IMG/VR virus record: IMGVR_UViG_3300029288_000080 | Span: 32,001 to 96,000 of that record | Strand: one strand, 5' to 3' | Length of the DNA stretch: 64,000 nucleotides | DNA from: a virus | Lineage: Duplodnaviria > Caudoviricetes | Part shown: positions 1-64,000 of the stretch, in pieces | How positions within the stretch are numbered: position 1 is the first letter of the stretch | Layout of the letters: each line of letters opens with the position of its first letter | Translations under genes and position numbers: made by a program | The notes under the pieces: generated by a model | The model's input: the letters and a program-made list of their open reading frames with translations, nothing else | What the model was told of the DNA's origin: nothing | Database searches by the model: none

Positions 1-13
1 GGTGGGCGAGTAA

Positions 14-1654
<1,641 letters not shown>

Positions 1655-1806
1655 ACGTCCAGGCCGACGGCAACGACATCGTGGCAGAGATCCGGGCGGC
1701 TTTTGCGGTCGAAACATTGGCGGTGCATCGCTGGGAGCCCACCGGTTAGTTTTCTCTTTTTCGGGTCAAAACTCATCGGTAAAGTCTTGCTACCAAGAGG
1801 TGCTGG

Positions 1807-2076
1807 ATGTCTGCGTCTGATTCTGATGTGATTGCTGCCTTGCATACGGTCAGTGCTGCATTGGCCGGGTCGGGATACTTCCACCGGTCTGCGCAGTTAC
1901 ACGCGATCCGTAGACGCTGTTGCCTGGCTGCTGATGCTTTGGCGAAACTGCTCCAGGAGGCACAAGACGTCGACGCCGTGCGGACTGCCAAGGTTGTATT
2001 TGAGTCTGCCATGCAAGATGTGCGGGCTGTGCTACCGGCTGACCTGGCCGATAGTCTTCCGCTGCTTAAAAACTGA
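1807..2076 (+). CDS. hypothetical protein
   Basis: ORF with upstream GAGG, in strand with neighbours. Confidence 0.55.
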   Translation: MSASDSDVIAALHTVSAALAGSGYFHRSAQLHAIRRRCCLAADALAKLLQEAQDVDAVRTAKVVFESAMQDVRAVLPADLADSLPLLKN

Positions 2077-2153
2077 TCCTGGAATATTTTCTGTTCCTGG
2101 TTAGCCGGCAGGTAAAATGATCCTCGGCCTATTTCCGGGCCATGAGGATACCG

Positions 2154-3290
2154 ATGTATTTAACAGAAGTTCAAGACGTCTTCGACGTCAACAAGTACCT
2201 GTGGGGCCTGGCCCACCCAGTTGACCCGGTTGCCGTGGCGCAGCAGTATGATCTGGATCGTGCTGCTCTGGTGGCCCAGGCGCTCCGTGGCCGTAAGTCG
2301 GATACTGCGCCCAGGTCTAGTGCCGACGACGTAACCCATGACGTCATCCACGATGTTGTATTTTGGCGGGATTTTTGCCATGCTCCCGGGTTCCGTCAGC
2401 TGGTCACGCCGTGCCGCTGTACTAACCTTGACCCAGCGGTTGCTCCGTGTGCCGAGCCTACGGATATCCCCGACGGCATCACTACTCTGGTTCGCCACCA
2501 CAATGGCATCCCGCACGTCATCAAGATTCACTATCCTGTGCTCACGTGCCAAGACGGCGTAGCCACGTTGCATTGTCGTGACTGCGGTGTCGAGGTGACC
2601 GCTTCATCCGCAATCGAGGCGGTATGTCGGTGGAACCGCGAGACCATCGCGGTGGTTCCTGAAGACGACCAGATTACCGCGTATGTACCTAAGCCCGTGG
2701 GGCCTTCTCCCGAAGATGTCGTGGCGCTCCAGGCCGTCAAAGCAGAGCGCCGACTGCATAAAGACAAAATCAGACCGGCACAGGACAAAGCCCGCAGTAT
2801 CGTCCAGCACCTTCTTGCCCACCATCGACTACCAGACAGGAGTGCAGCCACAATCCTGGTGTTGTATCGTGAAAATGCCGTGGTGTACCTTGTGACAACC
2901 TCCGTGAGGAATGGGGACTCGCGTGACTTCTATGTCGGTGAGTGGCGCGGGGCAAAACGTGATTGCGGGGTTTTTGATCGTTATACGGACCCTGCCGCGT
3001 TGGCTCAGTGGGCTGACCAACTTGCCGCGACTCTGCAGGGTCATCAAGCAGTCCTATACTACCACCTGGACGCCGTGAAAAAGAACCAGGGGTGGTACGG
3101 CACCGAAGCAGTTAGGTGCGACGCCGGTTGGTTCGGTCCCATGGACCTGACCACCGTGATCGCCCAGGGGGCCATCCCCCAGGAACCCAAGTTCAACTTT
3201 TTGCTGCCCCGTGACCATCCTGGTCACCCGGATTTCGTCCAGACAGCACCGTCTGTTGACCATGAGGATACCGATGCCCCTTCACTTTGA
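2154..3290 (+). CDS. hypothetical protein with Lar-like Zn-finger (paralogue A)
   Basis: PCRC...CRDC...AIEAVCRWN pattern resembles the Lar restriction-alleviation Zn ribbon; RBS GAGGA before ATG 2154. Confidence 0.6.
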   Translation: MYLTEVQDVFDVNKYLWGLAHPVDPVAVAQQYDLDRAALVAQALRGRKSDTAPRSSADDVTHDVIHDVVFWRDFCHAPGFRQLVTPCRCTNLDPAVAPCAEPTDIPDGITTLVRHHNGIPHVIKIHYPVLTCQDGVATLHCRDCGVEVTASSAIEAVCRWNRETIAVVPEDDQITAYVPKPVGPSPEDVVALQAVKAERRLHKDKIRPAQDKARSIVQHLLAHHRLPDRSAATILVLYRENAVVYLVTTSVRNGDSRDFYVGEWRGAKRDCGVFDRYTDPAALAQWADQLAATLQGHQAVLYYHLDAVKKNQGWYGTEAVRCDAGWFGPMDLTTVIAQGAIPQEPKFNFLLPRDHPGHPDFVQTAPSVDHEDTDAPSL

Positions 3291-4468
3291 ACATGAGACA
3301 CAACAGCCGGACGCCAACGCCCGTGCCCGGTTGAATATTTGGTTACGTTGGGCCGCTACCGCGCCAGAGAAAATTGTCCAGCAGTGCATGTACGAGGTGA
3401 CACAGTGGTGGTGTCATGGAGATCCCCAGGAGAGTGCCCAGGCCAAGGAAGTGGAGTTTCTGACCAGATTGCGCGCAACAGTAGGGAGCGACGCCCTCCT
3501 CCACGTAGACTTGGCCGCGTACGCAGAACCTAAAGACGTGTTGGACGACCTAGCTTTTTGGCGGTTTTTCTGTGCCCAGCCTGGTTTCCACCAGATTGTT
3601 TGGCCTTGCAGGTGCACCAACAGGCCAGCAGGTAGTTCTGCCGAGGTGCCGACTCCACAGTACCCTAGTTTTGCTCCGGGTGATTCCGTGGTTTTGGCTT
3701 GCCCAAAGTGTTTCGTCAGTGTGGAGTCCGCCACTCCCCTGGGGGGCGATTTGTCGGTGGAATCATGAAACCAAGAAAGCGGCCGAGATTGCAGCGAAGC
3801 TACAGGAGGACAGCGGCGGGTACGGGCCCAGCCCTACGCCGGGAGAACCGTCCCCCGAGGGTGCAGCGCGACTTGAGGCCGTCAGGGCAGAGCGTCAGGC
3901 TACCCGTAGCACTCGTGGCCGCGCCCTGTATGATCGCCTTGCCGGCATCGTTAACTACCTGATGGACTACTGGAAAATCGTGCGACGAGACGGCCAGGTC
4001 GTCACGGTGTTGTATAAGGAAGACCGGGTTCCTTATCTGATCACCCGACAGGTTGACGCCAGGACCGGTACCGCCACGTACGCGGCCAGGTTGGCCAGGG
4101 GTGCAGAACTACTGTGTCTTCCCGGTGCATTAGACCATTTGTTTGTGGGGAAGCAGAAACCCGACCCTGCTGTCCAGCCAGAGGTGGTTAAGCACCAGAT
4201 CACACATCTCATTAATGAAAATGCGATTTTGCACGTACTGGACCACCATGTTGTGACGGGGTTGCTCAACCAAGAAACCCTTCCAGACACCGGTTGGACT
4301 GACCCGGTTGATTTGGCCGTCGCGATGGCAGCCGGGAAAATCCCGAAGGAACCGCCGTTTGCGGCCTCTGGGTCCCAACAGACAGTATCCCAGCAGACTC
4401 CGATCATTCAAATGAACCAGGACCAGGAAGGCCAAGAAATTAAGCAGTTTGCCGATAGCATCTTATAA
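3274..4468 (+). pseudogene. Frameshifted paralogue B of 2154..3290 (or assembly indel)
   Basis: ORFs 3211..3768 and 3572..4468 join across a G6 run at ~3741-3746 to give PCRC...CPKC...GAICRWN; shares FWRxFCxxPGF with paralogue A. Confidence 0.65.
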
Positions 4469-4480
4469 AGAGGTGTCCAG

Positions 4481-4969
4481 ATGACGTGTTGGCTTGACTA
4501 TACCCCAGAACCCGACGCTCCATTGGTCCAGCAGGTTCGCCAAGCGCTACAACAGGGTAGTGTTGATTCTTGGCTGCGGGACCTCTTGCCCTGCAGGATT
4601 GACGGCTGGTACGCGTTCAGCAATGCCGTGAAGCGCTATTTTGCCGACCAGCTGGTTTTAACGTGCACCCGTGGGGCCACACATCTTCGGGACGCCCTGG
4701 ACGCTGACCTCAACTGGGTTGTCCCTGATGACCACAAGCTGTTCGGTGTTTACGCCGCTGGTTCAACTCCGCAGCATGATTTTCATGTTCGTGGCCAGCA
4801 CGCGTACTGCACAGTTTGTGGCCGTCCAGTGCAGGTTACCCTATTCGGCAATGCCATTTTGTATGTGGTGCTGTGCCCTACCCTGACCCAGCAATATTTA
4901 GCCCCACCGCAGAAAAATACCGACCCTGGTGACGGAACGTACCGCTGGGTCTGCGAAGCCGTTGTTTGA
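4481..4969 (+). CDS. hypothetical protein (CTVC motif)
   Basis: ORF with RBS GAGGT. Confidence 0.6.
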   Translation: MTCWLDYTPEPDAPLVQQVRQALQQGSVDSWLRDLLPCRIDGWYAFSNAVKRYFADQLVLTCTRGATHLRDALDADLNWVVPDDHKLFGVYAAGSTPQHDFHVRGQHAYCTVCGRPVQVTLFGNAILYVVLCPTLTQQYLAPPQKNTDPGDGTYRWVCEAVV

Positions 4970-4994
4970 CGGGTGCAAGTGAGTATTGTGTATT

Positions 4995-6065
4995 ATGTCG
5001 ACGCAAACGACACCAGTAATTTCGTGTTCAACAGACACACCCCGTTGCGGCCTTGGGGACGCCATGCTGGACGATATGTCGGCATTGGCTGCCCCGCTTC
5101 CGCACAGCAACGTAGTAGGCATAGATCAACCACGGCTTCGGCGATTTCTTGACTATTTGAGCTTGGCCTGGCTTTCCCACGACTGCAGATTTAGCACACT
5201 GTATTTAGAGCACCCTACCGAGACACACTGGCGACTGGTCTGGTGGTGTCGATGGAATCTGTCCCCGACGGTGTGGGATGACGCCCGCCGTGCACTATTG
5301 TCAGACGACCAGGAGCAACTGGACGACAGTATTGACCTAGACTACAACTATGAAGAAGGTGGCCACGAGGGCATGGTGCGGCGACTTCGTGATGGGTTTG
5401 CCCCGTTGCTCGTTTCTGGCGTGACCCAGGGGCAACTACTGGGTCTTTTGCTGCCCTATTTACCTGCAAAACACGGTTCCAACAACGCCAAAGTTCTGCG
5501 GGATTTTATCACGGCTCGTCTTGTGGACCCACTGGCACAAGCGGGTAACCTCTACTACTGGTTTATCGACGATGACGACGCTGGCCCGCCCAACGCTGCT
5601 GTCGTGCTGGATTTGCCAGCTTGGCCTTGGGAAACGGTCTGGGAGCCTATGTGGCAAGAAGCGCAAAAGCGATCCAAAGAACTGCGTGATTGTATGGCAC
5701 GAGGTCACGTCACATACCTTGCCAAGATCGCCGCGATGATCGAGCCGGTAGACGGCCTCGTTACGGTGTACTTAGGTAACGAGTTTCCAGCGATTACCGA
5801 CCGCACCATCCAGGTGACGGCGGTGTGCCGACCAGTAACGCGCAGGGCCGTTCATGACGATGGCTCTCCTGCAAAATCTCCGCTAGTTCTCTCTGGGTGC
5901 TATCATATTCTGGACGACATCGAAGCCAGTGCCGTGTTGCCCACCGACGAGTTATACGTGCGGGTTTGGCAATCAGATTTAGAGCAGTTCGGTAATAAAG
6001 ACTACACAGTCCCTGCAGTTTCAACCAAGCGTTTTCATGAACTTGGTCAGGCGAGCACGAAATAG
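4995..6065 (+). CDS. hypothetical protein
   Basis: Long ORF; no family recognised. Confidence 0.65.
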   Translation: MSTQTTPVISCSTDTPRCGLGDAMLDDMSALAAPLPHSNVVGIDQPRLRRFLDYLSLAWLSHDCRFSTLYLEHPTETHWRLVWWCRWNLSPTVWDDARRALLSDDQEQLDDSIDLDYNYEEGGHEGMVRRLRDGFAPLLVSGVTQGQLLGLLLPYLPAKHGSNNAKVLRDFITARLVDPLAQAGNLYYWFIDDDDAGPPNAAVVLDLPAWPWETVWEPMWQEAQKRSKELRDCMARGHVTYLAKIAAMIEPVDGLVTVYLGNEFPAITDRTIQVTAVCRPVTRRAVHDDGSPAKSPLVLSGCYHILDDIEASAVLPTDELYVRVWQSDLEQFGNKDYTVPAVSTKRFHELGQASTK

Positions 6066-6133
6066 GTCGGTAAAATCTCCTCACGGCATTATTGCCGACG
6101 GCGCCCCTAACACCAACAAAGGAGGCCAGCGCC

Positions 6134-6865
6134 ATGTCGATCGCCCACGATGCCCAGGGAACCATGGATTTATTTGTCCAGTTCAGCAAATGTCTCGGAG
6201 CCTTGCCCTTCGTCGAGGAGGAAGGATTCCAGCAACTTCGCGGCCGGATCATCGCGGCCATGAACAAAATCCTTGACGAGCAGAAGATGCCCCAGGTTAA
6301 TACTCCTCCAGTGACCGAATCGGAACCTGCGGAAAAGGCATTTTCTTTCGCAGGAGGCTGCAGCGACCCCACGGCGTCCAAAAGCAAGCAACCCGCCACT
6401 GACCTGCTGTATCTTCTGCTGAACCTGAATCTTTTGCCCGACGACATTGCCTATTGTCTTTCGGCATCCCCGTGGATGCAAGGGCCTACTGTCGCGATTG
6501 GGACGACACTGGGTCAGGTGTTCAAGATCATGGTGGAGAAACAGGACGCTGAAATCCACGTGGCAGATTTAGTGGTTGATGGTGCGGCACGACGTTGTTG
6601 TGGCCACGATTGTCAGTATGTAACAACCAACTATGGCACTTCTATGAAGTGCGCCCTGAACGCCGCAGACCCACAAGACCTCACTGCTATCCCGAGGGAT
6701 TCTCAAGATTTCGTGATGGACTGCACTGCGCTGTGTGCCATGGCTCGTGGAGTTACTGGCAAGGCTAAAGTAACATTGGTGGACAAGCCAGCGGTATTTA
6801 CCCACGCCCATTCAATGTGGATTCGTAAACTCCAAGATGAGTCCTGTAAACCCTCGGCCGAGTAG
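6134..6865 (+). CDS. hypothetical Cys-rich protein
   Basis: RBS GGAGG before ATG 6134. Confidence 0.6.
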   Translation: MSIAHDAQGTMDLFVQFSKCLGALPFVEEEGFQQLRGRIIAAMNKILDEQKMPQVNTPPVTESEPAEKAFSFAGGCSDPTASKSKQPATDLLYLLLNLNLLPDDIAYCLSASPWMQGPTVAIGTTLGQVFKIMVEKQDAEIHVADLVVDGAARRCCGHDCQYVTTNYGTSMKCALNAADPQDLTAIPRDSQDFVMDCTALCAMARGVTGKAKVTLVDKPAVFTHAHSMWIRKLQDESCKPSAE

Positions 6866-6928
6866 TCCGTCCTGTTTTCACGATCCCGCACGTTAATCTT
6901 AACCAAACCCCCGAAAGGAGTTGTTCAA

Positions 6929-7990
6929 GTGGACCCAGTTCCCGACCCTAGTGACGACGTCTCGCTGATCCCTGATTTCTCCCAGTCCAAGCAACAGATC
7001 CATTGGCACGACTGGACCTGGCAGCTGTCCAATAGTTTCGCGCCGCCTGGCCCCGAAGTCCCATTCCCGGCCCGCTGCACCCCGTACTACTGGGACCTGC
7101 TGGAGCAGTTGGGCCCTGACCACCCGTTGCACCGCACCGTCGTGCCCGACGTTGCCGAGTTGATTGTGGCGCCCTGCGAGCAGCAGGACCCACTCGGCGA
7201 GGAACACGACTCCCCTGTTCCAGGTCTCGTGCACCGCTATCCAGACCGTGTCCTCTTGCTCGTGACCAACCAGTGTGCGGCGTACTGCCGGTACTGCACG
7301 AGGTCCAGGCAGGTCGGCCGCAGTAACGGCGGCTACAACTACGAGGCCATCCAGTATATCCGGCAGCATCCAGAAATCCGCGACGTCGTGATCTCGGGTG
7401 GTGACCCCTTGACACTCCCGACCGGCCAGATCGAGACGATCCTGGCGAAGCTCTCGGCCATCCCGCACGTCGAGATGGTGAGGATCGGGACCAAGGTTCC
7501 GCTGGTCTTGCCCCAAAGGATTGACCCTGACCTTTGCGAAGTGCTACGCCGATTTCATCCGTGGATTTCAATCCACTGCACTCATCCCGACGAGATCACC
7601 CCGGAGGCCGAAGCCGCGTTGAACCGACTGGCTTCCTGCGGGTGCCCCCTGGGCGCTCAAACCGTGCTGCTCAAGGGTATCAACGACGACCCTGAGGTCA
7701 TCCGGAGCCTCATGGTCAAGTTGCTGAAGAATCGTGTCCGCCCCTACTACCTCTATCAGTGCGACCCTGTCCCAGGAACCAGCCATTTCCGCACTGATCC
7801 CCAAGTGGGTGTTGGGATTCTGCGGCACCTTCAGGGCAAGATCAGTGGCTACGGGATCCCCAGGTTCGTCATTGACCTACCTGGTGGTGGCGGCAAAATC
7901 CCGTTGAATCCTGATTATGTCGTGGACCGAGACCCCGATGGCATCGACCTGGAAAACTGGCAGGGCGGGCGGTTCCGGTATCCTGGCTAA
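6929..7990 (+). CDS. kamA: KamA-family radical SAM protein (lysine 2,3-aminomutase/EpmB-like)
   Basis: GLVHRYPDRVLL, CAAYCRYC (CxxxCxxC), ISGGDPL, QTVLLKGIND, PYYLYQCD, DLPGGGGK (PLP lysine). Confidence 0.9.
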   Translation: MDPVPDPSDDVSLIPDFSQSKQQIHWHDWTWQLSNSFAPPGPEVPFPARCTPYYWDLLEQLGPDHPLHRTVVPDVAELIVAPCEQQDPLGEEHDSPVPGLVHRYPDRVLLLVTNQCAAYCRYCTRSRQVGRSNGGYNYEAIQYIRQHPEIRDVVISGGDPLTLPTGQIETILAKLSAIPHVEMVRIGTKVPLVLPQRIDPDLCEVLRRFHPWISIHCTHPDEITPEAEAALNRLASCGCPLGAQTVLLKGINDDPEVIRSLMVKLLKNRVRPYYLYQCDPVPGTSHFRTDPQVGVGILRHLQGKISGYGIPRFVIDLPGGGGKIPLNPDYVVDRDPDGIDLENWQGGRFRYPG

Positions 7991-7997
7991 AGTCCCC

Positions 7998-8025
7998 TTG
8001 ACACCGTCCTAACCCACCTTATCTT
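7998..8025 (+). promoter_or_regulatory. sigma70-like promoter for hsp20
   Basis: TTGACA-16 nt-TATCTT. Confidence 0.5.
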
Positions 8026-8057
8026 GGGCCCCACAATTTCCAAGGAGGCCCACAGCC

Positions 8058-8438
8058 ATGTTCTCTCCGTATGCTTCGCTACTTGATTCTCTGCTGCGCC
8101 ACGACTACCAGGACCACGATGACCCTGTGGTGCCCAGGTGCAACCTGTACCCCCAGGACCGAGACTACATTGTGCAGGTCCAGATGCCTGGGGTGCCCCG
8201 CGATGCCATCGACATCCAGGTGGATCGAGGCATCCTGACGATCCAGGGGAAGTCGGAAATCCCCGGGACGCCAGACCCGACTCGTCAAGAATTCAAGTCC
8301 ACTGTTTATCGTCGAGAGTTCCACGTGGCCGACGAGGTGGACGTCGCGAGCATCACGGCCAAACACCAGGACGGCATCCTGACCCTCACGGTCCCGCGAG
8401 GCAAGGCTACCCAGGCCCACAAGATTTCGGTCCAGTAG
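8058..8438 (+). CDS. Hsp20/alpha-crystallin small heat shock protein
   Basis: MPGVPRDAIDIQVDRGILTI and ITAKHQDGILTLTVP signature, C-terminal ISV. Confidence 0.9.
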   Translation: MFSPYASLLDSLLRHDYQDHDDPVVPRCNLYPQDRDYIVQVQMPGVPRDAIDIQVDRGILTIQGKSEIPGTPDPTRQEFKSTVYRREFHVADEVDVASITAKHQDGILTLTVPRGKATQAHKISVQ

Positions 8439-8445
8439 AAAAAGA

Positions 8446-8474
8446 TTGACATCGGCCTGGGTCCACGGTAAAGT
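8446..8474 (+). promoter_or_regulatory. sigma70-like promoter
   Basis: TTGACA-17 nt-TAAAGT just upstream of ATG 8481 (possibly leaderless). Confidence 0.55.
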
Positions 8475-8480
8475 ACCTAC

Positions 8481-8924
8481 ATGGACCCCAAGGTCACGAC
8501 CGAAATCAGAAACCAAGTGGACCAGGTGCTGGTTCGTCTGGCCCGAGTGCCCGAGCAGCCCCCGGGGCTCGGGTGGGACCCCCAGGATCTCAATGGTGCC
8601 TGTGCCGTGGCCTCGTGGCTGTTGTTCCGCGCCCTACGGGACCAAGGCGTCGAGGCCGACTTCTGCATTTCGGCCGACGAGGGCCATTGTTTCTGCATGG
8701 TCGGGGACTTCGTGGTGGACCCAACTGCTCGCCAGTTCGGTTTCTGCCCTGACGTGGTGGTCGCGGAGACTCAGTACCTGACCCAGCGGTATCGACAGGG
8801 CGACGAGGAGTTCCCTTGGGCCCTGGGCCGCAGGGTCTCGACCGAGCCCGAGATCCAGGAGATCCTGGCGGACTGGACCCCGGACCAGCAGCCCCGCTAT
8901 TATCAGGATAAGGGGATCCTCTAA
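8481..8924 (+). CDS. putative transglutaminase/papain-like fold protein
   Basis: Cys (GACAVAS), His (GHCF) and Asp (VVDPT) in the order typical of a C-H-D triad. Confidence 0.5.
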   Translation: MDPKVTTEIRNQVDQVLVRLARVPEQPPGLGWDPQDLNGACAVASWLLFRALRDQGVEADFCISADEGHCFCMVGDFVVDPTARQFGFCPDVVVAETQYLTQRYRQGDEEFPWALGRRVSTEPEIQEILADWTPDQQPRYYQDKGIL

Positions 8925-9202
8925 TGCCGATTGACCAGTATTGCACGTGCACGGTTCTGGTGGAGCGGGGCCCAGATCGCCCCGTGGGTGGTTGCATCAG
9001 GGCCTTGTCCTACACCATCTGGAGTATCTCGGAGATCCCCGACCATGTGGTCCAGTGGCTCGCGAGCAATTCTATCGTGGTGGGGCCGGGCTGCCAGGGC
9101 CAGCGGTTCAGTATCGCGGCTCGGGGACGAGGCAACCACCAGGATCACTTGCACCTAACCCACTGGGTCCAGGTCGACTGGACCATTGATTCGGGAGATT
9201 AA
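8924..9202 (+). CDS. hypothetical protein
   Basis: TAATG translational coupling with the upstream gene. Confidence 0.55.
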   Translation: MPIDQYCTCTVLVERGPDRPVGGCIRALSYTIWSISEIPDHVVQWLASNSIVVGPGCQGQRFSIAARGRGNHQDHLHLTHWVQVDWTIDSGD

Positions 9203-9212
9203 ACAACGGTTT

Positions 9213-9292
9213 GGCCCATGGGTCGCGGACAGGATTTGATGCTCAGATGCGGGGCACCATAACCAACCCTAATGGTCCGCGGCCCTTGGGTC
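9213..9292 (+). ncRNA. candidate structured ncRNA (18-bp terminal stem, ~44-nt loop)
   Basis: GGCCCATGGGTCGCGGAC (9213-9230) pairs with GTCCGCGGCCCTTGGGTC (9275-9292) with G-U pairs and one mismatch; followed by AATTTTT. Confidence 0.45.
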
Positions 9293-9314
9293 AATTTTTC
9301 AGGTAAAGGTTTGA

Positions 9315-9386
9315 GGGCCTGTCATCTACTGGCTAGGATCTGGGGCTCATAACCCCATGAACACGGATCGGAACCGTGCGGGCCCA
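9315..9386 (+). tRNA. tRNA with CAT anticodon (Met, initiator-like), atypical T-loop
   Basis: Acceptor GGGCCTG/CGGGCCC, D-stem ATCT/GGAT, anticodon arm TGGGG-CTCATAA-CCCCA, T-arm CACGG-ATCGGAA-CCGTG, discriminator A, no encoded CCA. Confidence 0.85.
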
Positions 9387-9404
9387 TAGTCAGAAAGCTA
9401 ATCC

Positions 9405-9872
9405 ATGCACGGCTACGGTACTGCTAAAAATGACAAACATGCTTGGCTGACACGGTCAGGCTCTCGGTCAACTGTGCCGAGCCCGCGTGGGCACTTCTTC
9501 GACTTGGTTGCACCAGAAAATCTTGAAGAACTGCCCTTGAATCAGCAGCGCAATATTGTTGCGAGGCAGTTTGAACTTGGCTGTGAGAAACTGAAGGCCC
9601 TGAAAGCTGACGCCAAAACGACCGTGCTGTCGCGCCGCCAGTATGACGCCTTGCGGGCCGAGTTGGTCGAGCGAAATACTTTCTGGTCGATTAAGTTGCA
9701 GGAGATCAACCGACAGATCAGTGCCGTGAGCACTCCGCCATTTTCCAAGGTTTTTCTTGAGGTCGCGAAGGAGATGCTCCCGACTGATGTTTTCCGACGA
9801 ATCTACGAGGCAACCCAGAAACGTCTCGAGGAGGTCCAGGAGGCGCGTAAAACAGAGGGTGTTGCTCGTTGA
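9405..9872 (+). CDS. hypothetical coiled-coil protein
   Basis: ORF, helical composition. Confidence 0.6.
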   Translation: MHGYGTAKNDKHAWLTRSGSRSTVPSPRGHFFDLVAPENLEELPLNQQRNIVARQFELGCEKLKALKADAKTTVLSRRQYDALRAELVERNTFWSIKLQEINRQISAVSTPPFSKVFLEVAKEMLPTDVFRRIYEATQKRLEEVQEARKTEGVAR

Positions 9873-9997
9873 TCCAGGAGGCAAGATGAACCCGAGTCAG
9901 ACTGGCAGACAAAGGTTTACGTTTGAATGGCTTGAAGGTGGGGAAGCACACTTAACTGCGCTTAAACAGTGTACGTCGAGAATCAGAAATACCTACA

Positions 9998-11470
9998 ATG
10001 GCTTGTAAGTTTACCCCGACGTTCATCGCGGAATTTCCTCTCCGGACCACCGAGGCCGACGAGGTAGAACTGTCCGTCAGGATGGAGGCGGCCCGCCATA
10101 TTTACAACGCCTGTTTGGGTGAGTCACTGCGGCGGCTTGCTCTGATGCGGGAGTCCAAAGCATGGCAGGCCGCCAGGAAACTGCCCAAAAAGAAACGCAC
10201 CGAGGCGTTCAAGGCGACCCTAGAAAAGTTTGGCTTCTCACCGGCTTCCATCCAGAAATTCGCCGAGCAATGCCGAGACGCCTGTTGGATCGGGGACCAT
10301 CTTGGCTCCCACGACACCCAGACCACCAGCCTCAGGGCTTTCAAGGCTGTACAGCAGTATATGTTCGGGAAACACGGTCGCCCTCGATTCAAAGGGTACA
10401 ACAGGCTCCACAGCGTTGAGGGCAAAGCTAACGACGTAGTTCGTTTCAGGGTTGTACATGAGGTGCCCATGATCTTATGGGCTGGATTAGTGCTGCCATT
10501 GTTACTGGACCCACAGGACCGAGGTGGTTGGCAAGCCCAGGCCCTTAAATGCAGGACAAAATATGTCAGAATACTGCGCCGTACTATCGGGACCACAACC
10601 AGATGGTACTGCCAATTGATCCAGGAAGGCACAGCCCCGAGGAAAGCGCGACACCCAACAGGTGACGGAACTGTGGGTTTGGACATCGGGCCCAGCACCA
10701 TCGCGATCGTGGCACAGGACACCGCTCAGTTGGAAACCTTCTGCGCTGGTATAGAGCCACCAGCACGGAGGATCAAGTTGATCCAGCGGGCCATGGACCG
10801 ATCACGCCGTGCCACCAATCCCCAGGCGTACAACCCAAATGGTACCCATCGCCGGGGTGCACGGGCCACCACCAAATCCAAGCGGTACCGCACTTTAGCG
10901 GCCGGAAAAGCCGATCTTGAGCGTCGTCTGGCCGCAGAACGCAAATGCGCCCAAGGCGAACTGGCCAACCGGGTCCTGGCCTTGGGCAACACGGTCAAAA
11001 CGGAGGCCGTGAGTTATAAATCTTTTCAGCGCAATTTCGGACGTAGCGTGCAGTGTAGGGCTCCCGGTATGTTTATCTCGATCCTCAAGCGCAAGGCTGA
11101 AAGTGCCGGTGCTTCCGTGACGGAGTTTTCCACGTACCACACGAAGCTCTCGCAGTTTGACCACATGACTGGTCAGTGCAAAAAAAAGCCACTGAGCCAG
11201 CGGTACCATGAATTTCCAGACGGTACCAGAGTGCAGCGCGATCTGTACTCCGCGTGGTTGGCCCGCTACGTTGAACACGATCGACTCGACGTTTCCCAGT
11301 TGAAAACCGACTGGGCGGCTGCGGAACCGCTGCTGCGACAGGCGGCGTCGAGTTTCAACCAATCTGCGAGTAGGGGAGGCTCTGCCAACCCTTACGGTCC
11401 TGACCGTCAGAGCGGATCGTCTGTCAAAGAGGTAAAGCCGTTTCGTCGAGGCCACGGAGGTGTAGCGTGA
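9998..11470 (+). CDS. tnpB: TnpB RNA-guided endonuclease (IS200/IS605 family)
   Basis: RHIYNACL HTH, GRPRFKG, RuvC D (VGLDIG), E (VKTEAV), D (QRDLYSA); no tnpA nearby. Confidence 0.9.
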   Translation: MACKFTPTFIAEFPLRTTEADEVELSVRMEAARHIYNACLGESLRRLALMRESKAWQAARKLPKKKRTEAFKATLEKFGFSPASIQKFAEQCRDACWIGDHLGSHDTQTTSLRAFKAVQQYMFGKHGRPRFKGYNRLHSVEGKANDVVRFRVVHEVPMILWAGLVLPLLLDPQDRGGWQAQALKCRTKYVRILRRTIGTTTRWYCQLIQEGTAPRKARHPTGDGTVGLDIGPSTIAIVAQDTAQLETFCAGIEPPARRIKLIQRAMDRSRRATNPQAYNPNGTHRRGARATTKSKRYRTLAAGKADLERRLAAERKCAQGELANRVLALGNTVKTEAVSYKSFQRNFGRSVQCRAPGMFISILKRKAESAGASVTEFSTYHTKLSQFDHMTGQCKKKPLSQRYHEFPDGTRVQRDLYSAWLARYVEHDRLDVSQLKTDWAAAEPLLRQAASSFNQSASRGGSANPYGPDRQSGSSVKEVKPFRRGHGGVA

Positions 11471-11500
11471 GCGAGAACCGTGGAGAGATGGAACATCGAC

Positions 11501-11540
11501 AACCTCGGAACCCCTGGGCTTCAACTCAGGGGAGGTTCAG
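11501..11540 (+). mobile_element. IS605-type right end / omegaRNA 3' end
   Basis: Hairpin CCCCTGGG-CTTCAA-CTCAGGGG followed by AGGTTCA(G), typical of IS605/IS1341 right ends. Confidence 0.7.
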
Positions 11541-11640
11541 GGTCAATCCTGACAAAATCTGGCCCGACCCTGATGGCACCATCATGGAGCGGTACCGCCG
11601 GCAGTACGAAGGCATGGATATTTAGGCAAGGAGGTGTATT

Positions 11641-12063
11641 GTGATGGTGACCTTTTTTGACCTTGTGTATGGTGTCATGCTGGGTTTAACGAAACTTGGT
11701 GTGTTCACCATTCGAACCGATGCTGCTGCCCACGCTGCCGCAGGTAAAGGTATTTTAGAAACACTGATAGGTCATAACTATGCAAATGGCCACGGTTGTA
11801 CTTACCACGTGGAAAGAAACAAGGAGGTTAGAGAACTATTTTTCGGCGAGATCGCGTTTACTAATGCTGTACATCTGTATTTATCTCCTGTTCTTCCTTG
11901 GACGCCACAGCAGAATACTAATCTGACGGGTGTGCACATATGGGGGTTTGTTGGTGATACTGCTACGACAGAAAACGTAGTCTCAAAACTACAAAAATTT
12001 TTCTGTGTCGAGAGCACCCCCCCAGAAAATCTGGACCCTCCGGGAAGCCGTGGAGCAAAATAA
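11641..12063 (+). CDS. hypothetical protein (lower GC)
   Basis: RBS AAGGAGG. Confidence 0.6.
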   Translation: MMVTFFDLVYGVMLGLTKLGVFTIRTDAAAHAAAGKGILETLIGHNYANGHGCTYHVERNKEVRELFFGEIAFTNAVHLYLSPVLPWTPQQNTNLTGVHIWGFVGDTATTENVVSKLQKFFCVESTPPENLDPPGSRGAK

Positions 12064-12214
12064 AACTCGACAGCAATGCTGTGTCTGTGGCAAGGCCACC
12101 GTGCGGGTGGCCCTGTGCCTCACGGCGGTCCAGTATTGCCGATGCGTTGAGCATTTGGCGAAATAACGGGTAAAATGCAACCAGGCGGGCACTGGGCCCG
12201 CCGAAAGGATCCAG

Positions 12215-12568
12215 ATGGGTGAATTAATTAATTTGGATGGTACACCAGCTCGCTCTACCAAGGAGCCAGATCAGCCTGACCAGGAGCCCGAGGTCCAGCA
12301 GTTGCCACCCGGCGCCATGGTGATGGTGATCCCGATGGTTTGTCCCAGGTGTCAGGCCCAGGTGGCCATGCAGGTCAGGCCCGTGCTTCTGCACGTCAGG
12401 GCCGACGGGGTCCTGATGGCCGGGCCGGGTGAGCACGACGAGATCGTCGGGCAAGCCTTTACCGTAGGGCTGGACCGCCCCGGGATGCAGTGCCCCCAGT
12501 GTACCGGCAGCGGCCTGGTGGTGCCGTCAGGGATGCCTGGTGGTCTACCGCCGATGGGACCACGCTGA
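12215..12568 (+). CDS. Zn-ribbon protein
   Basis: CPRC...CPQC. Confidence 0.6.
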   Translation: MGELINLDGTPARSTKEPDQPDQEPEVQQLPPGAMVMVIPMVCPRCQAQVAMQVRPVLLHVRADGVLMAGPGEHDEIVGQAFTVGLDRPGMQCPQCTGSGLVVPSGMPGGLPPMGPR

Positions 12569-12771
12569 TGGCCAAGCGTAAGCCCGAGGGCCCCACAGTG
12601 GACCGGATCACCGTGCTCAAATGGCTGGCCCAGCAGAATCGGGTCAACCGGGACTTGGAAACCATTCTGGTTGACATGACCCGTCAAACTTTGCAGTATC
12701 GTCGGATGCTGCACCGGCTCAAATGGACCGTGCGGCCCCGCCGGTTCAAACTTGCCCGAAAAGGTGTTTAA
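12568..12771 (+). CDS. small basic hypothetical protein
   Basis: Coupled TGATG start, MAKRKPEG... Confidence 0.5.
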   Translation: MAKRKPEGPTVDRITVLKWLAQQNRVNRDLETILVDMTRQTLQYRRMLHRLKWTVRPRRFKLARKGV

Positions 12772-13640
12772 TGCTTCTTGACGAAACCCGCCAAGCCCTG
12801 GTCAAGCAGTTCGAGCACACCGACGTCCTGGACCATGGGTTCGTCCGGCTCGACGATTTAATGGGCGATGACCACGATGTCTGCCGGGCAGCCAGGCTTT
12901 CCACTGGAAATACCAGGGCGAAAATTGACCTCGTGCGAGACGCCAAGCTCATCCATTATTTGATGCGGCACGAGCACCTGACGCCCTTTGAGCAGTGTGA
13001 GATCAAACTGCATATGCGGTTGCCCATTTTCGTAGCCCGGCAGATTCTACGCACCCGCACCGCGTCACCGAACGAAATGTCAGGACGCTACAGCGAGTTG
13101 CCCAACGAGTTCTACATTCCTGAAAATCAGCATATCCGCAAGCAGGACTCGATCAACAAGCAAGGTAGCGCCGAACCCGTCGACGAACTGACGGCGCGGA
13201 GACAAAGTTTTGGTATGCGGAGCGTCTGCGAAGCCGATTTTGACCAGTACCATGTTGGTCTGGACGCGGGTGTGGCACGCGAGACCGCCAGGATTGTGCT
13301 GCCCCTCGGCACCTACACGGAAATCATTTTCAAAATCGACCTGCGAAATCTACTGCACTTCATCGTGCTCAGGACCGACCCTCACGCCCAATATGAAATC
13401 CAAGTCTACGCCGACGTCATGGCCAAGATCGTCAGGGCATGGGTGCCCCAGACCTGGGATGCTTTCGAGCAATACCGGCTCAACGCTACCGTAGCTTCCT
13501 GGGCCGTTATGACGGCCTTGGCTAAAAATCCCAACTGTGTTGCCAGCATTGCTGCGGCCTTGACTGATAGCAACCCTAACGTTGTGGACTTCAGAACTAC
13601 GGCTGACGAGTTCATCGTGGCGCTCAAGTCGCTTGTCTAA
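12771..13640 (+). CDS. thyX: FAD-dependent thymidylate synthase ThyX
   Basis: VLDHGFVRL, AARLS, HLTPFE, PIFVARQ, R-T-R-TASPNEMSGRY, GVARETARIVLP, DLRNLLHF, HAQYEI. Confidence 0.92.
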   Translation: MLLDETRQALVKQFEHTDVLDHGFVRLDDLMGDDHDVCRAARLSTGNTRAKIDLVRDAKLIHYLMRHEHLTPFEQCEIKLHMRLPIFVARQILRTRTASPNEMSGRYSELPNEFYIPENQHIRKQDSINKQGSAEPVDELTARRQSFGMRSVCEADFDQYHVGLDAGVARETARIVLPLGTYTEIIFKIDLRNLLHFIVLRTDPHAQYEIQVYADVMAKIVRAWVPQTWDAFEQYRLNATVASWAVMTALAKNPNCVASIAAALTDSNPNVVDFRTTADEFIVALKSLV

Positions 13641-13799
13641 ATTAGGCCAGTTGTCCAGCGTGGACAACCACCCCATTTTAAACAACTTCGTGCGGCTATC
13701 TACTAAGTAGTTTTTGATCTGTACGTTAATGTATCCTACTTACCCACCAGGGTGTTCCTGGTGGTCTACCACCGGGATGGCCCGGCGAAAGGATCAATC

Positions 13800-14597
13800 A
13801 TGTCGCTAATCTTCATCCTGTTGCTACTGGCGATTCCCCAGCAGCACGACACCACGGTGCCCGATGCTATCCGGACGTTCGTGCCCGGCATCGTGGCGCC
13901 CACGACACTGCCGACCGACGCCATGATCGTCAGGGCCATCAAGGCCCTGGAGGCCCGGGGGGTTCCGGTCACGGACGATAGGGCTGCCCAGTACGCCAAG
14001 TTCATCTTGGCAGCAGCTCGACGCCATGGGATTGACCCCTACCTGCTGGTCGCGGTGGCGCGTGTCGAGTCCAACTTCACGCCGGCAGTTCGGCCTGATT
14101 TTCGGTGCAAGACCCCTGGGTACCAGTATTGCAGCCAGGACTGTGGAGTTACCCAGCAGAATTTCTCGGGGCGTCCGAAGTGGGTGTTGGCTCGCTGCAA
14201 GCAAGTCCAGCAGGACCCGGCTGAGTCATTCATGTTGGCGGCCGACGAGTTGGCCAAGCACGCGGTCTGGTGCCGTGAAAAAATCCACCTGGACAGCACA
14301 CCTGAGCGTTGCATCTTGAACCGGTACAACGGTGGCCCCTACTATCGGCGGGTCGAGCAGTGCCGCAAGATGGGGTGTGATGCTCTTCCCCTCGAGCGTC
14401 AAGGGCGTTGCCGATTCAGCCAGCGGCGCTGCATGGTGACCGCCACCTACTGGACCAAGGTCATGTGCTACCAGGAGGCCGCCAGGACCGCGACGACCCC
14501 GACGAAAAACTGCCACTGGTGTTGGAGCGTGGACGACATCCCCAGCCACTTTTCTCAAGGGATCCAAGGTAATGCTGGATCCAAAGCCATTAGATAA
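13800..14597 (+). CDS. SLT/lysozyme-like lytic transglycosylase with signal peptide, Cys-rich
   Basis: GIDPYLLVAVARVESNF (catalytic E), DCGVTQ, RYNGG; hydrophobic N-terminus. Confidence 0.75.
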   Translation: MSLIFILLLLAIPQQHDTTVPDAIRTFVPGIVAPTTLPTDAMIVRAIKALEARGVPVTDDRAAQYAKFILAAARRHGIDPYLLVAVARVESNFTPAVRPDFRCKTPGYQYCSQDCGVTQQNFSGRPKWVLARCKQVQQDPAESFMLAADELAKHAVWCREKIHLDSTPERCILNRYNGGPYYRRVEQCRKMGCDALPLERQGRCRFSQRRCMVTATYWTKVMCYQEAARTATTPTKNCHWCWSVDDIPSHFSQGIQGNAGSKAIR

Positions 14598-14630
14598 AAC
14601 TTTTTACCTTGTGGTGAGGCAAGGGATTTC

Positions 14631-14659
14631 TTGACTGTCTTGCCTCGCCATGCTACAGT
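14631..14659 (+). promoter_or_regulatory. sigma70-like promoter for the TA pair
   Basis: TTGACT-17 nt-TACAGT with extended TG. Confidence 0.55.
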
Positions 14660-14665
14660 ACCCCT

Positions 14666-15007
14666 ATGTTTAACCATCCCACCAGTTACCGTAGTGCCAT
14701 GTCTCCGCCTGTTTTGTTGATGGAACGGTCGTACAAGTTTTTCGTCAACAGTCGGGAAGACCCTAGAATGCACATTCATGTGTGCGAAGGGCGTAATCCT
14801 AGACAAGCCACCAAAATGGCCAGATTTTGGCTAGAGCGCGACGGGAGACTGGAAGTTTCTTTGGACGAGTCCCCGACCGAAACGTTCGGGTTTAGTCCGT
14901 CGGAACTGGCCGTTTTTCAGGAAATGGTTGAGGAACACCTAGACGTTTTTGTAGCCGATTGGCAGAAGAGGTTTCCCCGTGCGCCCACTAGAGATCGTCG
15001 CGGTTAG
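14666..15007 (+). CDS. DUF4160 family (DhiT-like) toxin component
   Basis: FFVNSRED.MHIHV...ARFWLE...GFSPSEL motif. Confidence 0.75.
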   Translation: MFNHPTSYRSAMSPPVLLMERSYKFFVNSREDPRMHIHVCEGRNPRQATKMARFWLERDGRLEVSLDESPTETFGFSPSELAVFQEMVEEHLDVFVADWQKRFPRAPTRDRRG

Positions 15008-15224
15008 CGGACAAGGACTAACGCTGCGCCTGTACGACCAGCAACCTGATGGCGACGACGTTGTCCTGTTGTTCACGGATTTCCCGTGGTTCGCTGGCCA
15101 ACCTATGGTCTTGCTACAGCAGTACGATGACATGGGTGGCCAAGTCTGTTGGCCTGCCCTTGACGTAGACCTAGACTACGCCACGATGCGACACCCCGAG
15201 CGGTATCCATTGGTCCACTGCTAG
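14979..15224 (+). CDS. DUF2442 family (DhiA-like) antitoxin component
   Basis: FTDFPWF...VCWPALDVDL...HPERYPL; paired with DUF4160. Confidence 0.75.
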   Translation: MRPLEIVAVSGQGLTLRLYDQQPDGDDVVLLFTDFPWFAGQPMVLLQQYDDMGGQVCWPALDVDLDYATMRHPERYPLVHC

Positions 15225-15335
15225 CCCCCTTCTCCCGTCGTAACCGGCTGGTTCTAGCTGGTCCCCATCCCCGTAGCCTCGGCCCACCACGTTAATATTT
15301 AATGGAAGGACCCACAGTGGTTCTGGTGTACCCCC

Positions 15336-16028
15336 ATGCCCACTCCCGTCGATATCATGGCGATGGCGCAGGAACTGCGCGATCTCCTGTCACTCCACCT
15401 GGCCCCTGTTTTCGTCGTGGAAGAGAAAATGGAGCGGATCGACGACGCCACCGTGGTCTACACGGTTGACTCAACCGATGAAACTGCTGTGTCGTCGGCG
15501 GTCAAGAAATCCGTGGACATTTTCAAGGTCCAGCGCGAGGACATTGATGTCAAGGCCGAGGGGGTAGCCCAGGATCCCCAGCGGTACCGTGCCACCATTA
15601 CCCTGACGACGGCACCCGAGTCGGTCGCGGGGGAACTGGCGGCCCACAACGCTGCGGTCAAGACCGCCGACACCTCTGGGGTCCTGCCGGTCGCCCTACA
15701 GGTTGGAGAACATCTTTTCGGCCTGGAAGACCAGCAGGGCAAGGTTGTGGTCCTGCAGGACGGGATTGAGGTTGGGTCGGGTGCATCGACCGCTGAGGCT
15801 TTCGGGCTGCTCTTTACCTTGGCGGTCCCGGTGTTTTGGACCGCGTTGTTTCCCACCCGGGAAACACCTGATGATCAAGAGAACCAAATTAATCGTGACC
15901 GAGACATTATTGACGGGATCATGCCGCTCCTGCTGGCCAGCCCAGCGGTCCAGGGTGACGCCGCCGACCTTTTAATTTCGTTTTATGAAGCCGCGACGCT
16001 CCGGAAGGCGCCGCCCCAGGATGCCTAA
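15336..16028 (+). CDS. hypothetical protein (VKTAD motif)
   Basis: ORF downstream of the promoter motif at 15288. Confidence 0.65.
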   Translation: MPTPVDIMAMAQELRDLLSLHLAPVFVVEEKMERIDDATVVYTVDSTDETAVSSAVKKSVDIFKVQREDIDVKAEGVAQDPQRYRATITLTTAPESVAGELAAHNAAVKTADTSGVLPVALQVGEHLFGLEDQQGKVVVLQDGIEVGSGASTAEAFGLLFTLAVPVFWTALFPTRETPDDQENQINRDRDIIDGIMPLLLASPAVQGDAADLLISFYEAATLRKAPPQDA

Positions 16029-16601
16029 ATGTGGACATTTGCCGCCGATTTGAAATCATGGGAGTCGGTGGGAGGGATCGTGGTCGTGGTGCTGTCGGTT
16101 GGAACCTCGATCGTGTCGTTTTTCCTGTCCCGCAGGGCCAACGCGTTAAAGCGTGACGAGGAACAACAGCGCAAAGAAGCGGAGCAACAGGCCGCGGCCC
16201 TGAAACTTTACTGTGACCAACAGGTCGGGGCTTTGGCGGCGTCACTCCAACAGCTCAAGACCGCGGTAGAGTTCGCGGCCCAAGCGTTCCAAGATGTCAA
16301 GCAGCAGCAGTCCGCCGCCGTCCAGGAGATCTGGGCCACGGTCGACACGATGGAAAAGAATTGCACTCGTCACCAGTCCGTGGGGTTTGGCGAGACCATG
16401 CAGTTGCTCCGGCGAGATGTCGACAAGGTGTTGGCTGGTCTGGACCGTACCGACCAGGAAATGCGCCGCTACGTCTCGACTGAAAGTTATCGGCATGACT
16501 TGAAGTTGTGGACCAACAGTTTCAATACCATGAGACAGTCGATCCACGACCTAGCCTTGCTGGTCAGGGGTATCCTGGAGGCCGGTCGCGATGGCAACTG
16601 A
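16029..16601 (+). CDS. membrane-anchored coiled-coil protein
   Basis: N-terminal TM segment then coiled coil. Confidence 0.65.
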   Translation: MWTFAADLKSWESVGGIVVVVLSVGTSIVSFFLSRRANALKRDEEQQRKEAEQQAAALKLYCDQQVGALAASLQQLKTAVEFAAQAFQDVKQQQSAAVQEIWATVDTMEKNCTRHQSVGFGETMQLLRRDVDKVLAGLDRTDQEMRRYVSTESYRHDLKLWTNSFNTMRQSIHDLALLVRGILEAGRDGN

Positions 16602-16890
16602 CGCACGTCAAAACTTTTTAGACACCCTGGATTCAGACCAAGACATCGATCTTGGCGATGAAGTCACGACCTCGGGGATCACGATCGAGGATGACGCGGG
16701 CGAACGGTGCATCACGGCCGTGATCGCCCAGTTCGAGGAGGAAGGTGACCCGGTTCGCGCGGCGTTTCTCGAGGCCATGCGGGCCACGGTCCTGGAAGCC
16801 CGAAATACCGCGATGCTGGCGAGAGCTGCCTGCAAGGTCTTGGCTGAAAAGCGTCAGCGTCGCCAACGGCATGGGTCCCATCCTCGATGA
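16591..16890 (+). CDS. hypothetical protein upstream of terminase
   Basis: Overlaps terminase start (ATGA). Confidence 0.55.
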   Translation: MATDARQNFLDTLDSDQDIDLGDEVTTSGITIEDDAGERCITAVIAQFEEEGDPVRAAFLEAMRATVLEARNTAMLARAACKVLAEKRQRRQRHGSHPR

Positions 16891-19800
16891 AACGACGCCG
16901 TGCTATTGACCTGGACGACCTCACGGTTGCACCAGGCCCTACTGCTAGTCCAGAACCTGTTGCCACGCCGGACCAGGACTCCTTTGACCAGGATGTCGTC
17001 AACGCCTTGCCCACCAAGGTACAGGACGATATTGATTTCGGCGAGGAAATCAGAGACGACTCTGGCCTGCCTGATCCGGTCGCGATGGTCCGGCAGGCCA
17101 TCGCGGCTGACCTGGATTCCTCGGTGTTCTCTGGTCAGCAGTTCCCGGAAGCACCGAACTGCGTGGAATGGTGCCGCGGGCATCAGTGGCTCAACTACGA
17201 GACCGATCTGTTCGCCCGGCAGATCCAAGTGCTGGTGAAGTTTTTCGAGGACGCCTGTTATTTCTGCAGCGACGTGGAATACATCCACGACGCCCGGGTA
17301 GACGACTCACCCGCCAATGCCCTTTCCCACTACAGTTTATTGCAACGTGGTGTCTGCCCCAACTGCAAGCGAAACCGTACCGAAATCCTTACTGACTGGA
17401 TCAAGGACCCACGGTATGGCAAGTTTAACAGGTGGGACCCCTGCGTGGAGCCTCGACCGGTTCCGCCCAACGAGCTGGTTGGCATCTGGGGCCAGCGGTC
17501 AGGGAAATCGATCACAACCGCGTCATTCATCTGGACCTACATCCTCCACCGATTGCTCGCGATGCCGAATCCGTCCAGGTACTACCGACTCGCGACCAAC
17601 GGGGTCCTGCAGGCTTCGTTTGTTTCGCCGACCCGTGGCCAAGGAAAGGAAAACTTGTGGGATCCTTTCCTGAACGCTTTTGACGCTTCCCCGTGGTTCA
17701 AGCAGGTGGTCCAGTATCTCAAGCAGGAGTCCAAGCGGTTGGGGCTCATGCTGTACCACCGGCAGCAGACCTTTTTGGTTTTCCCTGGCAAACGTTTGGC
17801 TGCACATGTCCAGGCAGCAAACAACGTGACGCTCCGTGGGGCTACGAGAGTATTTTGCCTACCTGGCAACACCCTGGTGAACACTGACCATGGGCTGCTT
17901 TCGCTACGACAAGGTGACGACCTACTGGACAGCAAGGTTTACTTGGGTGGTCATCTGCATGATGTGGTAGGCCACACTAAGGTAGGCAAAAAGCAGGTCA
18001 TGCGGTTGGGGTTGCGGTGGGGCTACTCTTTGGAGTCCACCCCCGAGCATCGCGTGCGTGTGCTGAATCCTGACCTTACGGTGGTGTGGAAGCGCGCCGG
18101 AGAAATAAATCTCGGTGATTACGTGGCGGTGGCGTTGGGTGCAAAGTTCCCAGATCATCTTCCCCTGACGTACGTGCCCAAGCGTGCTCCGAAGCGCATT
18201 TTGCGTGCCTACGAGTACATCGACCAGCACAAGGATCTGTTCTACGCCAAGGATTTGCAGGCATACGCGGGTGTGAAGCATATTTATTCCATAACCAAGA
18301 AACTGATGCGACGTGGGGTGATCAGGAAAGAGTTTATTAAGGGCGGGGAAAGAAACTCGGGTTGCCGTTTTATGGCGACCGAGACCTTCAACCTAGCGGA
18401 ACTCAGTCGGGAACTTCTGAATCATAAGTTCAAGGATCGGGATAACGCTGTGTTCCCCAGCGAAATGACCGAGGACATGGGCTACCTACTGGGGTACTAT
18501 GTTTCGGAAGGATCTTTTGCCGAGAACGCTATTGAGTTTACGTTCACCAACACAGACATGCAGGTCATGAACCATTTCGTGGCATGCTACACTCGCGTGT
18601 TCGGGGTTATTCCACGTATCACACAGTTCATGCCGTCCAAGGGCAAGAAAATGGGGTACAAGGCCAGCGTGGCCTATGCGGTCATTAAAGATTTTCTGCG
18701 CTATGTTGGTATGGCCCCCAGTACGGCCCCAACCAAATCTGTGCCGTGGGCTATCTTGCAGGCACCTAGGCGGGTGGTATTGGCATTTTTGTCCGCTTAC
18801 ATTGAGGGAGATGGTTGTTCCAGCGGTGGCGTCATAAGAATGGCGTCCTGCAGTAAAAAGTTGCTACAGCAAATCCAGTTGCTTCTACTGAACTTGAAAA
18901 TAGTCAGTTCTTTAACAAAAAGCCGAAAGCGTAAACCTGGACGTAGCCGCGAGCACAATGCGCTGTACCAGTTGGGGTTAAACAAGTTAGCCTCTACTCA
19001 ACTGGCTAAACATTTGTCTTGCGTGACCAAATGCAAAAACGTGAGCACTGTTTTTTACAATATGCGCCACGACGCGTACAAAATACCATTTCTGCACCCA
19101 TATTTCGGAAACGTTATGTATGGCAAAAGCAGCGTGTACTATTCTGCGTATGTGCGTAGTAGTCTTAATAAGGTGTCTGAAAATCATGCTTTGCGCTGCC
19201 TGGAGATGGAAGACCCTGAACTGTGTGGGCGAGCCAAAGCACTGGTGGACACTGGTGTTGTATGGATTCCAGTGACCGAGATTAAAAATCTTGGGATTAA
19301 GACAGTGTACGACCTTGCTGTGGATAGCGCGGACCATGCGTTTGTTGGTAGTGGCGTTGTGGTCCATAACTCGGCGTTGGACGAACTCGGTCATTTTTCG
19401 TTCGCGAGCAACGGGACCAAGCGGGCGTCGATCCACGACGGCACAGAAGTCTTCACCTCCCTGACCAACTCGCTCCGGACCATCAGGTCGGCGGCGGAAA
19501 GTCGCCGGGATCAACTCGGCGATTACCATGCCCTCGATGGCTACATGGTGAACGTGTCGAGCCCGTTGGACATCGGGGATCCGATTGAGCAGCGGGCTGC
19601 CATTGCCGATAAGTCGTTCCGGATGTACTTCACTAGGTACCCGACCTGGGAAGTTAACCCCAAGGAAAATGAAAACCTGATCCGTGAGGAATTCGCTGGT
19701 TCCCCCGTGACGTTTACGCGAGACTTTGGTGCGCAACCACAGCGGGCCGCCAACCCATTTATCCAGGATGAGAAAATCGTTGATGTCACCACGGTGGAAA

Positions 19801-20621
19801 AGTCACCTCACGTTTTTGACGTGACCCTCTTGACGGAACCGACCGAGACAGATGTGGCACTCCTGCGGGCCAAACTGACCAGGATCGTCAACGACAAGTC
19901 AATGCCCCGTTGTATCACGGTGGACAACGGAGAGCGGAACAACAGTTTCGCCCTGTGTGTCTCGCGCTATTACCCCGAACAGGACGGCATGCTGGTCGAA
20001 GAACTCGTGGAGTTGGCCCCGACTAAAACGGCATCGGTTGACCTGGCCTGGTGTTATAACGAACTGGTGGTCCCGCTGGTTAAGCAACTTCACTGCGTCC
20101 ATGTCGCGTACGACCGCTGGGAATCTGGCTACGCCGTCGCGGACCTCCGGACCAACTACAAGATCGACGCCCAACGGTACAGTCTCAAGTGGAAAGACTT
20201 TGAGATGTTCCGCGACGACCTTTGTGGCATGCGGGTTTTCATGGCCAAGCCGGAGGTTCCGTGGAAACAGGTCTTGACGGTCCCGTTGGCCGACAGAGCC
20301 CAGTGGCCCAGGGCCCATGCCCAAGCTCAACTCCTGACCGTGAGCGAACGAGCTAAGACGCTGTCAAAACCTACCAACGGCAATGACGACCTGTTCCGTA
20401 CGGTCGTGCTGGCCCACCATTTCATTTCCAAGTACCGCGAAGCCTACCGACACAACCAGCGGGTCGAGGGCAACAGGGCTGCTGACCGTCCCGTTGCCCT
20501 GTTCTTCGGTCGGTCAAGCCACGGGAGCGGGGCTGGTGGTGCTGGGCAACGTGGTCGTGGTCCTGGTGGTAGAAATCGCGGGCGCGGTCAGGGTGCCCCC
20601 ATGGGCCCCGGGGCCCTATAA
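16887..20621 (+). CDS. terL: Terminase large subunit with intein
   Basis: Walker A GQRSGKS, LRG, Walker B ALDE, coupling VSSP, nuclease ITVDNG...NDDL; sits upstream of the portal. Confidence 0.88.
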   Translation: MKRRRAIDLDDLTVAPGPTASPEPVATPDQDSFDQDVVNALPTKVQDDIDFGEEIRDDSGLPDPVAMVRQAIAADLDSSVFSGQQFPEAPNCVEWCRGHQWLNYETDLFARQIQVLVKFFEDACYFCSDVEYIHDARVDDSPANALSHYSLLQRGVCPNCKRNRTEILTDWIKDPRYGKFNRWDPCVEPRPVPPNELVGIWGQRSGKSITTASFIWTYILHRLLAMPNPSRYYRLATNGVLQASFVSPTRGQGKENLWDPFLNAFDASPWFKQVVQYLKQESKRLGLMLYHRQQTFLVFPGKRLAAHVQAANNVTLRGATRVFCLPGNTLVNTDHGLLSLRQGDDLLDSKVYLGGHLHDVVGHTKVGKKQVMRLGLRWGYSLESTPEHRVRVLNPDLTVVWKRAGEINLGDYVAVALGAKFPDHLPLTYVPKRAPKRILRAYEYIDQHKDLFYAKDLQAYAGVKHIYSITKKLMRRGVIRKEFIKGGERNSGCRFMATETFNLAELSRELLNHKFKDRDNAVFPSEMTEDMGYLLGYYVSEGSFAENAIEFTFTNTDMQVMNHFVACYTRVFGVIPRITQFMPSKGKKMGYKASVAYAVIKDFLRYVGMAPSTAPTKSVPWAILQAPRRVVLAFLSAYIEGDGCSSGGVIRMASCSKKLLQQIQLLLLNLKIVSSLTKSRKRKPGRSREHNALYQLGLNKLASTQLAKHLSCVTKCKNVSTVFYNMRHDAYKIPFLHPYFGNVMYGKSSVYYSAYVRSSLNKVSENHALRCLEMEDPELCGRAKALVDTGVVWIPVTEIKNLGIKTVYDLAVDSADHAFVGSGVVVHNSALDELGHFSFASNGTKRASIHDGTEVFTSLTNSLRTIRSAAESRRDQLGDYHALDGYMVNVSSPLDIGDPIEQRAAIADKSFRMYFTRYPTWEVNPKENENLIREEFAGSPVTFTRDFGAQPQRAANPFIQDEKIVDVTTVEKSPHVFDVTLLTEPTETDVALLRAKLTRIVNDKSMPRCITVDNGERNNSFALCVSRYYPEQDGMLVEELVELAPTKTASVDLAWCYNELVVPLVKQLHCVHVAYDRWESGYAVADLRTNYKIDAQRYSLKWKDFEMFRDDLCGMRVFMAKPEVPWKQVLTVPLADRAQWPRAHAQAQLLTVSERAKTLSKPTNGNDDLFRTVVLAHHFISKYREAYRHNQRVEGNRAADRPVALFFGRSSHGSGAGGAGQRGRGPGGRNRGRGQGAPMGPGAL
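17856..19370 (+). mobile_element. Intein (505 aa) with LAGLIDADG homing endonuclease
   Basis: Starts CLPGNTLV, block B TPEH, LGYYVSEGS and LSAYIEGDG motifs, ends VYDL...VVHN followed by Ser; lower GC than the extein. Confidence 0.92.
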
Positions 20622-20633
20622 GGAAGATCAAAA

Positions 20634-21014
20634 ATGTCTATTTATGACGACGTTCGTGCCGCTGCCGAGAAGTCTGGTGTGCAACTTGATCAAGGTGGAG
20701 TCTACCGGGTGGCCGGAACCCTCCGGACCGCCTACGGGGAAACCGCCACGTTCGACACCATCATGCAGGAAGTCCTCAATGCAGCCAACCGGGCCAAGCA
20801 GCAGCCCGTAGCCCCGGTCCAGCAGGTCCAGAGCGACGTGGTGGTTCAGGTGCCCCAGGGGGCCGAAGACGGCAGCCAGATTGCCTACAGCAACCTGGAC
20901 ACCGCGCTGGCCCGGGGGATTTGTCCGCGGTGCAGCAAGGCCCTCAAGAACGTCAAGCTCGCGGACTACACGGAAGCCCGGCATTGCGTGGATTGTCGCA
21001 TTACCCTTTGGTAG
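20634..21014 (+). CDS. Zn-ribbon hypothetical protein
   Basis: CPRC...CVDC at C-terminus; lies between terL and portal. Confidence 0.65.
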   Translation: MSIYDDVRAAAEKSGVQLDQGGVYRVAGTLRTAYGETATFDTIMQEVLNAANRAKQQPVAPVQQVQSDVVVQVPQGAEDGSQIAYSNLDTALARGICPRCSKALKNVKLADYTEARHCVDCRITLW

Positions 21015-21061
21015 ACCAGTCCTGACTTGTAAAATACCACAGGAATACTTAGAGGTGGCAA

Positions 21062-23335
21062 GTGTTTAGACCGCCCAGATATGACTACACCACGGGGCTA
21101 TACCGATTCCCGCAACAGCGGAAGGTCGGGGTGTACAAGCAGCCCCCGAGGGTGCCGGCGGCTCTGCGCCGTGCCTCCATGGATCCGTACTCAGGGATCT
21201 CTGGTTCATTGGGTGGAAACCGCCAGGTCTACACCCCGATGTACGAGAGAGCCGAAGCCCCCACATTGGTAGAGGATTTCCTCCCGACCGACATCAAGAC
21301 CCAGAACAAGATCTTCCGCAACATCCTCCAGTACGACGCGATCGCAGGGCCCGCCACGGAATATTGGTGTAGCATGGCGTTCTCCCGGAACGTCATCCTG
21401 AGCGACATTGACGACCCGACCGTCATGCACCTCTACGAGGATGCCACGACGGCCTGCGGGATTATTCCTGAGTTTCCGTTGCTGCTCCATGACTACCTGA
21501 CGATCGGGCGGTTTGTCTTTTTCATGCAACCGGACAAGCGCCTGGGCTACTGGGTGGACCACAAGGTCCTGGACCCCGATTTCGTCCGGATCAAGGTGCC
21601 GCCGTTCCGGTCCATGGCCCCGATGATCGACTGGCAGCCCAGTAGTGACGAGCGCGACTGGGCCCTGTCGGACGACCCCCGGGCCATGGAACAGCGGGCC
21701 ACGACCGACCCGATGGTTTTGCGCGCTATGATCGCGGGGGAATCGGTTCCGCTGGACCACGAGGACACGGTTTTCCTTCCTCGCCAGCAGCACGCGACCG
21801 ACCAGTACGGCACCAGTTATCTGTGCCGGATCCTTCCGTTCAAGATCTACGAGAAGGCCATCATGGACGCCAGCATCGCGGGGGCCAGGCGCCGCGCTGG
21901 TCCCGTGTGGCTTGCGACAGTTCCCGAGGACTACACGGCCGGCGAAATCTCCGAGATTATTGACCAGATGTTTGCCGCGGAAGACGACCCCGTGGGCGGC
22001 AAGCTCGCGTTCCGCAATGGCGTGACCCTCACGGAAGTGGGGTCCAAGGATTCCGTTGTGAACATCCGGGACGACTGGGACTTCCTCACGCAAGCGAAGA
22101 TGCGGGCCCTTGGACTTAGTGAAAATATATTGACAGGTGAAACTAACTTCAATACCATGGATAAGATCCTGTCGGCGTTCCTGGAGAAACTCCGGGCGGT
22201 CCGGGAGTTGTTCACCCGCCGGATCCTGACCGACAAGATCTACAAGACCTTGGCGAAACGCCACAAGTTCATCAAGCGGACCCAGGCAGAACTGAGCCAC
22301 CGGATCCGCATTTCCGGCAAGCACCACGACGAGTCCAACCTGTTGCTCCCAACGGTCGAGTGGGACCGCCCGCTCGAGCCCACGGCCGACCGGGACTACT
22401 GGGACATGCTGGTGCAGCTCGAGGAGAAGGGCATCCCGGTCCAGATCCGAAAATGGGCTCAAGCGGCCGGCTACGACTTCAAGGCTTTACTTCAGAACCA
22501 GAAGTCCGAGTTGAGCGACCGCGCCCAGATCTACGGGTTGCGCCAGGCTTTGGACAAGCAGCGGAAGCAATATGGGTTTGACGAGGAAGGTGGCATCGGT
22601 GGTGGTGGGGCTGGATTCGGTGGTGAGGCTCCTGGCGGCCTGGACCTCGGTGGCCCGGAAACAGGTGGCCTTGGTGAACCCGGGGGTGCTGGTGGCGGCT
22701 TGGACCTCGGGGCAGAACCTCTGGGTGGTGGCGGGGCCGGTGGCACCCCTGCGGAGCCCACGGCTGCACCAGCGGCGTCCGAGACCACGGCACCGCCCCC
22801 AGGCGGGCCCGCTGGTGCCGGGGCATCCCTGCTGAACCCTCGGTTCCAGGTGGTGGGGCCGCCCCAGCGGTATCGTCGGGCTTCGGTTTATTCAGCCAAG
22901 CCGTACGATCTGGAAATCGAAATCTCCAAGATCCCGATCTGGGAGAATGACATGACGGTCGCGTCGCTGCCCCGTAGACGCGTCGCCCAAATGGTCGAGG
23001 ATCTGGTTCATCAGGACCCCAACGACCGGCAAGGCCGCGAGTTCTACGCGACGATGAAACGGCGCCATGGATTCACGAACCTCCAGGCCGACGTGATCCA
23101 GTATTGTGCGGCTCGCGTCGGGGTTGTCCAAGCCCCTACCATGGCCGAGGAATCCGTGGATTTCCTCCAGCGGGTCCTGGCTGCTCAGGCCGAAAAGGGC
23201 CTGACCCCTGCGGTGGATCGAGAACTGGATTTCCTGGGCCACGTGGCCCATCGGGAATCCCAGGACATCGGGTTCAAGAACATGACCAGCAGGGCTGTCC
23301 CGGCCGACAAGTTGCTCACTGGCCTGACCGAATAA
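21062..23335 (+). CDS. Portal protein
   Basis: Position after terL, YGTSYL motif, AKMRALG region, Gly/Pro-rich C-terminal linker. Confidence 0.75.
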   Translation: MFRPPRYDYTTGLYRFPQQRKVGVYKQPPRVPAALRRASMDPYSGISGSLGGNRQVYTPMYERAEAPTLVEDFLPTDIKTQNKIFRNILQYDAIAGPATEYWCSMAFSRNVILSDIDDPTVMHLYEDATTACGIIPEFPLLLHDYLTIGRFVFFMQPDKRLGYWVDHKVLDPDFVRIKVPPFRSMAPMIDWQPSSDERDWALSDDPRAMEQRATTDPMVLRAMIAGESVPLDHEDTVFLPRQQHATDQYGTSYLCRILPFKIYEKAIMDASIAGARRRAGPVWLATVPEDYTAGEISEIIDQMFAAEDDPVGGKLAFRNGVTLTEVGSKDSVVNIRDDWDFLTQAKMRALGLSENILTGETNFNTMDKILSAFLEKLRAVRELFTRRILTDKIYKTLAKRHKFIKRTQAELSHRIRISGKHHDESNLLLPTVEWDRPLEPTADRDYWDMLVQLEEKGIPVQIRKWAQAAGYDFKALLQNQKSELSDRAQIYGLRQALDKQRKQYGFDEEGGIGGGGAGFGGEAPGGLDLGGPETGGLGEPGGAGGGLDLGAEPLGGGGAGGTPAEPTAAPAASETTAPPPGGPAGAGASLLNPRFQVVGPPQRYRRASVYSAKPYDLEIEISKIPIWENDMTVASLPRRRVAQMVEDLVHQDPNDRQGREFYATMKRRHGFTNLQADVIQYCAARVGVVQAPTMAEESVDFLQRVLAAQAEKGLTPAVDRELDFLGHVAHRESQDIGFKNMTSRAVPADKLLTGLTE

Positions 23336-23376
23336 CGAAATGGCTTGACTGCTGAACCCCCTTGGGGTACAAATGT

Positions 23377-23583
23377 ATGGAGGCCATGATGCCACGTAAA
23401 ATCCGCAAAGTCGCTGTGCAACATCAAGAAGAGCGACCATCCGGTCTGGACCTCTGGGATCCTGACCTGTCGTTGGCCGACAACATCGTGCTGAACGACC
23501 GTGCCGCGACCCCCAAGGACCAGTACATCGACGACGTTGACGCGATGGTTCGTCGTCTGCTTCCTGATTTCCAGACCCCGTAG
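23377..23583 (+). CDS. small acidic protein, possible antitoxin for the downstream RelE domain
   Basis: RBS GGAGG; preceded by TTGACT-17-TACAAA; directly upstream of the RelE-like domain. Confidence 0.45.
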   Translation: MEAMMPRKIRKVAVQHQEERPSGLDLWDPDLSLADNIVLNDRAATPKDQYIDDVDAMVRRLLPDFQTP

Positions 23584-23625
23584 TCCTGCCCCCTTCAATA
23601 TTTTGTCGTGTCGGAGTACCGTGTA

Positions 23626-26034
23626 ATGCCCACGCCGCAGCGTCGCAGACATTCGGCCACCCTGTACAAGCTGGTTCGCCATCCTGAGTTTGAGCACGAT
23701 TTGCAGAAAATCGGGCACAATAGCGTGTTGACCAAAATGGTGGTCACGTTTATGCAACTGCAGGACGACCCACGTCCCATGGGGTACATTCAGTTGCGTG
23801 GCTTCCGTCAAGTCTGGTACAGGGTGGTCGTGGGGGATTACCGGCTCGTGTATCAAGTGGACGACACCGCCCACACGGTGTACTTGGCGCTTGCGGTGGA
23901 CCGAAAGCAGGTGTACCCACAATTGAAGCGGCGCATCAAAAACGCCATGCTGCAGTACCGAGGACACCGGTACCGTGTCGCCCAGGTGGAGCGTCGGGCT
24001 GCCAAGATCGTGATGTACCACGGGACCTCTTCGGCCCATTTGCCATCGATCCTGAAGCATGGGCTCAGGGCTGATCCCGGCCACCGTCGGTTCACCCTGG
24101 ACAGTAAAAATTTCGACCCCGAGCACGCAACTTACGGGGGCGCCTATCTGACCCCATGGATCCGGGAAGCCCAGAAGTTTGCTTCTGACGCAGTCGACGA
24201 CCAAACTGGTGCGGACCCACTGCTTTGCGTTGTCCAGGTGGAAACCAGGGCCGAGATGATTGTGCCTGACGAGGACCATTTTATCTCGCTGACCGACCCA
24301 TTCGTTTTGGAAATCCAGTGGGCCCTTGGACCCGACGCCACCATGCTGGATCTGCTCGTGGCGGTTCGAGACGGCACTGTAGACCTGGCTGATTGGGTAG
24401 CCCCGTGGATCGCAGCGCTGAAGAGTGATGAGGGTACCCGCAACATCGTGGTGGATCCTGAAGTATTATTGCGTCACAAAACTGAGATGGTCGGGTTGCT
24501 CGTCCTGATGGTGCAGTACCGGGTGGCCCAGTGGCCCACCCAAGATCCTGCTCGGCAGAAAATCCGTGCTGACCTGGGGGTACCGGATAAGGCCACGGCC
24601 CGTCAGCAGTTTGTTGAGGCGTTGGACCGTTTTTCCCGAAAAATCCAGAGGCTCACGGACCCCCAAGGGGCCAAGAGCAAAAGCGTCAGGTCACTCCAGG
24701 ATATTGGATTCCGCGGGGCCAACCGGATCCTTGGGATTTTGAAGTACAGGCTGGACTGGGATACCCTGGCTGGCGTCGTGGTCATGGGGGAACAGAATCC
24801 CAACGTCTTGGCCGCCGTCAAGGCCCTGTACCCGACCAAACCCTCGATCCAGTGGCAGGACCGCACAGGACAGGTCATTTTCCAGAAGCCCGCGGCCAAG
24901 GCTGCGGCCCGCCTGGCCTACCCTGTTGCTGCCCCCAACTGGGCAATGGAAAAACGTCGTATCACCGCAGCGATCCAGCGGCTCCGTGGAGTCGTCGAGG
25001 CTTGTGCTCCGTTGTTGCGAGATAGCCCCCAGGCAGAAAACATCCGTGATTATCTGGGAAACAACGCGACCGTACACGCCGAGCAAATCGCCGGGGTCCT
25101 GGGCTATTTGGAGAAGCCTACCCGCGGGCTGCTGGAGCGACTGGACCTCGGGGGTACTTTCCACCAGATCCAGGACCATTTGGATCTGTACCGCGAAAAA
25201 ATGGACGTGGTGGACCACGTCGTCCAGGACTACCAAAAAGAGTTGCAGCGTAGTGGTGCCGACGATTACTCTCAGGAAGACCTGGACCACCGGTACAACT
25301 TCACCCAGGACGTTAAACCGATCCTCATGGCCCTGGAGATGGTCCCGGGGATTCTGCAGGATTTTCGTAGATTTATCCAGTATGTCGACACTGATGCTCG
25401 CTACTTTGACCACGCCAACAAGGTGGCCCCGATGGGCGGTCGCCACGATGTAGTCCCGCCTGGTGTTGCTCCGGTCGAGATCATGTGGCACGCCACCACG
25501 GCGTATCGAGAAATCATGTCCGGTGGATTCAAAACCAAAGATGAACTGGGTGGCAAGGCCGCAGGGTTAGGTGGTGCGGTGGAAGGCATTAGTTTCACCG
25601 GGAGCCAGGAAATCGCCGAGGGGATCGCCGCGGCCCTGGTGGACCTGGTGAGGTTGCTCCGGGGTGACCTGACCCGCGAGGCTCTGGAGCAGTACGGGGC
25701 ATCCTTGGGGCTGGACGCCGCTACGGTCACCACGGCCTACCATAATGCTGTAGGTTCCAAAGCCAACCAGAATCCACTGGATGCGTTCAACTTCTACCAG
25801 GCGTTTCAACACATCTTGAGCCAGGCTGGGTATCAAGGACTTCGGTACGACCCGCTATTTTTCGGGATTGACCCAGCGGTCATGGCTCAGGTGGATCCCA
25901 AGAACATCGGGGTCATTGAAGCCAAGATTGACACGACCCAGGCCCATCGGTATCTCCGGTCCATGGAGGAATGGCGGGTGCCGAAATCCGCCATCCTGTC
26001 ATTCGGGCCCGTGGGCTCCCAGGTGCAACCGTGA
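23626..26034 (+). CDS. Polyvalent protein: RelE/ParE-like + ART-like + helical + ART-like
   Basis: RelE-like DPRP.G...YRVVVGDYRLVYQVDD; ART YHGTS...ILKHGL...AYLT; second WHAT...GFKT...ISFT...EEWRV. Confidence 0.7.
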   Translation: MPTPQRRRHSATLYKLVRHPEFEHDLQKIGHNSVLTKMVVTFMQLQDDPRPMGYIQLRGFRQVWYRVVVGDYRLVYQVDDTAHTVYLALAVDRKQVYPQLKRRIKNAMLQYRGHRYRVAQVERRAAKIVMYHGTSSAHLPSILKHGLRADPGHRRFTLDSKNFDPEHATYGGAYLTPWIREAQKFASDAVDDQTGADPLLCVVQVETRAEMIVPDEDHFISLTDPFVLEIQWALGPDATMLDLLVAVRDGTVDLADWVAPWIAALKSDEGTRNIVVDPEVLLRHKTEMVGLLVLMVQYRVAQWPTQDPARQKIRADLGVPDKATARQQFVEALDRFSRKIQRLTDPQGAKSKSVRSLQDIGFRGANRILGILKYRLDWDTLAGVVVMGEQNPNVLAAVKALYPTKPSIQWQDRTGQVIFQKPAAKAAARLAYPVAAPNWAMEKRRITAAIQRLRGVVEACAPLLRDSPQAENIRDYLGNNATVHAEQIAGVLGYLEKPTRGLLERLDLGGTFHQIQDHLDLYREKMDVVDHVVQDYQKELQRSGADDYSQEDLDHRYNFTQDVKPILMALEMVPGILQDFRRFIQYVDTDARYFDHANKVAPMGGRHDVVPPGVAPVEIMWHATTAYREIMSGGFKTKDELGGKAAGLGGAVEGISFTGSQEIAEGIAAALVDLVRLLRGDLTREALEQYGASLGLDAATVTTAYHNAVGSKANQNPLDAFNFYQAFQHILSQAGYQGLRYDPLFFGIDPAVMAQVDPKNIGVIEAKIDTTQAHRYLRSMEEWRVPKSAILSFGPVGSQVQP

Positions 26035-28052
26035 GCCACGACAAGGCCAACCTGACCTTCATGAACGAAGCGGTGGACCACTACGCTGGCCAGACCAACC
26101 TGGTCCTGACGGCCTACCAAGATCGCGTTGCCGTGGGGTCCATAGAATACACCGAATACCACGGGGTCCCCAGCATCTCGATGGTGACGGTCCGGCCTCA
26201 ATATCGTCGCCAAGGCATCGCGACTCAAATGCTTCGCTGGTTGCAACGGCAATACCCCGATGTCGAAATCGGAGGTCAGGACAACCTGACCGACCTGGGG
26301 GCCCAGTGGAGCCAGAATATTGCCTGGCAGGATCGACCTAATCCACGGTACCAAGAGTTGACCGAAGAAAAGGCCCAGTTGGAAGCCGAGGCCGACCGTT
26401 TAATGGCGGTGTTTGACCAGGGATCGGTGCCTAAAAACCAGTTGAACCAGCTCGGCGACGATATGAACCGGGTGCATGATCGGCTTTATCAGATCGAGGA
26501 GGAACTCCACGGGATGAAACCTGCCCGGCGTATTTTCACCGGGGCCACAGTGGAGCAACTGGACCAGCTATTTCCCCGGGCGGGCAAGCAGGTGGACGGT
26601 CGCGATGTTCGCCTCGGCCCTGTGGACAACACCGGGTCCATCGCGGCGTCGTTCAACGACTACGAAGTGCTGCCCGGTGTTAGAGAAATCCCCATGGGGT
26701 TGTTCGGTGATGCTCTGGACCCCTACAAATCCTACTACGCCAAAAACGATATTGAACGTTGCGAGGAACTGGCCGAAAAGATCAAAGATTCGGGCGAAAT
26801 ATCGCCCCTGATCATCGTGGTGGACCATGAAGGCTCCGAAGCCCCGTACATCCTGGAGGGTGGGCACCGAGGTTCGGCACTCTGGCTCCTGGGGGCCAAG
26901 TCATTCCCGGCTCTGGTTGTGCTGGACCAGGACGAAGTTGAAGACGACGTGGTCAAGACTGCCCAGACGGAACGCCACGCCTACCTATACAGTGCGGCGG
27001 CCAAACGGTACCTGTACCACGTGACCCCGTATCAAAACCTTCAGGATATTGCAGAGTATGGACTAAAGCCCCACACCAGTTACGTGCAAAAAGGCAAGGG
27101 TGTGTACCTCACGGAGGTCGCTGGTCTCCCAGCTTGGTGGCGCTGGGCTTACGACCGGTCTGGGTCCACGGTAGACTCGGTCACGAAAGAACATGTTTTT
27201 CTTGGTGCTGTGGTACTCAGGACCCCACTGCTCAGTCGCGCCGACCAGTTGAAACTGGACAAAATGGGCACTTGCGATGCTGAGGAGGAAGCTACTGCAC
27301 CTAATAATCTGAGAAGGTTTTTCAATCCTGAGCGAGTTCTGCCCAAGCAAACCGCATGTTCTCCAGAACACCAACGGCGTTACAACGAGTTGGTCAAGCA
27401 GTTGACCGACAAGGCCAAGGCATACCGGCACCGTGGGACAGTTCCACCCCAAGACCTACAGGTCTGGACCGGTACCCGCTGGACCAATGTGGTCAACTGG
27501 ACCAACGTGAAAGTCCCGTACAAGATCAAGGATTTGTTTGAATCGTTGGCAGCCAAGACCATGTACGACAAAAAGACTCTGCAGAAAACAGCCGAACCAC
27601 TTTTTGACGAAGGTTTCGTGGGGAACCGCTGGGGCAGCCAAGGTGCCGGCCTGCTCCTGACCACGGGCGAAAAGGTCCTGCTGTTACTCCGGAGCGACGA
27701 GGTCGAGGAACCCGGGACCTGGGGGATTTCTGGCGGGGCGGTCAGGCGTGACTCCGACACGGGCGACTTCCAGGACCTCAAGCAGGCCGCCCTCCAGGAA
27801 GCCCGCGAGGAAATGGGCCGGGTGCCACCCCATCGAATCGTTGGCCAATGGGTCTACCAGGAAGGTCGGTTCCGCTACACCACATTCGTCGGGATGGTTG
27901 ACCCCGAGGTTCTGGATCAATGGGAACCCAGGCTGAATTGGGAAAATGACGATTATGGCTGGTTCACACAAGATGAACTGGCCGACCTGGACCTGCATTT
28001 CGGCGTCGTGGCGCTCCTGGACGCTCGCCCCGATTTGGTATTCAAGGAATAG
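26031..28052 (+). CDS. Polyvalent protein: GNAT + ParB-like + ART-like + Nudix
   Basis: PQYRRQGIA (acetyl-CoA motif A); PLIIV...ILEGGHR (ParB/Srx); YLYHVT...IAEYGL...GVYLT; WGISGG...AALQEAREEMG (Nudix box). Confidence 0.78.
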   Translation: MSHDKANLTFMNEAVDHYAGQTNLVLTAYQDRVAVGSIEYTEYHGVPSISMVTVRPQYRRQGIATQMLRWLQRQYPDVEIGGQDNLTDLGAQWSQNIAWQDRPNPRYQELTEEKAQLEAEADRLMAVFDQGSVPKNQLNQLGDDMNRVHDRLYQIEEELHGMKPARRIFTGATVEQLDQLFPRAGKQVDGRDVRLGPVDNTGSIAASFNDYEVLPGVREIPMGLFGDALDPYKSYYAKNDIERCEELAEKIKDSGEISPLIIVVDHEGSEAPYILEGGHRGSALWLLGAKSFPALVVLDQDEVEDDVVKTAQTERHAYLYSAAAKRYLYHVTPYQNLQDIAEYGLKPHTSYVQKGKGVYLTEVAGLPAWWRWAYDRSGSTVDSVTKEHVFLGAVVLRTPLLSRADQLKLDKMGTCDAEEEATAPNNLRRFFNPERVLPKQTACSPEHQRRYNELVKQLTDKAKAYRHRGTVPPQDLQVWTGTRWTNVVNWTNVKVPYKIKDLFESLAAKTMYDKKTLQKTAEPLFDEGFVGNRWGSQGAGLLLTTGEKVLLLLRSDEVEEPGTWGISGGAVRRDSDTGDFQDLKQAALQEAREEMGRVPPHRIVGQWVYQEGRFRYTTFVGMVDPEVLDQWEPRLNWENDDYGWFTQDELADLDLHFGVVALLDARPDLVFKE

Positions 28053-28058
28053 GCAATC

Positions 28059-28505
28059 ATGTTGCTGCGATACAAGGGTGCTGTATACCAGGCGGTGAGC
28101 CAGGGTGCTCCTACCAGAACTGCGGCCACTCGACAAGCACGATTCTTTACTGTGGACGAAATGCGTGCTTTTGGTAGGAAGTCTCCCTACAGCGTGAAGA
28201 TTTTGATGAAGGCCAGGGAAGGTTTGCGCCCATTGGGATTTTTAGGCATGACCTGCCAGCAAGAATATTGCTCCACTGACGCTGATTTTGCAGATGAGGC
28301 AACGGCCAAGACTGTCCACTATAAGGCGGCTGGGGTGCTCCACGCCGTGATGAGCCATTACGGCGAAGTCGCGAAGACACAAGATGGCAACAGCGTTGTT
28401 TTGCGCGTGGAGGCATCCGGCGTGGAAGCCACTGTCTCGTGGTCACGGGCCCGCTGTATGTGCGAAAATCCTTGGCATGTCACGGTCGTGTGCTACTGCG
28501 TTTAA
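28059..28505 (+). CDS. hypothetical protein with LRYKGAVY leader
   Basis: Shared N-terminal motif followed by RTAA. Confidence 0.6.
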   Translation: MLLRYKGAVYQAVSQGAPTRTAATRQARFFTVDEMRAFGRKSPYSVKILMKAREGLRPLGFLGMTCQQEYCSTDADFADEATAKTVHYKAAGVLHAVMSHYGEVAKTQDGNSVVLRVEASGVEATVSWSRARCMCENPWHVTVVCYCV

Positions 28506-28531
28506 ACAGTGACAAGAAAGTTGGTGAAGTC

Positions 28532-29392
28532 ATGACCACCACGATCACCTTGGCTATCATGTTGGCGGTTTTCACTGGGGTGTTGTACGGGATTAAACGC
28601 TGGTGGCACCCTGGGGACCCCGCCGATATTCCCTTGGCCCACGTCGCCACCATGGGGATGGTGGCCGGTGTCTTGGCGGTCCTGGTGGGGTTCGGGTTCC
28701 TGTACCTGAGTTTCCAGTCGGCCCCGGTGCACCCGGCTGTCCAGCAAGCAATACAGGTCAAACCTGTGGTGTTCCGAGGGGTCACCCGGCGGGACGTCGT
28801 GGTCCAGTATCCTGGTGTCAGGGTCGTGGTCGACGACAGCGACCCCGGGGCCCCGCCGGTTGAGAATCTGCTGCTCCGGTGTCCTGCTCAAGACATTACC
28901 CACGTGCAACCTGACGGCTCGGTCCAGTGCGTCCAGGAGGGTACCGTAGCCGCCAGGGCGCTGTTGAGCCGGGGCCAAGATCTCCAGGATGTCCGAGATG
29001 CCACTCCATCGGTTCAAATCCAGGGATTCCTAACGACGGCCCCGGCCCAGGTCGCCACCGACGTGGCAGCCAGGAAGCCCATGGACCGGTACGCCGAGGT
29101 CGTCTATTTTGTCCTGACGTTCCTGGGGGTGCTGCTCCGGCTCTACTGGGATGTCGTGCAAGCCCCGAAAACGGGACGACGTCGTGCCACCCTGCTGGCT
29201 CCCCAGACCCTGGTGACCAGTCTCGTGCTGGCCATCGCGACCTATGCCATGATCATCCAGAGTGGCTTGGCCGGGACTAGCGACCTCTTGACGTTCAAGA
29301 CCGGGATTTTTGCTGTGTATAATGGCCTGCTTTCAAAATCTTTCCTGGACTTGGCAACATTGAAAACTGCCGCGACCCCCGCGAACCCGTAG
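28532..29392 (+). CDS. multi-pass membrane protein
   Basis: About 4-5 hydrophobic segments. Confidence 0.65.
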   Translation: MTTTITLAIMLAVFTGVLYGIKRWWHPGDPADIPLAHVATMGMVAGVLAVLVGFGFLYLSFQSAPVHPAVQQAIQVKPVVFRGVTRRDVVVQYPGVRVVVDDSDPGAPPVENLLLRCPAQDITHVQPDGSVQCVQEGTVAARALLSRGQDLQDVRDATPSVQIQGFLTTAPAQVATDVAARKPMDRYAEVVYFVLTFLGVLLRLYWDVVQAPKTGRRRATLLAPQTLVTSLVLAIATYAMIIQSGLAGTSDLLTFKTGIFAVYNGLLSKSFLDLATLKTAATPANP

Positions 29393-29417
29393 TAAGTACC
29401 TGGATACGAGGATTACG

Positions 29418-31019
29418 ATGCCACACCAAATTGTTGACCTTCGTGACCCCGCATGGAAACCCGCGAAGAACAGCATATTCTACGGAAGCGCCAGACGCGT
29501 CGAGTGGATGGGATCAGTGGGCAAAACCAAGATCTTTCTTTACCGCTGGGGCAACGGTAACCTCGTAGAATGGCGTGATCTATGCGACCAACTGCACGCT
29601 GACGGCGCTCCAGTGCAGGGTGTTGTACTGACCCGACAAGGTAGACTGATCGTCGAACACAGTATGGGTGACACGTCATGGTCGGGTGCACGTAATCGTT
29701 TTACTGGTGGGTTGCAACATGTTTTATTTCCTCTCCATGAGGCTGGGCTGATCCGCGACACCACCACGGTTTACGCAGGCAACTGGGCGTCAGTGACGGG
29801 ACAGCGTTTGGGCTTGGTCCGTGATTTATTGGCCCATCCCGAAGGATTGCCGGTGCCGAAGCGACTGGTTCTATACCATGGGACCAACAGCAAGGCTGCC
29901 GAGGACATTTTGCACCTTGGCCTCCGGGCCGTGCCGGTGGACCAGCGGGCCTGGAAAGGGGATAGGTTGTCTCAGCATCCCAGCTACCGCCAAGAAGCCG
30001 TGTACCTGACGGTGGACCCCCAGCAAGCGCAATACTACGCCAAGAAAGCTGTCAATGTGGCACGGCGACGTGGATCCCAAGGAGTTAAACCGGTAGTATT
30101 GCGGATAACGATTCCCTCCGGAAGTATTAAAAATCTTCGTCCAGACGACGATTACTTGGCCAAGGTGCAGAAGTCTGAGCAAGACGTGGACTGGCTGGAA
30201 TCACTGAAGTACATGTCGCAAGTGGCTTACCTAGGTAGCATCCCAGCCAATTGGATTAAGGTTGCGTGGGAAGGAGTCAAGGAAGAACAGAAATTGGCTG
30301 GTATTAAACCTACTATGACGATTCCTTCGCTCGACGATCTCCTGGCCCTGATGCATCCCGAGACCCTTGTGGCGGTTCGAGACACGTTGGAGCAGGACGC
30401 ACGGCAACGACGAGAAATCCGTGACCCCACCGAAGCCGAGATCGTCAGGGAAGCAAAACGACTGGCTCTTGAACAAAATCCTGACCTGCCTGGGCGGATC
30501 CGTCAGCGTCGCGATCCTCAAGACCGCACCAGGGCCCTGGTGGAACTGGATCAAGCCGTTGACAACTTGTACCCCGAGGTCCAGGAGGCTTTGACTGCCC
30601 AGCGGGTTGACCAGGCGGTGCACCAGGGATTGCAGGACCGATATGATTTAGCCGTAGAAAATATCCAGGTGATCGACGGCCTGGATTGCTTCCGGGTCAT
30701 GACGTTGTCGAGAGACCAGGACCCAACCGTGCTGTCTCCGCTGGGCATTTTCTGGGCCCATGAGATCGACGGTGCTGGCGATTACTTCGTCACGGACCAC
30801 TCTGCACGTAAGAGCCGCGGTGACGTTACCGTGATGTACCGGGCCAGGATCGATATTCAAGGCGTAGACATCACCAAGACCCTGGTGAACAATCTGATTA
30901 ATCCGCAAGAGACAGAAGTGCAGTTTCGCCCCGGGGCCGACATTTTCGTCTACGAAGTCCTGTGTCTGGAAGGCCAATGTCATGACGATGCCATTGTGGA
31001 CGCTTGGCGAAAATGCTGA
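29418..31019 (+). CDS. ART-like domain protein (possibly two ART-like domains)
   Basis: LYHGTN...ILHLGL...VYLT...AQYYA...VVLRI; C-terminal FRVM...LGIFW...ETEV. Confidence 0.65.
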   Translation: MPHQIVDLRDPAWKPAKNSIFYGSARRVEWMGSVGKTKIFLYRWGNGNLVEWRDLCDQLHADGAPVQGVVLTRQGRLIVEHSMGDTSWSGARNRFTGGLQHVLFPLHEAGLIRDTTTVYAGNWASVTGQRLGLVRDLLAHPEGLPVPKRLVLYHGTNSKAAEDILHLGLRAVPVDQRAWKGDRLSQHPSYRQEAVYLTVDPQQAQYYAKKAVNVARRRGSQGVKPVVLRITIPSGSIKNLRPDDDYLAKVQKSEQDVDWLESLKYMSQVAYLGSIPANWIKVAWEGVKEEQKLAGIKPTMTIPSLDDLLALMHPETLVAVRDTLEQDARQRREIRDPTEAEIVREAKRLALEQNPDLPGRIRQRRDPQDRTRALVELDQAVDNLYPEVQEALTAQRVDQAVHQGLQDRYDLAVENIQVIDGLDCFRVMTLSRDQDPTVLSPLGIFWAHEIDGAGDYFVTDHSARKSRGDVTVMYRARIDIQGVDITKTLVNNLINPQETEVQFRPGADIFVYEVLCLEGQCHDDAIVDAWRKC

Positions 31020-31044
31020 TTTATCCTACACGTTAATATCTATC

Positions 31045-31359
31045 GTGGAAATAAAATTGCCGGACCAACTGGTTCGCGAGCAAGCCATCAGGGCTTCTCG
31101 TGAGTACCTCACCACGTTCGCCAAGATTGTCCAGCAGGTCAGGGAAGTCCTTGCTGATATTCAAGGCCCCGATGAACTTCGTCGATTTGGTGGAGAGTCG
31201 GGTGTCTTGGCCATGACGGCCGAGTCGGTTTTGTCAGAAACTCCATTCAGCGAACAAAATCAGGGTACCTGCCTTGCCTTTTGTTCACTGGCGTCGGTGA
31301 TCAGGCGCGATATTGCCGACGGCACCTTGGCCCAGGCGGTCAAAAAGGAAACAACATGA
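31045..31359 (+). CDS. hypothetical protein
   Basis: GTG start just after the promoter motif at 31029. Confidence 0.5.
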   Translation: MEIKLPDQLVREQAIRASREYLTTFAKIVQQVREVLADIQGPDELRRFGGESGVLAMTAESVLSETPFSEQNQGTCLAFCSLASVIRRDIADGTLAQAVKKETT

Positions 31360-31646
31360 ATAGAATTATTCGTCACGCTGGACATCTGTACCGGGAAGTC
31401 AAGACCGCTGATGCTGTCCCGGCGGAAGACCCTGTCGAGTTCATGGAGCAACTTGGCGAAAACTACGCCAAGGATTTGGCCCGCCAGGGTCTACGACCAT
31501 CCACCGGTGGCCAGCAGATGGATACTGACAGTTTCAACGCGTTCGAGAATCATTTTGACCGTGAAATGACCGATGAGGAGCACGACGCCTGGTTCACAGG
31601 ATTCAATCGTGCTGCCCAACGGTTGTTCAAAAACCGACATAAATAA
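31356..31646 (+). CDS. small acidic protein with IRHAGHLY leader and VKTAD
   Basis: RBS AAGGA; shared motif. Confidence 0.65.
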   Translation: MNRIIRHAGHLYREVKTADAVPAEDPVEFMEQLGENYAKDLARQGLRPSTGGQQMDTDSFNAFENHFDREMTDEEHDAWFTGFNRAAQRLFKNRHK

Positions 31647-31648
31647 TC

Positions 31649-31858
31649 ATGGAAGAAAAAGCCAAAGTCCAGGGAACCATGCGAGTGAATTGTTATGCTG
31701 TCCTCAGCGATTGCGTGGAACGTGGGGTGCAATCCGGTTGGTACCATGCCCACAAGCACACTGACGACCCCGACGAGGAATCCATTCGGCGCCACGTTGT
31801 TGACGATGTCTTGAACGAAATCTGTGAGTACTTCAACTTTGACGATCTTGAGCAATAG
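31649..31858 (+). CDS. hypothetical protein
   Basis: Small ORF in operon. Confidence 0.6.
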   Translation: MEEKAKVQGTMRVNCYAVLSDCVERGVQSGWYHAHKHTDDPDEESIRRHVVDDVLNEICEYFNFDDLEQ

Positions 31859-31866
31859 GTACTGAA

Positions 31867-32754
31867 ATGCCATTTGATCTTGGGATTGACCCTGGTGCGG
31901 ATCCTGGCCTTGACCCTGTGGTTGATGAACCCGAGGTCAAGACCCCGGCGAAAAACTGGAAAGCCCATGAGTCGGAAATCATCCGGGCGATCCGGGATCA
32001 ACTCGGACATCCTGGCGACGACCAGCGGGGCGAAGTTTCGCTCGTGGGCCCCAAGGTAGTCTCGACCTACGGGTCCAGTGACCTGGGCTACCAAATCAAG
32101 GGTTCTTTCCGGGCTAAGTTTCCGGTTCAGGGTCCAGGGCCCTACTGGTTCGTGGCGAACATTTCTCCTGACGATACCCTGATGTTTCCGGTGATCACGA
32201 CTGCTAATGATGGCAACCCCATCCGCGAGGCCCAGGTGAAACAGGTCAAAACTGCCGCCACGGATGTTCCGCACCTTTTTGCCGCGACGGTCAAGCCGCT
32301 GGAAAATCTCTACCGCTTCTGGACCGCGGTGCTCAAAGAAGCGAAATCCCACGAGTCGGACTCCAGCACGTCGGTCTGTATTTCCAGCGAGCCCGGCGAG
32401 TACTCGATGTTTTCGGCCGACTGGATGGAGCGGGGGCTTCAGCAGACCATCGAGATGTTCCACGGGCTCTTGACCTTGTGGAAAAGCAGCACCGCGGCCG
32501 TCAAGGCCATGCCGGTAGCCTATGCGTACTACAACCAGCTCGCGGGGATCCGTGAAGCCGTGGTCGACTTGTCCGAGCATGCCCTGGACCACCAGGTGGG
32601 CTTTTTCTGTATTGACCAGCGGGGTGTCCGGGCACTCTTGACCTTGATCACGCAGGCCCGCCGCGACGCCATGGACTTGGCCAAATATTTGCCGTTGAAA
32701 ATGGCTCCTCGACGTAAGCAAGCTGCTGTTTCACCGTGGCGCAGGCTTTCCTGA
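31867..32754 (+). CDS. hypothetical protein (VKTAA linker)
   Basis: ORF in operon. Confidence 0.65.
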   Translation: MPFDLGIDPGADPGLDPVVDEPEVKTPAKNWKAHESEIIRAIRDQLGHPGDDQRGEVSLVGPKVVSTYGSSDLGYQIKGSFRAKFPVQGPGPYWFVANISPDDTLMFPVITTANDGNPIREAQVKQVKTAATDVPHLFAATVKPLENLYRFWTAVLKEAKSHESDSSTSVCISSEPGEYSMFSADWMERGLQQTIEMFHGLLTLWKSSTAAVKAMPVAYAYYNQLAGIREAVVDLSEHALDHQVGFFCIDQRGVRALLTLITQARRDAMDLAKYLPLKMAPRRKQAAVSPWRRLS

Positions 32755-32972
32755 TGGACCATCCAGTAAATCCCAATGCGGAGTCCAACGCGGCCCTGAT
32801 GCTGGCGGCGGTCCGACAAATCATGGCGAGGGTCACGACCGTTGAGGATCAAATATTGGTCCTTAGCACTGATTTAGAACAACATGGGGTAACCTGCGAG
32901 CAGTTGCGGGTCGCGATTGAGATGTTGCGACAGGACGTCACGGCCTTGAAGGCGGCGATTCCGCGAGATTAG
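32754..32972 (+). CDS. small coiled-coil protein
   Basis: TGATG coupling. Confidence 0.5.
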   Translation: MDHPVNPNAESNAALMLAAVRQIMARVTTVEDQILVLSTDLEQHGVTCEQLRVAIEMLRQDVTALKAAIPRD

Positions 32973-33087
32973 CACGTTACTTTATAGTGGTATGGAAATC
33001 CATGGTGATTTCCATGTGGAGCAATCATGGGCCTCTACCAGCAGTCCGCCAAGCACCTTAATCTTTAGTGGGTCTACTATTGTTATC

Positions 33088-34335
33088 ATGCTGATTAAAC
33101 GCGCGCACAAGGTGGAGCTGAGCCCAAACAAGGTGCAGGAACTGGCCCTGGCTAAGTCTGCCGGCGTTGCCCGTTTTGCGTACAACTATGGTCTTGAACT
33201 TCACGCACGGCACTACAAAGAAACCGGAAAACATCTTTCTGCTGTAAGTATGCATAAAATATTATGTGCAGAGAAAAAAGACAAGTTTCCATGGATGTAC
33301 GAGGTGTCAAAATGTGCTCCACAGGAAGCGTTCTACAATGTGGAGGCCGCGTTCATAAATTTTTTCAAAAAGCGAAGTGCACATCCTAAATTTAAGAAAA
33401 AGGGGCGTAGTAAAGATTCTTTCACTCTCGACAATTCTGTTTTCAACACAAAAAGTATTAGAGGCCGAGGCGTACACCTGCCTAAAATAGGCACTGTTCG
33501 GTGTAAAGAAATTCTTAGTATTGAAGGCAGGATTCTGTCCGCCACAGTATCTAAGGATGCAGACCGATGGTTTATCTCAGTTATGCAAGAAGTCGAGATT
33601 GATTTAAGAGAAGAAGACAAACCCAAAGGGAATCCCATTGGGATTGACCTTGGGATTAAAACGCTAGTCACGACGTCCGACGGTGAGGAAAAACAGGAAT
33701 TTGTTCTTCCGTATTATCTGGACACAGAAGAAAAGAAAATAAAGAGAGCACAGAAGAGGCTTTCAAAGAAGGCAAAGAAGTCTAAAAACTGGTTCAAGCA
33801 GGGCATCAGGGTAGCACGACTCTACCGTAAGCTGCGGAACAAGCGTACTGATTTTATTCATAAAACGACGACACAACTGGCAAAAACCAAGTCAGTCATC
33901 GTCATGGAAGACCTTAACGTTAAAGGAATGGTGAAGAATCATTGTTTGGCCAAATCTATTAGCAACGCAGCTTTTGGTGAAATAAAGCGCCAACTTGAGT
34001 ACAAAACTATTTGGTATGGGTCGGAGTTGATCATGGTGTCAAGGTGGTTCCCAAGCAGTAAAATGTGCTCAGCATGCGGCTTCATCAAGAAAGATTTGAG
34101 TTTGAGCGAAAGAACTTGGATCTGCCCTGATTGCCACACCGAGCATGAACGCGATTTTAATGCTGCGACTAATATCTTGGTTGAAGGGCTAAAAATCAAT
34201 ACCGTGAGCCACACGGGAATTAACGCTTGTGGAGATGGGAGTTCATTTGTTGACTCGTCAACAAATCAGCCTGTCGTTGAAACAAGAAGGGGCCAATCCT
34301 CTATTCTTCAAAACAATGGAGGAGTATCCTCATGA
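33088..34335 (+). CDS. tnpB: TnpB RNA-guided endonuclease (IS605/IS607 OrfB type)
   Basis: ARFAYNYGL HTH, PKFKKK, GIDLGIK, VMEDLNV, FPSSKMCSACG...CPDC, RDFNAA; AT-rich relative to flanks. Confidence 0.92.
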   Translation: MLIKRAHKVELSPNKVQELALAKSAGVARFAYNYGLELHARHYKETGKHLSAVSMHKILCAEKKDKFPWMYEVSKCAPQEAFYNVEAAFINFFKKRSAHPKFKKKGRSKDSFTLDNSVFNTKSIRGRGVHLPKIGTVRCKEILSIEGRILSATVSKDADRWFISVMQEVEIDLREEDKPKGNPIGIDLGIKTLVTTSDGEEKQEFVLPYYLDTEEKKIKRAQKRLSKKAKKSKNWFKQGIRVARLYRKLRNKRTDFIHKTTTQLAKTKSVIVMEDLNVKGMVKNHCLAKSISNAAFGEIKRQLEYKTIWYGSELIMVSRWFPSSKMCSACGFIKKDLSLSERTWICPDCHTEHERDFNAATNILVEGLKINTVSHTGINACGDGSSFVDSSTNQPVVETRRGQSSILQNNGGVSS

Positions 34336-34730
34336 GCGGCGATTGGACCCGAGTTTGGGGCGGTGGAAGTAGTTGCGGGGGATCCTGCGACCAATACATC
34401 TGCATCCCGCGGTCCGCTGTGTCCAATCCACCGGAATCCACCACGTCGATCCTGGACGGTCTCCCGACCAACATCACGACCATCGGGGCCGCCATGTCGG
34501 TCTGGATGGAGCGGTTGCGGCGTCGCCTTGACGCCAAGAGTTGTCTCGTGACCGTCACGACCCTCAACACCACGTATGTCGCGACACTGCCCGGCGCGAC
34601 CGTGACCATGACGATCTCTGGCGGATATTTTCCGCTGTCGGTTCAGTACACCCGGGCCCAGTCCACTGGGTCCGCAACCTTTGACAATTTTCCCGCCGCG
34701 CTCGACTGGTTGGTCGCGCGTTTGGCATGA
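34332..34730 (+). CDS. hypothetical protein, probably the 3' part of a gene interrupted by the tnpB insert
   Basis: ATG lies at the end of the AT-rich insert with RBS GGAGG; can be joined in frame with 32992..33042. Confidence 0.55.
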   Translation: MSGDWTRVWGGGSSCGGSCDQYICIPRSAVSNPPESTTSILDGLPTNITTIGAAMSVWMERLRRRLDAKSCLVTVTTLNTTYVATLPGATVTMTISGGYFPLSVQYTRAQSTGSATFDNFPAALDWLVARLA

Positions 34731-34796
34731 CGACCGCGTCTCACCTTTCAACTATACCAACGCGGCGTTCACGATCACATCAGGAGGATTTTGACC

Positions 34797-36308
34797 ATGC
34801 GTAAAGTTCCAGTTGGTAAGAATGTCGCTCGCCGGCCTGTAGCGCCCCAGTCCACCGTGGCTGGCCGCCTCGCAGCTCTCCGGGCCCGTAGCCGTCGGGT
34901 CGCCGAGGGTTTCGAGAAGTTCACCGACGAGCCCGAGGTTGACCCCCGGGACGTGGAGTTCCTCGACGAGGAGCTTCCCGAGGGCGATATGGGTGATCTC
35001 GGTGACCTTGGCGATCTTGGTGACCTGGGCGACCTCGGGGATTTCGAGCCCTTGGATTCTGAGGAAGGCGGCGACGAGGGTGGCTGCGGTTGCCCGGTGG
35101 GCCAGCACTCCGAGTGCGTAGACGACGAGGCCGGTGAGGCTGACGAGAAGGATGACGACAAGGAGGAAAAGGACGACGACAAGGAAGACAAGAAGGAGAA
35201 AAAGGAAAAGGACGACGAGGACAAGGATGACGACAAGGAGGACGACGTGAAGGAAGACAAGAAGGAGAAGGACGCGTTGGTAGAGGAGCGGCTGGCCCGT
35301 TTCAAGGCGATCCAGAAGACCCGTCAGGCCGAGGCCTTCAAGGCTGCCCTGCCGGCCAAGAAGCCCGTTGCTGCCCCGGTCAAGACTGCGGAACCCGTTG
35401 TCCCCGTGGCTGCCCCCGCTCCGATCAAGACGGCCGAACCCGTTGTGGAGCCCGCAGCCGTGGTGGCACCTGCTGCCCCGGAGGCCGAGGAGTCCAAGAT
35501 TTCGTGGAGCCCCCTGGTCACCGAGTCCATCCTGGCGGACCTCAAGGATCCCGAGGTTGACCTGACCCTCAAGTCGGCTTCGTCCAACCCGTACTATGTG
35601 CTCTGGATCAACGAGAAGCCCGTGGGTGAGCTTCATGAGGCCGACCTGGACCTCGACGATGCCGGCAAGGACACGTTCCGGTCGGCCCAGTACGTCAGTG
35701 GCGTCCGGGGCGTGATCCAGCAGTTCGGTGCCGTGGAGGCTCTCCGGGACCTCAAGCTCCGGTACTACGCTGCCAGCACCCAGGAGAACGACGCGATCAA
35801 GCGGGCCAAGACCGAGATCGCCCAGGATGCCGATGCTGCGTTCCGCAAGCGTGTCGCCACCATGGTGAACGATATGTTCTCGACCATGAACCTGGCGTTC
35901 CAGGCGTCGCAGAAAAATTTCATTTTGCAAAACGCCCTCAAGGACGCGGTCGTCGAGAATTTCCGGTCCGCTGGGGTGCCCGAGGGTGTCGCGATCGACC
36001 TGATCGAGGACGCCTTCACGAAGGCGGGGCCCGAGTATTTCAAGGCGATGCTCAACAAGGCCCAGGAGTGGCTGGGCTACGAGCCCGAGGCACTTCGGCA
36101 GATCGAGGCCGAGGTTACCGCCATGCAGTACCGGCATCCCCGTGACCAGTTCGGTAGCCAGATCAACGACGAGATCCCTGCCGTGACGGTTCCCCGGGCC
36201 GCCAACGTGGCCCGGGTGGCCCAGACGGTTGTCGAGGATGACCTCGACACCATGATGGCGGCGGCCCGTCGAGTGGGTCGCGCCACCGTGAATCGTCCCC
36301 GCCAGTAA
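34797..36308 (+). CDS. Prohead core/scaffold-like protein
   Basis: Basic N-terminus, (GDL)n repeat, D/E/K-rich tract, KTAE motifs; upstream of protease; codon bias like the MCP. Confidence 0.55.
   Translation: MRKVPVGKNVARRPVAPQSTVAGRLAALRARSRRVAEGFEKFTDEPEVDPRDVEFLDEELPEGDMGDLGDLGDLGDLGDLGDFEPLDSEEGGDEGGCGCPVGQHSECVDDEAGEADEKDDDKEEKDDDKEDKKEKKEKDDEDKDDDKEDDVKEDKKEKDALVEERLARFKAIQKTRQAEAFKAALPAKKPVAAPVKTAEPVVPVAAPAPIKTAEPVVEPAAVVAPAAPEAEESKISWSPLVTESILADLKDPEVDLTLKSASSNPYYVLWINEKPVGELHEADLDLDDAGKDTFRSAQYVSGVRGVIQQFGAVEALRDLKLRYYAASTQENDAIKRAKTEIAQDADAAFRKRVATMVNDMFSTMNLAFQASQKNFILQNALKDAVVENFRSAGVPEGVAIDLIEDAFTKAGPEYFKAMLNKAQEWLGYEPEALRQIEAEVTAMQYRHPRDQFGSQINDEIPAVTVPRAANVARVAQTVVEDDLDTMMAAARRVGRATVNRPRQ
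34983..35045 (+). repeat. 9-bp tandem repeat encoding GD(M/L/F) x7
   Basis: ggcgatatg ggtgatctc ggtgacctt ggcgatctt ggtgacctg ggcgacctc ggggatttc. Confidence 0.85.
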
Positions 36309-36314
36309 GTTCTT

Positions 36315-36348
36315 TGGGGCCGGCAGGTCAAATCTTGCGCCCCCTTTT
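36315..36348 (+). terminator. intrinsic terminator-like hairpin
   Basis: GGGGC..GCAGG-TCAAA-TCTTGC-GCCCC followed by TTTT. Confidence 0.5.
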
Positions 36349-36383
36349 CAGTGCTGCGGAATGTTGTGAAAAAAGGTAAATCT

Positions 36384-36668
36384 ATGAACCGTGTCATTCG
36401 CCACCACGGCCACATTTACAAGAAAAGCACTACTCAGGTTCTAGCCGATGGTCAGCCGCGTGATTTACTGAGCATGGCAGGGGAACACATTTTGCTCGCT
36501 GTGGGCAGTTTAGAGAGGGTCATCAACGGTCAAGAAGACCCCCAGTTTTTCGTGGAAAGTGACTCGTCGGGCAAGACGCTGTTCAGCATGGCAGAGAGAC
36601 TAAAACAAATGCTCCGACTTATTGACAGGATTCACGACAGTATGGACAGCAAAGACTACTCAGATTAA
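36384..36668 (+). CDS. small protein with IRHHGHIY leader
   Basis: RBS AAGGT; shared motif. Confidence 0.6.
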   Translation: MNRVIRHHGHIYKKSTTQVLADGQPRDLLSMAGEHILLAVGSLERVINGQEDPQFFVESDSSGKTLFSMAERLKQMLRLIDRIHDSMDSKDYSD

Positions 36669-36709
36669 ACCATACTGAGTTTAGACCTCTTTCAGCATCA
36701 GGAACAGCC

Positions 36710-37486
36710 ATGTCAGCACCGTACAGAATCGTCCAGCAAGGCCCCGGGATCCACGTCGGCGACGTCATGTCGGCCACCCTGGTTGACGGCCGTCCCCTCA
36801 CGATCGAGGGGTACAGGCTTGAGCAGTACCAGCGGTCCGGCAAGACCATTGTGGCCGGTGAGGGACTTAATGCCTGTGCCTGCGGGGCCCTGGAGATTGA
36901 CTGGCTTCCTTTTGCCGCCGAGCAGTACCACTGCAGCCCCGATATCAAGGACTACGTCCTGGTAGAAGTGCCCACGGTAGTTGCCACTTTCCCTAACCGA
37001 AATGGCGATGCTTTCCCCTACGAGGAACTGACCGCGTGGCGCACCATGGCGGGACGCCCTGCGTACAAGACATTCATTGGAAAGCCGGTCCACCAGGACC
37101 ACGACAACCAGGACGACACCAAGGCCAAGGGGGTCATTTTTGACGCGACACTTCGGAAGCATCGTGGTCAGCCCCATGTCGTGATTTTGAAGGGCTTCGA
37201 CCGGTCCAAAGACCAGCGGCTTGCCGAAATGGTCCAGAAAAAAAACCGTGTTGGCCATTCCATGGGGACCCTGGTTGAGGAAACTGAATGTTCCATCCCG
37301 TCGTGTCGCTATCGCGGCGACGGGATCAAAACCTGCCAGTGCATCCGTCAGGGTGCCGGCAAGGGTGAAATCGTCAACGGACACCTTGTTTATGAATTGC
37401 TCCGTCGGTTCACCTTCATAGAGGACTCAAGCGTAGAGGACCAGGCTAATGTTTCAGCCGTGAGCGACCGCATCTGGAATCCATAG
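36710..37486 (+). CDS. Prohead (maturation) protease-like protein with Zn-finger insert
   Basis: PNRNGDAF, YKTFIGKPVHQDH (His), KGVIFDA, GHSMG (Ser), C..C..C, FIEDSSV; located between portal and MCP. Confidence 0.65.
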   Translation: MSAPYRIVQQGPGIHVGDVMSATLVDGRPLTIEGYRLEQYQRSGKTIVAGEGLNACACGALEIDWLPFAAEQYHCSPDIKDYVLVEVPTVVATFPNRNGDAFPYEELTAWRTMAGRPAYKTFIGKPVHQDHDNQDDTKAKGVIFDATLRKHRGQPHVVILKGFDRSKDQRLAEMVQKKNRVGHSMGTLVEETECSIPSCRYRGDGIKTCQCIRQGAGKGEIVNGHLVYELLRRFTFIEDSSVEDQANVSAVSDRIWNP

Positions 37487-37494
37487 AGGGCAAC

Positions 37495-38514
37495 ATGACC
37501 ATTTTCTATATCGACACCGTTGAGGCTCTGGACCGCTGGTTCGGCAAGATCAAGGGATACACCCGCGTGGAAGCCAACAACACCGGTTACTACCAAGAGG
37601 ACATGGAGCCGTCGTTCATCAATGGCGAAGAACTTGTCCAGGCGGTTCTGGACCAGATGCACCCCTATGTCATCCGGGCTTATTCTGAGCCGGAACTCAT
37701 GACTGTCGACGTGGATATGCGGACCCTGCTCTACGACTATATGGTGGGGACTGGTGCCCGCGACGGCGACTACACCGAGCAGGATCTTGAGGCCGAGATG
37801 GAAGACAACGCCCTCGGGATCCTCACGGGCGTAAAGCGCGAAATGGAAATCAGGGTAGACCCATACCAGTACGTTCATGAAGATTTTAATGCTGACCAAG
37901 GCGGCGAAGAAGCGCCTGCCCAGCGACATTCTCACGTAACCCATGGCTCCCAGGAGCCGCGAAAGGAATCTGTCATGACCCAGAGGAACCGTCCCGCACG
38001 CCGCCGTGCCAATGCTGATGTTGCTCGCGCGCAGGCCCGCACCGCCATGAAGCTCCGGATGGAGAACCAGCGGACAGCAGCCGTGAACCGTCTCCGCCGT
38101 CGTCTCGCTGCTGTCCGGGCCGCCAGGGCCGAGCGGGTTGCCGCTGCCCAGCCCGAGGCCCAGGAGACCCGTCGTCCCAGCCGTATCCTCAGGTCTGCTG
38201 CCGAGCGTTCCGTGGCCCGTCGGGACCACGAGGTCACGACCAAGAGCGTGGCCCGCGATGAGGTTCGTCGTCGCATCGCCGCGATCCGCCAGAAGGCCGC
38301 GGCGGCCCGGTTGGCCGCTGGCCAGCAAGATACTCAGCCCGAGGTCAAGCCGGCCGATCGTTTTGCTGCCCTTCGTGAGCGCCTGGCCCAGCGGCGTCGC
38401 ATTGCTGCGATCCGGACCGCCCTGGCCGAGCGTCGTGCTTCGGTAGAACATGACGCTGAAGTGGCCCCTCCGGTCATCCGGGTCAAGGGCGTCAGGTACG
38501 AGAGGATCGACTGA
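37495..38514 (+). CDS. acidic domain fused in frame to an Arg/Ala-rich domain (internal start at 37975)
   Basis: Internal AAGGA RBS + ATG MTQRNRP. Confidence 0.55.
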   Translation: MTIFYIDTVEALDRWFGKIKGYTRVEANNTGYYQEDMEPSFINGEELVQAVLDQMHPYVIRAYSEPELMTVDVDMRTLLYDYMVGTGARDGDYTEQDLEAEMEDNALGILTGVKREMEIRVDPYQYVHEDFNADQGGEEAPAQRHSHVTHGSQEPRKESVMTQRNRPARRRANADVARAQARTAMKLRMENQRTAAVNRLRRRLAAVRAARAERVAAAQPEAQETRRPSRILRSAAERSVARRDHEVTTKSVARDEVRRRIAAIRQKAAAARLAAGQQDTQPEVKPADRFAALRERLAQRRRIAAIRTALAERRASVEHDAEVAPPVIRVKGVRYERID

Positions 38515-38528
38515 CCAATAGTTTCGTT

Positions 38529-38560
38529 GGTTCCGTGAGGTCAAATCTCGCGGAACCTTT
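38529..38560 (+). terminator. hairpin/terminator
   Basis: GGTTCCGTGAG-GTCAAAT-CTCGCGGAACC-TTT. Confidence 0.55.
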
Positions 38561-38587
38561 CGGCACCATGTGCCCCTCGAGAATAAA

Positions 38588-38857
38588 ATGAAAAATCCTC
38601 GTGTTAGGACCGCGGCAGAACAACGATTCGACCGTGACGCTATTTTCCAGTGGGTCGTGTCGGTCATGACGGCCGCGACCGACGAGTTGGAAAACATTTC
38701 TGTCGCGATCCAGGATATTGACACGAGCGAAAATCCTGCCGACGGCACCGAAATGCGGGCCGTCCTGCAGGAGCGAATCGGTCAGATCGAAACCACGGTG
38801 GACTGGTGCATCGCGAAGATTACGGCGCTGCGTCCGGCCAAGCCCCAGGCCCGCTAA
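38588..38857 (+). CDS. small protein with VRTAA leader
   Basis: MKNPRVRTAAE start. Confidence 0.55.
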   Translation: MKNPRVRTAAEQRFDRDAIFQWVVSVMTAATDELENISVAIQDIDTSENPADGTEMRAVLQERIGQIETTVDWCIAKITALRPAKPQAR

Positions 38858-38871
38858 CCAAAGGAATCAAG

Positions 38872-39771
38872 ATGAACATCCAGGACAAGTCAGTCATCAA
38901 GGCATTTGCGAATCGTCAGGCCCGCAAGGTTGAGGGCACCAACTTGGTGTCGGCCAACGGCACCCTGCAGTACCGTGGGGTGGTTGTTGCCCGATGGAAT
39001 CGTGGTCGCGTGGAAACAGCACGGAACCGCGTGGAGCCCAGGGTGTTCAGCGTGATCCAGGGGTCACTCCGCAGCGCTACTGTCAAGACTGCCGACGATG
39101 CCGGTGTCGTGGCTCCTCCTGCTGCGGCACCCATGGGTCCTGCTGATGGAATGCCGGGGGCTGGCGCCGCCCCTGTGGCCCCCCGGGGTTCGGTGTCGCC
39201 TGGCCTCAAGGCCGCGATGGGCACGGCCCTGTCGGAAGTATTCGACGAGTTTGGTCCCGAGATCTACAACGGGATCGTCAAGGCCACGACCGCGGCGCTC
39301 AAGACCGCGTTCACGTCAGGGGTCCAGGAAATCCAGACGACCGTCCAGACGGAGTTTGGCGAGAAGGGCGTCGAGCAGGCCCAGCGGTATTTCCGTCGGT
39401 GGCTCCAGGAAATCACCTCGGACGTGTCGCAATACGGGGTCGCCGACATTATCCTGGCGGCCGAGCACACGGCCGCGACCCTCGCGGCCGACTTCCCCGA
39501 GGAGCAAGCCCCGGACGCCGGGGTTGCCGACCTGGCTGCCCAGGAACCCCAGGGTCAGGAGCCCGCCGAGGACTTGATGCCAGTCGAGGAGCTGCCTGAC
39601 CTGGAGGCTGTGGAGCCTGCCGCTGAACCTGCCGCGACCGAAACCCCCGCGGTCCCGGCTGCCCCGCCGGCTGGTGGTGCCCCTGGTCAGCCCGTTGACC
39701 TCCTGGCGCAACCTGTTGCTGCCCTTACGCCTCGTCAAATCGTTCTAAAGCCCCGCGTTACCCGGCGCTAA
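38872..39771 (+). CDS. head-region hypothetical protein (VKTAD)
   Basis: RBS AAGGA. Confidence 0.65.
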   Translation: MNIQDKSVIKAFANRQARKVEGTNLVSANGTLQYRGVVVARWNRGRVETARNRVEPRVFSVIQGSLRSATVKTADDAGVVAPPAAAPMGPADGMPGAGAAPVAPRGSVSPGLKAAMGTALSEVFDEFGPEIYNGIVKATTAALKTAFTSGVQEIQTTVQTEFGEKGVEQAQRYFRRWLQEITSDVSQYGVADIILAAEHTAATLAADFPEEQAPDAGVADLAAQEPQGQEPAEDLMPVEELPDLEAVEPAAEPAATETPAVPAAPPAGGAPGQPVDLLAQPVAALTPRQIVLKPRVTRR

Positions 39772-39787
39772 AAAGGAAACCATCACC

Positions 39788-40624
39788 ATGGCAAACCAAA
39801 ATCGTCGCAATGCTTTCCGTCGTCTCGCCGATGCACCCCCCAGGTTCACCGAGCAGGATGAGTGCAGCCAGTTGGTTCATGACATCGAGGAAGCTGAAGC
39901 CCTTGGAATGGGCCAGGCGGCCAAGCAACTCCGGGATGAACTGGCCAGGATGTGCCCGGACAAGAAGGTGGCGACGAAGGTTGCCAGTATAGACGCACTG
40001 GCTTCTCTTACCCAGAATCTGCTAAGATTCTTGGACACGGATCCAGTTTTAGAGCAAGACTCAGATATTACGAAATATATGCAGCGGGCGTACAAAATGG
40101 GCCACTATGATGGTCAGCAAGTGGGCTATGATGAAGGGTACGCTGCGGCCAAGACATCTGTTTCTTATGCTGCCACCCGCAAGGCCGCAGTCGACCTGAC
40201 CGAACAGGAACTCGCTGTGCTCAATCGCGCGTTCACGGTGCTGCAGACCAAGGGGATCAGTCTGGACGAAGCGGTCCAGCAGTTCGAAGAAAGCAAGAAG
40301 GAAAAGAAGGCGTCGGTTCGCCGTCGTGCCGTTTCGACCAAGTTGACCGATTCCATCGACTGCGAGGACATCTTGGGTGGAACCATTACCCAGGATGGTG
40401 GTTTCTGCGCTGACCTGAACAAGAAGCCTGGCAAGGCTCAGTACATGGAAAAGGCCGCTGCACTTCGTCGCCGTCGTCTGTCCACCGGGATCGCCAAGAA
40501 GGAATCCGACCCGATCGAGTGCGATGACATCCTGGGGGGCGACGTCACGGAAGACAAGGGATTCTGCCAGGCTCTGAAGTCCAAGCCCAAGGTCAAGAAG
40601 TTTCAGATTGACCGAGCAGAGTAG
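39788..40624 (+). CDS. modular head-region protein with two copies of a Cys-pair peptide
   Basis: Short modules separated by RLA/KVA/RKA/RRA. Confidence 0.65.
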   Translation: MANQNRRNAFRRLADAPPRFTEQDECSQLVHDIEEAEALGMGQAAKQLRDELARMCPDKKVATKVASIDALASLTQNLLRFLDTDPVLEQDSDITKYMQRAYKMGHYDGQQVGYDEGYAAAKTSVSYAATRKAAVDLTEQELAVLNRAFTVLQTKGISLDEAVQQFEESKKEKKASVRRRAVSTKLTDSIDCEDILGGTITQDGGFCADLNKKPGKAQYMEKAAALRRRRLSTGIAKKESDPIECDDILGGDVTEDKGFCQALKSKPKVKKFQIDRAE

Positions 40625-41058
40625 CCAAAAGGAACACTCCAATGCCGACCCCTCTGCTGAGCCCCATGGATAAATTTACGGTCGTGGCGATTCCAGATCA
40701 CATTGACCCTGACCACGCGGAAGTGTGGGAGCAAGAAAACTGGGTTGACCTAATTTGGACCGACGTGACCCTGGACCAGTACAGGATGATTTGTCGTGGA
40801 ATGCTGCCACAGGACGCGACCCATGAACAGCATTTCTTTTTTGCCGCTGACGTACCGGTCCAGGCGTTGATCCGGTGGGTAAAGGGCAAGATTGCCCAGC
40901 AGTCCAGGATGGCCGGGGTTCATCGTCGTGCTGTCTCCACCAAGTTGACCGATTCCATCGACTGTGAGGATATCCTGGGCGGCACCGTCAAGCAGGATGG
41001 TGGCTTCTGCGCCGACCTGAACAAGAAGCCACGTGCGCCCCAGTATATGGAGAAGGCG
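40322..41058 (+). repeat. ~135-bp dispersed repeat (40322-40456 vs 40924-41058; degenerate copy ~40475-40590)
   Basis: Near-identical peptide and DNA, e.g. ccaagttgaccgattccatcgactg. Confidence 0.85.
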
Positions 41059-41088
41059 ACGGCGCAACGCCGTCGCATGCCCCGTTAA
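40642..41088 (+). CDS. hypothetical protein with one copy of the Cys-pair peptide
   Basis: RRAVSTKLTDSIDCEDILGG...FCADLNKKP. Confidence 0.65.
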   Translation: MPTPLLSPMDKFTVVAIPDHIDPDHAEVWEQENWVDLIWTDVTLDQYRMICRGMLPQDATHEQHFFFAADVPVQALIRWVKGKIAQQSRMAGVHRRAVSTKLTDSIDCEDILGGTVKQDGGFCADLNKKPRAPQYMEKATAQRRRMPR

Positions 41089-41354
41089 CCAGATGTTCCG
41101 CACCGGCTCCGCCATGCTGGACGGGATCCTCTCGACCGTTGCGAAACAGCAGTTGGCCAGCAGGGAAGATCGTGTTGATGAAGCCCGGCAACAGTTTGAC
41201 TCCTGCTCGGTGCGAGAAATGTTGACTGGGATCGCCGACCTTCAGGCCCAGCAGTACCGGGATTTCGACCTCCATTTTGGCAATCAGCCGAAGTCCAATT
41301 TTTCCATGACCATCAGGGCTGCCCTGGCCCAGTGGGCCGCAGACATTACTCGTG

Positions 41355-41774
41355 ATGAATCTCGTTGATCTCAACCGTGCCGTCGTCGCTGCTGCCCGAC
41401 AGGCCAAGCCGGTCGGTAGGGTTTTGTTCGCTGGGCTCACCAGGATCACGGCCGTCAGGACCGCCGACTGGAAATACCGTCAGTATACCAATCCGTCAGC
41501 CCCGTCGCCCGCCACGGCCCTGGCGTTGCGGCCAGGCGGCGTCATCACGGTGTCGTTGCAGAATCACCCGGCCACCGCGTATATTGACTCGGTCCGCAGG
41601 ATCCAGCATAATGGCCGCCCCACTTTCATTAAACTGGTCCTCATGATCGACACGTCCAAGTTGGCCGTGACGCTTGACCATGAAACCAAGTGTTCCTGCC
41701 TGTACTGCGGAACAGAACCCCGGGATAATTCGCCGTCGTGCAGATCATGCGGCGCGCCCTTGCCGAACTGCTGA
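41355..41774 (+). CDS. Zn-ribbon protein (VRTAD)
   Basis: CLYCG...CRSCGAP at C-terminus. Confidence 0.6.
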   Translation: MNLVDLNRAVVAAARQAKPVGRVLFAGLTRITAVRTADWKYRQYTNPSAPSPATALALRPGGVITVSLQNHPATAYIDSVRRIQHNGRPTFIKLVLMIDTSKLAVTLDHETKCSCLYCGTEPRDNSPSCRSCGAPLPNC

Positions 41775-41787
41775 AAAGGAAACCAAA

Positions 41788-42297
41788 ATGATCCGTAGAA
41801 ATCGCCGTGTTGCATCACCAGAGTTCACCAGTTACGAGGAGGCGTGGGCATTTGCTGGCCCCAAGGTCAAGCAGATTGCCGACGACATCGCCGAGCAACT
41901 CCAGATGGTCCAGGAAGCCTTGGCGGCCGAAGGGATCGCTGTCGAGGTTACACCCCCATTTGAAGACCATAGTGACGACTATGGGTTTCTGCTCGGGATA
42001 GCAGTCACGGAACCAGATTCTGCCACCGGAGATCTGAACGACGACCTGACTGTTGACGTGCAAGTTAGCCTACTGGACAGCACCGACGCGTCAGAGCCAA
42101 CCGATCCAGACTGGGGCGTCAATATCAGTGTGAACGTTTCGACCGCAGCTGGCCGAATGTTGGGCGGGTATGCCCCGTATAATTATTCCGATCGAGTCTG
42201 GACCAAGAGCCCTGAGGAGTTGACCAGCAGGATGGATCAGTTTGACGCCAGCGCCGTGGCCGATGCGATCACTGATTTCTACGCTAAAAACGCTTAA
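41788..42297 (+). CDS. acidic protein with basic MIRRNRRVA leader
   Basis: RBS AAGGA. Confidence 0.65.
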   Translation: MIRRNRRVASPEFTSYEEAWAFAGPKVKQIADDIAEQLQMVQEALAAEGIAVEVTPPFEDHSDDYGFLLGIAVTEPDSATGDLNDDLTVDVQVSLLDSTDASEPTDPDWGVNISVNVSTAAGRMLGGYAPYNYSDRVWTKSPEELTSRMDQFDASAVADAITDFYAKNA

Positions 42298-42476
42298 TTC
42301 AACATTTTCTTCTCGCCCGTTCCTCTGCCAGTTTTCCCGCCTGATTAAATCGCCGGTCACGTTACTTTATAGTAGCGAATCACCACATCAACCAAACTGC
42401 TGGATCAAGAATTTCGATAAATCGGCGTTAAGCCGGAAAACCATGGCTCATGGGAGCCAGCACAATGGAGGCCAAG

Positions 42477-43304
42477 ATGGCTATTGCTCCTGGTGCTTCT
42501 CAGCGCGGGAAGCTGGATCGTACGCGCAGTCGTTTCACTCGCGTGACCGAATTTCCTCTGGTCACGGGGGTTCCGTTCACTGAGGAAGGTCAGCTCGCCA
42601 TGGCGGTGAACACCGGGACTGGTGTTCATGCAAGCCCGTCGATGGCCGTGGCGGCCAACACTGAGGTTCCGCTCGGCGTGATCCTCAACGGCACCATCAT
42701 GGCGTCGACTTTCACGCATTTCGAGACCGGGACCGTCCCGGCCGCCCTGACCCACCAGCTCAAGTTCAACAACCTGGCGGTGAGTGACCGCTGGACCCCC
42801 CTGGTCGAGGCGTATTGCTACGTGGTGGCCAGCGGGCTGGAAATCCCCGTGACCGCAGCTGCCGCTGCCGCGGGTTCCTGTATGATCAATCAGGCCACCG
42901 GGCTCGTGACCTTCAACGCCCTGCAGACCGGCGGCATCCTTTCCATGGTTGGGGTGGCATTTGCGATTCGCTATCGCTGGAACATGACCGTGATCCAGTC
43001 GTTGTCGTTCTGCAAGTCCAGCCCGATTGGTCGTAGTTCCGAGGGGCTCTACGAGAAGATCATGATCGGGCGCGGCCATGGTTGCCGCTGCTTCACGACC
43101 CACTACGACGCCGACGCCATCTGGACCCTCGGGATGCAGACCGGCGCGACCAACTCGCCGTGCCTCGGGGTTAATGGGCTCTGGTCCACGATCACGAATA
43201 CCACGGGTGGTCCGCTGGCTGGTCCTGGCACGGCTTTCGGGCGCGTCATTTCGCTCCCGAGCGCCAATGACCCGTATGTTGGGTTTGAGTACAACACCCC
43301 GTAG
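42477..43304 (+). CDS. putative capsid decoration/structural protein, paralogue 1
   Basis: Two genes upstream of MCP; highly similar to 43475..44281 (ends ANDPYVGFEYNTP). Confidence 0.6.
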   Translation: MAIAPGASQRGKLDRTRSRFTRVTEFPLVTGVPFTEEGQLAMAVNTGTGVHASPSMAVAANTEVPLGVILNGTIMASTFTHFETGTVPAALTHQLKFNNLAVSDRWTPLVEAYCYVVASGLEIPVTAAAAAAGSCMINQATGLVTFNALQTGGILSMVGVAFAIRYRWNMTVIQSLSFCKSSPIGRSSEGLYEKIMIGRGHGCRCFTTHYDADAIWTLGMQTGATNSPCLGVNGLWSTITNTTGGPLAGPGTAFGRVISLPSANDPYVGFEYNTP

Positions 43305-43474
43305 CCGAGATGCTGATTTTGCGACTACATAGCGCGGCCCCGATTAAATCGTTAGGCACGTTATTCTATAGTAGCAAATCACCGCATCAACTGATCAGCA
43401 GCATCAACGAAAGTGTCGAGACCAATCTCGACCGAATAATCGGCTCCCTTGAGCCCTAACTTTTGGAGGCCATG

Positions 43475-44281
43475 ATGGCACTTGCACCTGGAGCTTCTCA
43501 GCGCGCGAAGCTGGATCGTACGCGCAGTTACTTCGAGCGGGAGACCGAATACCCGCTCGTCACCGGCGTGAATTTCACCGAGGAAGGTGAAATCGCCATG
43601 GCGGTCAATACCGGGACCGTCGTCCATGCCTCGCCGTCGCTCGGCGCCGCTGTCACGGAGGTTCCGCTCGGCGTGATCCTCAACGGCACGATCGACGCCG
43701 TGACGTTTGCCCACTGGGAGACCGGGACTGTTCCCGCGGGCTTGACCTACACGACCAAGTTCAACAACATCTCGGCTGACCCGTACAACGCGGGTCCCCC
43801 GCAGCTCGCCGACGCCTTCGTCTACAACATCGTGACGGGCGCCGAGATCCCGGTCGTGGCTCCGGCGCCCGGTGCCGGTTCTTGCTCGATTGTCCTGGCC
43901 ACCGGGGTCATCACGTTCAACGCCGATCAGTTGAACGTGCGGTTTGGTATTCGTTACCGTTGGGACATGACGGTCGCGCAGTCCCTGGCGCTTTGCCGCA
44001 TGAGCCCTTACGGGCGTTCGAGCGAGGCTCTCTACGGCAAGATCAACATCGGCCGTGGTCACGGTTGTCGCGTGTTCACCACGCAGTACAACGCCAACTC
44101 TGTATGGACGCTCGGGCTGCAGACTTACCCCACGGGGCCGTTTGACGCGTCGCCGTGCCTCGGGGTCAACGGTCTCTGGTCCACCTGCGCGGACAACAAC
44201 AACGGCACCCCGTTTGGTCGTTGCATCAGCCTTCCGGGCGCCAACGACCCCTACGTCGGGTTCGAGTACAACACCCCGTAA
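43475..44281 (+). CDS. putative capsid decoration/structural protein, paralogue 2
   Basis: Directly upstream of MCP; paralogue of 42477..43304. Confidence 0.6.
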   Translation: MALAPGASQRAKLDRTRSYFERETEYPLVTGVNFTEEGEIAMAVNTGTVVHASPSLGAAVTEVPLGVILNGTIDAVTFAHWETGTVPAGLTYTTKFNNISADPYNAGPPQLADAFVYNIVTGAEIPVVAPAPGAGSCSIVLATGVITFNADQLNVRFGIRYRWDMTVAQSLALCRMSPYGRSSEALYGKINIGRGHGCRVFTTQYNANSVWTLGLQTYPTGPFDASPCLGVNGLWSTCADNNNGTPFGRCISLPGANDPYVGFEYNTP

Positions 44282-44308
44282 CCGCGGGAAGGAATAAAGG
44301 AGTCTCAA

Positions 44309-45424
44309 ATGTCGATCTACAGTTCCAAGCTTGTTAACCGCCGGGGTGAAGATGTCGCCGAGCAGCCCCGGTACGCAACCCGGTCCAACGGGACCATCGA
44401 GAAGACGGGGTCCGCCCTGACGGACGCCCAGGGCAACTACAACGCCCAGGACCGCAAGGACCTGATCAACGTGATCAAGACCCTGACGGCCCAGATCGAT
44501 TCTGGCGACGTGGTTCGCCAGGCGTCGGTGGACGACCAGGCTGTCGCGAAGCTGATCACCGCCGCGATGTCCCAGAACGACGTCAAGGCCCCGGGGGGCG
44601 CGTTCGAGCGGGTCGGCCAGGTCGTGGCCGATATGGTTTCTGAAACGATGGGCCGCCAGATGTTCACCGACAAGATCCTGGCCCGCAAGGATGCCAAGGA
44701 GGGTCTCGGTGTGGTTCCCCCGGTCGAGATCGACCAGATGGACGTGACCGCGTGGCACCTCGTGTCCAACGGCAACGTGGTCGAGTCGCTCGTTAACCCC
44801 CGGTACGTCTCGGCCCAGGGCTTCTGGATCACGGGCCTCATCTACGTGGAAGAGCAGGACCTGTTCTTCGCGGGTTCCTCGTTCCTGGAGCGCAAGCACC
44901 AGCGGGGTCTCGAGGCCATCGGGGTCCGTGAGGACAACGTCACGAAGTTCCTGTTGGACCAGGCCGCCCCGATCGACAACGACCTCCTGACGTTCGGTAC
45001 CTTTACCCCGACTGCTTTCGGCGCTCTCCGTGATCAGGTTTGGGGCTGGGGCCTCAACCCCACGACCGCCCTGGTGGCCGTGGACCTGCAGCGCGACATC
45101 CTGGCGGACTCCGACTGGCACGATGTGTACAGCCCGGTCGAGCAGCACATCCTGTTCCAGGAGGGCAAGTTCGGCAGCGTGTTCGGTGTGGAAATCTTCA
45201 CCGACGGTTACCGGCTGGACACCCTCCGGGTGCTTGAGCGCGGCGAGGTCTACATGCTCGGCGCCCCCGCGACGCTTGGTGTGAAGATTCCCCTCATTGC
45301 CCTCAATTCGGAGCCCGTCAACCAGCACCTCAATGGAATTCCAAAGAAAGGGTGGTGGTTGTCCCAGTACGAATCCATCGTACTTGCAAACAGCAAGGCT
45401 GTGGCCAAGGGCACCAAGCTGTAA
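44309..45424 (+). CDS. Major capsid protein (HK97 fold)
   Basis: 371 aa, strong RBS, strong codon bias, EAIGVRED helix, GKFGSVFGVEIFTD, C-terminal KAVAKG; follows the protease and decoration genes. Confidence 0.78.
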   Translation: MSIYSSKLVNRRGEDVAEQPRYATRSNGTIEKTGSALTDAQGNYNAQDRKDLINVIKTLTAQIDSGDVVRQASVDDQAVAKLITAAMSQNDVKAPGGAFERVGQVVADMVSETMGRQMFTDKILARKDAKEGLGVVPPVEIDQMDVTAWHLVSNGNVVESLVNPRYVSAQGFWITGLIYVEEQDLFFAGSSFLERKHQRGLEAIGVREDNVTKFLLDQAAPIDNDLLTFGTFTPTAFGALRDQVWGWGLNPTTALVAVDLQRDILADSDWHDVYSPVEQHILFQEGKFGSVFGVEIFTDGYRLDTLRVLERGEVYMLGAPATLGVKIPLIALNSEPVNQHLNGIPKKGWWLSQYESIVLANSKAVAKGTKL

Positions 45425-45472
45425 CCACCGATTGAACCTTTCCTAACCCCTACCTGATTTGTTTATTCATCA

Positions 45473-45499
45473 GAAAGGCCGGCTAATACCCGGCCTTTC
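45473..45499 (+). terminator. hairpin after MCP
   Basis: GAAAGGCCGG-CTAATAC-CCGGCCTTTC, 10-bp perfect stem. Confidence 0.55.
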
Positions 45500-45542
45500 G
45501 CACGAAAAAACAAGTCTAACGACCCAACCAAAGGATTTCCCA

Positions 45543-46847
45543 ATGCGCAAGATTACGGCCAACTACTGGGGTGAAGAGTATCTCGACGCTGTCCTACACG
45601 AGATGGGCGTCGGTGACGGCGACGAATCCCCCGAGTTGCCCCCGGAGATTGACGTGCCCGACGCAGTCATGCCGGTGGTCCAGAAGCAGTACCAGGAACT
45701 CCTGGCCAACGAAGCCCCGGATCCCAAGTATTTCCTGCAGGGGGTGCAGATCACCGTCGCGGATTATTTCGACGGCAAGGTTGAGCCCTACACTCGCGAG
45801 GCCGACATCATTGCGATCTTGGCCGACGGGTTTGCCACGGAGGAGTTTTTCGGCTGGCGGGGCGGTTCCCCAGACTACAGTTTCTGGACCATGCACCAGC
45901 ACGAAATCGCTGATTTGTCCGCAGCCATCGGGGTTGACCCCGATCAACTGTTTGACGACCTGGGCAAGTTGGCCGTGACGGCAGCAGCGGAAGAGGGTCG
46001 AAAGTTGACCCAGGAGATCCGTGACGCCAAAGCCGAGGTAGACGAAAAAATCGTCAATACCGTGGAAGAAAACTGGACCCAGCCGATCAATAACATCATC
46101 GCGATGTGGACTCGCTATCTGGACCACGAAGTAGAAAATCCCCGCGACGTGACCGTGGATGAACTCGTCGCTATGGTGCCGGATTCCGACGAAATCGGCT
46201 ACGTCCACATGGATTTCATTGACGTGATGGACCAGGTGCTTCCTGGCTTGGCCCGTCAGGTTCTCCTGGCCCCCGATCCCCGCCAGACCGAAATCCCGTT
46301 CCCGAAGCGGCGCGGTCGGCCCCAGAAGCATTTCTACAAGAAGTCGTCGTCGGACCCCACCCTTGTTGACGATTTAGTTTCCGACGTGGTAGACGCGGTC
46401 CACGCCCATACCAAGGGCAAACCAGTCCACGTCGACGAGACCTACACGTTCGTCTACGGGTTGGTGACCTCCATGGTGGAGCAGCTGCCTGACGACCAGG
46501 TCGCCCCCTGGGGTAACCGCGACGACTTGATCGCTAGGGTCACGAACACCGCATATGACGAATGGCGACGTGATCTTGGCCGCGACCTTCACCGCCATGA
46601 ACGACCTTTTGGGCGTGGTGGTTTTGGTCGCGGCGGAAACGCCCGTCGCGCCGCCAGCGACGACGATTTGATCGAGCGGTACCTCGGGACCGAAGGGCCG
46701 GAAGCCTTTGGGTCCATCGAGGAGATCGAGGAATACTTCAAGCCCGAGTCCCTGGATTATATGTTCGGGCCCGAGGGTGGCCACCCCGACGCCAACGAAG
46801 CCCGTGTGGCTGTGACGAGGGCGTGGCAGCAGCGACACGACCAGTAG
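45543..46847 (+). CDS. acidic modular hypothetical protein
   Basis: MRKITA leader; modules separated by KKS/RRA. Confidence 0.65.
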   Translation: MRKITANYWGEEYLDAVLHEMGVGDGDESPELPPEIDVPDAVMPVVQKQYQELLANEAPDPKYFLQGVQITVADYFDGKVEPYTREADIIAILADGFATEEFFGWRGGSPDYSFWTMHQHEIADLSAAIGVDPDQLFDDLGKLAVTAAAEEGRKLTQEIRDAKAEVDEKIVNTVEENWTQPINNIIAMWTRYLDHEVENPRDVTVDELVAMVPDSDEIGYVHMDFIDVMDQVLPGLARQVLLAPDPRQTEIPFPKRRGRPQKHFYKKSSSDPTLVDDLVSDVVDAVHAHTKGKPVHVDETYTFVYGLVTSMVEQLPDDQVAPWGNRDDLIARVTNTAYDEWRRDLGRDLHRHERPFGRGGFGRGGNARRAASDDDLIERYLGTEGPEAFGSIEEIEEYFKPESLDYMFGPEGGHPDANEARVAVTRAWQQRHDQ

Positions 46848-46854
46848 GTGCAGC

Positions 46855-49800
46855 ATGTCGGTTAATCCTGACAACAGAATCCCCGAGCCTCCATTCACCA
46901 CCGCAGAAGCCGGGATCATCGGTGACACCATCGGGATTATCTGGGATCAAGTGGATTTCTCGGTGGACCAGTTTCTGGCCGGGCTCCAGGTAGAGTTGGA
47001 ACATGGGGCCCGGGATCCCGAGACCGACGTGACCCAGGACGACCCCTACGAAACCGGTAAAATCGCTTGGGCCCACCTGAAAGAAAAGCCTGACTACTAC
47101 GAGGGATTAGCCGCGATGGAAAAAGCCAACGAACCTGCTGCCCAGGCTGCCCCCAAGGACGAAGGCGCTATCCCGATGTCGCCCAACAACATGGTGGCCC
47201 CTATGGATTCGACTACCCAGGCGAAGTCCGCTGAAGTCGAGAAGTCAGCGGTGGTGAAGCGTTGCCGCCCCACTGATTGCCCCGATAAACCTGACGATGA
47301 AAAGCGCTGGTGCCTCTTGACCCACGACGAAAAGAAAGCCTTGAAGTGTGCCCCGACCCGTGAGGAAGCCGTCAAGCAGGAAAAGAACGTCAACTTCTTC
47401 AAGCACCAAGGGACCACCATGGAACCTCGCTACACCATCCTGACCGCCGCGATGATCCTGCGGGAAGCTGCCCAGGGCCGTGACGTTGACGACATGGATC
47501 TCTCGTGGGACTCAGGGGCCATCGGGACCATCACGAAGGAACTGGATTCCGCCGCGATCCGATGGGTCCAGTCGGATGCGTTTCCCAAGGACGACGAAAC
47601 CTTCGAGATGCTGGATCCCGTCACGGATGACCGTGCACTCCCGGCCAAGCCCGACGAGTATTACCCGGTGTTCATCAAGTTCTGCCAGCGGTACGGCTTG
47701 GACGTCGAGGATCTGGAAAAGCGTTGGGGTGGCCGGTCCATTGACCATCGGCTTACCGCCGTGGCCCGCGACTTTGCCCACAAGATCGTGCCACAGTGCA
47801 CCGAACAGTCCAGGGTTTGCCAGGATGTTGGCGGTGCCATGGCGTTCACGTTCGTCTCTCGCATCCCTGGCGTCATCTACATCGCGGCCGAGACGGAAGG
47901 CAAGCAGCAGTTCAACTTCAAGCCTCAGTTAACGAGGCAATACCGCGACGACAAGGCCGCCCCGACCAAGCAGGCTGGGGCCAAGCGTGCTGCCCTGGTT
48001 AAGCGAAATCGTGACCTCCGGGTTGCCGTCCTGGTCAACGTCAAGTCCATGTGGAACCCCAAGTTCGCCGAGGCGTTGCAGCGGAGCCTCACGAACCTGG
48101 GGGACGAGCCCGGCCAGCACCCGCTTGACGAGAATACCCTAGAGGCCCAGATCCCCGACACCGAAGTGGCCCGGGAAGCCCTGAACCTGTACTACACGGT
48201 CTGGGCCGCCACGATGGAAACGCTCTACAACTTCGGCAAGAAGGTCGGGAACGAAAATGTCCTGAACGTCACGACCGCTAGGTTGTCAGCCGCGATCACG
48301 GACCAAGCCTTCGGGGCCAGCAAGTTGATGCCCGAGCCTCCCGCCCAGAATCTCCAGGCGGAGTACAAGCAGTTCATCCAGATGAACAAGTTGACCAAGG
48401 GGTTCGACGTCAACCAGATTGTCCAATGGGCCACCGGGACCGCAGGCAAGACCTACAAGCAATGGGAAAAGGCCCTGACGGACCGGTGGAAGCAGGAGAA
48501 GCCCGCCGATAAGTCCACGGCAACTCCGCCGCCGGTTCCTGGTGGGGCAACCCCTCCTCCGGTTCCCCAGGACGCCCGCAAGCAGAAGCAGGGTGCTGTT
48601 GCGTCAGTGGACACCGATGAAATGGCTTGGGTCAAGGCTGACCTCGATGCCATCCAGCGTGACATCGACACTTTGGGTTTGGAAGGTGCCGCCCGTAAGA
48701 ATCTCGATATCATGACCGCTGCGTTGTCCGAAAATCAGGGTGGCATCAACGAGTACGTGAACAGTTTTTCTCTTGACGGTTTCACGGAAGCGTTTGCCCG
48801 CTGTGGCATGCAAGTTTCCTCCAAGACCAAGGTCAAGACCGCCGCGACCACCCGGGTATATTTTGACGACCTTGGACTTGTTGCGGTCATCAAGGTGACG
48901 CCGGAATCTCAAGCCATCATGGATGAGATGACCCCGCACAGTAAATACGCACTCCTCCTGGGTGACGAGGAACAATTTAATGCGCTCAAAGAAGTAGAAG
49001 CGGTAGTGCGGAAGCAGAAACTGTCGACTCCGCCCCGTGGAGCCAAGGTGCAGCGCAAGGCCATGGACTTGGACGAAACCCGCGCTCTTAAAAATACCAT
49101 GAAAACCCGCATGGCCGACGAGCCCGCAGGTCTGGGCGGCCCGCTGGACCGTGGTGACTTTCACTACATGACTATGGACGACCTTCGGAAAGTCCCGCTC
49201 GACCCAATGGCCGGGGACATTGGTGGCGTCAGTACCGTGACGAATCAGTTGCCCCAAGGTGTCGACGATCCTGACGTTGACCTGGAGATTGTTGACCTGC
49301 TCCTGGGCCTTGGGGCCCAGCATGACCCTGACGATCAGTATACCCTCATGACCCCGGTGGGTCCCCTGTACTGCCGGGTGGGTCACGATGCCCTGTACTG
49401 CCGGTTCCGCGACATCGAGGAAGCCCTTGGGGTTGTGGATTGTGACGCCCATTCGGGCGAGTGGAACCAGTATTACTTTGACGACGAGTCCCCCGAGAAG
49501 TTCGTGGGGCGACTGCGCAAGTTGCTCAACAAGGTCATGGAGCCCCCTGTTCCCATGGTCCAGGTCACGAGTCCCGGGATGGCCGACATGTTGGGGTTCG
49601 ACCAGCCTGGTCCTCTGGACCCTGATCTTGGTGGCCTACCGGATGGCCTGGAAGACTTTTCACAGGTCAGGGGCGCTGGATTCCTCGGGGTCAAGCCCAA
49701 GACCAAGAAGCTCCAGAAGGCCGAGGCCATGGCCGACAAGGCCCTGGTACAGATGCTCCAGGAGTTTGGGGCCCAGCAGAACCTTGACGCTATGTATGAC

Positions 49801-50880
49801 TGGGAACTTGACACCCCGGTGGGCAAACTGGGCTGCACGGTGCGTAATGGTGAGTTGTTCTGCCGGTTCGACAACCCCGAGGCCGCGGCCCTCGTGACCT
49901 CGTGTAATCCGTATTCCGGAAAATGGAATTTCCATTACACCGGCAAGGACCCCATGGTTGCGGTCGTGGAAGCTCGACAGAAAATTTCACGCCTTATGGA
50001 TCAGGTGGGTCAGCAGCGCGAGACCAGCAAGATCCGCAAGTTTGTTGACAAGTGGAAGGGAGCCAAGGTTAAGGTTGCTATTCCGCTGGATCCCGACCAT
50101 GCCTGGGAGCAAAAGATCCAGCAGTCGAGCAAGTCTGGCATGAAGTTTTTCAGCAATGACGACGCCACCTACGTGGTTACGCCCAGGGGCACCTCGTGGA
50201 TCGTTGCGGTCCCGGGTGAACAACTCGAGGAACCCATCCAGATTTCGGCTGTTCCAGAGGACTCGGTCGCGTTGTCCAGCAACCCTGTGCTGGATCGGTT
50301 GCTCACGCGATTTCCCCGGTGGTGCAGGCGCCAAGGGGTTGGCGGTCGCGCAGCGTCGGTCAAGCCCACGGGCATCCTGCACTCCGCTTCCTTGGGGCTC
50401 CAGATTGGGTTCCGTGGGGGTGCAGCCGTGCTGTCCCGGGATGACGGTGCCACCTGGGAGCAGGCCAGCAAGGTCGATTGGGACCAGGTTCAACTTGATT
50501 GCACAGCCCACCGGTGTGAGCAATACCAAGAATGGCCCCAGGAGGTTCGCGCGACGTTCCAGAAACTAAAAACGCGCGTAGGGGCTAGGTTAGAATGGTA
50601 CGAGCCAGGCGAGGGGTGGTATAGCAACGACCGAGGTGCGGAACCAGACGACGTAGATCTACACGACGACGCCCTTATGCCAGCGGCCGAGGCGTTGGCC
50701 GAGTATACACTGCTGGGTGGACTACCTGATGACCCTGCGGGTCAGAGCCGTAAAAAGCACGCTCACGACCGCTACCAACGCCAACTTGACCTTCTCGCAG
50801 AAAACTTTGGTGTGGACCTGCACCGTCGTCATGACCTCCACCAGCGTATCCGCGGGCTGGCCGATCGGTTGACCGCGTGA
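46855..50880 (+). CDS. Large modular protein with N-terminal DUF5661-like domain and a duplicated internal domain
   Basis: GLQVELEH...KIAWAHLKEKPDYYEGL; repeat TPVG.L.C.V...CRF...C..SG.WN; K/R-x-A linkers. Confidence 0.7.
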   Translation: MSVNPDNRIPEPPFTTAEAGIIGDTIGIIWDQVDFSVDQFLAGLQVELEHGARDPETDVTQDDPYETGKIAWAHLKEKPDYYEGLAAMEKANEPAAQAAPKDEGAIPMSPNNMVAPMDSTTQAKSAEVEKSAVVKRCRPTDCPDKPDDEKRWCLLTHDEKKALKCAPTREEAVKQEKNVNFFKHQGTTMEPRYTILTAAMILREAAQGRDVDDMDLSWDSGAIGTITKELDSAAIRWVQSDAFPKDDETFEMLDPVTDDRALPAKPDEYYPVFIKFCQRYGLDVEDLEKRWGGRSIDHRLTAVARDFAHKIVPQCTEQSRVCQDVGGAMAFTFVSRIPGVIYIAAETEGKQQFNFKPQLTRQYRDDKAAPTKQAGAKRAALVKRNRDLRVAVLVNVKSMWNPKFAEALQRSLTNLGDEPGQHPLDENTLEAQIPDTEVAREALNLYYTVWAATMETLYNFGKKVGNENVLNVTTARLSAAITDQAFGASKLMPEPPAQNLQAEYKQFIQMNKLTKGFDVNQIVQWATGTAGKTYKQWEKALTDRWKQEKPADKSTATPPPVPGGATPPPVPQDARKQKQGAVASVDTDEMAWVKADLDAIQRDIDTLGLEGAARKNLDIMTAALSENQGGINEYVNSFSLDGFTEAFARCGMQVSSKTKVKTAATTRVYFDDLGLVAVIKVTPESQAIMDEMTPHSKYALLLGDEEQFNALKEVEAVVRKQKLSTPPRGAKVQRKAMDLDETRALKNTMKTRMADEPAGLGGPLDRGDFHYMTMDDLRKVPLDPMAGDIGGVSTVTNQLPQGVDDPDVDLEIVDLLLGLGAQHDPDDQYTLMTPVGPLYCRVGHDALYCRFRDIEEALGVVDCDAHSGEWNQYYFDDESPEKFVGRLRKLLNKVMEPPVPMVQVTSPGMADMLGFDQPGPLDPDLGGLPDGLEDFSQVRGAGFLGVKPKTKKLQKAEAMADKALVQMLQEFGAQQNLDAMYDWELDTPVGKLGCTVRNGELFCRFDNPEAAALVTSCNPYSGKWNFHYTGKDPMVAVVEARQKISRLMDQVGQQRETSKIRKFVDKWKGAKVKVAIPLDPDHAWEQKIQQSSKSGMKFFSNDDATYVVTPRGTSWIVAVPGEQLEEPIQISAVPEDSVALSSNPVLDRLLTRFPRWCRRQGVGGRAASVKPTGILHSASLGLQIGFRGGAAVLSRDDGATWEQASKVDWDQVQLDCTAHRCEQYQEWPQEVRATFQKLKTRVGARLEWYEPGEGWYSNDRGAEPDDVDLHDDALMPAAEALAEYTLLGGLPDDPAGQSRKKHAHDRYQRQLDLLAENFGVDLHRRHDLHQRIRGLADRLTA

Positions 50881-51059
50881 CCCTCGCGCAAGCCATTGCC
50901 CTGGCCTGGGTCCAACGGGCCACTATTGACGAGCGTGACGCCCACGCGGTGGCCACCAGCCTGGTCCAGGAAATCAAGTCGATCAAGCGGGAAATCCGCG
51001 ACGAAATCCGTCGGGCCAGGAAACTGGGGGCGGATCGCTACCAAAAGGAAGTGTTGTGA
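50877..51059 (+). CDS. small hypothetical protein
   Basis: Coupled on both sides (GTGA). Confidence 0.45.
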   Translation: MTLAQAIALAWVQRATIDERDAHAVATSLVQEIKSIKREIRDEIRRARKLGADRYQKEVL

Positions 51060-51910
51060 TGCAATCCAAGTCTATGCTTCGAGGAACCCGCAGGGTTGCC
51101 GCGGCCCCCGAGATGCCCATTGAGTTTTTTAACGCGTACGTGGAAGCGGCGCTCTGGAGCACCACCGACAACTCCGACGAGCAAGGTGGTGAACCCCTGG
51201 ACCAGAACTACTCGGTTGACGACATTGCCGACGAGTCGTTGGCCGCGATGGAGCAGGATTGCCAGGCGTTCTGGCAGGCCAACCACGAGGACCTTGGGCA
51301 GTATCGTGACCCGCAGTACAGCGCCGCTGAACTTGGTGGCCATGATTTCTGGCTGACTCGGAATGGCCACGGCGCTGGTTTCTGGGATGGCGATTTGCCC
51401 GATGACGTAGGCAAGCGCCTGACCGAGGCCGCCAAGGCATTTGGAGAGGACGACCTGTATGTCGGGGACGACGGCAAGATCTACAACTCGGCTACGCCGC
51501 ACCAGTACAACGAAGCCCTTGACCAGCAGCCCGAGTGGGTCAGGGGTGCTGGAGTGCGCGGGGATAAGGCAGTAAACCGCTCTAAGAATAAGCGTATCGT
51601 TCAGACTATGGACGACATTAAAACAGCGTTGGTCCAGATTGGCTACACTCATCGGCAACAGGGTATCGCGGACCAGTACCAGCAAGAAGTGTCCGACGTT
51701 GACTCTGAGGTCAAACGGTTAACCACGGTGTTCAAGCAGCATGGACTGGTGGGGTTCCATAATCGGGAGGATGACCCTGCGGTCACGACTTGGCATTTCG
51801 ACAGTGCTGGTGCCCAGCGTGGATTTGGTGCCAAGGTCATGGTTTATAGCGATCAACCCAACCTGGTCCTGGTCAACGTCATGGATTCAAATTCGGTGAG
51901 GTCCTGGTAG
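51059..51910 (+). CDS. hypothetical protein (FWLTRNGHGAGFWD domain)
   Basis: Motif I recall from phage hypothetical proteins; LRGTRRVA leader. Confidence 0.65.
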   Translation: MQSKSMLRGTRRVAAAPEMPIEFFNAYVEAALWSTTDNSDEQGGEPLDQNYSVDDIADESLAAMEQDCQAFWQANHEDLGQYRDPQYSAAELGGHDFWLTRNGHGAGFWDGDLPDDVGKRLTEAAKAFGEDDLYVGDDGKIYNSATPHQYNEALDQQPEWVRGAGVRGDKAVNRSKNKRIVQTMDDIKTALVQIGYTHRQQGIADQYQQEVSDVDSEVKRLTTVFKQHGLVGFHNREDDPAVTTWHFDSAGAQRGFGAKVMVYSDQPNLVLVNVMDSNSVRSW

Positions 51911-51913
51911 AAA

Positions 51914-52336
51914 ATGCCCCATTATAATCCACGGGCTGCGATCCACCCGGTGTACCCCAAGGTTGTGCCAGACGAGTTCAACCCCGGATACCACTCGGTC
52001 ATGACCCCTACCCACCATTACCGGAGTGTCCCCCAGGGCGACGTCCCGGTGCTGTTGCAGCATTTGCACGACATCGAAAACTATGACGGGCTTCCTACTG
52101 ATTTTAGGGTCCGGTACACCACGGGGACCGGGAGCAACGCGGCCGGCACCGAGTACGAACAGTGGCCCGGTGAACCCACCGAGGATGCCATCCGGGCCCA
52201 CGTGGGCGACGAGATCGATTGGCCTGGTGGCCGCGCCGAGGTCGTCGGGATTTACCGGGACATCGACGGTGACATTGACCAAGAAGGCAATGTCGCGTGG
52301 GTCACGTTTATCGTGCGGCCTGTGGGCCAGAGGTAG
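51914..52336 (+). CDS. hypothetical protein
   Basis: ORF in operon. Confidence 0.6.
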   Translation: MPHYNPRAAIHPVYPKVVPDEFNPGYHSVMTPTHHYRSVPQGDVPVLLQHLHDIENYDGLPTDFRVRYTTGTGSNAAGTEYEQWPGEPTEDAIRAHVGDEIDWPGGRAEVVGIYRDIDGDIDQEGNVAWVTFIVRPVGQR

Positions 52337-52339
52337 AAG

Positions 52340-52666
52340 ATGTCCAGGTTCAGGATTGCCCAGCCCGACCCCGACGCGATGCCGCTCCTGCAGGTGGGCG
52401 ACTCAGTCGGGACCCCAGAGGGTCAAGGGATTGTCGTCAATATCGCGCTGCAGATCGCCGACTACCAAGGGGACGTCCAGATCGATCCCCCGGCTATCCT
52501 GATCCAGTTGGAATCAGGGCAAACCCAGCAGTTTTGCCTGTGCGAACTGGACTTTGGGTCGGAAGAAATCAACGAAACGGTCGGGAAGGAATTTTCCCGC
52601 CTTTGGCCCCCGATCGACATGGATGTCCCGGATGCCGCTGTTGTCCTGGCGGCCCGGAAGGAATAG
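52340..52666 (+). CDS. hypothetical protein (MSRFRIA leader)
   Basis: ORF in operon. Confidence 0.6.
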   Translation: MSRFRIAQPDPDAMPLLQVGDSVGTPEGQGIVVNIALQIADYQGDVQIDPPAILIQLESGQTQQFCLCELDFGSEEINETVGKEFSRLWPPIDMDVPDAAVVLAARKE

Positions 52667-52668
52667 CG

Positions 52669-53805
52669 ATGCTCCCTGCAGTTGGAACCAAAATCAAGAC
52701 GCTCGAGGGTGTTGACCTCGGTGGTGGTGCTGTGGTCCAGCGGGTGGGTCCTGGTAAGACCACGCTCCTGTTGACCGACCAAAACCGTATCGTGACCTAC
52801 CGGGTGCCCGACGATATCGCGTGGGCCCCAGACGACCAACTTGACGCCACTGGGCTGGACGACACCGTCGTGGACGAGTCAGCTCAGGATTTCGGCCCTG
52901 CTACCAAACGGATCACCCGGCTCCCCAAGCAATGGGGGCCCGCAGACCCGAACCATTTTTCCCCGATGTCCGACGTGACCTGGCGACCCGAACAGTGGGA
53001 CCAGCGGTATCTCCGGCGCTGGTACAGCAAGGAAATCGAAATGCCCAAACAATCGGTTGACTATCTTCGTGGAACCCGCCGGACCGCTATCAAGGACACC
53101 ACCGCGGCCGATTCTCACGCAACCATGGACCTTGTTCAATGGGACCCTGAAGGTGCTGACCAGAAGCCTGCTGAACTGGAAGCTTTGGCCCTACAGTTCC
53201 GCCAGGACCTCGATGCCCTCACGATCGAGTGGCATCCCCAGTTCGGCCGGGGCAACAATGTCAGCCCCTCAGAGTTCATGCTGGTCTGGGGCCCTGACCA
53301 AGAGTTGGCTCCGGGTCAACAAGATGAACTCTGGCGCTTTATGGTCTCGGCCAAGATGTACGATGTCCGCGAGTATCAGGCGTGGAAACGACTGCGTTCC
53401 AGTGACCAGTGGCTCCGGAGTGAGTTGCCCAGGGCAGCCAGGACCGCCGACACCCTGGTGCAGCACCCTGGCCCCATGGAGATCGACGTCGAGGACTGGT
53501 TCGACGACATTGATCCTTGGGTAGACTGGCTGGCCCGCTTTGACTCGTTTGACCGTGCAGTCCAAGTGGCCCACAAGGTCGCGGCAGAAGAGGGAGCAGT
53601 GCTGGCCCGGGATGTCTTCCAGTACGCCCAGAAGGTCGTGCTGGACGCCAGGGACCGCTACCAGGAGGGCACTCTGGACCTGGACCCTGGCCAACTCGTC
53701 AGGCTCAACCAGTACCTTGCGGAGATGCACCTGGACCCCGTGGAAGGCCCTGACGAGACCCGTGGCCAGGACCTTGCTGACATCAGGCAGGTGTGGGGCA
53801 GGTGA
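52669..53805 (+). CDS. modular hypothetical protein (internal start at 53041)
   Basis: RBS AAGGA at both starts; LRGTRRTA and ARTAD motifs. Confidence 0.6.
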   Translation: MLPAVGTKIKTLEGVDLGGGAVVQRVGPGKTTLLLTDQNRIVTYRVPDDIAWAPDDQLDATGLDDTVVDESAQDFGPATKRITRLPKQWGPADPNHFSPMSDVTWRPEQWDQRYLRRWYSKEIEMPKQSVDYLRGTRRTAIKDTTAADSHATMDLVQWDPEGADQKPAELEALALQFRQDLDALTIEWHPQFGRGNNVSPSEFMLVWGPDQELAPGQQDELWRFMVSAKMYDVREYQAWKRLRSSDQWLRSELPRAARTADTLVQHPGPMEIDVEDWFDDIDPWVDWLARFDSFDRAVQVAHKVAAEEGAVLARDVFQYAQKVVLDARDRYQEGTLDLDPGQLVRLNQYLAEMHLDPVEGPDETRGQDLADIRQVWGR

Positions 53806-55385
53806 TGTCCCAGATGCCCCAGCGAGGACGGGTCTGGCGGCGCCAGGAGGCCCTAGGACAGGGGCGCCAGCCTCGTCCGGAGTCTGGTCGCCTGGTCGCC
53901 CAGCACCTCGTCCTGGTCATCAGGGTGGCCAACGGCGTCGTCCACTACGCCGACTACACTGCCCATATCAAATCGCCCATCAGGGCTGCTTGGCATATGG
54001 ACCTGGACAGGTTCACGGTGTTGTACCAGTTTGACGCCAAGGCAACGAAGAACAGGACAGCCAGGCTGGCTGCTACCCCGGCGGTCCCGGCGGCTGACCC
54101 CGCCAACGTGGTGGACGCCCAAGGGCTCACGACCGACCCCAGGACCATCCCTTACTTGCCCATCGCCGACAAAGTCGTCAAGCAGTACAAAATCATCTCG
54201 ACCACTGGGTACCCTGTCAGGGCGGTAGTTGAAGGCGATGGCGTTGATCTGTTCTACCAGTTGGACCGGATGTCCAGCAAGAGTGCCACGCTTCAATTGG
54301 ATTTCAAGCAAGGGGCCCAGCAGCCCCAGGAAGTTATCTTCACGCTTCAGTGCGCCAAGCCCGAGCCTTTTGTGGCCCCGACGCCCAAGTGCACAATCCC
54401 ACAGTTGCTCACGGCCTTGGCGTCGTTGCAGCACTGTGCCACTAAGCCCAAATCAGCCAAATACACCAAAGACCAGATCGCCAAGGAGACCGCCAAGGCC
54501 CAGGTGGTCGATCTGCTGGTCGGGTTGCTCAACAGCAATCCTGGCCGTTGGGGTGAACTTCCGCAGAAACCCAAAGATCTGGTCGCGTGGCTATCCGAAA
54601 CCCCCGAGTCCATCAAACAGTTCAAAGATCTGATTGGTTTTCTCAAGACCGTGGGAGCGCAACGCTGGGCCGACATTCTGAAGCGGGTGCAGATCCGCCA
54701 GGCAGTCGGGACTCCAGTATTGCCTGCCATCGAGGCGTCGATCCTGCAGGTCATCCGGCATGAATGGAAGGGCGACGTTTCACTGGCCGGCCAATACGGG
54801 GTTGTACAAAACAATGCCGACGGCACCGTCCTGGTCCAGTTGTTTGGTGCCCCATACCCGACGTTTTTCGCCATGACGCCCCAAGGTAAAATTGCCGAAA
54901 TGAATGTGTCGCTGTGCGAGGGGGACTTCGCGACCAAGAACCCCCAAGTGATGCCCAGGCTCATCACGGCCGAGATTTCGCTGTTTGCGGCTCGCAAGGG
55001 AACCGCGGCCCCGGGCAAGAGCCCAGCGGCCCCCACTGACCTCAAGGCCCTGATGCCCCAGTTTGCCGACATGAAGCCCGAACAACTGCGTGCCCTGCTG
55101 GACAAGGGTGTGGTGGTCCAGCAGGACGCCAACAAGAATATGCTGATCCAGGTCAACCGGGGCAAGGACCCTGCCCCGGTGTTCACCCTGCAGGCCCCGA
55201 CCCGAAACGATACCTTGGCCGACCAGCAGGCTGCCCAGGCGGAATTGCAACTGGAGATCGCCCAGGCGGTTGAACAGGCCGGCACCCCCTACTACTTCAT
55301 GGTGCGGCCGACCCAGCAGGGCGAGCTTCGCGTCACGGTCCTGACCCCCGACAACCCTACCCCGATCCACAGTTTCAAACTTTAG
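53805..55385 (+). CDS. hypothetical protein
   Basis: Long ORF coupled to upstream gene. Confidence 0.65.
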   Translation: MSQMPQRGRVWRRQEALGQGRQPRPESGRLVAQHLVLVIRVANGVVHYADYTAHIKSPIRAAWHMDLDRFTVLYQFDAKATKNRTARLAATPAVPAADPANVVDAQGLTTDPRTIPYLPIADKVVKQYKIISTTGYPVRAVVEGDGVDLFYQLDRMSSKSATLQLDFKQGAQQPQEVIFTLQCAKPEPFVAPTPKCTIPQLLTALASLQHCATKPKSAKYTKDQIAKETAKAQVVDLLVGLLNSNPGRWGELPQKPKDLVAWLSETPESIKQFKDLIGFLKTVGAQRWADILKRVQIRQAVGTPVLPAIEASILQVIRHEWKGDVSLAGQYGVVQNNADGTVLVQLFGAPYPTFFAMTPQGKIAEMNVSLCEGDFATKNPQVMPRLITAEISLFAARKGTAAPGKSPAAPTDLKALMPQFADMKPEQLRALLDKGVVVQQDANKNMLIQVNRGKDPAPVFTLQAPTRNDTLADQQAAQAELQLEIAQAVEQAGTPYYFMVRPTQQGELRVTVLTPDNPTPIHSFKL

Positions 55386-55418
55386 CGGCTAATCCTGGTG
55401 CTGCTGGCACCAGGCCAT

Positions 55419-55434
55419 CACGTTAATCTATAAT
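55419..55434 (+). promoter_or_regulatory. putative phage late promoter (representative copy)
   Basis: CACGTTA-ATC-TATAAT; related copies at 6889, 13722, 15288, 31029, 32973, 33054, 42358, 43357, 58368. Confidence 0.7.
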
Positions 55435-55503
55435 GGGAAATCAGCCCAGCTGGGCTGATTTTACGCTACAGTTTTGCTCTCCTGACCCATCGAGGAAATC
55501 CCC

Positions 55504-57186
55504 ATGTTGAAGGAAACGGTAATCTCCCGTGATGTCGCGACTGCGGCCCAGACACTTGACCACGATGTCGGCGCTGCAACCTACAGTCTTGCTCCTACGC
55601 TCGCGACCCAAGGATTCTACCTGCGCGCCGCGGCGGGAAGAAACTACGATGCGTATGAAATTACCGCGTCGTTCGCAGGCGGCGACGGAACTGCGGTGTG
55701 CACGGTTAGGCCCTGGTTTTGGGTACCAGCCCATGATCCCACCGGACTGGCCGGCGGCACCTGGATCGCGGGCAAATACATTGAAGGTATTTCGGCCGGG
55801 GCAATCGCGACCGACACGAGAGCACCTGCGCGGCGGCTAAATTCGGTGCCGGTGGCCGCTACGCGCTGCTATCTTCAAGTTGTAGCGATCACGGGTACGG
55901 CCCCGACCAACGTGTACATCACGTGCTATGGCTTGGAAGGCCCGGTCGCAACCGTCGACGCCGACGCTTTGGAAGTGGACATCGAGGGTGGCGACATTGA
56001 AATTGGTGCAGTGGAAATCAAAGACCACACCACCGACGAACGCGGCCATGTCAAAAAGGCCAACGCGGTCGTCGCGGTCGACGACACGGTCCAGATGGTC
56101 CAGATCCAGGGCCCCGATGGTCTTGCTACGCCGTCGGGTGCGTCATCGGCGGTACCAGTTTGGGTTGATCTGGCCCACGCGCCCGTCAGTGCTTTCACGC
56201 AGGCGACGCATAATAGCCCGGCCGATTTTGCCGCTGGGTTCACGAGCAACGTTTCGGTAACGTGCAGCGGGGCACCTTTCGTAATTTCGGATGCGAACTG
56301 CCGGATTGTGTATCTGTTGTACAAACCGGTGGCTGGGATTTGGTCGGCTCCATTGATCAACGGAGCCAATGGCGTGTCAATGACGTCGGCGGCCAACGTC
56401 ATTACCGTAGTGGGTGCTGGGACACCTTTCGCCGCCGGTGACATCTACTGGGTGGGGGTCCAGCAACGTGTTCCTGCTGCTGTCAGTGCGTTTGCGGAAG
56501 CGACTCACGTCTGTCCTTCCGATTTTTCGGCGGCGTTCGCGACCAACGTGACGGTTCTGTGCAGCGGGGCGCCCTTCACAATCGACAGTGCCGATAATCG
56601 CGTCGTATATTTGCTGTACCGGCCGGCGGCTGGAAACTGGTCGGCCCCATTGGTCAATGGGGCCAATGGAGTCTCGCTAACCGCCGCTGCCAATGTCATC
56701 ACGGTCACGGGAGCGGGCACGCCGTTCGCCGCTGGCGATACCTATTGGATCGGGGTCCAGGCACAGGAGAAGGGATTCAGTTCCGCAGGTAACTATAACA
56801 ATGTTACAGAGGTCAGTCCGATCAATTTAGTGCCGATCACCGAGACACTCATAAACTCGACCAATGTGGCGGCAGCCACGGTTCAGCTCCCGAGTGCCAG
56901 TGGCATGTCGATGCTCGGTTTTTCTGGTCTAAGCATTTCCGGCCAGTTGATCGACGTGAGTTCCTTGATCGTCGAGGTCACCGACGACGATTCTGGAACC
57001 CTATGGCACCAGGTCTATTTCTATGATTGCGTCAACAATCTCGTCACCAATATCATCACGGCCACAGGCATCACGGTCAACTTTGCCATCAGCGTCGACA
57101 ACTGCAATTTTCATTCGGTGCGGGTCACGTACGTGACCCCCGACGCAACAAATACCCTGAACGTGCGCTGCCGCAGGATTTATTAA
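55504..57186 (+). CDS. virion structural protein, beta-rich, with 99-aa tandem duplication
   Basis: A/T/V/G-rich; repeat units begin at 56185 and 56482. Confidence 0.65.
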   Translation: MLKETVISRDVATAAQTLDHDVGAATYSLAPTLATQGFYLRAAAGRNYDAYEITASFAGGDGTAVCTVRPWFWVPAHDPTGLAGGTWIAGKYIEGISAGAIATDTRAPARRLNSVPVAATRCYLQVVAITGTAPTNVYITCYGLEGPVATVDADALEVDIEGGDIEIGAVEIKDHTTDERGHVKKANAVVAVDDTVQMVQIQGPDGLATPSGASSAVPVWVDLAHAPVSAFTQATHNSPADFAAGFTSNVSVTCSGAPFVISDANCRIVYLLYKPVAGIWSAPLINGANGVSMTSAANVITVVGAGTPFAAGDIYWVGVQQRVPAAVSAFAEATHVCPSDFSAAFATNVTVLCSGAPFTIDSADNRVVYLLYRPAAGNWSAPLVNGANGVSLTAAANVITVTGAGTPFAAGDTYWIGVQAQEKGFSSAGNYNNVTEVSPINLVPITETLINSTNVAAATVQLPSASGMSMLGFSGLSISGQLIDVSSLIVEVTDDDSGTLWHQVYFYDCVNNLVTNIITATGITVNFAISVDNCNFHSVRVTYVTPDATNTLNVRCRRIY

Positions 57187-57198
57187 AGGAGCACCAAG

Positions 57199-57600
57199 AT
57201 GCAATTCTGTCTGTACAAAGATCGTTTTGTTGAGTTTAACCTGGACTTCACCCAGGCGGCCGGCGCCAGCTATGACGCCTGCACGGCTTCAGGCGACGTC
57301 ATGGTGTTGGGCTGCAACGTATACGTTGAAATTCCCGGCGGCGGAGATTTGACCTCAATTTCCGTTCAGAGCACGGCCACGACCCCCATGGTTCTGCTCA
57401 CGGCCGGCGAAGGCATTACCGCGAATCTCCTGGCCCAGAGCCATCCAGCCGCCGCGTGCCAAGCCTGGATTGCGCCCTGGACCCTTCGGTCCGGCCACAA
57501 GATCCAGTACACCATCACGGCGGCAGGGGCAGCCCATACGGGCTCGGGCAAACTCATTGTTCACTGGGCTCCAATCTCTGCCGGAGCAGTGTTGACTTAG
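57199..57600 (+). CDS. putative virion structural protein
   Basis: RBS AAGGAG; beta-rich composition. Confidence 0.55.
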   Translation: MQFCLYKDRFVEFNLDFTQAAGASYDACTASGDVMVLGCNVYVEIPGGGDLTSISVQSTATTPMVLLTAGEGITANLLAQSHPAAACQAWIAPWTLRSGHKIQYTITAAGAAHTGSGKLIVHWAPISAGAVLT

Positions 57601-57602
57601 CC

Positions 57603-58151
57603 ATGCCGATGCTACCTGAAACCGAACTCAAGAAAATTGATCTCGCCGGCACCCAGGGGCTGACCGGCACGGTCGATTCCTTGGCCTATCGGGTCCAAGA
57701 GGTCGAGCACCATTTCCACAGCGCCAACCTGTGCTACGGCAAGGCCGCGGGCGACAACATGCTGCTCGATTCATTGGTGCCGTTTGTTGCCACGGCGGGG
57801 GCCATCGGGGTCTATGGGGTCGAGACCCTGTGCCACGACGGCACCGTCGTGCAGGGCGGCTCTGCCGTCCAGAAAATGGACTTCGGCCGGATCGTTGTGC
57901 TATCCAGCACCGCGGCGGCCGGCGCACTCTACATCCTGCAGTTCCTCCACGGCACCGCTGACATCGGGACCGCCGAGATCGCGACCTCCATGTACTATGT
58001 GGTCCCTGGGGTCGGGATGCAGAAATCGAGCGGCATTGTGATCTCGGTGCCGAGAATGCCGTGCAACCACAAGATTTGGGCCAAGACGAAATGCAGCGCC
58101 GCAGGTGAAACCATTTCATTCCTGTTCGACATCCACGTGTACCCCGGGTAG
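57603..58151 (+). CDS. putative virion structural protein
   Basis: beta-rich composition, in operon. Confidence 0.55.
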   Translation: MPMLPETELKKIDLAGTQGLTGTVDSLAYRVQEVEHHFHSANLCYGKAAGDNMLLDSLVPFVATAGAIGVYGVETLCHDGTVVQGGSAVQKMDFGRIVVLSSTAAAGALYILQFLHGTADIGTAEIATSMYYVVPGVGMQKSSGIVISVPRMPCNHKIWAKTKCSAAGETISFLFDIHVYPG

Positions 58152-58155
58152 CACC

Positions 58156-58332
58156 ATGGACCTAACTGACCGCATAGTTGACTTCCTGGTGGAAGAGCAC
58201 CGCGACGGTAAGCTGACTCCCGAGCAGGTCGATAAAATAGTGCGGGCGTTCTGTCCTGGAGCGACCACGCGGGATTCCAGTACTGCCACGACGATCAAGA
58301 TGGCCATTATGAAAGACCACGACTGCCCCTAG
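58156..58332 (+). CDS. small hypothetical protein
   Basis: In operon. Confidence 0.45.
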   Translation: MDLTDRIVDFLVEEHRDGKLTPEQVDKIVRAFCPGATTRDSSTATTIKMAIMKDHDCP

Positions 58333-58419
58333 CTCCACGTTGATTTTCTTTTCCTGCCTGACCTGTTAACCTTAATCTTTATTAGGTATCGTTTACTGAG
58401 CCTTGACCCAGGGATGTAG

Positions 58420-59145
58420 ATGCTGAATCCGATTCCATCTGGACCCAAGCGATCTGGTGTGTACCAGATTGTGAACCGCGTGAACCACAAGGTTTATGTC
58501 GGGAGTTCGCACGAAATAAGCTATCGGTGGAAGCAACACCGAAAAGCTTTGGTTTCTGGCACACATCATTGTCGTCATTTACAGCACGCGTGGAACCTAT
58601 ACGGAGCCGACACGTTTGAGTTTGAGGTTGTTGAGCACTGCACAGAGGAACAGTTACTATCCAGGGAGCAAGTCTGGCTCGACGCCGCTGTGGCGCAGGG
58701 CATTGCGTATAATGTCTGCCCGGTAGCGACTTCCCCACTTGGTGTAGTTCGATCTGACGAATTTAAAGAAAAATGCACGACATTATGTTGGGGAACCAAC
58801 GATCCAAGGGCGCGATGCGCTCCCCTGAAACCAGAGCCCTGATGAGTGCCGCGGCAACGGGTCGTGTGGCTTCTCCCGAGACCCTGGCGAAGTTGAGCCG
58901 AGTCCCACAAGGGGATCGTGCCTTCCGAGGAAACCCGAGAGAAGCACCGCGTCAACATGTTGGGTAACAAGCATCGACTCGGACAGAGCCCATCCGAGGA
59001 AACCAAAGTCAAGATGGCAGAAGCTCATCGTGGCAATCAGAACGCCAAGGGCAAGCATTGGAATCTGTCGGAAGGAACCAAGGAGCGAATGAAAGCTGCT
59101 TGGTCCAGACGGAAAGCTAAAGCAGCGGAGACAGTTAATGCGTAA
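58420..59145 (+). pseudogene. GIY-YIG homing endonuclease with NUMOD3 repeats, broken by two compensating frameshifts
   Basis: SGVYQIVN...KVYVGSS, HLQHAWNLYG, REQ, YN; SEET-K repeats spread over three ORFs (shifts near 58770 and 58897). Confidence 0.75.
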
Positions 59146-60430
59146 TCTTAGACCCGCAGAGCTGGCAAGAGGCTTAGTGCTGGAATATCGTACAGAAAAT
59201 CCTGGCGATATTTCTCGTTTGGGAGGTACATCGGCGGGGACTACTAGATGGGATCAAGATAAGGGTGAATATTTTAATGGTACAGACCATTATGTCACAC
59301 TGAAACCAAGCGAACAGATATTTTCGTCGGGGTTCTGGTCTTGTGTGATTGAGTTTACGCCTAATTTTGATTTAGATGAAGGCGTCCAGCGTTCGTGGTT
59401 TATGGATAACAGTACAAATGTTTCGTTTGTTAAAAACAGTGTTGGCAGTTTGATTTTTACGGTCAATACTGCGTCGGTAACTGTAACGCTTGCAAACTAT
59501 AGATCATATTGGAATTCATCCGGAAGAAACGTAATTGCGCTTGCGTACAGAAACAACGCGCAAACTATGTGGCTAAATGGCGTCCAAATCGGAACGGGAG
59601 CCGGTGCCAATGCGTCATATTCACTTTCCACATCATATGCTGTTGGTGCAAGAACCACCGGAACATTCAAGTTCTCCGGTTACATTCATTCCATCAAGTT
59701 CTTCAAACACGCGACAGCCGGAGAATTACTTACAGCCCAGGAAGCTGCTGATTTTTTCACGCGCGCGACCTACCGGTTCCGTGAACATGCAACTTGTATA
59801 CTTCCTTTTTCCGCCGCAACCCATGACGCTACTAATAATCGAACTTTAGACGTTAGTGGGAAAGGTAATCACTTTCGATTTGGCGACGGTTCCCTGGTAA
59901 CAACTTTCCCAACGAAGTTAGCGACCAGGGGATATAGTTTTGATGCGGGTGGTTCTTTGCAGCGTTTGAATGACTTTGGCATCAATGGAAGCGACTTTAC
60001 TGTTTGCATGTTGTACAAAAAAAATACGGATGTAACTGCATATGAATGGTACAACAGAAATATACTTGGTACAACTGGTTTAGGGCAATATTATGCCGCG
60101 GCATCTTATAGAACATTACACAACAACGGGTCCGCGTCAGACATCATTAGTGGCGTATCATATTCAAGCAGCCTTAGATTTTGGACTACAGCTTATGTAG
60201 CATCGACATCCAAGGCAGATATATATCTAAATGCAAAATTTGTGGAACAATCCCCAGCGCTTCAAGTAGCCAACGGGTATGGGTATGGGTTTCTTCTTGG
60301 TAATAGTACTGACCATGCGTCTGGTTTGAATGGTTCCATCTTCTATTTTTCCCTATACCCATTCGCGCTTACGCCACTTCAGATAAAAGCTGAATATCAG
60401 TATGCTGTTTCCGGAATAAACAAGGTATAG
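59138..60430 (+). CDS. LamG/concanavalin A-like jelly-roll domain virion protein
   Basis: YFNGTDHYV, MWLNGVQ, FSGYIHSI, LDVSGKGNH, IYLNAK, ALTPLQIK; AT-rich. Confidence 0.7.
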   Translation: MRNLRPAELARGLVLEYRTENPGDISRLGGTSAGTTRWDQDKGEYFNGTDHYVTLKPSEQIFSSGFWSCVIEFTPNFDLDEGVQRSWFMDNSTNVSFVKNSVGSLIFTVNTASVTVTLANYRSYWNSSGRNVIALAYRNNAQTMWLNGVQIGTGAGANASYSLSTSYAVGARTTGTFKFSGYIHSIKFFKHATAGELLTAQEAADFFTRATYRFREHATCILPFSAATHDATNNRTLDVSGKGNHFRFGDGSLVTTFPTKLATRGYSFDAGGSLQRLNDFGINGSDFTVCMLYKKNTDVTAYEWYNRNILGTTGLGQYYAAASYRTLHNNGSASDIISGVSYSSSLRFWTTAYVASTSKADIYLNAKFVEQSPALQVANGYGYGFLLGNSTDHASGLNGSIFYFSLYPFALTPLQIKAEYQYAVSGINKV

Positions 60431-60581
60431 AAATGAATACCCTAATCAAAAGTGTAGGTTTCTTTGGTTCACTACGTTCACGGGTATCTTCGGCCGCCGA
60501 AAAAAATTTTCGGGCGGCTAAGAAAAAGGTAGCAGCATAATGGTCTTGTTGGTGTGTAAAACGATTGTCTGAGGCCGCACC

Positions 60582-61241
60582 ATGGAAACCAGCACCGTCA
60601 AATCCGGCATCTACCAGATTGTCAACAAGGTAAACGGCAAGGTTTATGTCGGGAGTGCCGTTAATATCAACGAACGCTGGTACGAACATAGGCGTACTCT
60701 AAATAAGGGCACGCATGCAAACGTGTACCTTCAGCGCTCTTGGTGTGAACACGGAGCGGATGCTTTTGTGTTTGAAATAGTTGAAATAGTTGCAGATGCG
60801 CAAGATTTAATTGCACGGGAACAATTTTGGTTGGATCGACAGTGTGTGGTAAGCCACGGATACAATATTTGCCGTATTGCTGGGTCCACGCTGGGTAAGG
60901 CACACTCGGAAGAAACAAAAAACAAAATAAGCACTGCGTTAACAGGTAAGTCGCTTCCTTCGGAGACACGCGCCAAGATTAGCGCCGCGAAGAAAGGACA
61001 TAAGTTTGGTCCTATGTCTGAGGAGCATAAAGCACGCATAAGCACATCCAAAAAAGGGAAACCAGTAGCCACCAAAGAACAGCACGCTACACTAGCAAAC
61101 AGATTCATAGAACTGAATAAGGCGCGCATTGGTGTTCCTTTGTCCGAAGAGCACAGGGCTAAGATAAAAAACAGCGTCACTGTTGCGCGAGCACTTCGGT
61201 CGGCGGGGCAAATCCTTACCACCGATAAAAGCGAGGAATGA
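60582..61241 (+). CDS. GIY-YIG homing endonuclease with NUMOD3 repeats
   Basis: SGIYQIVNKVNGKVYVGSA, LQRSW..HG, REQFW, GYNI, HSEETKNKIS repeats. Confidence 0.88.
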   Translation: METSTVKSGIYQIVNKVNGKVYVGSAVNINERWYEHRRTLNKGTHANVYLQRSWCEHGADAFVFEIVEIVADAQDLIAREQFWLDRQCVVSHGYNICRIAGSTLGKAHSEETKNKISTALTGKSLPSETRAKISAAKKGHKFGPMSEEHKARISTSKKGKPVATKEQHATLANRFIELNKARIGVPLSEEHRAKIKNSVTVARALRSAGQILTTDKSEE

Positions 61242-61243
61242 TT

Positions 61244-63217
61244 ATGTCGATCCTTGATGACCTCGTCCGTGCTGGCCAACTTGCGCTCTACTGGGACTTC
61301 CGCTCCGGAACTTTCTTAGACTACAGTGGACACGGTTTCAACGGCACGGTCGGCGGTTCAATGGGTTCGCCGCGCCCCTGGTTGGACGCCAGGCCCAGTG
61401 GATACTGCACGAGCGCTGCGGCACTCCCGGCCGACAATTATTCTGGCTGCATCCTATTGGGTCAGCGCCATTACACTCCAGCGGCGGCCCAGTATTGCAT
61501 CTGGATTGACGCGACCCACTACGCTGTATTTGGAACCGGAGGATTGTTCTCGGTTTATGGTGCCGGTACCATCAGGAACTCGGCCTCGGTCGTAGGGGCC
61601 ACTTGCGTCGGTTGGAATCAGGTGGCCGGAACCACCGGAGCAATTTATCGGGATGGCAGTTTGCTGGGCGCTTTTTCGGGAAACCTGGACGCAGTGTCGT
61701 TGGCGGCTGGAACTAAGTATTTCTTCAACGCCAGTGGTGGCGCTTCGCCCTTGGCCTATGGGATCAAGGCCCTGGTCATTACCTCAACGGTGTTGTCTGC
61801 AACGCAGCATAGTCAATTGGTGGCTGACTTGGCGACACGGGATAGATCTTGGACAACCCGCACACACTCTATTCGGCAGGCTGACTGTAGTGTTGACCCT
61901 AATACCCCCGGTTTAGTTGCCGCTTGGGATACTATTGAAAACGGTATACTGATCGATATTATCGGTGGGAAAAATGGAACCCAAGTCGGTTCACCGGTAT
62001 CAGCAAGTAAACCTTATGGTCGCGCAATTAAATTTGGTTATGAATCTGGGTTTACGTTCAACCCAGCTATGGGGGTTACGGGTCCATTCAGTATTTCATT
62101 TATTGCTGAACCGACTGAATACACAAATGCTGCCAACCATTTTATTATTCATGGGGCTTCTAGTGGTGGGAACCAAATCATTCTATTCAAAAGTGGTTCT
62201 GTATGCAAACTATCCTTTAGCGCTTCTATTGGTGGTACGGTAAGAAGTTTGAACGCAACATCTTATGATTGGTATACTGGACAGTGCAGACACATTGTTT
62301 GCTGCTATGATGGTCAATATCTACGGATTTATCAAAATGGCAATCTTGATGCTACTTCACCTGAATATCTTGGGGCAACCACATTTTTTTCCGGTGCCGG
62401 AACTGGTGTAGTCGGATATAGGTCCGGTGTTTCCGGAAACGATTACACAGGGTGCATAAAAGGTGTACAGGTTTACAATACCGCTAAGACAGCCGAACAG
62501 GTTAGGGGGCTGTACGAAAAATCGGGGCTAAAAGAAATTCAAGAAACATCTTCTTTCGGAGTACCTGTATCAACAGCAAGTAGGGGTGGTATAACCGGTT
62601 CCTATTTAGAAAATACCCGATGGGCTTTCGGTTCTACCACCCCGAGATACACTATCGACGTTGCTTCGATATCAGGGGAAGCCTGCAAGATGCTGGTTTG
62701 CGGGACCGCGGGACCGCTTTACAAACGAACCCCCAGCCAGTTCACAGACCAGCAAGCCGGCTACGGTTCTTGGGAATGGACCTGGATTAAGTCAGCCGCG
62801 GGCAGCATGGACGTCATGGTGGTCGCGAGTGACAAAACCGCCCCCGGGACCGCTGGCAACAACGGCTATTTCGTCCGGGTCGACGCCAACGAAAAAGTCT
62901 GGCTGTACAAAGCGGCTGGCGTGACCCTGACGCCGTTGCTCTCGACCGGCAACGATTATGTTGTCGCGGGAACCGCCTATACGTTCCGGTTGACCAGGAC
63001 ATTTGCGGGTGTGTGGACCCTTTGGATCCGGGGCCTCGCGGCCAGTCCAGGTTGGACCTTGGTTTCCAACGCGGGAGGTGGAACCAATCCCACGGCTGCG
63101 GAGAACACGTATACATCTAGCCTGTATAGCATCATCGACATTGACGCGACCGACCGGGTTTCCGTCGGGGCGCAGTCCGGCAACTATTCGATGGTTTGGC
63201 GACCTTTCGTTTTTTAA
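61244..63217 (+). CDS. LamG/concanavalin A-like domain virion protein (receptor-binding candidate)
   Basis: DYSGHGFNGT, GLVAAWD, HIVCCYDGQYLRIYQNG, GCIKGVQVYNTAKT. Confidence 0.7.
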   Translation: MSILDDLVRAGQLALYWDFRSGTFLDYSGHGFNGTVGGSMGSPRPWLDARPSGYCTSAAALPADNYSGCILLGQRHYTPAAAQYCIWIDATHYAVFGTGGLFSVYGAGTIRNSASVVGATCVGWNQVAGTTGAIYRDGSLLGAFSGNLDAVSLAAGTKYFFNASGGASPLAYGIKALVITSTVLSATQHSQLVADLATRDRSWTTRTHSIRQADCSVDPNTPGLVAAWDTIENGILIDIIGGKNGTQVGSPVSASKPYGRAIKFGYESGFTFNPAMGVTGPFSISFIAEPTEYTNAANHFIIHGASSGGNQIILFKSGSVCKLSFSASIGGTVRSLNATSYDWYTGQCRHIVCCYDGQYLRIYQNGNLDATSPEYLGATTFFSGAGTGVVGYRSGVSGNDYTGCIKGVQVYNTAKTAEQVRGLYEKSGLKEIQETSSFGVPVSTASRGGITGSYLENTRWAFGSTTPRYTIDVASISGEACKMLVCGTAGPLYKRTPSQFTDQQAGYGSWEWTWIKSAAGSMDVMVVASDKTAPGTAGNNGYFVRVDANEKVWLYKAAGVTLTPLLSTGNDYVVAGTAYTFRLTRTFAGVWTLWIRGLAASPGWTLVSNAGGGTNPTAAENTYTSSLYSIIDIDATDRVSVGAQSGNYSMVWRPFVF

Positions 63218-63229
63218 CCAGGAGACCTC

Positions 63230-63985
63230 ATGGCCACCACGGTTTTGAATCTCACGAGTGCTGACCTTATCCTGCCGCTCCCCGTGAACCAACGGGTGCC
63301 GGCCGGTGGGTCACTTTATCTCCCGTACGTCGAATACGATGTCCTGACCAACGATCCTCGGTTCGCCGACATGATCGCCAGGGCGATCATCCGGCTGGAC
63401 AGCCAGGATAACCGCGTCGACACTTTGGAGGTCAAGGCCGAACCTGTAGGCCTGGATTACCTTGAGATTGCCGACTCTGAAGCCGATTGGGCCAAAAAGA
63501 AAGCCACGTTGGCCAGTCTGATTGATATGATCCCCGTGGCCACGATCACGACGCCCGGACTCATGAGTGCCCTGGACAAAACCCATCTTGAGGAGTTACT
63601 CGCCATGCTCGATACCCCTGCGGTTCAAGTTGCCGACTACGCCACCACGACCAGTGATCTGACCCCCACGGTCGTGACCGATGGTTTCCCGCTACCGATC
63701 ACTGGGTTCAAAGAAACGATTGTGTTCGCCGCGACCATCATGGCCGCCGGGGCCGCGACCATCACGGGGATCGTCTGGCTCTGGCAGGCCCTCGCGACCG
63801 TACCGGCGTGGTATCCGCTCCGGTCCATCACGCTGGGCAACGAGGCCGTCGTCGTGGCCGACACTGACCAACTGGTTGGAAGCGTTGCGGAGATCACGTG
63901 GCCCAGGGGAGTCACCAGGGTAACATGGCAGACGATTTCGGAAACCGGGACGCCTTCGGACCGCAACATCACGATCACGGCGTAG
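63230..63985 (+). CDS. putative virion/tail fibre-associated protein
   Basis: RBS AGGAG; GLMSALDK motif typical of phage fibre proteins. Confidence 0.55.
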   Translation: MATTVLNLTSADLILPLPVNQRVPAGGSLYLPYVEYDVLTNDPRFADMIARAIIRLDSQDNRVDTLEVKAEPVGLDYLEIADSEADWAKKKATLASLIDMIPVATITTPGLMSALDKTHLEELLAMLDTPAVQVADYATTTSDLTPTVVTDGFPLPITGFKETIVFAATIMAAGAATITGIVWLWQALATVPAWYPLRSITLGNEAVVVADTDQLVGSVAEITWPRGVTRVTWQTISETGTPSDRNITITA

Positions 63986-64000
63986 CCATGGACATCCGAC

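Follow-up and report, generated by a model that had tools for sequence, protein, structure and literature searches.

A candidate alanine-ending cleavage motif for the prohead protease in head-module proteins of an uncultured 178-kb phage

What is the role of a short Lys/Arg-Thr-Ala pattern that recurs across the head-region proteins of an uncultured phage, the sequence of which comes from metagenomes only? The window analysed here is a 64,000-nucleotide stretch of the 177.6-kb phage genome, and a first-pass annotation had read the pattern in it as a candidate prohead-protease cleavage code. All 14 sites that it listed are present, each in frame in a plus-strand open reading frame (ORF), with starts at 15657, 26952, 27582, 28113, 31398 (placed about 20 nt off, at 31378, in the annotation), 32245, 35379, 35424, 38035, 38603, 39082, 41454, 48832, and 53437. 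It appears that hydrophobic-[KR]-[TVS]-A may serve as the recognition site of the prohead protease encoded at 36710-37486, with Ala at P1, a reading to which we give a probability of about 0.6. All features located below lie on the plus strand, and an arrow marks the predicted bond.

The head-module set comprised the ORFs at 15.3-55.4 kb of the window (12,958 aa), and the rest-of-genome set 41,593 aa. In the head module, [KR]TA was seen 25 times, compared with 9.1 expected from whole-protein shuffles and 9.5 from 20-aa local shuffles (z 4.9), while [VI][KR]TA occurred 12 times (1.0 expected) and [VI][KR]TA[DEA] nine times (0.28 expected). Composition or low complexity as the source was ruled out by both kinds of shuffle and by permuted tripeptides, five of five of which stood at expectation in the same ORFs. 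In an unbiased scan, VKTA was the most over-represented tetrapeptide, with seven copies in seven proteins against 0.28 expected (Poisson p 2e-8; 0.0036 with Bonferroni correction across 160,000 tetrapeptides), and KTA ranked fourth among 8000 tripeptides. In the comparison that the annotation had proposed, 15-55 kb versus elsewhere, the excess is found in the head module only: no enrichment was found at 0-15 kb or 55-64 kb of the window, and [VI][KR]TA outside the head module was at expectation (3 versus 3.1 in 41,593 aa; head module versus rest, Fisher odds ratio 12.9, p 7e-6).

The looser [KR]xA code of the annotation did not hold in the same way, being enriched just 1.3-1.4-fold (212 versus 159), and is too loose; its excess is due to x = T, and next to S, V, A, and L. 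The sequence comparisons instead support hydrophobic-[KR]-[T>V,S]-A with D/E/A/S/Q as the next residue. The tripeptide by itself is insufficient, as some [KR]TA copies belong to conserved stretches that are probably folded (TKTA in the terminase and LKTAF at 39301). Synonymous codons differ among the motif sites, and a DNA-level motif was ruled out by these varying positions together with the largely plus-strand occurrence of GTNAARACNGC (10 copies on the plus strand versus 3, with 7 of the 10 within the head module).

For comparison, two close relatives, L022 (protease 92% identical) and L023 (protease 69% identical), and the more distant L001-L021 were used. The motif is enriched approximately 3-fold in both close relatives, with [KR]TA at 16 versus 5.3 expected in L022 and 14 versus 5.2 in L023, where [KR]VA (16 versus 6.0) and [KR][TV]A[DEASQG] (20 versus 4.7) are also in excess; this excess includes new, non-orthologous places. 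The T4-type pattern [LIVA]xE showed no enrichment in L022 or L023. In stretches alignable between the window and L022, seven of 11 [KR]TA sites are exact, two are [KR][VS]A variants and two are lost, and several are kept despite a flank identity of 0.2-0.6. Thr and Val are exchanged both ways (window versus L022: ARVA↓Q and ARTA↓Q, KKVA and HKTA, TKVA and TKTA), which, together with the varying codons, shows that the motif is constrained at the protein level. No VKTA excess was found in L001-L021, and [KR]xA is absent from the capsid N-arm column of relatives with capsid proteins 40-57% identical; the exact code therefore seems to be limited to the clade with capsid proteins at least about 58% identical.

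In the major capsid protein (44309-45424; PHROG 2522, E 2e-38), the RQAS variant noted in the first pass was located at V69-R-Q-A72↓S73 (44513-44524), in an N-arm column shared with homologues, which have VRQA↓S (97%), VRTA↓S (84%), KKVA↓A (67%), QRVT↓A (65%), and QRVA↓K (58%). A Glu-ending alternative in the same protein, GAFE, is conserved, yet it was rejected as a conserved Glu site because relatives have GPFQ. Adjoining the protease gene is an Arg/Ala-rich protein (37495-38514), called scaffold-like from its position and composition, with three [KR]TA sites (38035, 38068, and 38410), among which ARTA↓M and QRTA↓A are kept in L022, and with a C-terminal copy, PPVIRVKGVRYERID, of the hairpin-like tag described below (38476-38511, by regular expression). 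Its counterpart in L023 has seven [KR][TV]A sites and two tags. The portal N-terminal LRRA↓S (21164-21175; LRRA↓V in L022) is a weaker candidate with a variant motif.

The sites coincide with the starts or ends of homology blocks. Leaders ending at the motif span 4-96 residues, and the same R/K-T-A ends leaders of 4, 12, and 88 aa before one conserved body and of 8 and 96 aa before another. The short basic leader MKNPRVRTA↓AEQ (38588-38614) corresponds to MPRQIRTA↓AEK in L022 and to an 88-aa leader ending YASRTA↓AKK in L023, with the conserved body after the Ala in all three. In the 38806-39771 protein, VKTA↓D (39082-39093) closes a leader of 96 aa, and the conserved body begins about 30 aa past the site; the L022 ortholog has ARVA↓E, with a flank identity of 0.21, and that of L023 begins MTTKNRTA↓EPG. 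Homology to relatives begins right past VRTA↓D at 41454-41465. Arg-rich leaders include MANQNRRNAFRRLA↓DAPP (39788-39829), with Leu at P2 and ...QNRRA↓DAPP in L022; MIRRNRRVA↓SPEF (41788-41814), a candidate from its sequence only; and MLRGTRRVA↓AAPE (51074-51100), which may be compared with the internal LRGTRRTA↓I (RTA at 53080-53088; HGTKRVA↓E in the L023 ortholog). Other candidate sites are VKTA↓D in a 230-aa protein upstream of the terminase (15657-15668), LRTA↓Y past a tag-like VYRVAG in a 126-aa protein (20721-20732), where the block VYR[VI]AGTLRTAYGE is kept in L022 though the flanks differ, and ARTA↓D in a 502-aa ORF (53437-53448), which is not alignable in L023.

With regard to domain joints, two window proteins encoded among the virion genes combine at least two unrelated effector domains in one chain and are in this sense polyvalent: RelE with PARP-like (23608), and GNAT with ParB-like, PARP-like, and NUDIX (26031). 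The ParB-like domain was recognized by matches co-occurring with MuF and ParB Pfam families. The placement of the motif at domain boundaries, as claimed in the annotation, was confirmed for the 26031-28052 protein, which reads GNAT, ParB-like, VKTA, ART-like, QKTA, and NUDIX. VKTA↓Q (26952-26963) was placed between the ParB-like and ART-like domains by homologue ends, in that, on the 673-aa form, ParB homologues stop at residues 301-305 whereas VKTA occupies 308-311; unrelated polyvalent proteins share this post-ParB arrangement, for example VVIDQDEQVKTA↓S. QKTA↓E (27582-27593) stands directly before the NUDIX domain according to the AlphaFold (AF2) model, L022, and NUDIX homologues. The AlphaFold mapping proposed in the annotation succeeded for this site only: QKTA (518-521) immediately precedes the NUDIX fold, which is modelled with confidence from about residue 521. 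For VKTA at 26952 the model of the 673-aa protein gave no position, since only GNAT and NUDIX were folded in it and ParB and ART remained unmodelled, probably owing to a poor multi-domain alignment. In L022 the QKTA position is taken by RSA↓E, with SRTA↓G lying six residues upstream of it, and 12 of 44 NUDIX homologues have [KR]xA with its Ala precisely 5 residues ahead of the Nudix DEG, a placement (also counted as exactly 4 residues before DEG) that recurs in many lineages. In one of these homologues, P0057, YRLA↓E of the tag occupies the place of QKTA↓E.

In the 808-aa protein, an internal tag, LQYRGHRYRVA↓Q (23950-23982), separates the RelE-like from the first ART-like domain; in L022 this tag stands both at the N-terminus of an ART protein (MRSTLQYRGRRYRAV) and behind RelE, there on a different body. 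VKTA↓A lies between two modules of a 295-aa protein (32245-32256; IKTA↓A in L022); in L001 the N-module of this protein (aa 25-114) exists by itself, as a 121-aa protein with an N-terminal tag. A Pro/Ala linker in a 505-aa protein contains VKTA↓E and IKTA↓E (35379-35435), the first kept in L022 as IKTAEPVV and the second lost. Inside a 1341-aa beads-on-a-string protein are VKTA↓A (48832-48843) and EKSA↓V (47242-47250), the latter, as EKSA↓VVKRCRP, aligning with IKTA↓IVKSCRA of L023; a 1180-aa protein of L023 consists of repeated modules, each after RTA↓E, KAA↓Q, or KTA↓E. A 3858-aa polyvalent protein of another phage (P0070) has nine KTA joint copies, and a tie between it and the 36710 protease clade was rejected, there being no protease or capsid homologue in its 31.6-kb locus.

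The tag itself, I-[KR]-V-x-G-x-x-Y-[KR]-L-A, is hairpin-like and family-wide, and ends in a motif-like pattern; in more distant members it is Y-[KR]-L-A that stands at its end. It is present on five window proteins and three elsewhere in the genome, and its regular expression gave 84 matches in relatives versus 4.9 expected. [KR]xA comes after 32 of 61 tags (16.5 in shuffles), and Ala occupies position Y+3 in 38 of 61 tags when something follows and in none of five C-terminal ones (Fisher p 0.011). In the window, the N-terminal tag LRYKGAVYQAV is joined by a spacer to TRTA↓A in a 148-aa protein (28065-28124), and IRHAGHLYRE precedes VKTA↓D in a small acidic protein (start 31356; 31368-31409). 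A paralogous tag, IRHHGHIYKK...QVLA↓D, begins another small protein (start 36384; 36396-36446), the leader of which is without [KR]TA; at its genomic place L023 has MSSKILNLVRFRGSVYKK. As in T4-type capsid targeting, one short peptide is thus carried by several unrelated proteins and would end at a predicted protease site.

The candidate enzyme is a 258-aa protein (36710-37486), and its identification as a protease in the first pass agrees with a match to PHROG 18299 'head maturation protease' (E 5e-49) and with similarity to jumbo-phage prohead proteases, such as the PaBG 'prohead core protein protease' (38% identity, E 2e-42). GKPVHQDH (His) and GHSMG (Ser) are invariant across eight relatives. 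A Pfam search at E <= 10 returned neither Peptidase_S77 nor any other match, a PF03420 profile search of the whole genome found nothing, and the PaBG homologue is likewise without a Pfam match; the protein belongs to a divergent PaBG-like clade and is not demonstrably a member of Pfam S77 (T4 gp21). The AF2 model from eight sequences was poor (pLDDT 52), Foldseek against PDB and VIA wide gave no significant match, and PDB sequence and profile searches gave nothing usable on which the His and Ser could be mapped onto a solved structure. The gene lies between the portal (21062) and the scaffold-like (37495) and capsid (44309) genes, in an order identical in L022, L023, and L001, and is conserved with them, the protease being 57-92% identical in relatives with capsid proteins 40-67% identical. 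The HExxH metallopeptidase motif is absent from all head-module ORFs of the window, and the window polyvalent proteins have no peptidase Pfam matches.

Confinement to the head module, conservation, position at boundaries and leader ends, and presence in the capsid N-arm and the scaffold-like protein all favour the processing-code reading, stripped of its [KR]xA breadth. Briefly, each head-destined protein would have one of two leaders, short and Arg-rich in some and, in others, a tag of about 12 residues (I-[KR]-[VYH]-x-G-x-x-Y...). We infer that, with the shell complete, the protease would remove the 72-residue N-arm from the capsid protein, chop the scaffold, clip the leaders, and separate the polyvalent effector domains (GNAT/ParB from ART, and ART from NUDIX), releasing tagged cargo and effectors. 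The cut would most likely fall after Ala, with a hydrophobic residue at P4, a basic one at P3, a beta-branched or small one at P2, and Ala at P1.

The main competitor, distinctly less probable than prohead cleavage, is that the motif is functional and yet not the scissile site of this protease, serving either as a short docking or targeting element (the conserved end of the loading tag, to which scaffold, portal, or capsid protein would bind) or as a cut site of another enzyme of host or phage. It is consistent with docking that [KR]-L-A is physically part of the tag in relatives and that a tag end replaces KTA in P0057, but most window sites have no tag, C-terminal tags lack the Ala, the motif also occurs in the capsid N-arm and the scaffold-like protein, and one would not expect a docking element to stand precisely where conserved bodies begin when the leaders differ so much in length. 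For another enzyme, one polyvalent protein of L022 contains a zincin-like HELGH domain, and embedded metallopeptidases have been proposed as processors of such proteins (Iyer et al. 2017, PMC5512222); the head module of the window, however, has no HExxH. That the pattern reflects chance, composition, or descent of duplicated linkers is very improbable: KTA alone fails correction across 8000 tripeptides (p 2e-5 x 8000) and a local duplication accounts for two copies (35379 and 35424), but VKTA withstands correction, the local shuffles and permuted controls are at expectation, the seven VKTA copies come from seven proteins that are unrelated, as are the flanks, and the excess recurs in L022 and L023, also at non-orthologous places.

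Cleavage by the prohead protease could also fall after the basic residue (V-K↓T-A), with Thr-Ala starting the mature chain, which we regard as unlikely, though less so than chance. A cut after Lys is known from the HK97 protease, the Lys/Arg position alone is both charged and strictly kept, and body homology cannot resolve a bond two residues earlier. On the other hand, four conserved positions before an after-Ala bond and weak conservation past it form the usual P4-P1 pattern, P2 may be T, V, S, or L but P1 is nearly always Ala, and the tag Ala is lost only where nothing follows. Moreover, herpesvirus assemblin-type serine proteases cut Ala↓Ser, at V/L-x-A↓S and at the release site Y-x-x-A↓S, which resemble V-K-T-A↓ and Y-[KR]-L-A↓. 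No link to assemblin was found by sequence or fold, the HCMV protease being reached at a non-significant E of 1.3.

[quoted passage not shown] A tentative extension, to which we give somewhat less than even odds, is that the large, uncultured PaBG-like-clade lineage uses a two-part cargo grammar, in which a portable hairpin tag copies this contact and the cargo is then freed by cleavage after Ala in the manner of assemblin (hydrophobic-[KR]-x-A↓); we know of no herpesvirus counterpart to the use of the tag in cargo loading. If the grammar were true, the giant polyvalent proteins of other phages, with their KTA joints, would indicate that injected effector polyproteins are diced by prohead proteases and not by embedded metallopeptidases, and cut-site codes would co-evolve with protease clades. 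If the motif is a cut site, it would provide a readable rule for packaged proteins and their mature ends in an uncultured phage lineage, and for which of the ART, NUDIX, GNAT, ParB, and RelE domains are freed as separate injected effectors. It would also offer an alternative to processing of polyvalent proteins by their own metallopeptidase domains, and tag plus site could make a portable means of bringing foreign proteins into capsids.

In the sites of characterised prohead proteases of the T4/phiKZ type, P1 is Glu (PMC10052503). Ala in this position would depart from that, implying that prohead proteases outside this group switched P1 from Glu to Ala. As in T4 (gp21 with IPI-III, Alt, and gp23), short leaders on unrelated head-internal proteins end in a putative protease site, the same site is predicted to trim the capsid N-terminus and destroy the scaffold, and the protease gene lies between the portal and the scaffold/capsid genes. 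T4, however, cuts at [L/I]-x-E, whereas here the conserved residue is Ala, with Lys/Arg before it, the I-[KR]-V-x-G-x-x-Y leader, a hairpin-like tag, is found also internally and at C-termini, and the protease, unlike gp21, is not detectably Pfam S77. With phiKZ gp175 and SPN3US gp245 (A-x-E; PMC10052503, PMC5694885), the phage would share one short motif across many head proteins, including injected ones, and propeptides that can hold several sites. In those systems P1 is Glu and cleavage is proven by mass spectrometry, whereas here it is predicted from sequence, and the motif here also parts enzyme domains within polyvalent proteins. Like the polyvalent proteins of phages and conjugative elements, for which embedded zincin metallopeptidases were proposed as processors (Iyer et al. 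2017), the window proteins are multi-domain effectors among head genes (ParB-like, ART, GNAT, NUDIX, and RelE-like) with domains shuffled between relatives; unlike them, they are without HExxH and have a head-module-wide motif at their joints. In herpesviruses, the scaffold C-terminus binds the capsid protein and is freed by the maturation protease (PMC4498786, PMC8537868), and the scaffold-like protein here similarly ends in a tag, one that is also carried by cargo proteins.

A recurrent Lys/Arg-Thr-Ala element had been noticed in the first-pass annotation across the head module, which extends from ~15.3 to 55.4 kb. The source record is a single 177,603-bp IMG/VR virus (58% G+C, completeness rating ~70%), of which the window covers bases 32001-96000, with nearly all genes on the + strand, and its closest cultured relatives are jumbo phages (PaBG, Lu11, and Erwinia and Rhizobium phages), with identities of only 27-38%. 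The module is comprised of a 1244-aa large terminase that contains both an intein and a LAGLIDADG domain (16887-20621), the portal (21062-23335), two polyvalent effector proteins (RelE-like and PARP-like, 23608-26034; GNAT, ParB-like, PARP-like, and NUDIX, 26031-28052), several small proteins, a TnpB gene (32992-34335), a head-maturation protease (36710-37486), an Arg/Ala-rich scaffold-like protein (37495-38514), two paralogous structural proteins (42450 and 43463), the major capsid protein (44309-45424; PHROG 2522), and a 1341-aa multi-module protein (46855-50880). In the close relative L022, the terminase (L022:374-2581; 82-87% identical) has 735 aa, without the intein and LAGLIDADG domain. 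TnpB lies between two genes that adjoin in L022 (L022:14331-14991; gap 44 nt), suggesting that TnpB was recently inserted in the phage of the window.

The listed motif sites are all in frame, one coordinate being corrected from 31378 to 31398, and the suggested enrichment of [KR]TA was found, in the head module only. Across the 12,958 aa of the 36 head-module ORFs that are 90 aa or longer, [KR]TA occurs 25 times vs. 9.1-9.5 expected from shuffled controls, [VI][KR]TA 12 times vs. 1.0, and [VI][KR]TA[DEA] 9 times vs. 0.28, and counts of the tripeptide's five permutations match expectation. The broader form [KR]xA shows only a 1.3-fold excess and is too loose; its excess comes first from x = T and then from S, V, A, and L. 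All k-mers were ranked, so that the pattern was not picked after the fact: VKTA is the top over-represented tetrapeptide, with 7 copies in 7 different proteins vs. 0.28 expected (p = 2e-8; 0.0036 once corrected for 160,000 tetrapeptides), and KTA ranks 4th of 8000 tripeptides. The top-ranked tripeptide, DLG, owes its place to a tandem repeat (GDLGDLGDLG...) in a 505-aa protein (34791-36308), in which a long K/D/E-rich low-complexity stretch and then a conserved C-terminal domain are also present. No motif excess was seen in the window flanks outside the head module, and across the other 41,593 aa of the genome [VI][KR]TA was counted 3 times vs. 3.1 expected (head module vs. remaining genome: Fisher odds ratio 12.9, p = 7e-6). 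The motif observation is confirmed.

A DNA-level element was also considered. The corresponding DNA pattern has 10 copies on the + strand (7 of them in the head module) vs. 3 on the other strand, and synonymous codons differ among the motif sites. Because the codons vary and the pattern is mostly on the + strand, a DNA motif was ruled out, and, as read from these sequences, the motif is a protein signal.

The sites mark leader ends and the joints between modules (a slash denotes the proposed cut after Ala). Conserved bodies start after [KR]TA in the window and in two close relatives, L022 and L023. The leader of one such body is MKNPRVRTA/ in the window; in L022 it is MPRQIRTA/, and in L023 it has 88 residues and ends in YASRTA/. 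Another body has a 96-residue leader ending in VKTA/ in the window, whereas its L023 leader is just MTTKNRTA/. For the 41352 protein, similarity to relatives starts immediately past VRTA/D. The N-module of the 31867 protein, with VKTA downstream of it, is a separate protein in the more distant locus L001. In the 1341-aa protein, EKSA/VVKRCRP aligns with IKTA/IVKSCRA of L023, and the 1180-aa L023 protein also contains repeated modules with RTA/E, KAA/Q, or KTA/E ahead of each. Other leaders are Arg-rich, such as MLRGTRRVA/, MIRRNRRVA/, and MANQNRRNAFRRLA/.

In the 26031-28052 polyvalent protein, the motif had been placed at the ParB/ART and ART/NUDIX joints, and the limits of homologues agree: ParB homologues end at residues 301-305 (VKTA, 308-311), and NUDIX homologues begin at 519-526 (QKTA, 518-521). 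Mapping onto an AlphaFold model bore out the second joint, NUDIX being confidently modeled from ~residue 521, directly past QKTA; the first lies in the ParB/ART part, outside the confident model. A library of 1.8 billion representatives yielded 44 NUDIX homologues; in 12 of them, [KR]xA (KTA five times, plus RTA, RLA, RSA, and others) is present with Ala exactly five residues ahead of the DEG motif, and the upstream partners are unrelated. In several unrelated polyvalent proteins, ParB is followed by an acidic linker and KTA, e.g., VVIDQDEQVKTA/S. The polyvalent protein P0070 (3858 aa), encoded on an unrelated contig of 52.7 kb (L025:10001-21577; 45% G+C), has 9 [KR]TA vs. 1.5 expected, located ahead of ART and NUDIX domains and behind ParB; homologues of the window protease or capsid protein were not found within 10 kb either side of it.

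A second element, a hairpin-like tag (e.g., MNRIIRHAGHLYREVKTA), was found from the leaders, with the consensus I-[KR]-[VYHF]-x-G-x-x-Y-[KRV]-[LIV]-A-[DEA], often with M-x3-P-P-K ahead; the family-wide core is (M-x3-PPK-x)-I-[KR]-[VYF]-x-G-x-x-Y-[KR]-L-A. It gives 84 regex matches vs. 4.9 expected in the window and relatives (including loci L012, L013, L015, L021, and L003), on dozens of unrelated proteins, in which it is N-terminal, internal, or C-terminal. Window copies include those between RelE-like and ART-like domains (23950-23982), at N-termini (28065-28124, 31368-31409, and 36396-36446), and at the end of the scaffold-like protein (38476-38511). Three further copies occur in the genome outside the window, one of them on an ART protein on the opposite strand. 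This ART-like protein (genome 26489-27541, - strand; MAKMIRFNGAVYREA/AKTVMYHGT) and a second opposite-strand tagged protein, which runs from ~26480 downward (- strand; MSKTIKYAGALYRMC), are far from the head module; a C-terminal tag, VVRYQGRIFIRR, with a stop codon right after it, is located at genome 126904. The tag end (Y-[KR]-L-A, then D/E/A) has a shape like V-K-T-A-D, and in the NUDIX homologue P0057 the tag's YRLA/E stands exactly in place of the window's QKTA/E. Of 61 tags with protein following, 38 have Ala at Y+3, vs. 0 of 5 C-terminal tags (p = 0.011); these data fit a requirement for this Ala only at places where a segment has to be removed.

The window (23608-28052) and L022 (5554-12209) differ by a reshuffling of effector domains. 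The L022 RelE and tag module heads a different body, one with HELGH; NUDIX comes after ART in the window and after GNAT in L022. In L022, moreover, GNAT is duplicated, and four effector genes in a row encode N-terminally tagged proteins. The frame of the window's GNAT protein is open for 60 nt upstream of the called GTG start, overlapping the end of the 808-aa gene (25971-26034); its HPVIRARGLPG looks like a decayed tag copy, the tag of the L022 ortholog being intact (MIYHGHQYRAA).

Searches with the capsid protein yielded ~20 loci (34-57% identity). The protease is 92% identical in L022 (other head proteins, 58-87%) and 69% in L023 (capsid protein, 67%). [KR]TA is enriched in L022 (16 vs. 5.3 expected) and in L023 (14 vs. 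5.2), where [KR]VA (16 vs. 6.0) and [KR][TV]A with D/E/A/S/Q/G as the next residue (20 vs. 4.7) are also in excess; neither phage shows enrichment of the T4-type [LIVA]xE. Of the 11 window [KR]TA sites that lie in stretches alignable to L022, 7 are identical, 2 are lost, and 2 are variants (VKTA/D to ARVA/E, with flanks only 21% identical, and QKTA/E to RSA/E). Thr and Val are swapped in both directions between the window and L022 (ARVA/Q vs. ARTA/Q, KKVA vs. HKTA, and TKVA vs. TKTA), and RRLA/DAPP of the window aligns with NRRA/DAPP. The capsid protein carries V69-R-Q-A72/S73, a column that reads VRQA, VRTA, KKVA, QRVT, and QRVA in homologues of 97, 84, 67, 65, and 58% identity and differs in more distant relatives. 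Three [KR]TA are found in the scaffold-like protein and seven [KR][TV]A in its L023 counterpart.

The earlier assignment of the gene at 36710 as head protease held, based on PHROG 18299 (E 5e-49), gene position, and 38% identity to the annotated prohead protease of PaBG. The protease has no match to Pfam S77 or PDB, and its poor model gave no fold match; membership in the gp21 family was consequently dropped, and the protein appears to belong to a divergent PaBG-like clade. A His (GKPVHQDH) and a Ser (GHSMG) are invariant, and no HExxH metallopeptidase motif was found in the window's head-module proteins. G-R-x-A (GRPA, GRTA, GRVA, GRAA, or GRIA) is invariant in 8 of 8 proteases (window 37052-37063, residues 115-118), in a stretch of very low AF2 confidence. 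Known maturation proteases inactivate themselves by self-cleavage, and G-R-x-A may be where this protease does so.

In the proposed mechanism, cargo proteins bear either the tag or a short leader rich in Arg. The scaffold-like protein has this tag at its own C-terminus, so cargo may enter via the scaffold's contact in the procapsid. The protease would then cut after hydrophobic-[KR]-[TVS]-A, trimming the capsid protein, degrading the scaffold, removing leaders, and separating effector domains. We give this reading, in which both enzyme and bond are predicted from sequence, a probability of about 0.6; the earlier interpretation, a putative processing code cut by the 36710 protease, is partly supported.

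Assemblin, the herpesvirus enzyme, cuts Ala/Ser. The C-terminus of the herpesvirus scaffold binds the capsid protein, and assemblin releases the scaffold (PMC4498786, PMC8537868). Polyvalent proteins were described by Iyer et al., who proposed embedded metallopeptidases for processing; their account has no prohead-protease code at polyvalent joints (PMC5512222). In phiKZ/SPN3US, cleavage at A-x-E sites has been proven by mass spectrometry (PMC10052503). T4 (a capsid-targeting sequence plus gp21) and phiKZ/SPN3US share the outline proposed here; both cut after Glu, whereas the putative site of the window's phage ends in Ala.

Follow-up and report, generated by a model that had tools for sequence, protein, structure and literature searches.

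A multidomain, ART-containing gene cassette in the head module of a jumbo phage and its kinship with polyvalent proteins

Why would a phage keep three long genes, each encoding a string of enzyme domains, among the genes that build its head? The question is raised by a 64-kb stretch of DNA (the window) that forms part of a 177.6-kb IMG/VR jumbo-phage contig. The initial annotation described the products of these genes (wB, wC and wF) as polyvalent, rich in ADP-ribosyltransferase (ART) domains and linked to head genes. That description held up, since the genes lie in the late head module of a portal-terminase phage and share modules with ART-PolyVal giant proteins. We consider it probable that wB, wC and wF are phage 'polyvalent' effectors, i.e., chains of independent enzyme modules encoded in a late head operon, packaged and injected.

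Organization of the cassette

The cassette is bounded upstream by the portal gene (21,062–23,335; + strand, as are the prohead protease and the cassette genes with their domains; 757 aa; phrog_16240, E 4e-75), for which tblastn returned matches with 24–29% identity in the jumbo phages PaBG, Lu11, Rhizobium RHph and Vibrio GR7B. The downstream landmark is the prohead (head maturation) protease at 36,710–37,486, which was identified by phrog_18299 (E 5e-49), had no Pfam match and is 92% identical to the copy in a sister phage. It begins 5.7 kb beyond the end of wF, with wG, wH, wI295, a TnpB element (32,992–34,335) and wJ505 in between. The cassette genes lie on the same strand as TerL, the portal, the protease and MCP, and are tightly spaced with the head genes; within the cassette, genes overlap or are separated by 6–53 nt. 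A promoter and terminator scan did no better than with shuffled sequence, and we therefore only infer co-transcription.

According to the ORF list, wB occupies 23,608–26,034, wC (693 aa; also placed by Pfam) 25,971–28,052 and wF (533 aa) 29,418–31,019. They are real multidomain ORFs of the head module, as first proposed, although they do not directly follow the portal gene: a separate small gene, w68 (23,377–23,583), as judged from translation and sequence, precedes wB, and since wD148 (28,059–28,505) and wE317 (28,439–29,392) separate wC from wF, the three are not contiguous either. The former encodes a basic protein of 148 aa without Pfam or PHROG match. The latter encodes a 317-aa membrane protein with four hydrophobic segments in a hydropathy scan, and a homologue with 45% identity occupies the same place in the relative L010.

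The RelE ORF had been placed from 23,377 onward, but this position opens w68, and the RelE-containing protein wB starts at either GTG 23,608 (808 aa) or ATG 23,626 (802 aa; the gene caller's P0001). Its RelE/ParE-superfamily domain (23,665–23,916; residues about 20–103) was correctly recognized and is one of the firm domain predictions of the cassette, retaining the C-terminal R...Y pair (DRKQVY, residues 98–103). It matched the PHROG RelE-like toxin family (5e-6) and Pfam ParE_toxin (E 2e-4, 22.1 bits, not reaching the cut-off of 23), and a profile of three sequences found 2khe (2e-4), RelE 9g12 (2.6e-3) and E. coli RelE (0.01) in the PDB.

The acidic w68 protein (pI 4.7; 64–68 aa) probably starts at M5 (23,389) and ends at a TAG stop (23,581–23,583). 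In each of the three related phages its gene directly precedes the one for the RelE domain, and the protein is 79% and 58% identical in the two relatives. Because this is the usual antitoxin-toxin order, and since RelE stands alone in L010, w68 and the RelE domain might form a toxin-antitoxin-like pair, the cassette then serving addiction, abortive interference or competition with co-infecting phages rather than injected host takeover. We regard this as improbable. The w68 protein had no Pfam or PHROG match and matched no antitoxin family, its conservation exceeds that of the toxin (79% versus 60%), contrary to the usual pattern, and the pair is located in the head operon of a lytic jumbo phage. 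Moreover, such a pair leaves the ART, GNAT, ParB and Nudix modules unexplained.

ART domains and their partner modules

Up to five ART-like domains had been proposed. Two H-Y-D ART domains, those of wB unit A and wF, proved firm. Unit A (23,944–24,921; wB residues 113–438) combines an ART carrying H138, Y180 and D221 with a helical domain. It was matched by an HMM of 24 foreign homologues (E 1.5e-49) and by the unit B HMM (1e-8), both built without any window sequence, and gave similarity to Pfam PARP (3e-3) and, in the PDB, to PARP10 (8e-3) and Tpt1 (0.3). Stand-alone homologues of about 330 aa exist, e.g., P0007 with 48% identity.

Protein wF, which the gene caller starts at M31 (503 aa), consists of an N-domain with an ART (unit B), long helices and a small C-terminal domain. 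The ART (29,853–30,281; residues 146–288) contains H154, Y196 and D243/D244, and the H, Y and D-D positions are near-invariant across 29 sequences, matching the triad reported for the ARTs of polyvalent proteins (PMC5512222). The AF2 model of wF (pLDDT 82.9) confirmed that this domain is predicted to adopt the ART fold, as the initial annotation had expected: the top of the Foldseek list was filled with ARTs, and VIA-align gave KptA 9ld3 (Z 9.9, rmsd 2.4, 89 aligned), TreX (8.0), diphtheria toxin (7.5), Tpt1 (7.5), Arr (7.4) and DarT1 (7.3). Matches in BFVD include ART-PolyVal-like proteins and many jumbo-phage proteins.

The remaining ART assignments are weaker. Unit C, the 'WHAT' domain that follows a linker in wB (25,225–26,031; residues about 540–808), has nine homologues with 34–45% identity, and their alignment identifies H628, S662 and E787/E788 as conserved, with G-P-V-G-S-Q as C-terminal tail. 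Its AF2 model (pLDDT 75.8) appears ART-like, and the PDB matches that span its beta core are all ARTs (KptA Z 6.1, Tpt1 5.9, DT 5.8, PT-S1 5.7, PARP14 4.9), although all scores are below the noise guide of Z 8 and a Foldseek search with the model returned nothing. In hhalign, WHAT and GISFT are in register with YHGT and VYLT at a probability of only 4%. The probable ART of wC (26,982–27,263; residues 338–431), with H350 (YHVT), Y379 (GVYLT) and D430, scored E 5.4e-4 with Pfam PARP (20 bits, below the 26.7 cut-off) and had KptA as top PDB phmmer matches (E 0.31). BLAST related it to family member P0150 (8e-7), and it had no significant match to independent family HMMs. The last candidate, the C-terminal domain of wF (30,672–31,016; residues 419–533), has C-F-R and E-x-E-V-x-F among its conserved residues and gave as best structural match only the IcmQ C-domain (4eyy_Q, Z 6.7, 5% identity, in a region of low pLDDT, 50–80). 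The sister phage encodes it as a separate gene (s233), and L010 has it fused to Nudix.

The KptA matches raise the possibility of another role. KptA/Tpt1 RNA 2'-phosphotransferases (PDB 9ld3, 7kw9, 8tg4) are the best structural match of the ART cores, both for wF and for unit C, and family members showed sub-threshold PTS_2-RNA matches. The ART and Nudix domains could thus perform housekeeping NAD-dependent RNA repair, with KptA/Tpt1-like 2'-phosphate removal and Nudix clean-up, for the large tRNA set of the phage. However, Pfam PTS_2-RNA was matched by no window protein, and the conserved residues form an H-Y-D triad, which is shared with polyvalent ARTs of the conflict type and differs from the KptA active site. 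Architecture and context differ as well: the modules are fused to RelE, GNAT and ParB, occur in multiple fast-evolving copies (dN 0.34, against 0.10 for the portal), and adjoin no RNA ligase or 2H gene. We consider RNA repair very improbable.

The other modules of wC flank its ART. The first 64 nt of the gene overlap wB, so a later true start is possible, e.g., M31 at 26,061. GNAT and Nudix are firm predictions that bear out the initial annotation, both exceeding Pfam cut-offs. The GNAT acetyltransferase with its helical stretch (26,052–26,549; residues 28–193) has the acetyl-CoA motif R-R-Q-G-I-A, scores 28.4 bits with Acetyltransf_1 (cut-off 20.7) and 26.7 with Acetyltransf_10 (cut-off 23.6), and is 77% identical to sister protein s457 (dN/dS 0.10). 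The Nudix hydrolase domain (27,582–28,043; residues 538–691; Nudix-box core Q-E-A-R-E-E-M-G) is the sole Nudix domain of the contig; it scores 30.2 bits with Pfam NUDIX (cut-off 21.1), 3e-11 with PHROG MutT/NUDIX and 5e-3 with RenU in the PDB, and is 86% identical to its sister counterpart (dN/dS 0.08). A coiled coil separates GNAT from a putative ParB/Srx-like domain (26,676–26,945; residues 236–325). Here the earlier assignment agrees with the motif E-G-G-H-R and with similarity to ParB_N (E 0.035, under the Pfam cut-off) and, over the same residues, to the PDB ParB family (7o0n, E 0.03), but these scores are weak. The domain is also 45.5% identical to residues 1145–1285 of P0069, a 3912-aa ART-PolyVal protein.

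Most modules start with a short tag, hydrophobic-x-Y/F-R/H/N-G-x-x-Y-R. An internal copy (L-Q-Y-R-G-H-R-Y-R; 23,950–23,976) marks the RelE/unit A junction of wB, and the N-terminus of wD148 is itself a tag (M-L-L-R-Y-K-G-A-V-Y-Q). The tag is enriched at module starts: a strict motif scan of the whole contig found 5 copies against 0.29 expected, and at least 5 were reached in none of 200 shuffles. Of 171 collected homologues, 10 begin with the tag, as do s618, s457 and s140 of the sister phage. These results support a separate early observation of an N-terminal tag. A sixth ART, which belongs to the same family and likewise bears the tag at its N-terminus, is encoded on the opposite strand, outside the head module (genome positions 26,489–27,541).

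Module shuffling among related phages

The two closest related phages retain the backbone (portal 85% and 55% identical) and carry a cassette in the corresponding position, with the same modules recombined into different genes. Across the three phages, RelE occurs in two different fusions or by itself, and the fusion partner of Nudix is ART, GNAT or the wF C-domain. Chains of the type ART-Nudix-ART are found repeatedly in relatives. With dN/dS of 0.07–0.24 for all shared modules, the modules shuffle under purifying selection. The position between portal and protease was noted correctly, but 'insertion' describes the site less well than a conserved hot spot of recombination.

The family profile found 1096 representative proteins, many of 1–4 kaa with 2–5 copies, and some also bear ART-PolyVal, Acb1, ADPrib_exo_Tox, GNAT or Nudix. 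Homologues adjoin the portal (L010) or a T4 gp13-like neck gene (L009, L013, L003-6), in the company of genes for Nudix, lysozyme and GNAT proteins. A homologue of unit C is surrounded by genes for RNA repair and methylases instead of structural genes, and a second one lies close to Acb5. None of the cultured phages searched by tblastn carries units A, B or C.

Such variability could also mean that the cassette is a hypervariable accessory (moron-like) island, located between portal and protease by chance, whose unpackaged enzymes work in the cell that makes them, either late or over the whole infection, as T4 ModA/ModB do. The region tolerates insertions, as the TnpB element demonstrates, cassette content varies among the three close relatives, and a MuF or portal fusion was not found. 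The tagged ART outside the head module, the homologues in non-structural neighbourhoods and the missing MuF, LPD and zincin domains all count against packaging, and two of the five ART calls being weak or inconclusive also counts against our preferred explanation. On the other hand, host-takeover enzymes and a RelE-type mRNase, if made late, would be left with hardly any time to work and might damage late translation of the phage, the spacing with head genes is tight, several lineages show the linkage to portal or neck genes, and packaging has published precedent for the polyvalent class. We therefore think an accessory island unlikely.

Polyvalent proteins and delivery with the head

T4 Alt is a late-made ART that is carried in the head, delivered with the DNA and modifies host proteins (summarized in PMC5512222). 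It belongs to the R-S-E (Alt/VIP2) clade and has one catalytic domain, and its gene is distant from that of the portal, whereas the proteins described here are multidomain with ARTs of the H-Y-D type. With MuF-fused toxins and the head proteins SPP1 gp7/Mu gpF, effectors ride a head-internal protein encoded just after the portal. Profile searches found no MuF domain in the cassette proteins or the whole 177.6-kb contig, in agreement with the initial annotation.

The closest likeness is to the polyvalent proteins of Iyer, Burroughs, Anand, de Souza and Aravind (2017; PMC5512222). These also have several unrelated effector domains per chain in free order and a portal-terminase phage context. Their commonest module, present once or in many copies, is an ART whose H, Y and D lie on strands 1, 2 and 5, respectively. 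They likewise show GNAT beside ART and include a RelE-fold (BECR) RNase and a ParB/Srx-like domain. In contrast, the ARTs found here miss Pfam ART-PolyVal (PF18760) even at E 0.1, with units A and B being distinct and nearer to PARP/Tpt1 profiles. The window also lacks a zincin MPTase, LPD, MuF or vRNAP module, no LPD or zincin processing domain being found within its own cassette, while Nudix is fused into the chain and a short conserved tag stands at module starts. Similarly, the head-linked genes for ART, Macro, NADAR and Nudix proteins that Iyer et al. (2022; PMC9503650) surveyed in myoviruses place ART and Nudix beside terminase, portal and capsid genes. Those are mostly stand-alone or MuF/portal-fused proteins, whereas here ART and Nudix share one polypeptide.

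Both studies predict that such proteins are packaged and injected (PMC5512222; PMC9503650), the latter with early use against NAD-derived host signals. The large multidomain proteins of phage P1 Dar (DarB, DdrB) and phi24B gp47 were experimentally shown inside virions, in the case of the large polyvalent protein gp47 by mass spectrometry (bioRxiv 10.64898/2026.04.10.717836). DdrB has a ParB-like domain (PMC5512222; bioRxiv 10.64898/2026.04.10.717836), but the domain sets differ (methylase/helicase, LPD, MuF-C peptidase) and the proteins are unrelated in sequence to ours.

As polyvalent effectors, wB, wC and wF would be made together with portal, scaffold and protease and enter the prohead, where the tag may act as a loading or processing signal, and would exit the capsid along with the DNA at the next infection. 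Each module would then act on its own target. The RelE-type domain would cut ribosome-bound mRNA, three to four H-Y-D/H-S-E ART domains would use NAD+ for ADP-ribosylation of host macromolecules, and GNAT would acylate a target. The ParB/Srx-like domain may nick DNA or hydrolyse NTP, and Nudix may hydrolyse an ADP-ribose- or NAD-derived nucleotide or an RNA cap. Since the three genes fit the published polyvalent class, they represent a good new example of it and not a new kind of system.

The head module and its effector-type cassette

The record is a 177,603-bp linear IMG/VR virus contig, about 70% complete by CheckV. Its head module runs along the plus strand in the order large terminase (TerL), a 126-aa gene, portal, about 13 kb of other genes, protease and major head protein (MCP). 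The terminase gene (1244 aa, 16887-20621, plus strand) is split by an intein bearing a LAGLIDADG endonuclease domain; its counterpart in the sister phage L002 encodes 735 aa without the intein. The 126-aa gene, also on the plus strand, separates it from the portal (21062-23335, plus strand; phrog_16240, E 4e-75), whose cultured relatives are the jumbo phages PaBG, Lu11, Rhizobium RHph and Vibrio GR7B, with 24-29% identity. The head maturation protease is found at 36710-37486 (plus strand; phrog_18299, E 5e-49) and the major head protein at 44309-45424 (plus strand).

Three long ORFs had been proposed to follow the portal directly from position 23377. The ORFs exist, but their coordinates needed correction, since 23377 is the start of a separate small acidic gene, w68 (23377-23583, plus strand), with a conserved start M5 at 23389 and a TAG at 23581-23583. 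The ORF list places wB at 23608 or 23626 to 26034, wC at 25971-28052 and wF at 29418-31019, all on the plus strand. The cassette had also been described as inserted between portal and protease. Its genes indeed share one strand and that interval, but wC and wF are separated by two plus-strand ORFs, and the stretch from wF to the protease contains further genes (wG, wH, wI295, a TnpB element and the acidic wJ505). The two intervening ORFs are wD148, which extends from 28059 and starts with a short peptide tag (hydrophobic-x-Y/F-R/H/N-G-x-x-Y-R), and wE317 (28439-29392), a membrane protein with four hydrophobic segments. A wE317 homologue with 45% identity occupies the same place in L010, a second relative. 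As a membrane protein encoded within the head module, wE317 might act in ejection, as a channel, or in exclusion.

Genes within the cassette are spaced by 6-53 nt or overlap. At its 5' end (25971-26060), the wC ORF shares 64 nt with the conserved 3' end of wB. The sister gene s457 opens with the tag, of which wC retains only a degenerate remnant, I-R-H-P-V-I-R-A, at the same place; wC may start later than 25971. A promoter and terminator scan gave counts close to shuffle expectation, and no common upstream motif was visible by eye across the cassette genes.

Domains of wB, wC and wF

Residues 28-193 of wC are predicted to form a GNAT domain (Acetyltransf_1, 28.4 bits against a Pfam cut-off of 20.7) with the acetyl-CoA motif R-R-Q-G-I-A, and residues 538-691 a Nudix domain (Pfam NUDIX, 30.2 bits against 21.1) with the box core Q-E-A-R-E-E-M-G, the sole Nudix domain of the contig. 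Between them, a ParB/Srx-like segment (236-325) carries an E-G-G-H-R motif and gave two weak, concordant matches (Pfam E 0.035, 14.6 bits against 26.3; PDB ParB E 0.03); a segment 45% identical to it occurs in P0069, a 3912-aa ART-PolyVal protein. The GNAT-ParB-ART-Nudix order initially read from wC is thus backed for GNAT and Nudix by scores above the Pfam cut-offs, whereas the ParB-like and ADP-ribosyltransferase (ART) matches are weak and below cut-off.

The ARTs belong to a large family. Searching with a profile of four ART segments at E no higher than 1e-3 retrieved 1096 representative proteins, many of 1-4 kaa with 2-5 copies. When sequences are clustered at 50% identity, the ART profile shared by unit A (ART plus helical domain, in wB) and unit B (N-domain plus ART, in wF) finds over 1000 clusters, and sampled family members also bear ART-PolyVal, Acb1, ADPrib_exo_Tox, PcfJ, GNAT or Nudix domains. 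HMMs built without any window sequence matched the first ART of wB (1.5e-49 and 1e-8) and the ART of wF (1e-99 and 2.5e-8); the wC ART was not matched by them.

AF2 models cover wF and unit C, the 'WHAT' domain at the C-terminus of wB; for full-length wB, a mixed MAFFT alignment (A3) stretched fragments over unrelated domains. In the wF model (pLDDT 82.9), residues 146-288 superimpose on KptA with Z 9.9 and an rmsd of 2.4 over 89 residues, followed by TreX (Z 8.0), diphtheria toxin (7.5), Tpt1 (7.5), Arr (7.4) and DarT1 (7.3). The top Foldseek matches were all ARTs. As modelled, this segment is a split beta-sheet ART fold, and wB ART1 is counted with the ART superfamily because the independent HMMs tie it to the wF ART. 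Matches of the wF ART in BFVD included ART-PolyVal-like proteins and many proteins from Bacillus phage G. At least eight phage G proteins match the model (Gp53, 141, 233, 251, 336, 532, 568 and 610), which points to an extensive set of ART paralogues in that jumbo phage.

Residues H154, Y196 and D243/244 are almost invariant in unit B. The corresponding triads are H138, Y180 and D221 in wB and H350, Y379 and D430 in wC, and an H-Y-D configuration has been reported for the ARTs of polyvalent proteins, the multi-effector chains of phages (PMC5512222). This bears on a role of the ART and Nudix modules in NAD-dependent RNA repair. KptA/Tpt1 is the closest structural neighbour of the ART core, but the triad in the window is H-Y-D; Pfam PTS_2-RNA had no match among the window proteins. 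We regard a repair function as extremely unlikely.

The other candidate ARTs are less clear. The probable wC ART is suggested by a Pfam PARP match (5e-4), by motifs and by its BLAST similarity to one member of the family. In the model of unit C (pLDDT 75.8), with conserved residues H628, S662 and E787/788, each PDB match spanning the beta core is an ART, with Z at most 6.1; Foldseek returned no match, and hhalign to ART was not significant (probability 4%). The expectation that the segments would model as ART folds was therefore borne out for wF and less so for the WHAT domain. The C-terminal domain of wF has a single structural match, at low pLDDT, to IcmQ (Z 6.7), whose C-domain we take to be ART-like; an ESM Atlas search with it gave no usable lead. 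Given strong fold or HMM support for wF and wB ART1 and weaker support for unit C and wC, we count two firm and two probable ARTs, with the wF C-terminal domain as a further candidate, where up to five had been suggested. Pfam ART-PolyVal (PF18760) had no match in wB, wC or wF at E 0.1; its search of the contig at E 0.01, also without a match, is weak because control genomes likewise gave none. Unit C ends in a tail, I-L-S-F/Y-G-P-V-G-S-Q (26005-26031), that is almost invariant in nine homologues of 34-45% overall identity. A role for the G-P-V-G-S-Q tail as a cargo signal of general use, in the manner of encapsulin targeting peptides, was rejected because the tail occurs only once in the contig.

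The RelE domain initially assigned to wB is backed by Pfam, PHROG and profile searches. Residues 20-103 matched RelE/ParE in Pfam with E 2e-4 (22.1 bits against a cut-off of 23; 23.6 bits for the sister copy) and a RelE-like PHROG at 5e-6, and a three-sequence profile matched 2khe (2e-4) and RelE (3e-3 to 1e-2) in the PDB. With the C-terminal R...Y pair kept, this domain is placed by sequence in the RelE/ParE toxin superfamily. In 3/3 related phages w68, 58-79% conserved, has the portal gene on one side and the RelE domain gene on the other. Although it is always upstream of RelE, Pfam and PHROG searches gave no antitoxin signature for w68, which could be an antitoxin, a chaperone or a head accessory protein. 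That w68 and RelE form a toxin-antitoxin-like or competition module is, in our judgement, highly unlikely.

Polyvalent architecture and module shuffling

The designation of the cassette as polyvalent was upheld by its multi-effector chains, shared modules and head-module position. Each chain carries at least two unrelated catalytic or effector domains: RelE and two ART-type domains in wB; GNAT, ParB-like, ART and Nudix in wC; and an ART with others in wF. Units A, B and C and the Nudix and ParB domains recur in proteins of 0.6-4.2 kaa, some bearing PF18760 ART-PolyVal, Acb1 or PcfJ. The phage, which is uncultured, is of the portal-terminase type, and the late/head position is evident from TerL, portal, cassette, protease and MCP on one strand. 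No zincin MPTase, LPD or MuF modules were found in the cassette proteins (no HExxH, no Pfam match); a processing peptidase or LPD/MuF modules are frequent but not obligatory in polyvalent proteins. As noted initially, MuF (PF04233) is absent, both from the cassette proteins and from the whole contig, in a search in which control genomes gave matches. The assignment of wB, wC and wF to the polyvalent proteins is well supported, and the H-Y-D ARTs, mixed effector chains and portal-terminase context are the same as those described by Iyer et al. (2017; PMC5512222).

Compared with the window, the sister L002 (a Logan contig of 105 kb) shows 85% identity in the portal and 92% in the protease, and L010 shows 55% in the portal C-end. 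Both carry w68 and a cassette at the same place, with the modules distributed differently. RelE is fused to units A and C in the window, is joined in L002 with a different ART and a zincin region containing H-E-L-G-H, and stands alone in L010. The Nudix domain follows ParB-ART in the window and a GNAT in L002 and precedes the wF C-domain in L010, where the two are fused; that C-domain is part of wF in the window and its own gene in L002. The L002 gene s723 (7826-9997) encodes RelE, the tag, an H-Y-D ART and then the H-E-L-G-H, Peptidase_M91-like, zincin-like end, while in s618 (10001-11857) unit A is followed by a second ART-like segment (Y-H-A-T-G ... G-L-Y-V-G). Shared modules have dN/dS values of 0.07-0.24; RelE and unit A, with dN of 0.33-0.34, have changed more at non-synonymous sites than the portal (dN 0.10). 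Because three jumbo phages with one head backbone recombine the same modules, the comparison shows that these are independent units under purifying selection.

Other homologues (L009, L013, L003-6) adjoin a T4 gp13-like neck gene, accompanied by genes for Nudix, lysozyme or Hydrolase_2, ART-PolyVal and GNAT; one (L014) lies among RNA-repair and methylase genes, and one (L007) is close to Acb5. A tblastn search of cultured phages gave no relatives for wB or for unit B of wF; for wC it gave GNAT or Nudix pieces only. An IMG/VR search for related loci with the ART alignment and the wC ParB+ART segment gave no match, nor did HMMs of units A, B and C near the portals of PaBG or Virus Rctr197k. The latter encodes a 2175-aa protein with GNAT between terminase and portal. 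Intact ORFs of 2175 aa (5129-11656) and 998 aa (14244-17240) flank its portal (KX853510.1), both without annotation beyond misc_features in the record; their products probably belong to the polyvalent type as well.

The tag and the proposed role of the cassette

In the window, the tag starts wD148 (28059-28091) and an ORF at 36351-36668 (tag at 36396-36430), and it lies at the RelE junction of wB (23950-23976). In L002, it starts s140, s457 and s618 and marks the RelE junction of s723 (positions 10013, 11857, 12273 and 8153 in all); in L010, it occurs at 1092 and 1897, and the stand-alone RelE has it at its C-terminus. The tag thus marks the N-terminus, a junction or the C-terminus in modules that are unrelated to one another. 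Five strict matches occur in the contig against 0.29 expected, a number reached in 0/200 shuffles, and 10/171 collected homologues, where 0.75 would be expected, have the tag among residues 1-15.

We consider it fairly probable that wB, wC and wF are polyvalent effectors that would be synthesized together with the head proteins, taken into the capsid and then ejected along with the DNA, after which each module would act on its own. Their packaging and injection, like the targets and activities, are proposed here from position, analogy and published precedent (PMC5512222, PMC9503650), including phi24B gp47, which was detected in virions (bioRxiv 10.64898/2026.04.10.717836). Alternatively, the cassette may be an accessory island that is not packaged. 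Related genes do occur outside the head module: a divergent island of two minus-strand genes (contig 26489-27541 and 27548-27958), 4.5 kb ahead of the window, encodes a 350-aa unit A ART (P0050), the sixth ART, and a second protein of some 126 aa; each starts with the tag (27529 and 27922). The three related phages keep a cassette beside the portal. We judge an unpackaged island rather unlikely.

Within the packaging reading, the tag may direct loading or processing. A plug-and-play cargo system of this phage clade, in which a tag of about 10 residues would mark any enzyme for loading into the capsid or polyproteins for cutting into modules, and the recurrent ART-Nudix pairs on the same chains would carry out a two-step modification, is a bolder proposal that we hold to be doubtful. 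In such a scheme, ADP-ribosylation could be followed by trimming to a phosphoribosyl mark resistant to host erasers.

The general principle and most of the domain repertoire have been published (PMC5512222, PMC9503650). The locus adds specific architectures, ART units outside Pfam ART-PolyVal (units A and B are widespread and have no Pfam model of their own), Nudix domains fused into ART chains, a three-way shuffling of modules, and independent support for the tag. It also offers testable material in the RelE domain with its conserved upstream partner, the ART-Nudix chains and the candidate loading tag, which, if packaging is confirmed, would be usable to load foreign proteins into phage heads. 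Module independence is the core assumption of the polyvalent protein idea, and the three-phage comparison bears directly on it.

What the first reader, a model, noticed from the sequence alone, without database searches (positions are those of the whole stretch)
23947..36420. Shared N-terminal peptide [IL][RQ][YH]xG[HA]xY on four unrelated proteins: candidate capsid-targeting sequence
Seen: MLQYRGHRYRVA (internal Met at 23947, just before the first ART), MLLRYKGAVYQA (28059), MNRIIRHAGHLYRE (31356) and MNRVIRHHGHIYKK (36384). Downstream sequences are unrelated. In three cases a RRAA/RTAA/KTAD site follows within ~15 residues. Known: T4 internal proteins share a ~10-aa capsid targeting sequence that is removed by the prohead protease. 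Inference: this is a portable packaging tag plus cleavage site, potentially useful for engineered protein loading.
Basis: partly seen in the sequence, partly recalled or inferred. Interest (0 to 1): 0.8.

Follow-up and report, generated by a model that had tools for sequence, protein, structure and literature searches.

The report
Portable head-loading tag in jumbo phage
A 177-kb uncultured phage and its close relatives put the same ~14-residue peptide on the ends of many unrelated proteins encoded around the capsid-assembly genes, including ADP-ribosyltransferase effectors and the scaffold-like protein. It is most likely an address tag that loads proteins into the phage head, but neither loading nor clipping has been observed.

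Summary
The four peptides are at the stated coordinates. The strict pattern is expected 0.04 times in the genome and occurs 4 times. A weight matrix finds 7 N-terminal copies in the 177.6-kb genome, with a clear score gap to the next hit. Their codons differ, so selection acts on the peptide. The bodies are unrelated apart from two ART paralogues.

About 90 non-redundant copies occur in the close clade (head protease about 55% identical or more). The consensus is P-x-x-[IVL]-[RK]-[YVF]-x-G-x-h-Y-[RV]-[LR]-[AV]. Most copies are N-terminal, but some are C-terminal, tandem or internal. One ends the scaffold-like gene after the protease in this phage and in relative G1.

In three genomes the tags cluster between portal and major capsid gene. 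The protease is T4 gp21-like (Z 10.4). Sister clades carry different shared leaders on head-module genes.

The capsid-targeting reading is therefore the best explanation (about 0.6) but is unproven. The claimed RRAA/RTAA/KTAD cleavage site is not supported as a general feature. The receptor is unknown.

This scan has noted analogous tags with other sequences in other giant-phage windows. Novelty: a new variant of the T4 capsid-targeting principle.

The parts
21062..23335 (+). Portal protein; upstream border of the tag-rich interval
   Evidence: phrog_16240 portal, E 4e-75
23608..26034 (+). Polyvalent protein: RelE/ParE-like domain (res 20-103), then the tag (res 114-126), then an H-Y-E type ART and further unassigned sequence
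   Evidence: phrog_1213 RelE-like E 5e-6; Pfam ParE 2e-4 and PARP 3e-3, both below cut-off. Tag-ART alignment with two paralogues/orthologues
23947..23985 (+). Tag copy 1 (MLQYRGHRYRVAQ), at an internal Met with no Shine-Dalgarno sequence upstream
28059..28505 (+). Tagged 148-aa protein of unknown family; tag at 28059-28097 (MLLRYKGAVYQAV)
31356..31646 (+). Tagged 96-aa protein of unknown family; tag at 31356-31400 (MNRIIRHAGHLYREV)
34791..36308 (+). 505-aa head-module protein: basic N-terminus, long acidic low-complexity stretch, and a conserved C-terminal domain found next to the protease gene in close and far clades. Candidate core/scaffold component and candidate tag receptor
   Evidence: tblastn: 17/18 close and 16/62 far loci
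36384..36668 (+). Tagged 94-aa protein directly upstream of the protease; tag at 36384-36428 (MNRVIRHHGHIYKKS)
36710..37486 (+). Prohead (head maturation) protease, T4 gp21 type
   Evidence: phrog_18299 E 5e-49. AF2 model pLDDT 82. T4 gp21 5jbl Z 10.4, rmsd 2.9 A, 140 residues aligned; herpesvirus assemblins Z 5-6.6
37495..38514 (+). Scaffold-like 339-aa protein at the position of T4 gene 22: acidic N-terminus, Arg/Ala-rich repeats, and a C-terminal tag
   Evidence: The positional counterpart in G1 (8164-8907) has no BLAST similarity but ends in two tags
38467..38511 (+). C-terminal tag copy PPVIRVKGVRYERID, followed by the stop codon
   Evidence: matrix score 23.2
38872..39771 (+). Head-module protein conserved only in the tag-bearing clade (17/18 close loci, 0/62 far). 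Candidate receptor/partner; contains a degenerate LQYRGVVVAR
44309..45424 (+). Major capsid protein (HK97-type); downstream border of the tag-rich interval. Its N-terminal ~25 residues are specific to the tag-bearing clade
   Evidence: phrog_2522 E 2e-38

Best explanation
The peptide is a short, probably beta-hairpin docking module: P-x-x-[IVL]-[RK]-[YVF]-x-G-x-h-Y-[RV]-[LR]-[AV], usually followed by an Ala/Glu/Pro-rich linker. Proteins use it to enter the assembling prohead of this phage clade.

The scaffold-like protein carries the same module at its C-terminus. Cargo proteins carry one or several copies at either end. Cargo includes the RelE-like-ART polyvalent protein, a second ART, and many small fast-evolving proteins. 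Tagged proteins would therefore bind one abundant receptor in the prohead core or shell and be enclosed when the shell closes. The gp21-type protease would then process the contents. Effectors such as the ARTs would be ejected with the DNA, as T4 Alt is.

Shown: the tag exists, is selected at peptide level, is portable, is position-independent, is limited to one clade, and clusters in the head module.
Inferred: hairpin structure, binding to a prohead component, packaging, any cleavage, and ejection.
For: (1) Non-random and terminal: 4 observed against 0.044 expected. There are 7 N-terminal copies with a clean score gap, and all lie within 5 residues of an ATG.
(2) Synonymous differences between copies show selection on the peptide. 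Bodies are unrelated.
(3) Clade-wide: 110 hits on the gene strand in 593 kb of close relatives, against 0 for the reversed matrix and about 0 real hits in 1.19 Mb of distant relatives. Of 90 non-redundant copies, 67 lie within 12 codons of an ATG and at least 8 are C-terminal; others are tandem. The first matrix, built only from this genome, already found copies in G1 and G2.
(4) Location. In G0, 5 of 9 copies lie in the 24-kb portal-to-MCP interval (P 0.004). In G2, all 4 lie between portal and protease. In G1, 5 lie in the 12-kb head module.
(5) The scaffold-position gene ends in the tag in G0 and G1, although the rest of the protein has diverged beyond BLAST. In other relatives the gene after the protease starts with it.
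(6) All 3 genes of the isolated minus-strand cassette (tag-128 aa, tag-ART, tag-95 aa) are tagged. The cassette is preceded by the same promoter-like motif as the structural gene at 42450.
(7) The protease is gp21-type. In T4 that protease works with 10-residue N-terminal capsid-targeting sequences on internal proteins and on the ART Alt (PMC9026906, PMC5694885).
(8) Sister clades with the same protease family have different shared leaders on head-module genes: MKIKVFVSES, MKIxISLSA, and M-x-K-I-x-I-x-x-D-G-S-F-E-A, the last including PaBG gp266. N-terminal pairs scoring 30 or more numbered 86, against 17 for internal segments.
(9) The cargo type fits predicted virion-packaged polyvalent effectors with ART and RelE/BECR-like domains (PMC5512222).
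Against: - No direct evidence exists that any tagged protein is in a virion. The phage is uncultured, and no cultured relative carries this tag.
- No conserved protease site follows the tag. Glu or Asp at position 12 occurs in about a third of copies, and 25 of 76 have no Glu within 13 residues. The K/R-T-A site is rare.
- One lower-scoring C-terminal copy (genome 126904) lies beside TnpB and ParB-like genes, not head genes.
- G1 has a second cluster of 7 tagged genes at 55-64 kb whose module assignment is unknown.
- The hairpin structure rests on the sequence pattern and on a model too poor to trust (pLDDT 25 over the tag).
Confidence: 0.6

Rival explanations
1. The tag is an assembly handle of the prohead core itself. 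Tagged proteins are structural core or inner-body components that join through the hairpin, either hairpin to hairpin or to one hub. They are mostly degraded or stay as internal proteins; the tag is not an address for injected enzymes.
For: - The scaffold-like protein and other conserved-position head genes carry the tag.
- Multi-tag, Lys-rich proteins exist, such as L016 20108-20704 with four copies.
- Many tagged proteins are small, helical and fast-evolving, like core proteins.
Against: - Enzymes are tagged too: two ARTs in G0 and the 1128-aa tag-ART protein in G2.
- An isolated 3-gene effector-like cassette outside the head module is fully tagged.
- This reading overlaps with the main one, since T4 internal proteins are also core components.
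Confidence: 0.17
2. The tag is a recognition element (exosite or processing signal) for the gp21-type protease or another head-module factor. It marks proteins for cleavage or activation and does not drive localisation.
For: - The protease is the only enzyme conserved next to the tags across the clade.
- The protease has a clade-specific N-terminal extension of about 60 residues.
- Three of 7 G0 tags end in Y-R-E, and Ala then Glu/Asp often follows. In T4 and relatives the protease cuts after Glu.
Against: - No uniform cleavable motif follows the tag.
- Extreme N-terminal copies would release only 10-15 residues.
- C-terminal and tandem copies fit a binding module better than a cleavage signal.
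Confidence: 0.12
3. The tag is recognised by a non-virion system: a modifying enzyme, a chaperone or a degradation adaptor.
For:
- The tag's invariant Tyr and conserved Arg/Lys could be modification sites.
- Some copies lie outside the head module.
Against: - No candidate modifying enzyme co-occurs with the tag in the 18 close loci. The clade-specific conserved genes are small non-enzymatic-looking proteins inside the head module.
- The tags cluster strongly between portal and MCP.
- The scaffold-like protein shares the tag.
Confidence: 0.08
4. The shared peptide is a remnant of common ancestry or recombination joints, or arises by chance, and has no function of its own.
For: The two ART proteins are true paralogues and share tag plus domain.
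Against: - 4 observed against 0.044 expected, and the reversed matrix gives 0 hits.
- Codon-level divergence with peptide conservation.
- The tag persists on orthologous-position genes whose bodies have diverged beyond detection.
Confidence: 0.02

Closest known systems
Phage T4 capsid targeting sequence (CTS) of IPI/IPII/IPIII and the N-terminal propeptide of Alt, removed by prohead protease gp21 (Mullaney and Black 1996, as reviewed in PMC9026906 and PMC5694885)
   Same: - A short terminal peptide is shared by otherwise unrelated proteins.
- The phage has a gp21-type protease.
- The cargo includes an ADP-ribosyltransferase.
- The genes sit beside portal, protease and scaffold genes.
- Related phages show clade-specific variation of the leader.
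   Different: - No sequence likeness to MKTYQEFIAE.
- Longer (about 14 residues), Gly/Tyr-centred and probably a beta-hairpin.
- Not obligatorily N-terminal: C-terminal, internal and tandem copies occur.
- Also present on the scaffold-like protein.
- No uniform L/I-x-E cleavage site.
- Packaging and clipping are untested.
Encapsulin cargo-loading peptides, and the C-terminal coat-binding segments of phage or herpesvirus scaffolding proteins (own knowledge; P22-based cargo loading reviewed in PMC9962691, seen by title and abstract only)
   Same: - A conserved short terminal peptide is tethered by a flexible linker to diverse cargo.
- The same peptide sits on the scaffold-position protein's C-terminus.
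- The shell is HK97-fold.
   Different: - Binding to the shell is not shown here.
- The sequence is unrelated.
- In known tailed phages, natural cargo is not reported to share the scaffold's coat-binding peptide.
Polyvalent proteins and MuF-anchored effectors of phages (Iyer, Burroughs, Anand, de Souza, Aravind 2017, PMC5512222)
   Same: - Multi-domain effector proteins (RelE/BECR-like, H-Y-E type ART, GNAT, Nudix) are encoded within the virion module.
- They are predicted to be packaged and injected.
   Different: - No MuF or portal fusion was detected.
- A 14-residue tag would take the anchoring role.
- The same tag also serves many small single-domain proteins.
Long N-terminal propeptides of phiKZ/SPN3US head and ejection proteins (PMC5694885)
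   Same: - Giant phages with diverged gp21 homologues.
- Their propeptides are inferred to target proteins into the prohead.
- Paralogues share identical N-termini.
   Different: - Those propeptides are 80-160 residues long.
- They end in [A/S/G]-x-E sites confirmed by mass spectrometry.
- Here the module is about 14 residues and has no confirmed site.

Membership tests
T4-type capsid targeting sequence system | Short terminal peptide shared by otherwise unrelated proteins of one phage | tested here: met
   7 N-terminal copies; bodies unrelated
T4-type capsid targeting sequence system | Phage encodes a gp21-type (assemblin-fold) prohead protease next to scaffold and MCP genes | tested here: met
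   phrog_18299; 5jbl Z 10.4
T4-type capsid targeting sequence system | Tag ends in the protease cleavage motif (hydrophobic-x-Glu) and is removed on maturation | tested here: inconclusive
   Three of 7 G0 tags end in Y-R-E. Across the clade, position 12 is Glu or Asp in about 34% of copies, but 25 of 76 have no Glu within 13 residues. Removal itself cannot be tested in silico.
T4-type capsid targeting sequence system | Tagged proteins are present in proheads or virions, and the tag suffices to load a foreign protein | not testable with these tools
   The phage is uncultured and no cultured phage carries this tag
T4-type capsid targeting sequence system | Sequence relatedness to the T4 IPIII/IPII CTS | tested here: not met
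   Consensus P-x-x-I-R-Y-x-G-x-h-Y-R-L-A compared with MKTYQEFIAE: no likeness. Analogy at most, not homology.
Scaffold or encapsulin-type shell-docking peptide | Same peptide on the scaffold-position protein and on cargo, at a terminus, with a flexible linker | tested here: met
Scaffold or encapsulin-type shell-docking peptide | Peptide binds the interior of the HK97-fold shell protein | not testable with these tools
   Needs binding assays or cryo-EM of procapsids
Polyvalent / MuF-anchored packaged effectors | Several conflict-type enzymatic domains in one polypeptide encoded in the virion module | tested here: met
   RelE-like plus PARP-like ART in 23608-26034; GNAT plus PARP-like plus Nudix in 25971-28052. 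Several of these hits are below Pfam cut-offs.
Polyvalent / MuF-anchored packaged effectors | MuF (SPP1 gp7) or portal domain fused as head anchor | tested here: not met
   No MuF hit in Pfam or PHROGs scans of the proteins between portal and protease

The most novel reading that the evidence does not exclude
The tag is the scaffold protein's own prohead-docking hairpin, and cargo has copied it. Any protein with one or more copies at either end is co-assembled into the head. This would be an encapsulin-like, position-independent cargo-loading code in a tailed phage. Each clade of gp21-protease phages would have its own code, co-evolving with a receptor. In this clade the candidate receptors are the MCP N-arm, the 38872-39771 protein and the C-terminal domain of 34791-36308.
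Probability: 0.3. Interest if true: 0.75.

Novelty: new variant of a known kind. Interest (0 to 1): 0.55.

Why it matters
If the tag is a head-loading address, three things follow.
- It gives a simple sequence rule for reading the packaged and injected proteome of a whole clade of uncultured large phages. That proteome includes ADP-ribosyltransferase and RelE-like effectors.
- It extends the T4 capsid-targeting principle to a different kind of signal: hairpin-like, usable at either terminus or in tandem, and shared with the scaffold.
- The comparison across sister clades suggests that clade-specific address peptides are a general feature of phages with gp21-type proteases. That would help annotate the many unknown genes in their head modules.

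Practical use for engineered protein loading would need a cultivable member or a reconstituted procapsid.

Tried and rejected
- Complex prediction of the MCP (26-row alignment A3) with the tagged 96-aa protein 31356-31646 scored 0.30 and 0.22 against a mark of 0.32. The tool's verdict was 'no answer'. It is neither support nor evidence against.
Context for the 110 protease homologues came instead from IMG/VR loci.
- The AF2 model of the tag-ART N-terminal 300 residues, from a 3-row alignment, was too poor to use (pLDDT 46). The ART assignment therefore rests on weak Pfam PARP hits and the H-Y-E-like alignment.
- The apparent PaBG hit to the tag (VRFRGHVYGQ) lies out of frame with the annotated genes and is rejected as chance.
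- I tried to link a PaBG leader-bearing protein to its published virion proteome. Gene numbering and molecular weights could not be matched.
- K/R-T-A as a cleavage site after the tag occurs in 5 of 76 copies, which is only weak enrichment.
- megablast of the region and tblastn of the 34791-36308 C-terminal domain against GenBank phages found no match.
- The protease profile found no sequence-level match in PDB. Fold comparison was needed.
- Pfam and PHROGs gave nothing for the small tagged proteins or for most large tagged proteins of relatives.
- P. putida phage Voja-6 shows no clear shared leader of this kind.
Full report
**Setting**

The window is bases 32001-96000 of a single 177,603-bp virus contig with 57.8% G+C. 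Nearly all genes in the region are on the + strand.

| Window coordinates | Gene | Evidence |
|---|---|---|
| 16887-20621 | Large terminase, with a large insertion | phrog_17415 |
| 21062-23335 | Portal | |
| 36710-37486 | Head maturation protease | phrog_18299 |
| 42450-43304 and 43463-44281 | Two paralogous virion structural proteins | |
| 44309-45424 | Major capsid protein | phrog_2522 |

An AF2 model of the protease from a 24-row alignment has pLDDT 82. Its best structural match is T4 gp21 (5jbl: Z 10.4, rmsd 2.9 A, 140 residues aligned). Herpesvirus assemblins follow at Z 5-6.6. GenBank phages are only distant relatives: PaBG, Lu11, and Erwinia, Dickeya and Rhizobium jumbo phages share 24-29% portal identity.

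**Observation**

- The strict pattern occurs 4 times in the six-frame translation of the whole genome. The expected number is 0.044. In 200 shuffles the mean was 0.045 and the maximum 1. The reversed pattern gave 0 hits.
- A weight matrix finds seven copies scoring 21.9 or more, and the next hit scores 13.8.
- The three extra copies head all three genes of an isolated minus-strand cassette at genome 26205-27934. The cassette encodes a tagged 128-aa protein, a tag-ART of 350 aa and a tagged 95-aa protein.
- All seven copies lie within five residues of an ATG (P about 1e-8).
- Codons differ between copies, so the peptide is what is conserved, not the DNA.
- With the tag removed, the bodies show no similarity, except for the two ART proteins (E 3e-16).
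- Copy 1 (23947) is internal. It follows a complete RelE/ParE-like domain in the same frame and has no Shine-Dalgarno sequence.

**Extension within the genome**

Following a lead from another first-reader note (e1-5823332), I confirmed that ORF 37495-38514 ends in PPVIRVKGVRYERID. This ORF lies right after the protease, at the position of T4 gene 22. It has an acidic N-terminus and Arg/Ala-rich repeats. A weaker C-terminal copy, VRYQGRIFIRR, ends a 135-aa ORF beside TnpB and ParB-like genes at genome 126.9 kb.

**Relatives**

- Two related IMG/VR contigs, G1 (78 kb) and G2 (53.6 kb), were already hit by the matrix built from this genome alone.
- A profile of 24 protease homologues then retrieved 80 protease-anchored loci.
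- In the close clade (protease about 55% identical or more; 593 kb) a refined matrix gives 110 hits on the gene strand, and its reversed form gives 0. In 1.19 Mb of more distant loci there are 6 hits. These share one position, which in PaBG lies out of frame with the annotated genes, so I reject them.
- Of 90 non-redundant copies, 67 lie within 12 codons of an ATG. At least 8 lie within 15 residues of a stop. Several are tandem.
- The extended consensus is P(-3, 70%)-x-x-[IVL]-[RK]-[YVF]-[KRNA]-G(100%)-x-h-Y(97%)-[RV]-[LR]-[AV]. An Ala/Glu/Asp/Pro-rich stretch follows.
- This pattern suggests a two-stranded hairpin around the invariant Gly. The one model covering a tag drew strands at residues 2-4 and 7-9, but its pLDDT there was about 25, so this remains an inference.
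- G1's counterpart of the scaffold-like gene has no BLAST similarity to ours but ends in two tags. A 198-aa Lys-rich protein in L016 has three N-terminal tags and one C-terminal tag.
- In several relatives the gene after the protease starts with the tag.

**Where the tags sit**

| Genome | Position of tag copies | Source |
|---|---|---|
| G0 | 5 of 9 copies in the 24.4-kb portal-to-MCP interval (binomial P 0.004) | |
| G2 | All 4 between portal (31.7-33.9 kb) and protease (50.1 kb) | |
| G1 | 5 in the 12-kb head module, plus a second cluster of 7 at 55-64 kb of unknown role | |

The minus-strand cassette in G0 is preceded by CACGTTAATCTATAACGG. The same promoter-like motif stands before the structural gene at 42450 and at about seven other sites.

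**What is tagged**

- Two H-Y-E-like ARTs in G0, and a 1128-aa tag-ART protein in G2.
- A RelE-like-tag-ART fusion.
- Many small proteins with no family assignment.

The neighbouring ORF 25971-28052 (GNAT, PARP-like, Nudix) has no tag. This set resembles the polyvalent effectors that Iyer et al. predict to be packaged and injected (PMC5512222). It also resembles T4 Alt, a packaged ART with a 7-residue N-terminal propeptide (PMC9026906).

**Comparative support**

I compared the N-terminal 22-26 residues of ORFs within each distant locus. This showed that other clades with this protease family have their own shared leaders on head-module genes.

- MKIKVFVSES(S): four adjacent genes in L052 and three in L061.
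- MKIxISLSA: L068, L075, L078, L080 and L081.
- M-x-K-I-x-I-x-x-D-[GD]-S-F-E-A-V-A-A: L047, L049, L050, L054-L058 and L073, and PaBG gp266 (MALIHINADGSFEAVAA).

N-terminal pairs scoring 30 or more numbered 86, against 17 for internal segments. The PaBG-type leader has the same strand-Gly-strand-aromatic layout as our tag and ends in F-E-A. That fits cleavage after Glu, as in T4, phiKZ and SPN3US. Clade-specific leader peptides therefore look like a general property of this phage supergroup. That is what a targeting code co-evolving with a receptor would produce.

**Cleavage**

[KR]-T-A follows 5 of 76 tags, 2.6 times background. Three of the seven G0 tags end in Y-R-E. Position 12 is Glu or Asp in about a third of clade copies. 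However, 25 of 76 copies have no Glu within 13 residues. Whether the tag is clipped is open.

**Receptor**

Unknown. These head genes are conserved only in the tag-bearing clade:
- 38872-39771: 17/18 close loci, 0/62 far.
- 41352-41774: 14/18 close loci.
- 34332-34730: 11/18 close loci.

The first ~25 residues of the MCP and the first ~60 residues of the protease are also clade-specific. These are the candidates. The single complex-prediction job gave no verdict and is listed only under Tried and rejected.

**Verdict**

- The capsid-targeting reading is the best explanation (about 0.6), with three changes. The tag is position-independent. It is shared with the scaffold-like protein. It has no established cleavage site.
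- Rivals are a core-assembly handle, a protease recognition element, and a tag for a non-virion factor. The last follows a caution from e1-127136.
- The scan has noted analogous shared leaders, with other sequences, in several other giant-phage windows. The principle is therefore not unique to this genome. This particular hairpin-like, two-ended tag is a new variant.

Noticed in passing
window 23362-23946: A complete RelE/ParE-like toxin domain (23608-23946) is fused in frame upstream of the tag-ART. A 73-aa ORF (23362-23583) with no family hit precedes it and could be its antitoxin. The tag's Met lacks a Shine-Dalgarno sequence, so the toxin domain is probably part of the packaged polyprotein.
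   Followed up: partly
window 25971-28052: The GNAT / PARP-like / Nudix ORF overlaps the preceding tagged ORF by 64 nt and has no tag of its own. A frameshift fusion, or co-packaging through the neighbour, would explain how it is loaded. Not tested.
   Followed up: no
loci L052 14314-15814; L061 11731, 13013, 16312; L049, L054, L073; PaBG L091 1110-2039: Sister clades have other shared N-terminal leaders on head-module genes: MKIKVFVSES, MKIxISLSA and M-x-K-I-x-I-x-x-D-G-S-F-E-A. The last includes cultured phage PaBG gp266, which could be tested at the bench.
   Followed up: partly
window 6891, 32975, 33056, 42360, 55421; genome 27976(-), 108030, 120999(-), 132790: A promoter-like motif CACGTTA[AC]T[CT]T(T)ATAGTRG occurs about nine times. 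It stands before structural genes, before tnpB and before the tagged minus-strand cassette.
   Followed up: partly
window 38872-39771 and 53793-55385: Degenerate tag-like segments. LQYRGVVVAR lies near the N-terminus of the clade-specific head protein. VIRVANGVVHYAD (one residue inserted) lies near the start of the 530-aa ORF, whose G1 homologue begins MLYRGHLYRL. The Arg-rich leaders at 39788 (NAFRRLAD) and 51056 (LRGTRRVA) may be half-tags.
   Followed up: partly
L016 20108-20704 (also L020 19168-19782): A 198-aa, extremely Lys-rich protein with three tandem N-terminal tags and one C-terminal tag. It looks like a basic internal, DNA-associated protein.
   Followed up: no
window 16887-20621: The large terminase is 1244 aa. 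An insertion of roughly 500 residues matches phrog_9666 and, weakly, a recombinase family. It may be an intein or a homing element.
   Followed up: no
window 28439-29392, 31867-32754, 34791-36308, 38872-39771, 46855-50880: [VIL]-[KR]-T-A-[ADE] recurs in head-region proteins (VKTAD, VKTAE, IKTAE, VKTAA, LKTAA, TRTAA). It may be a processing site, but it is not tied to the tag.
   Followed up: partly
window 9998-11470, 32992-34335, 60582-61241; genome 125432-126580, 128124-129644: Mobile elements: a transposase (phrog_506), TnpB-like ORFs (one confirmed by Pfam at 32992-34335; those at genome 125-130 kb judged from their translated sequence only), and a GIY-YIG homing endonuclease.
   Followed up: no
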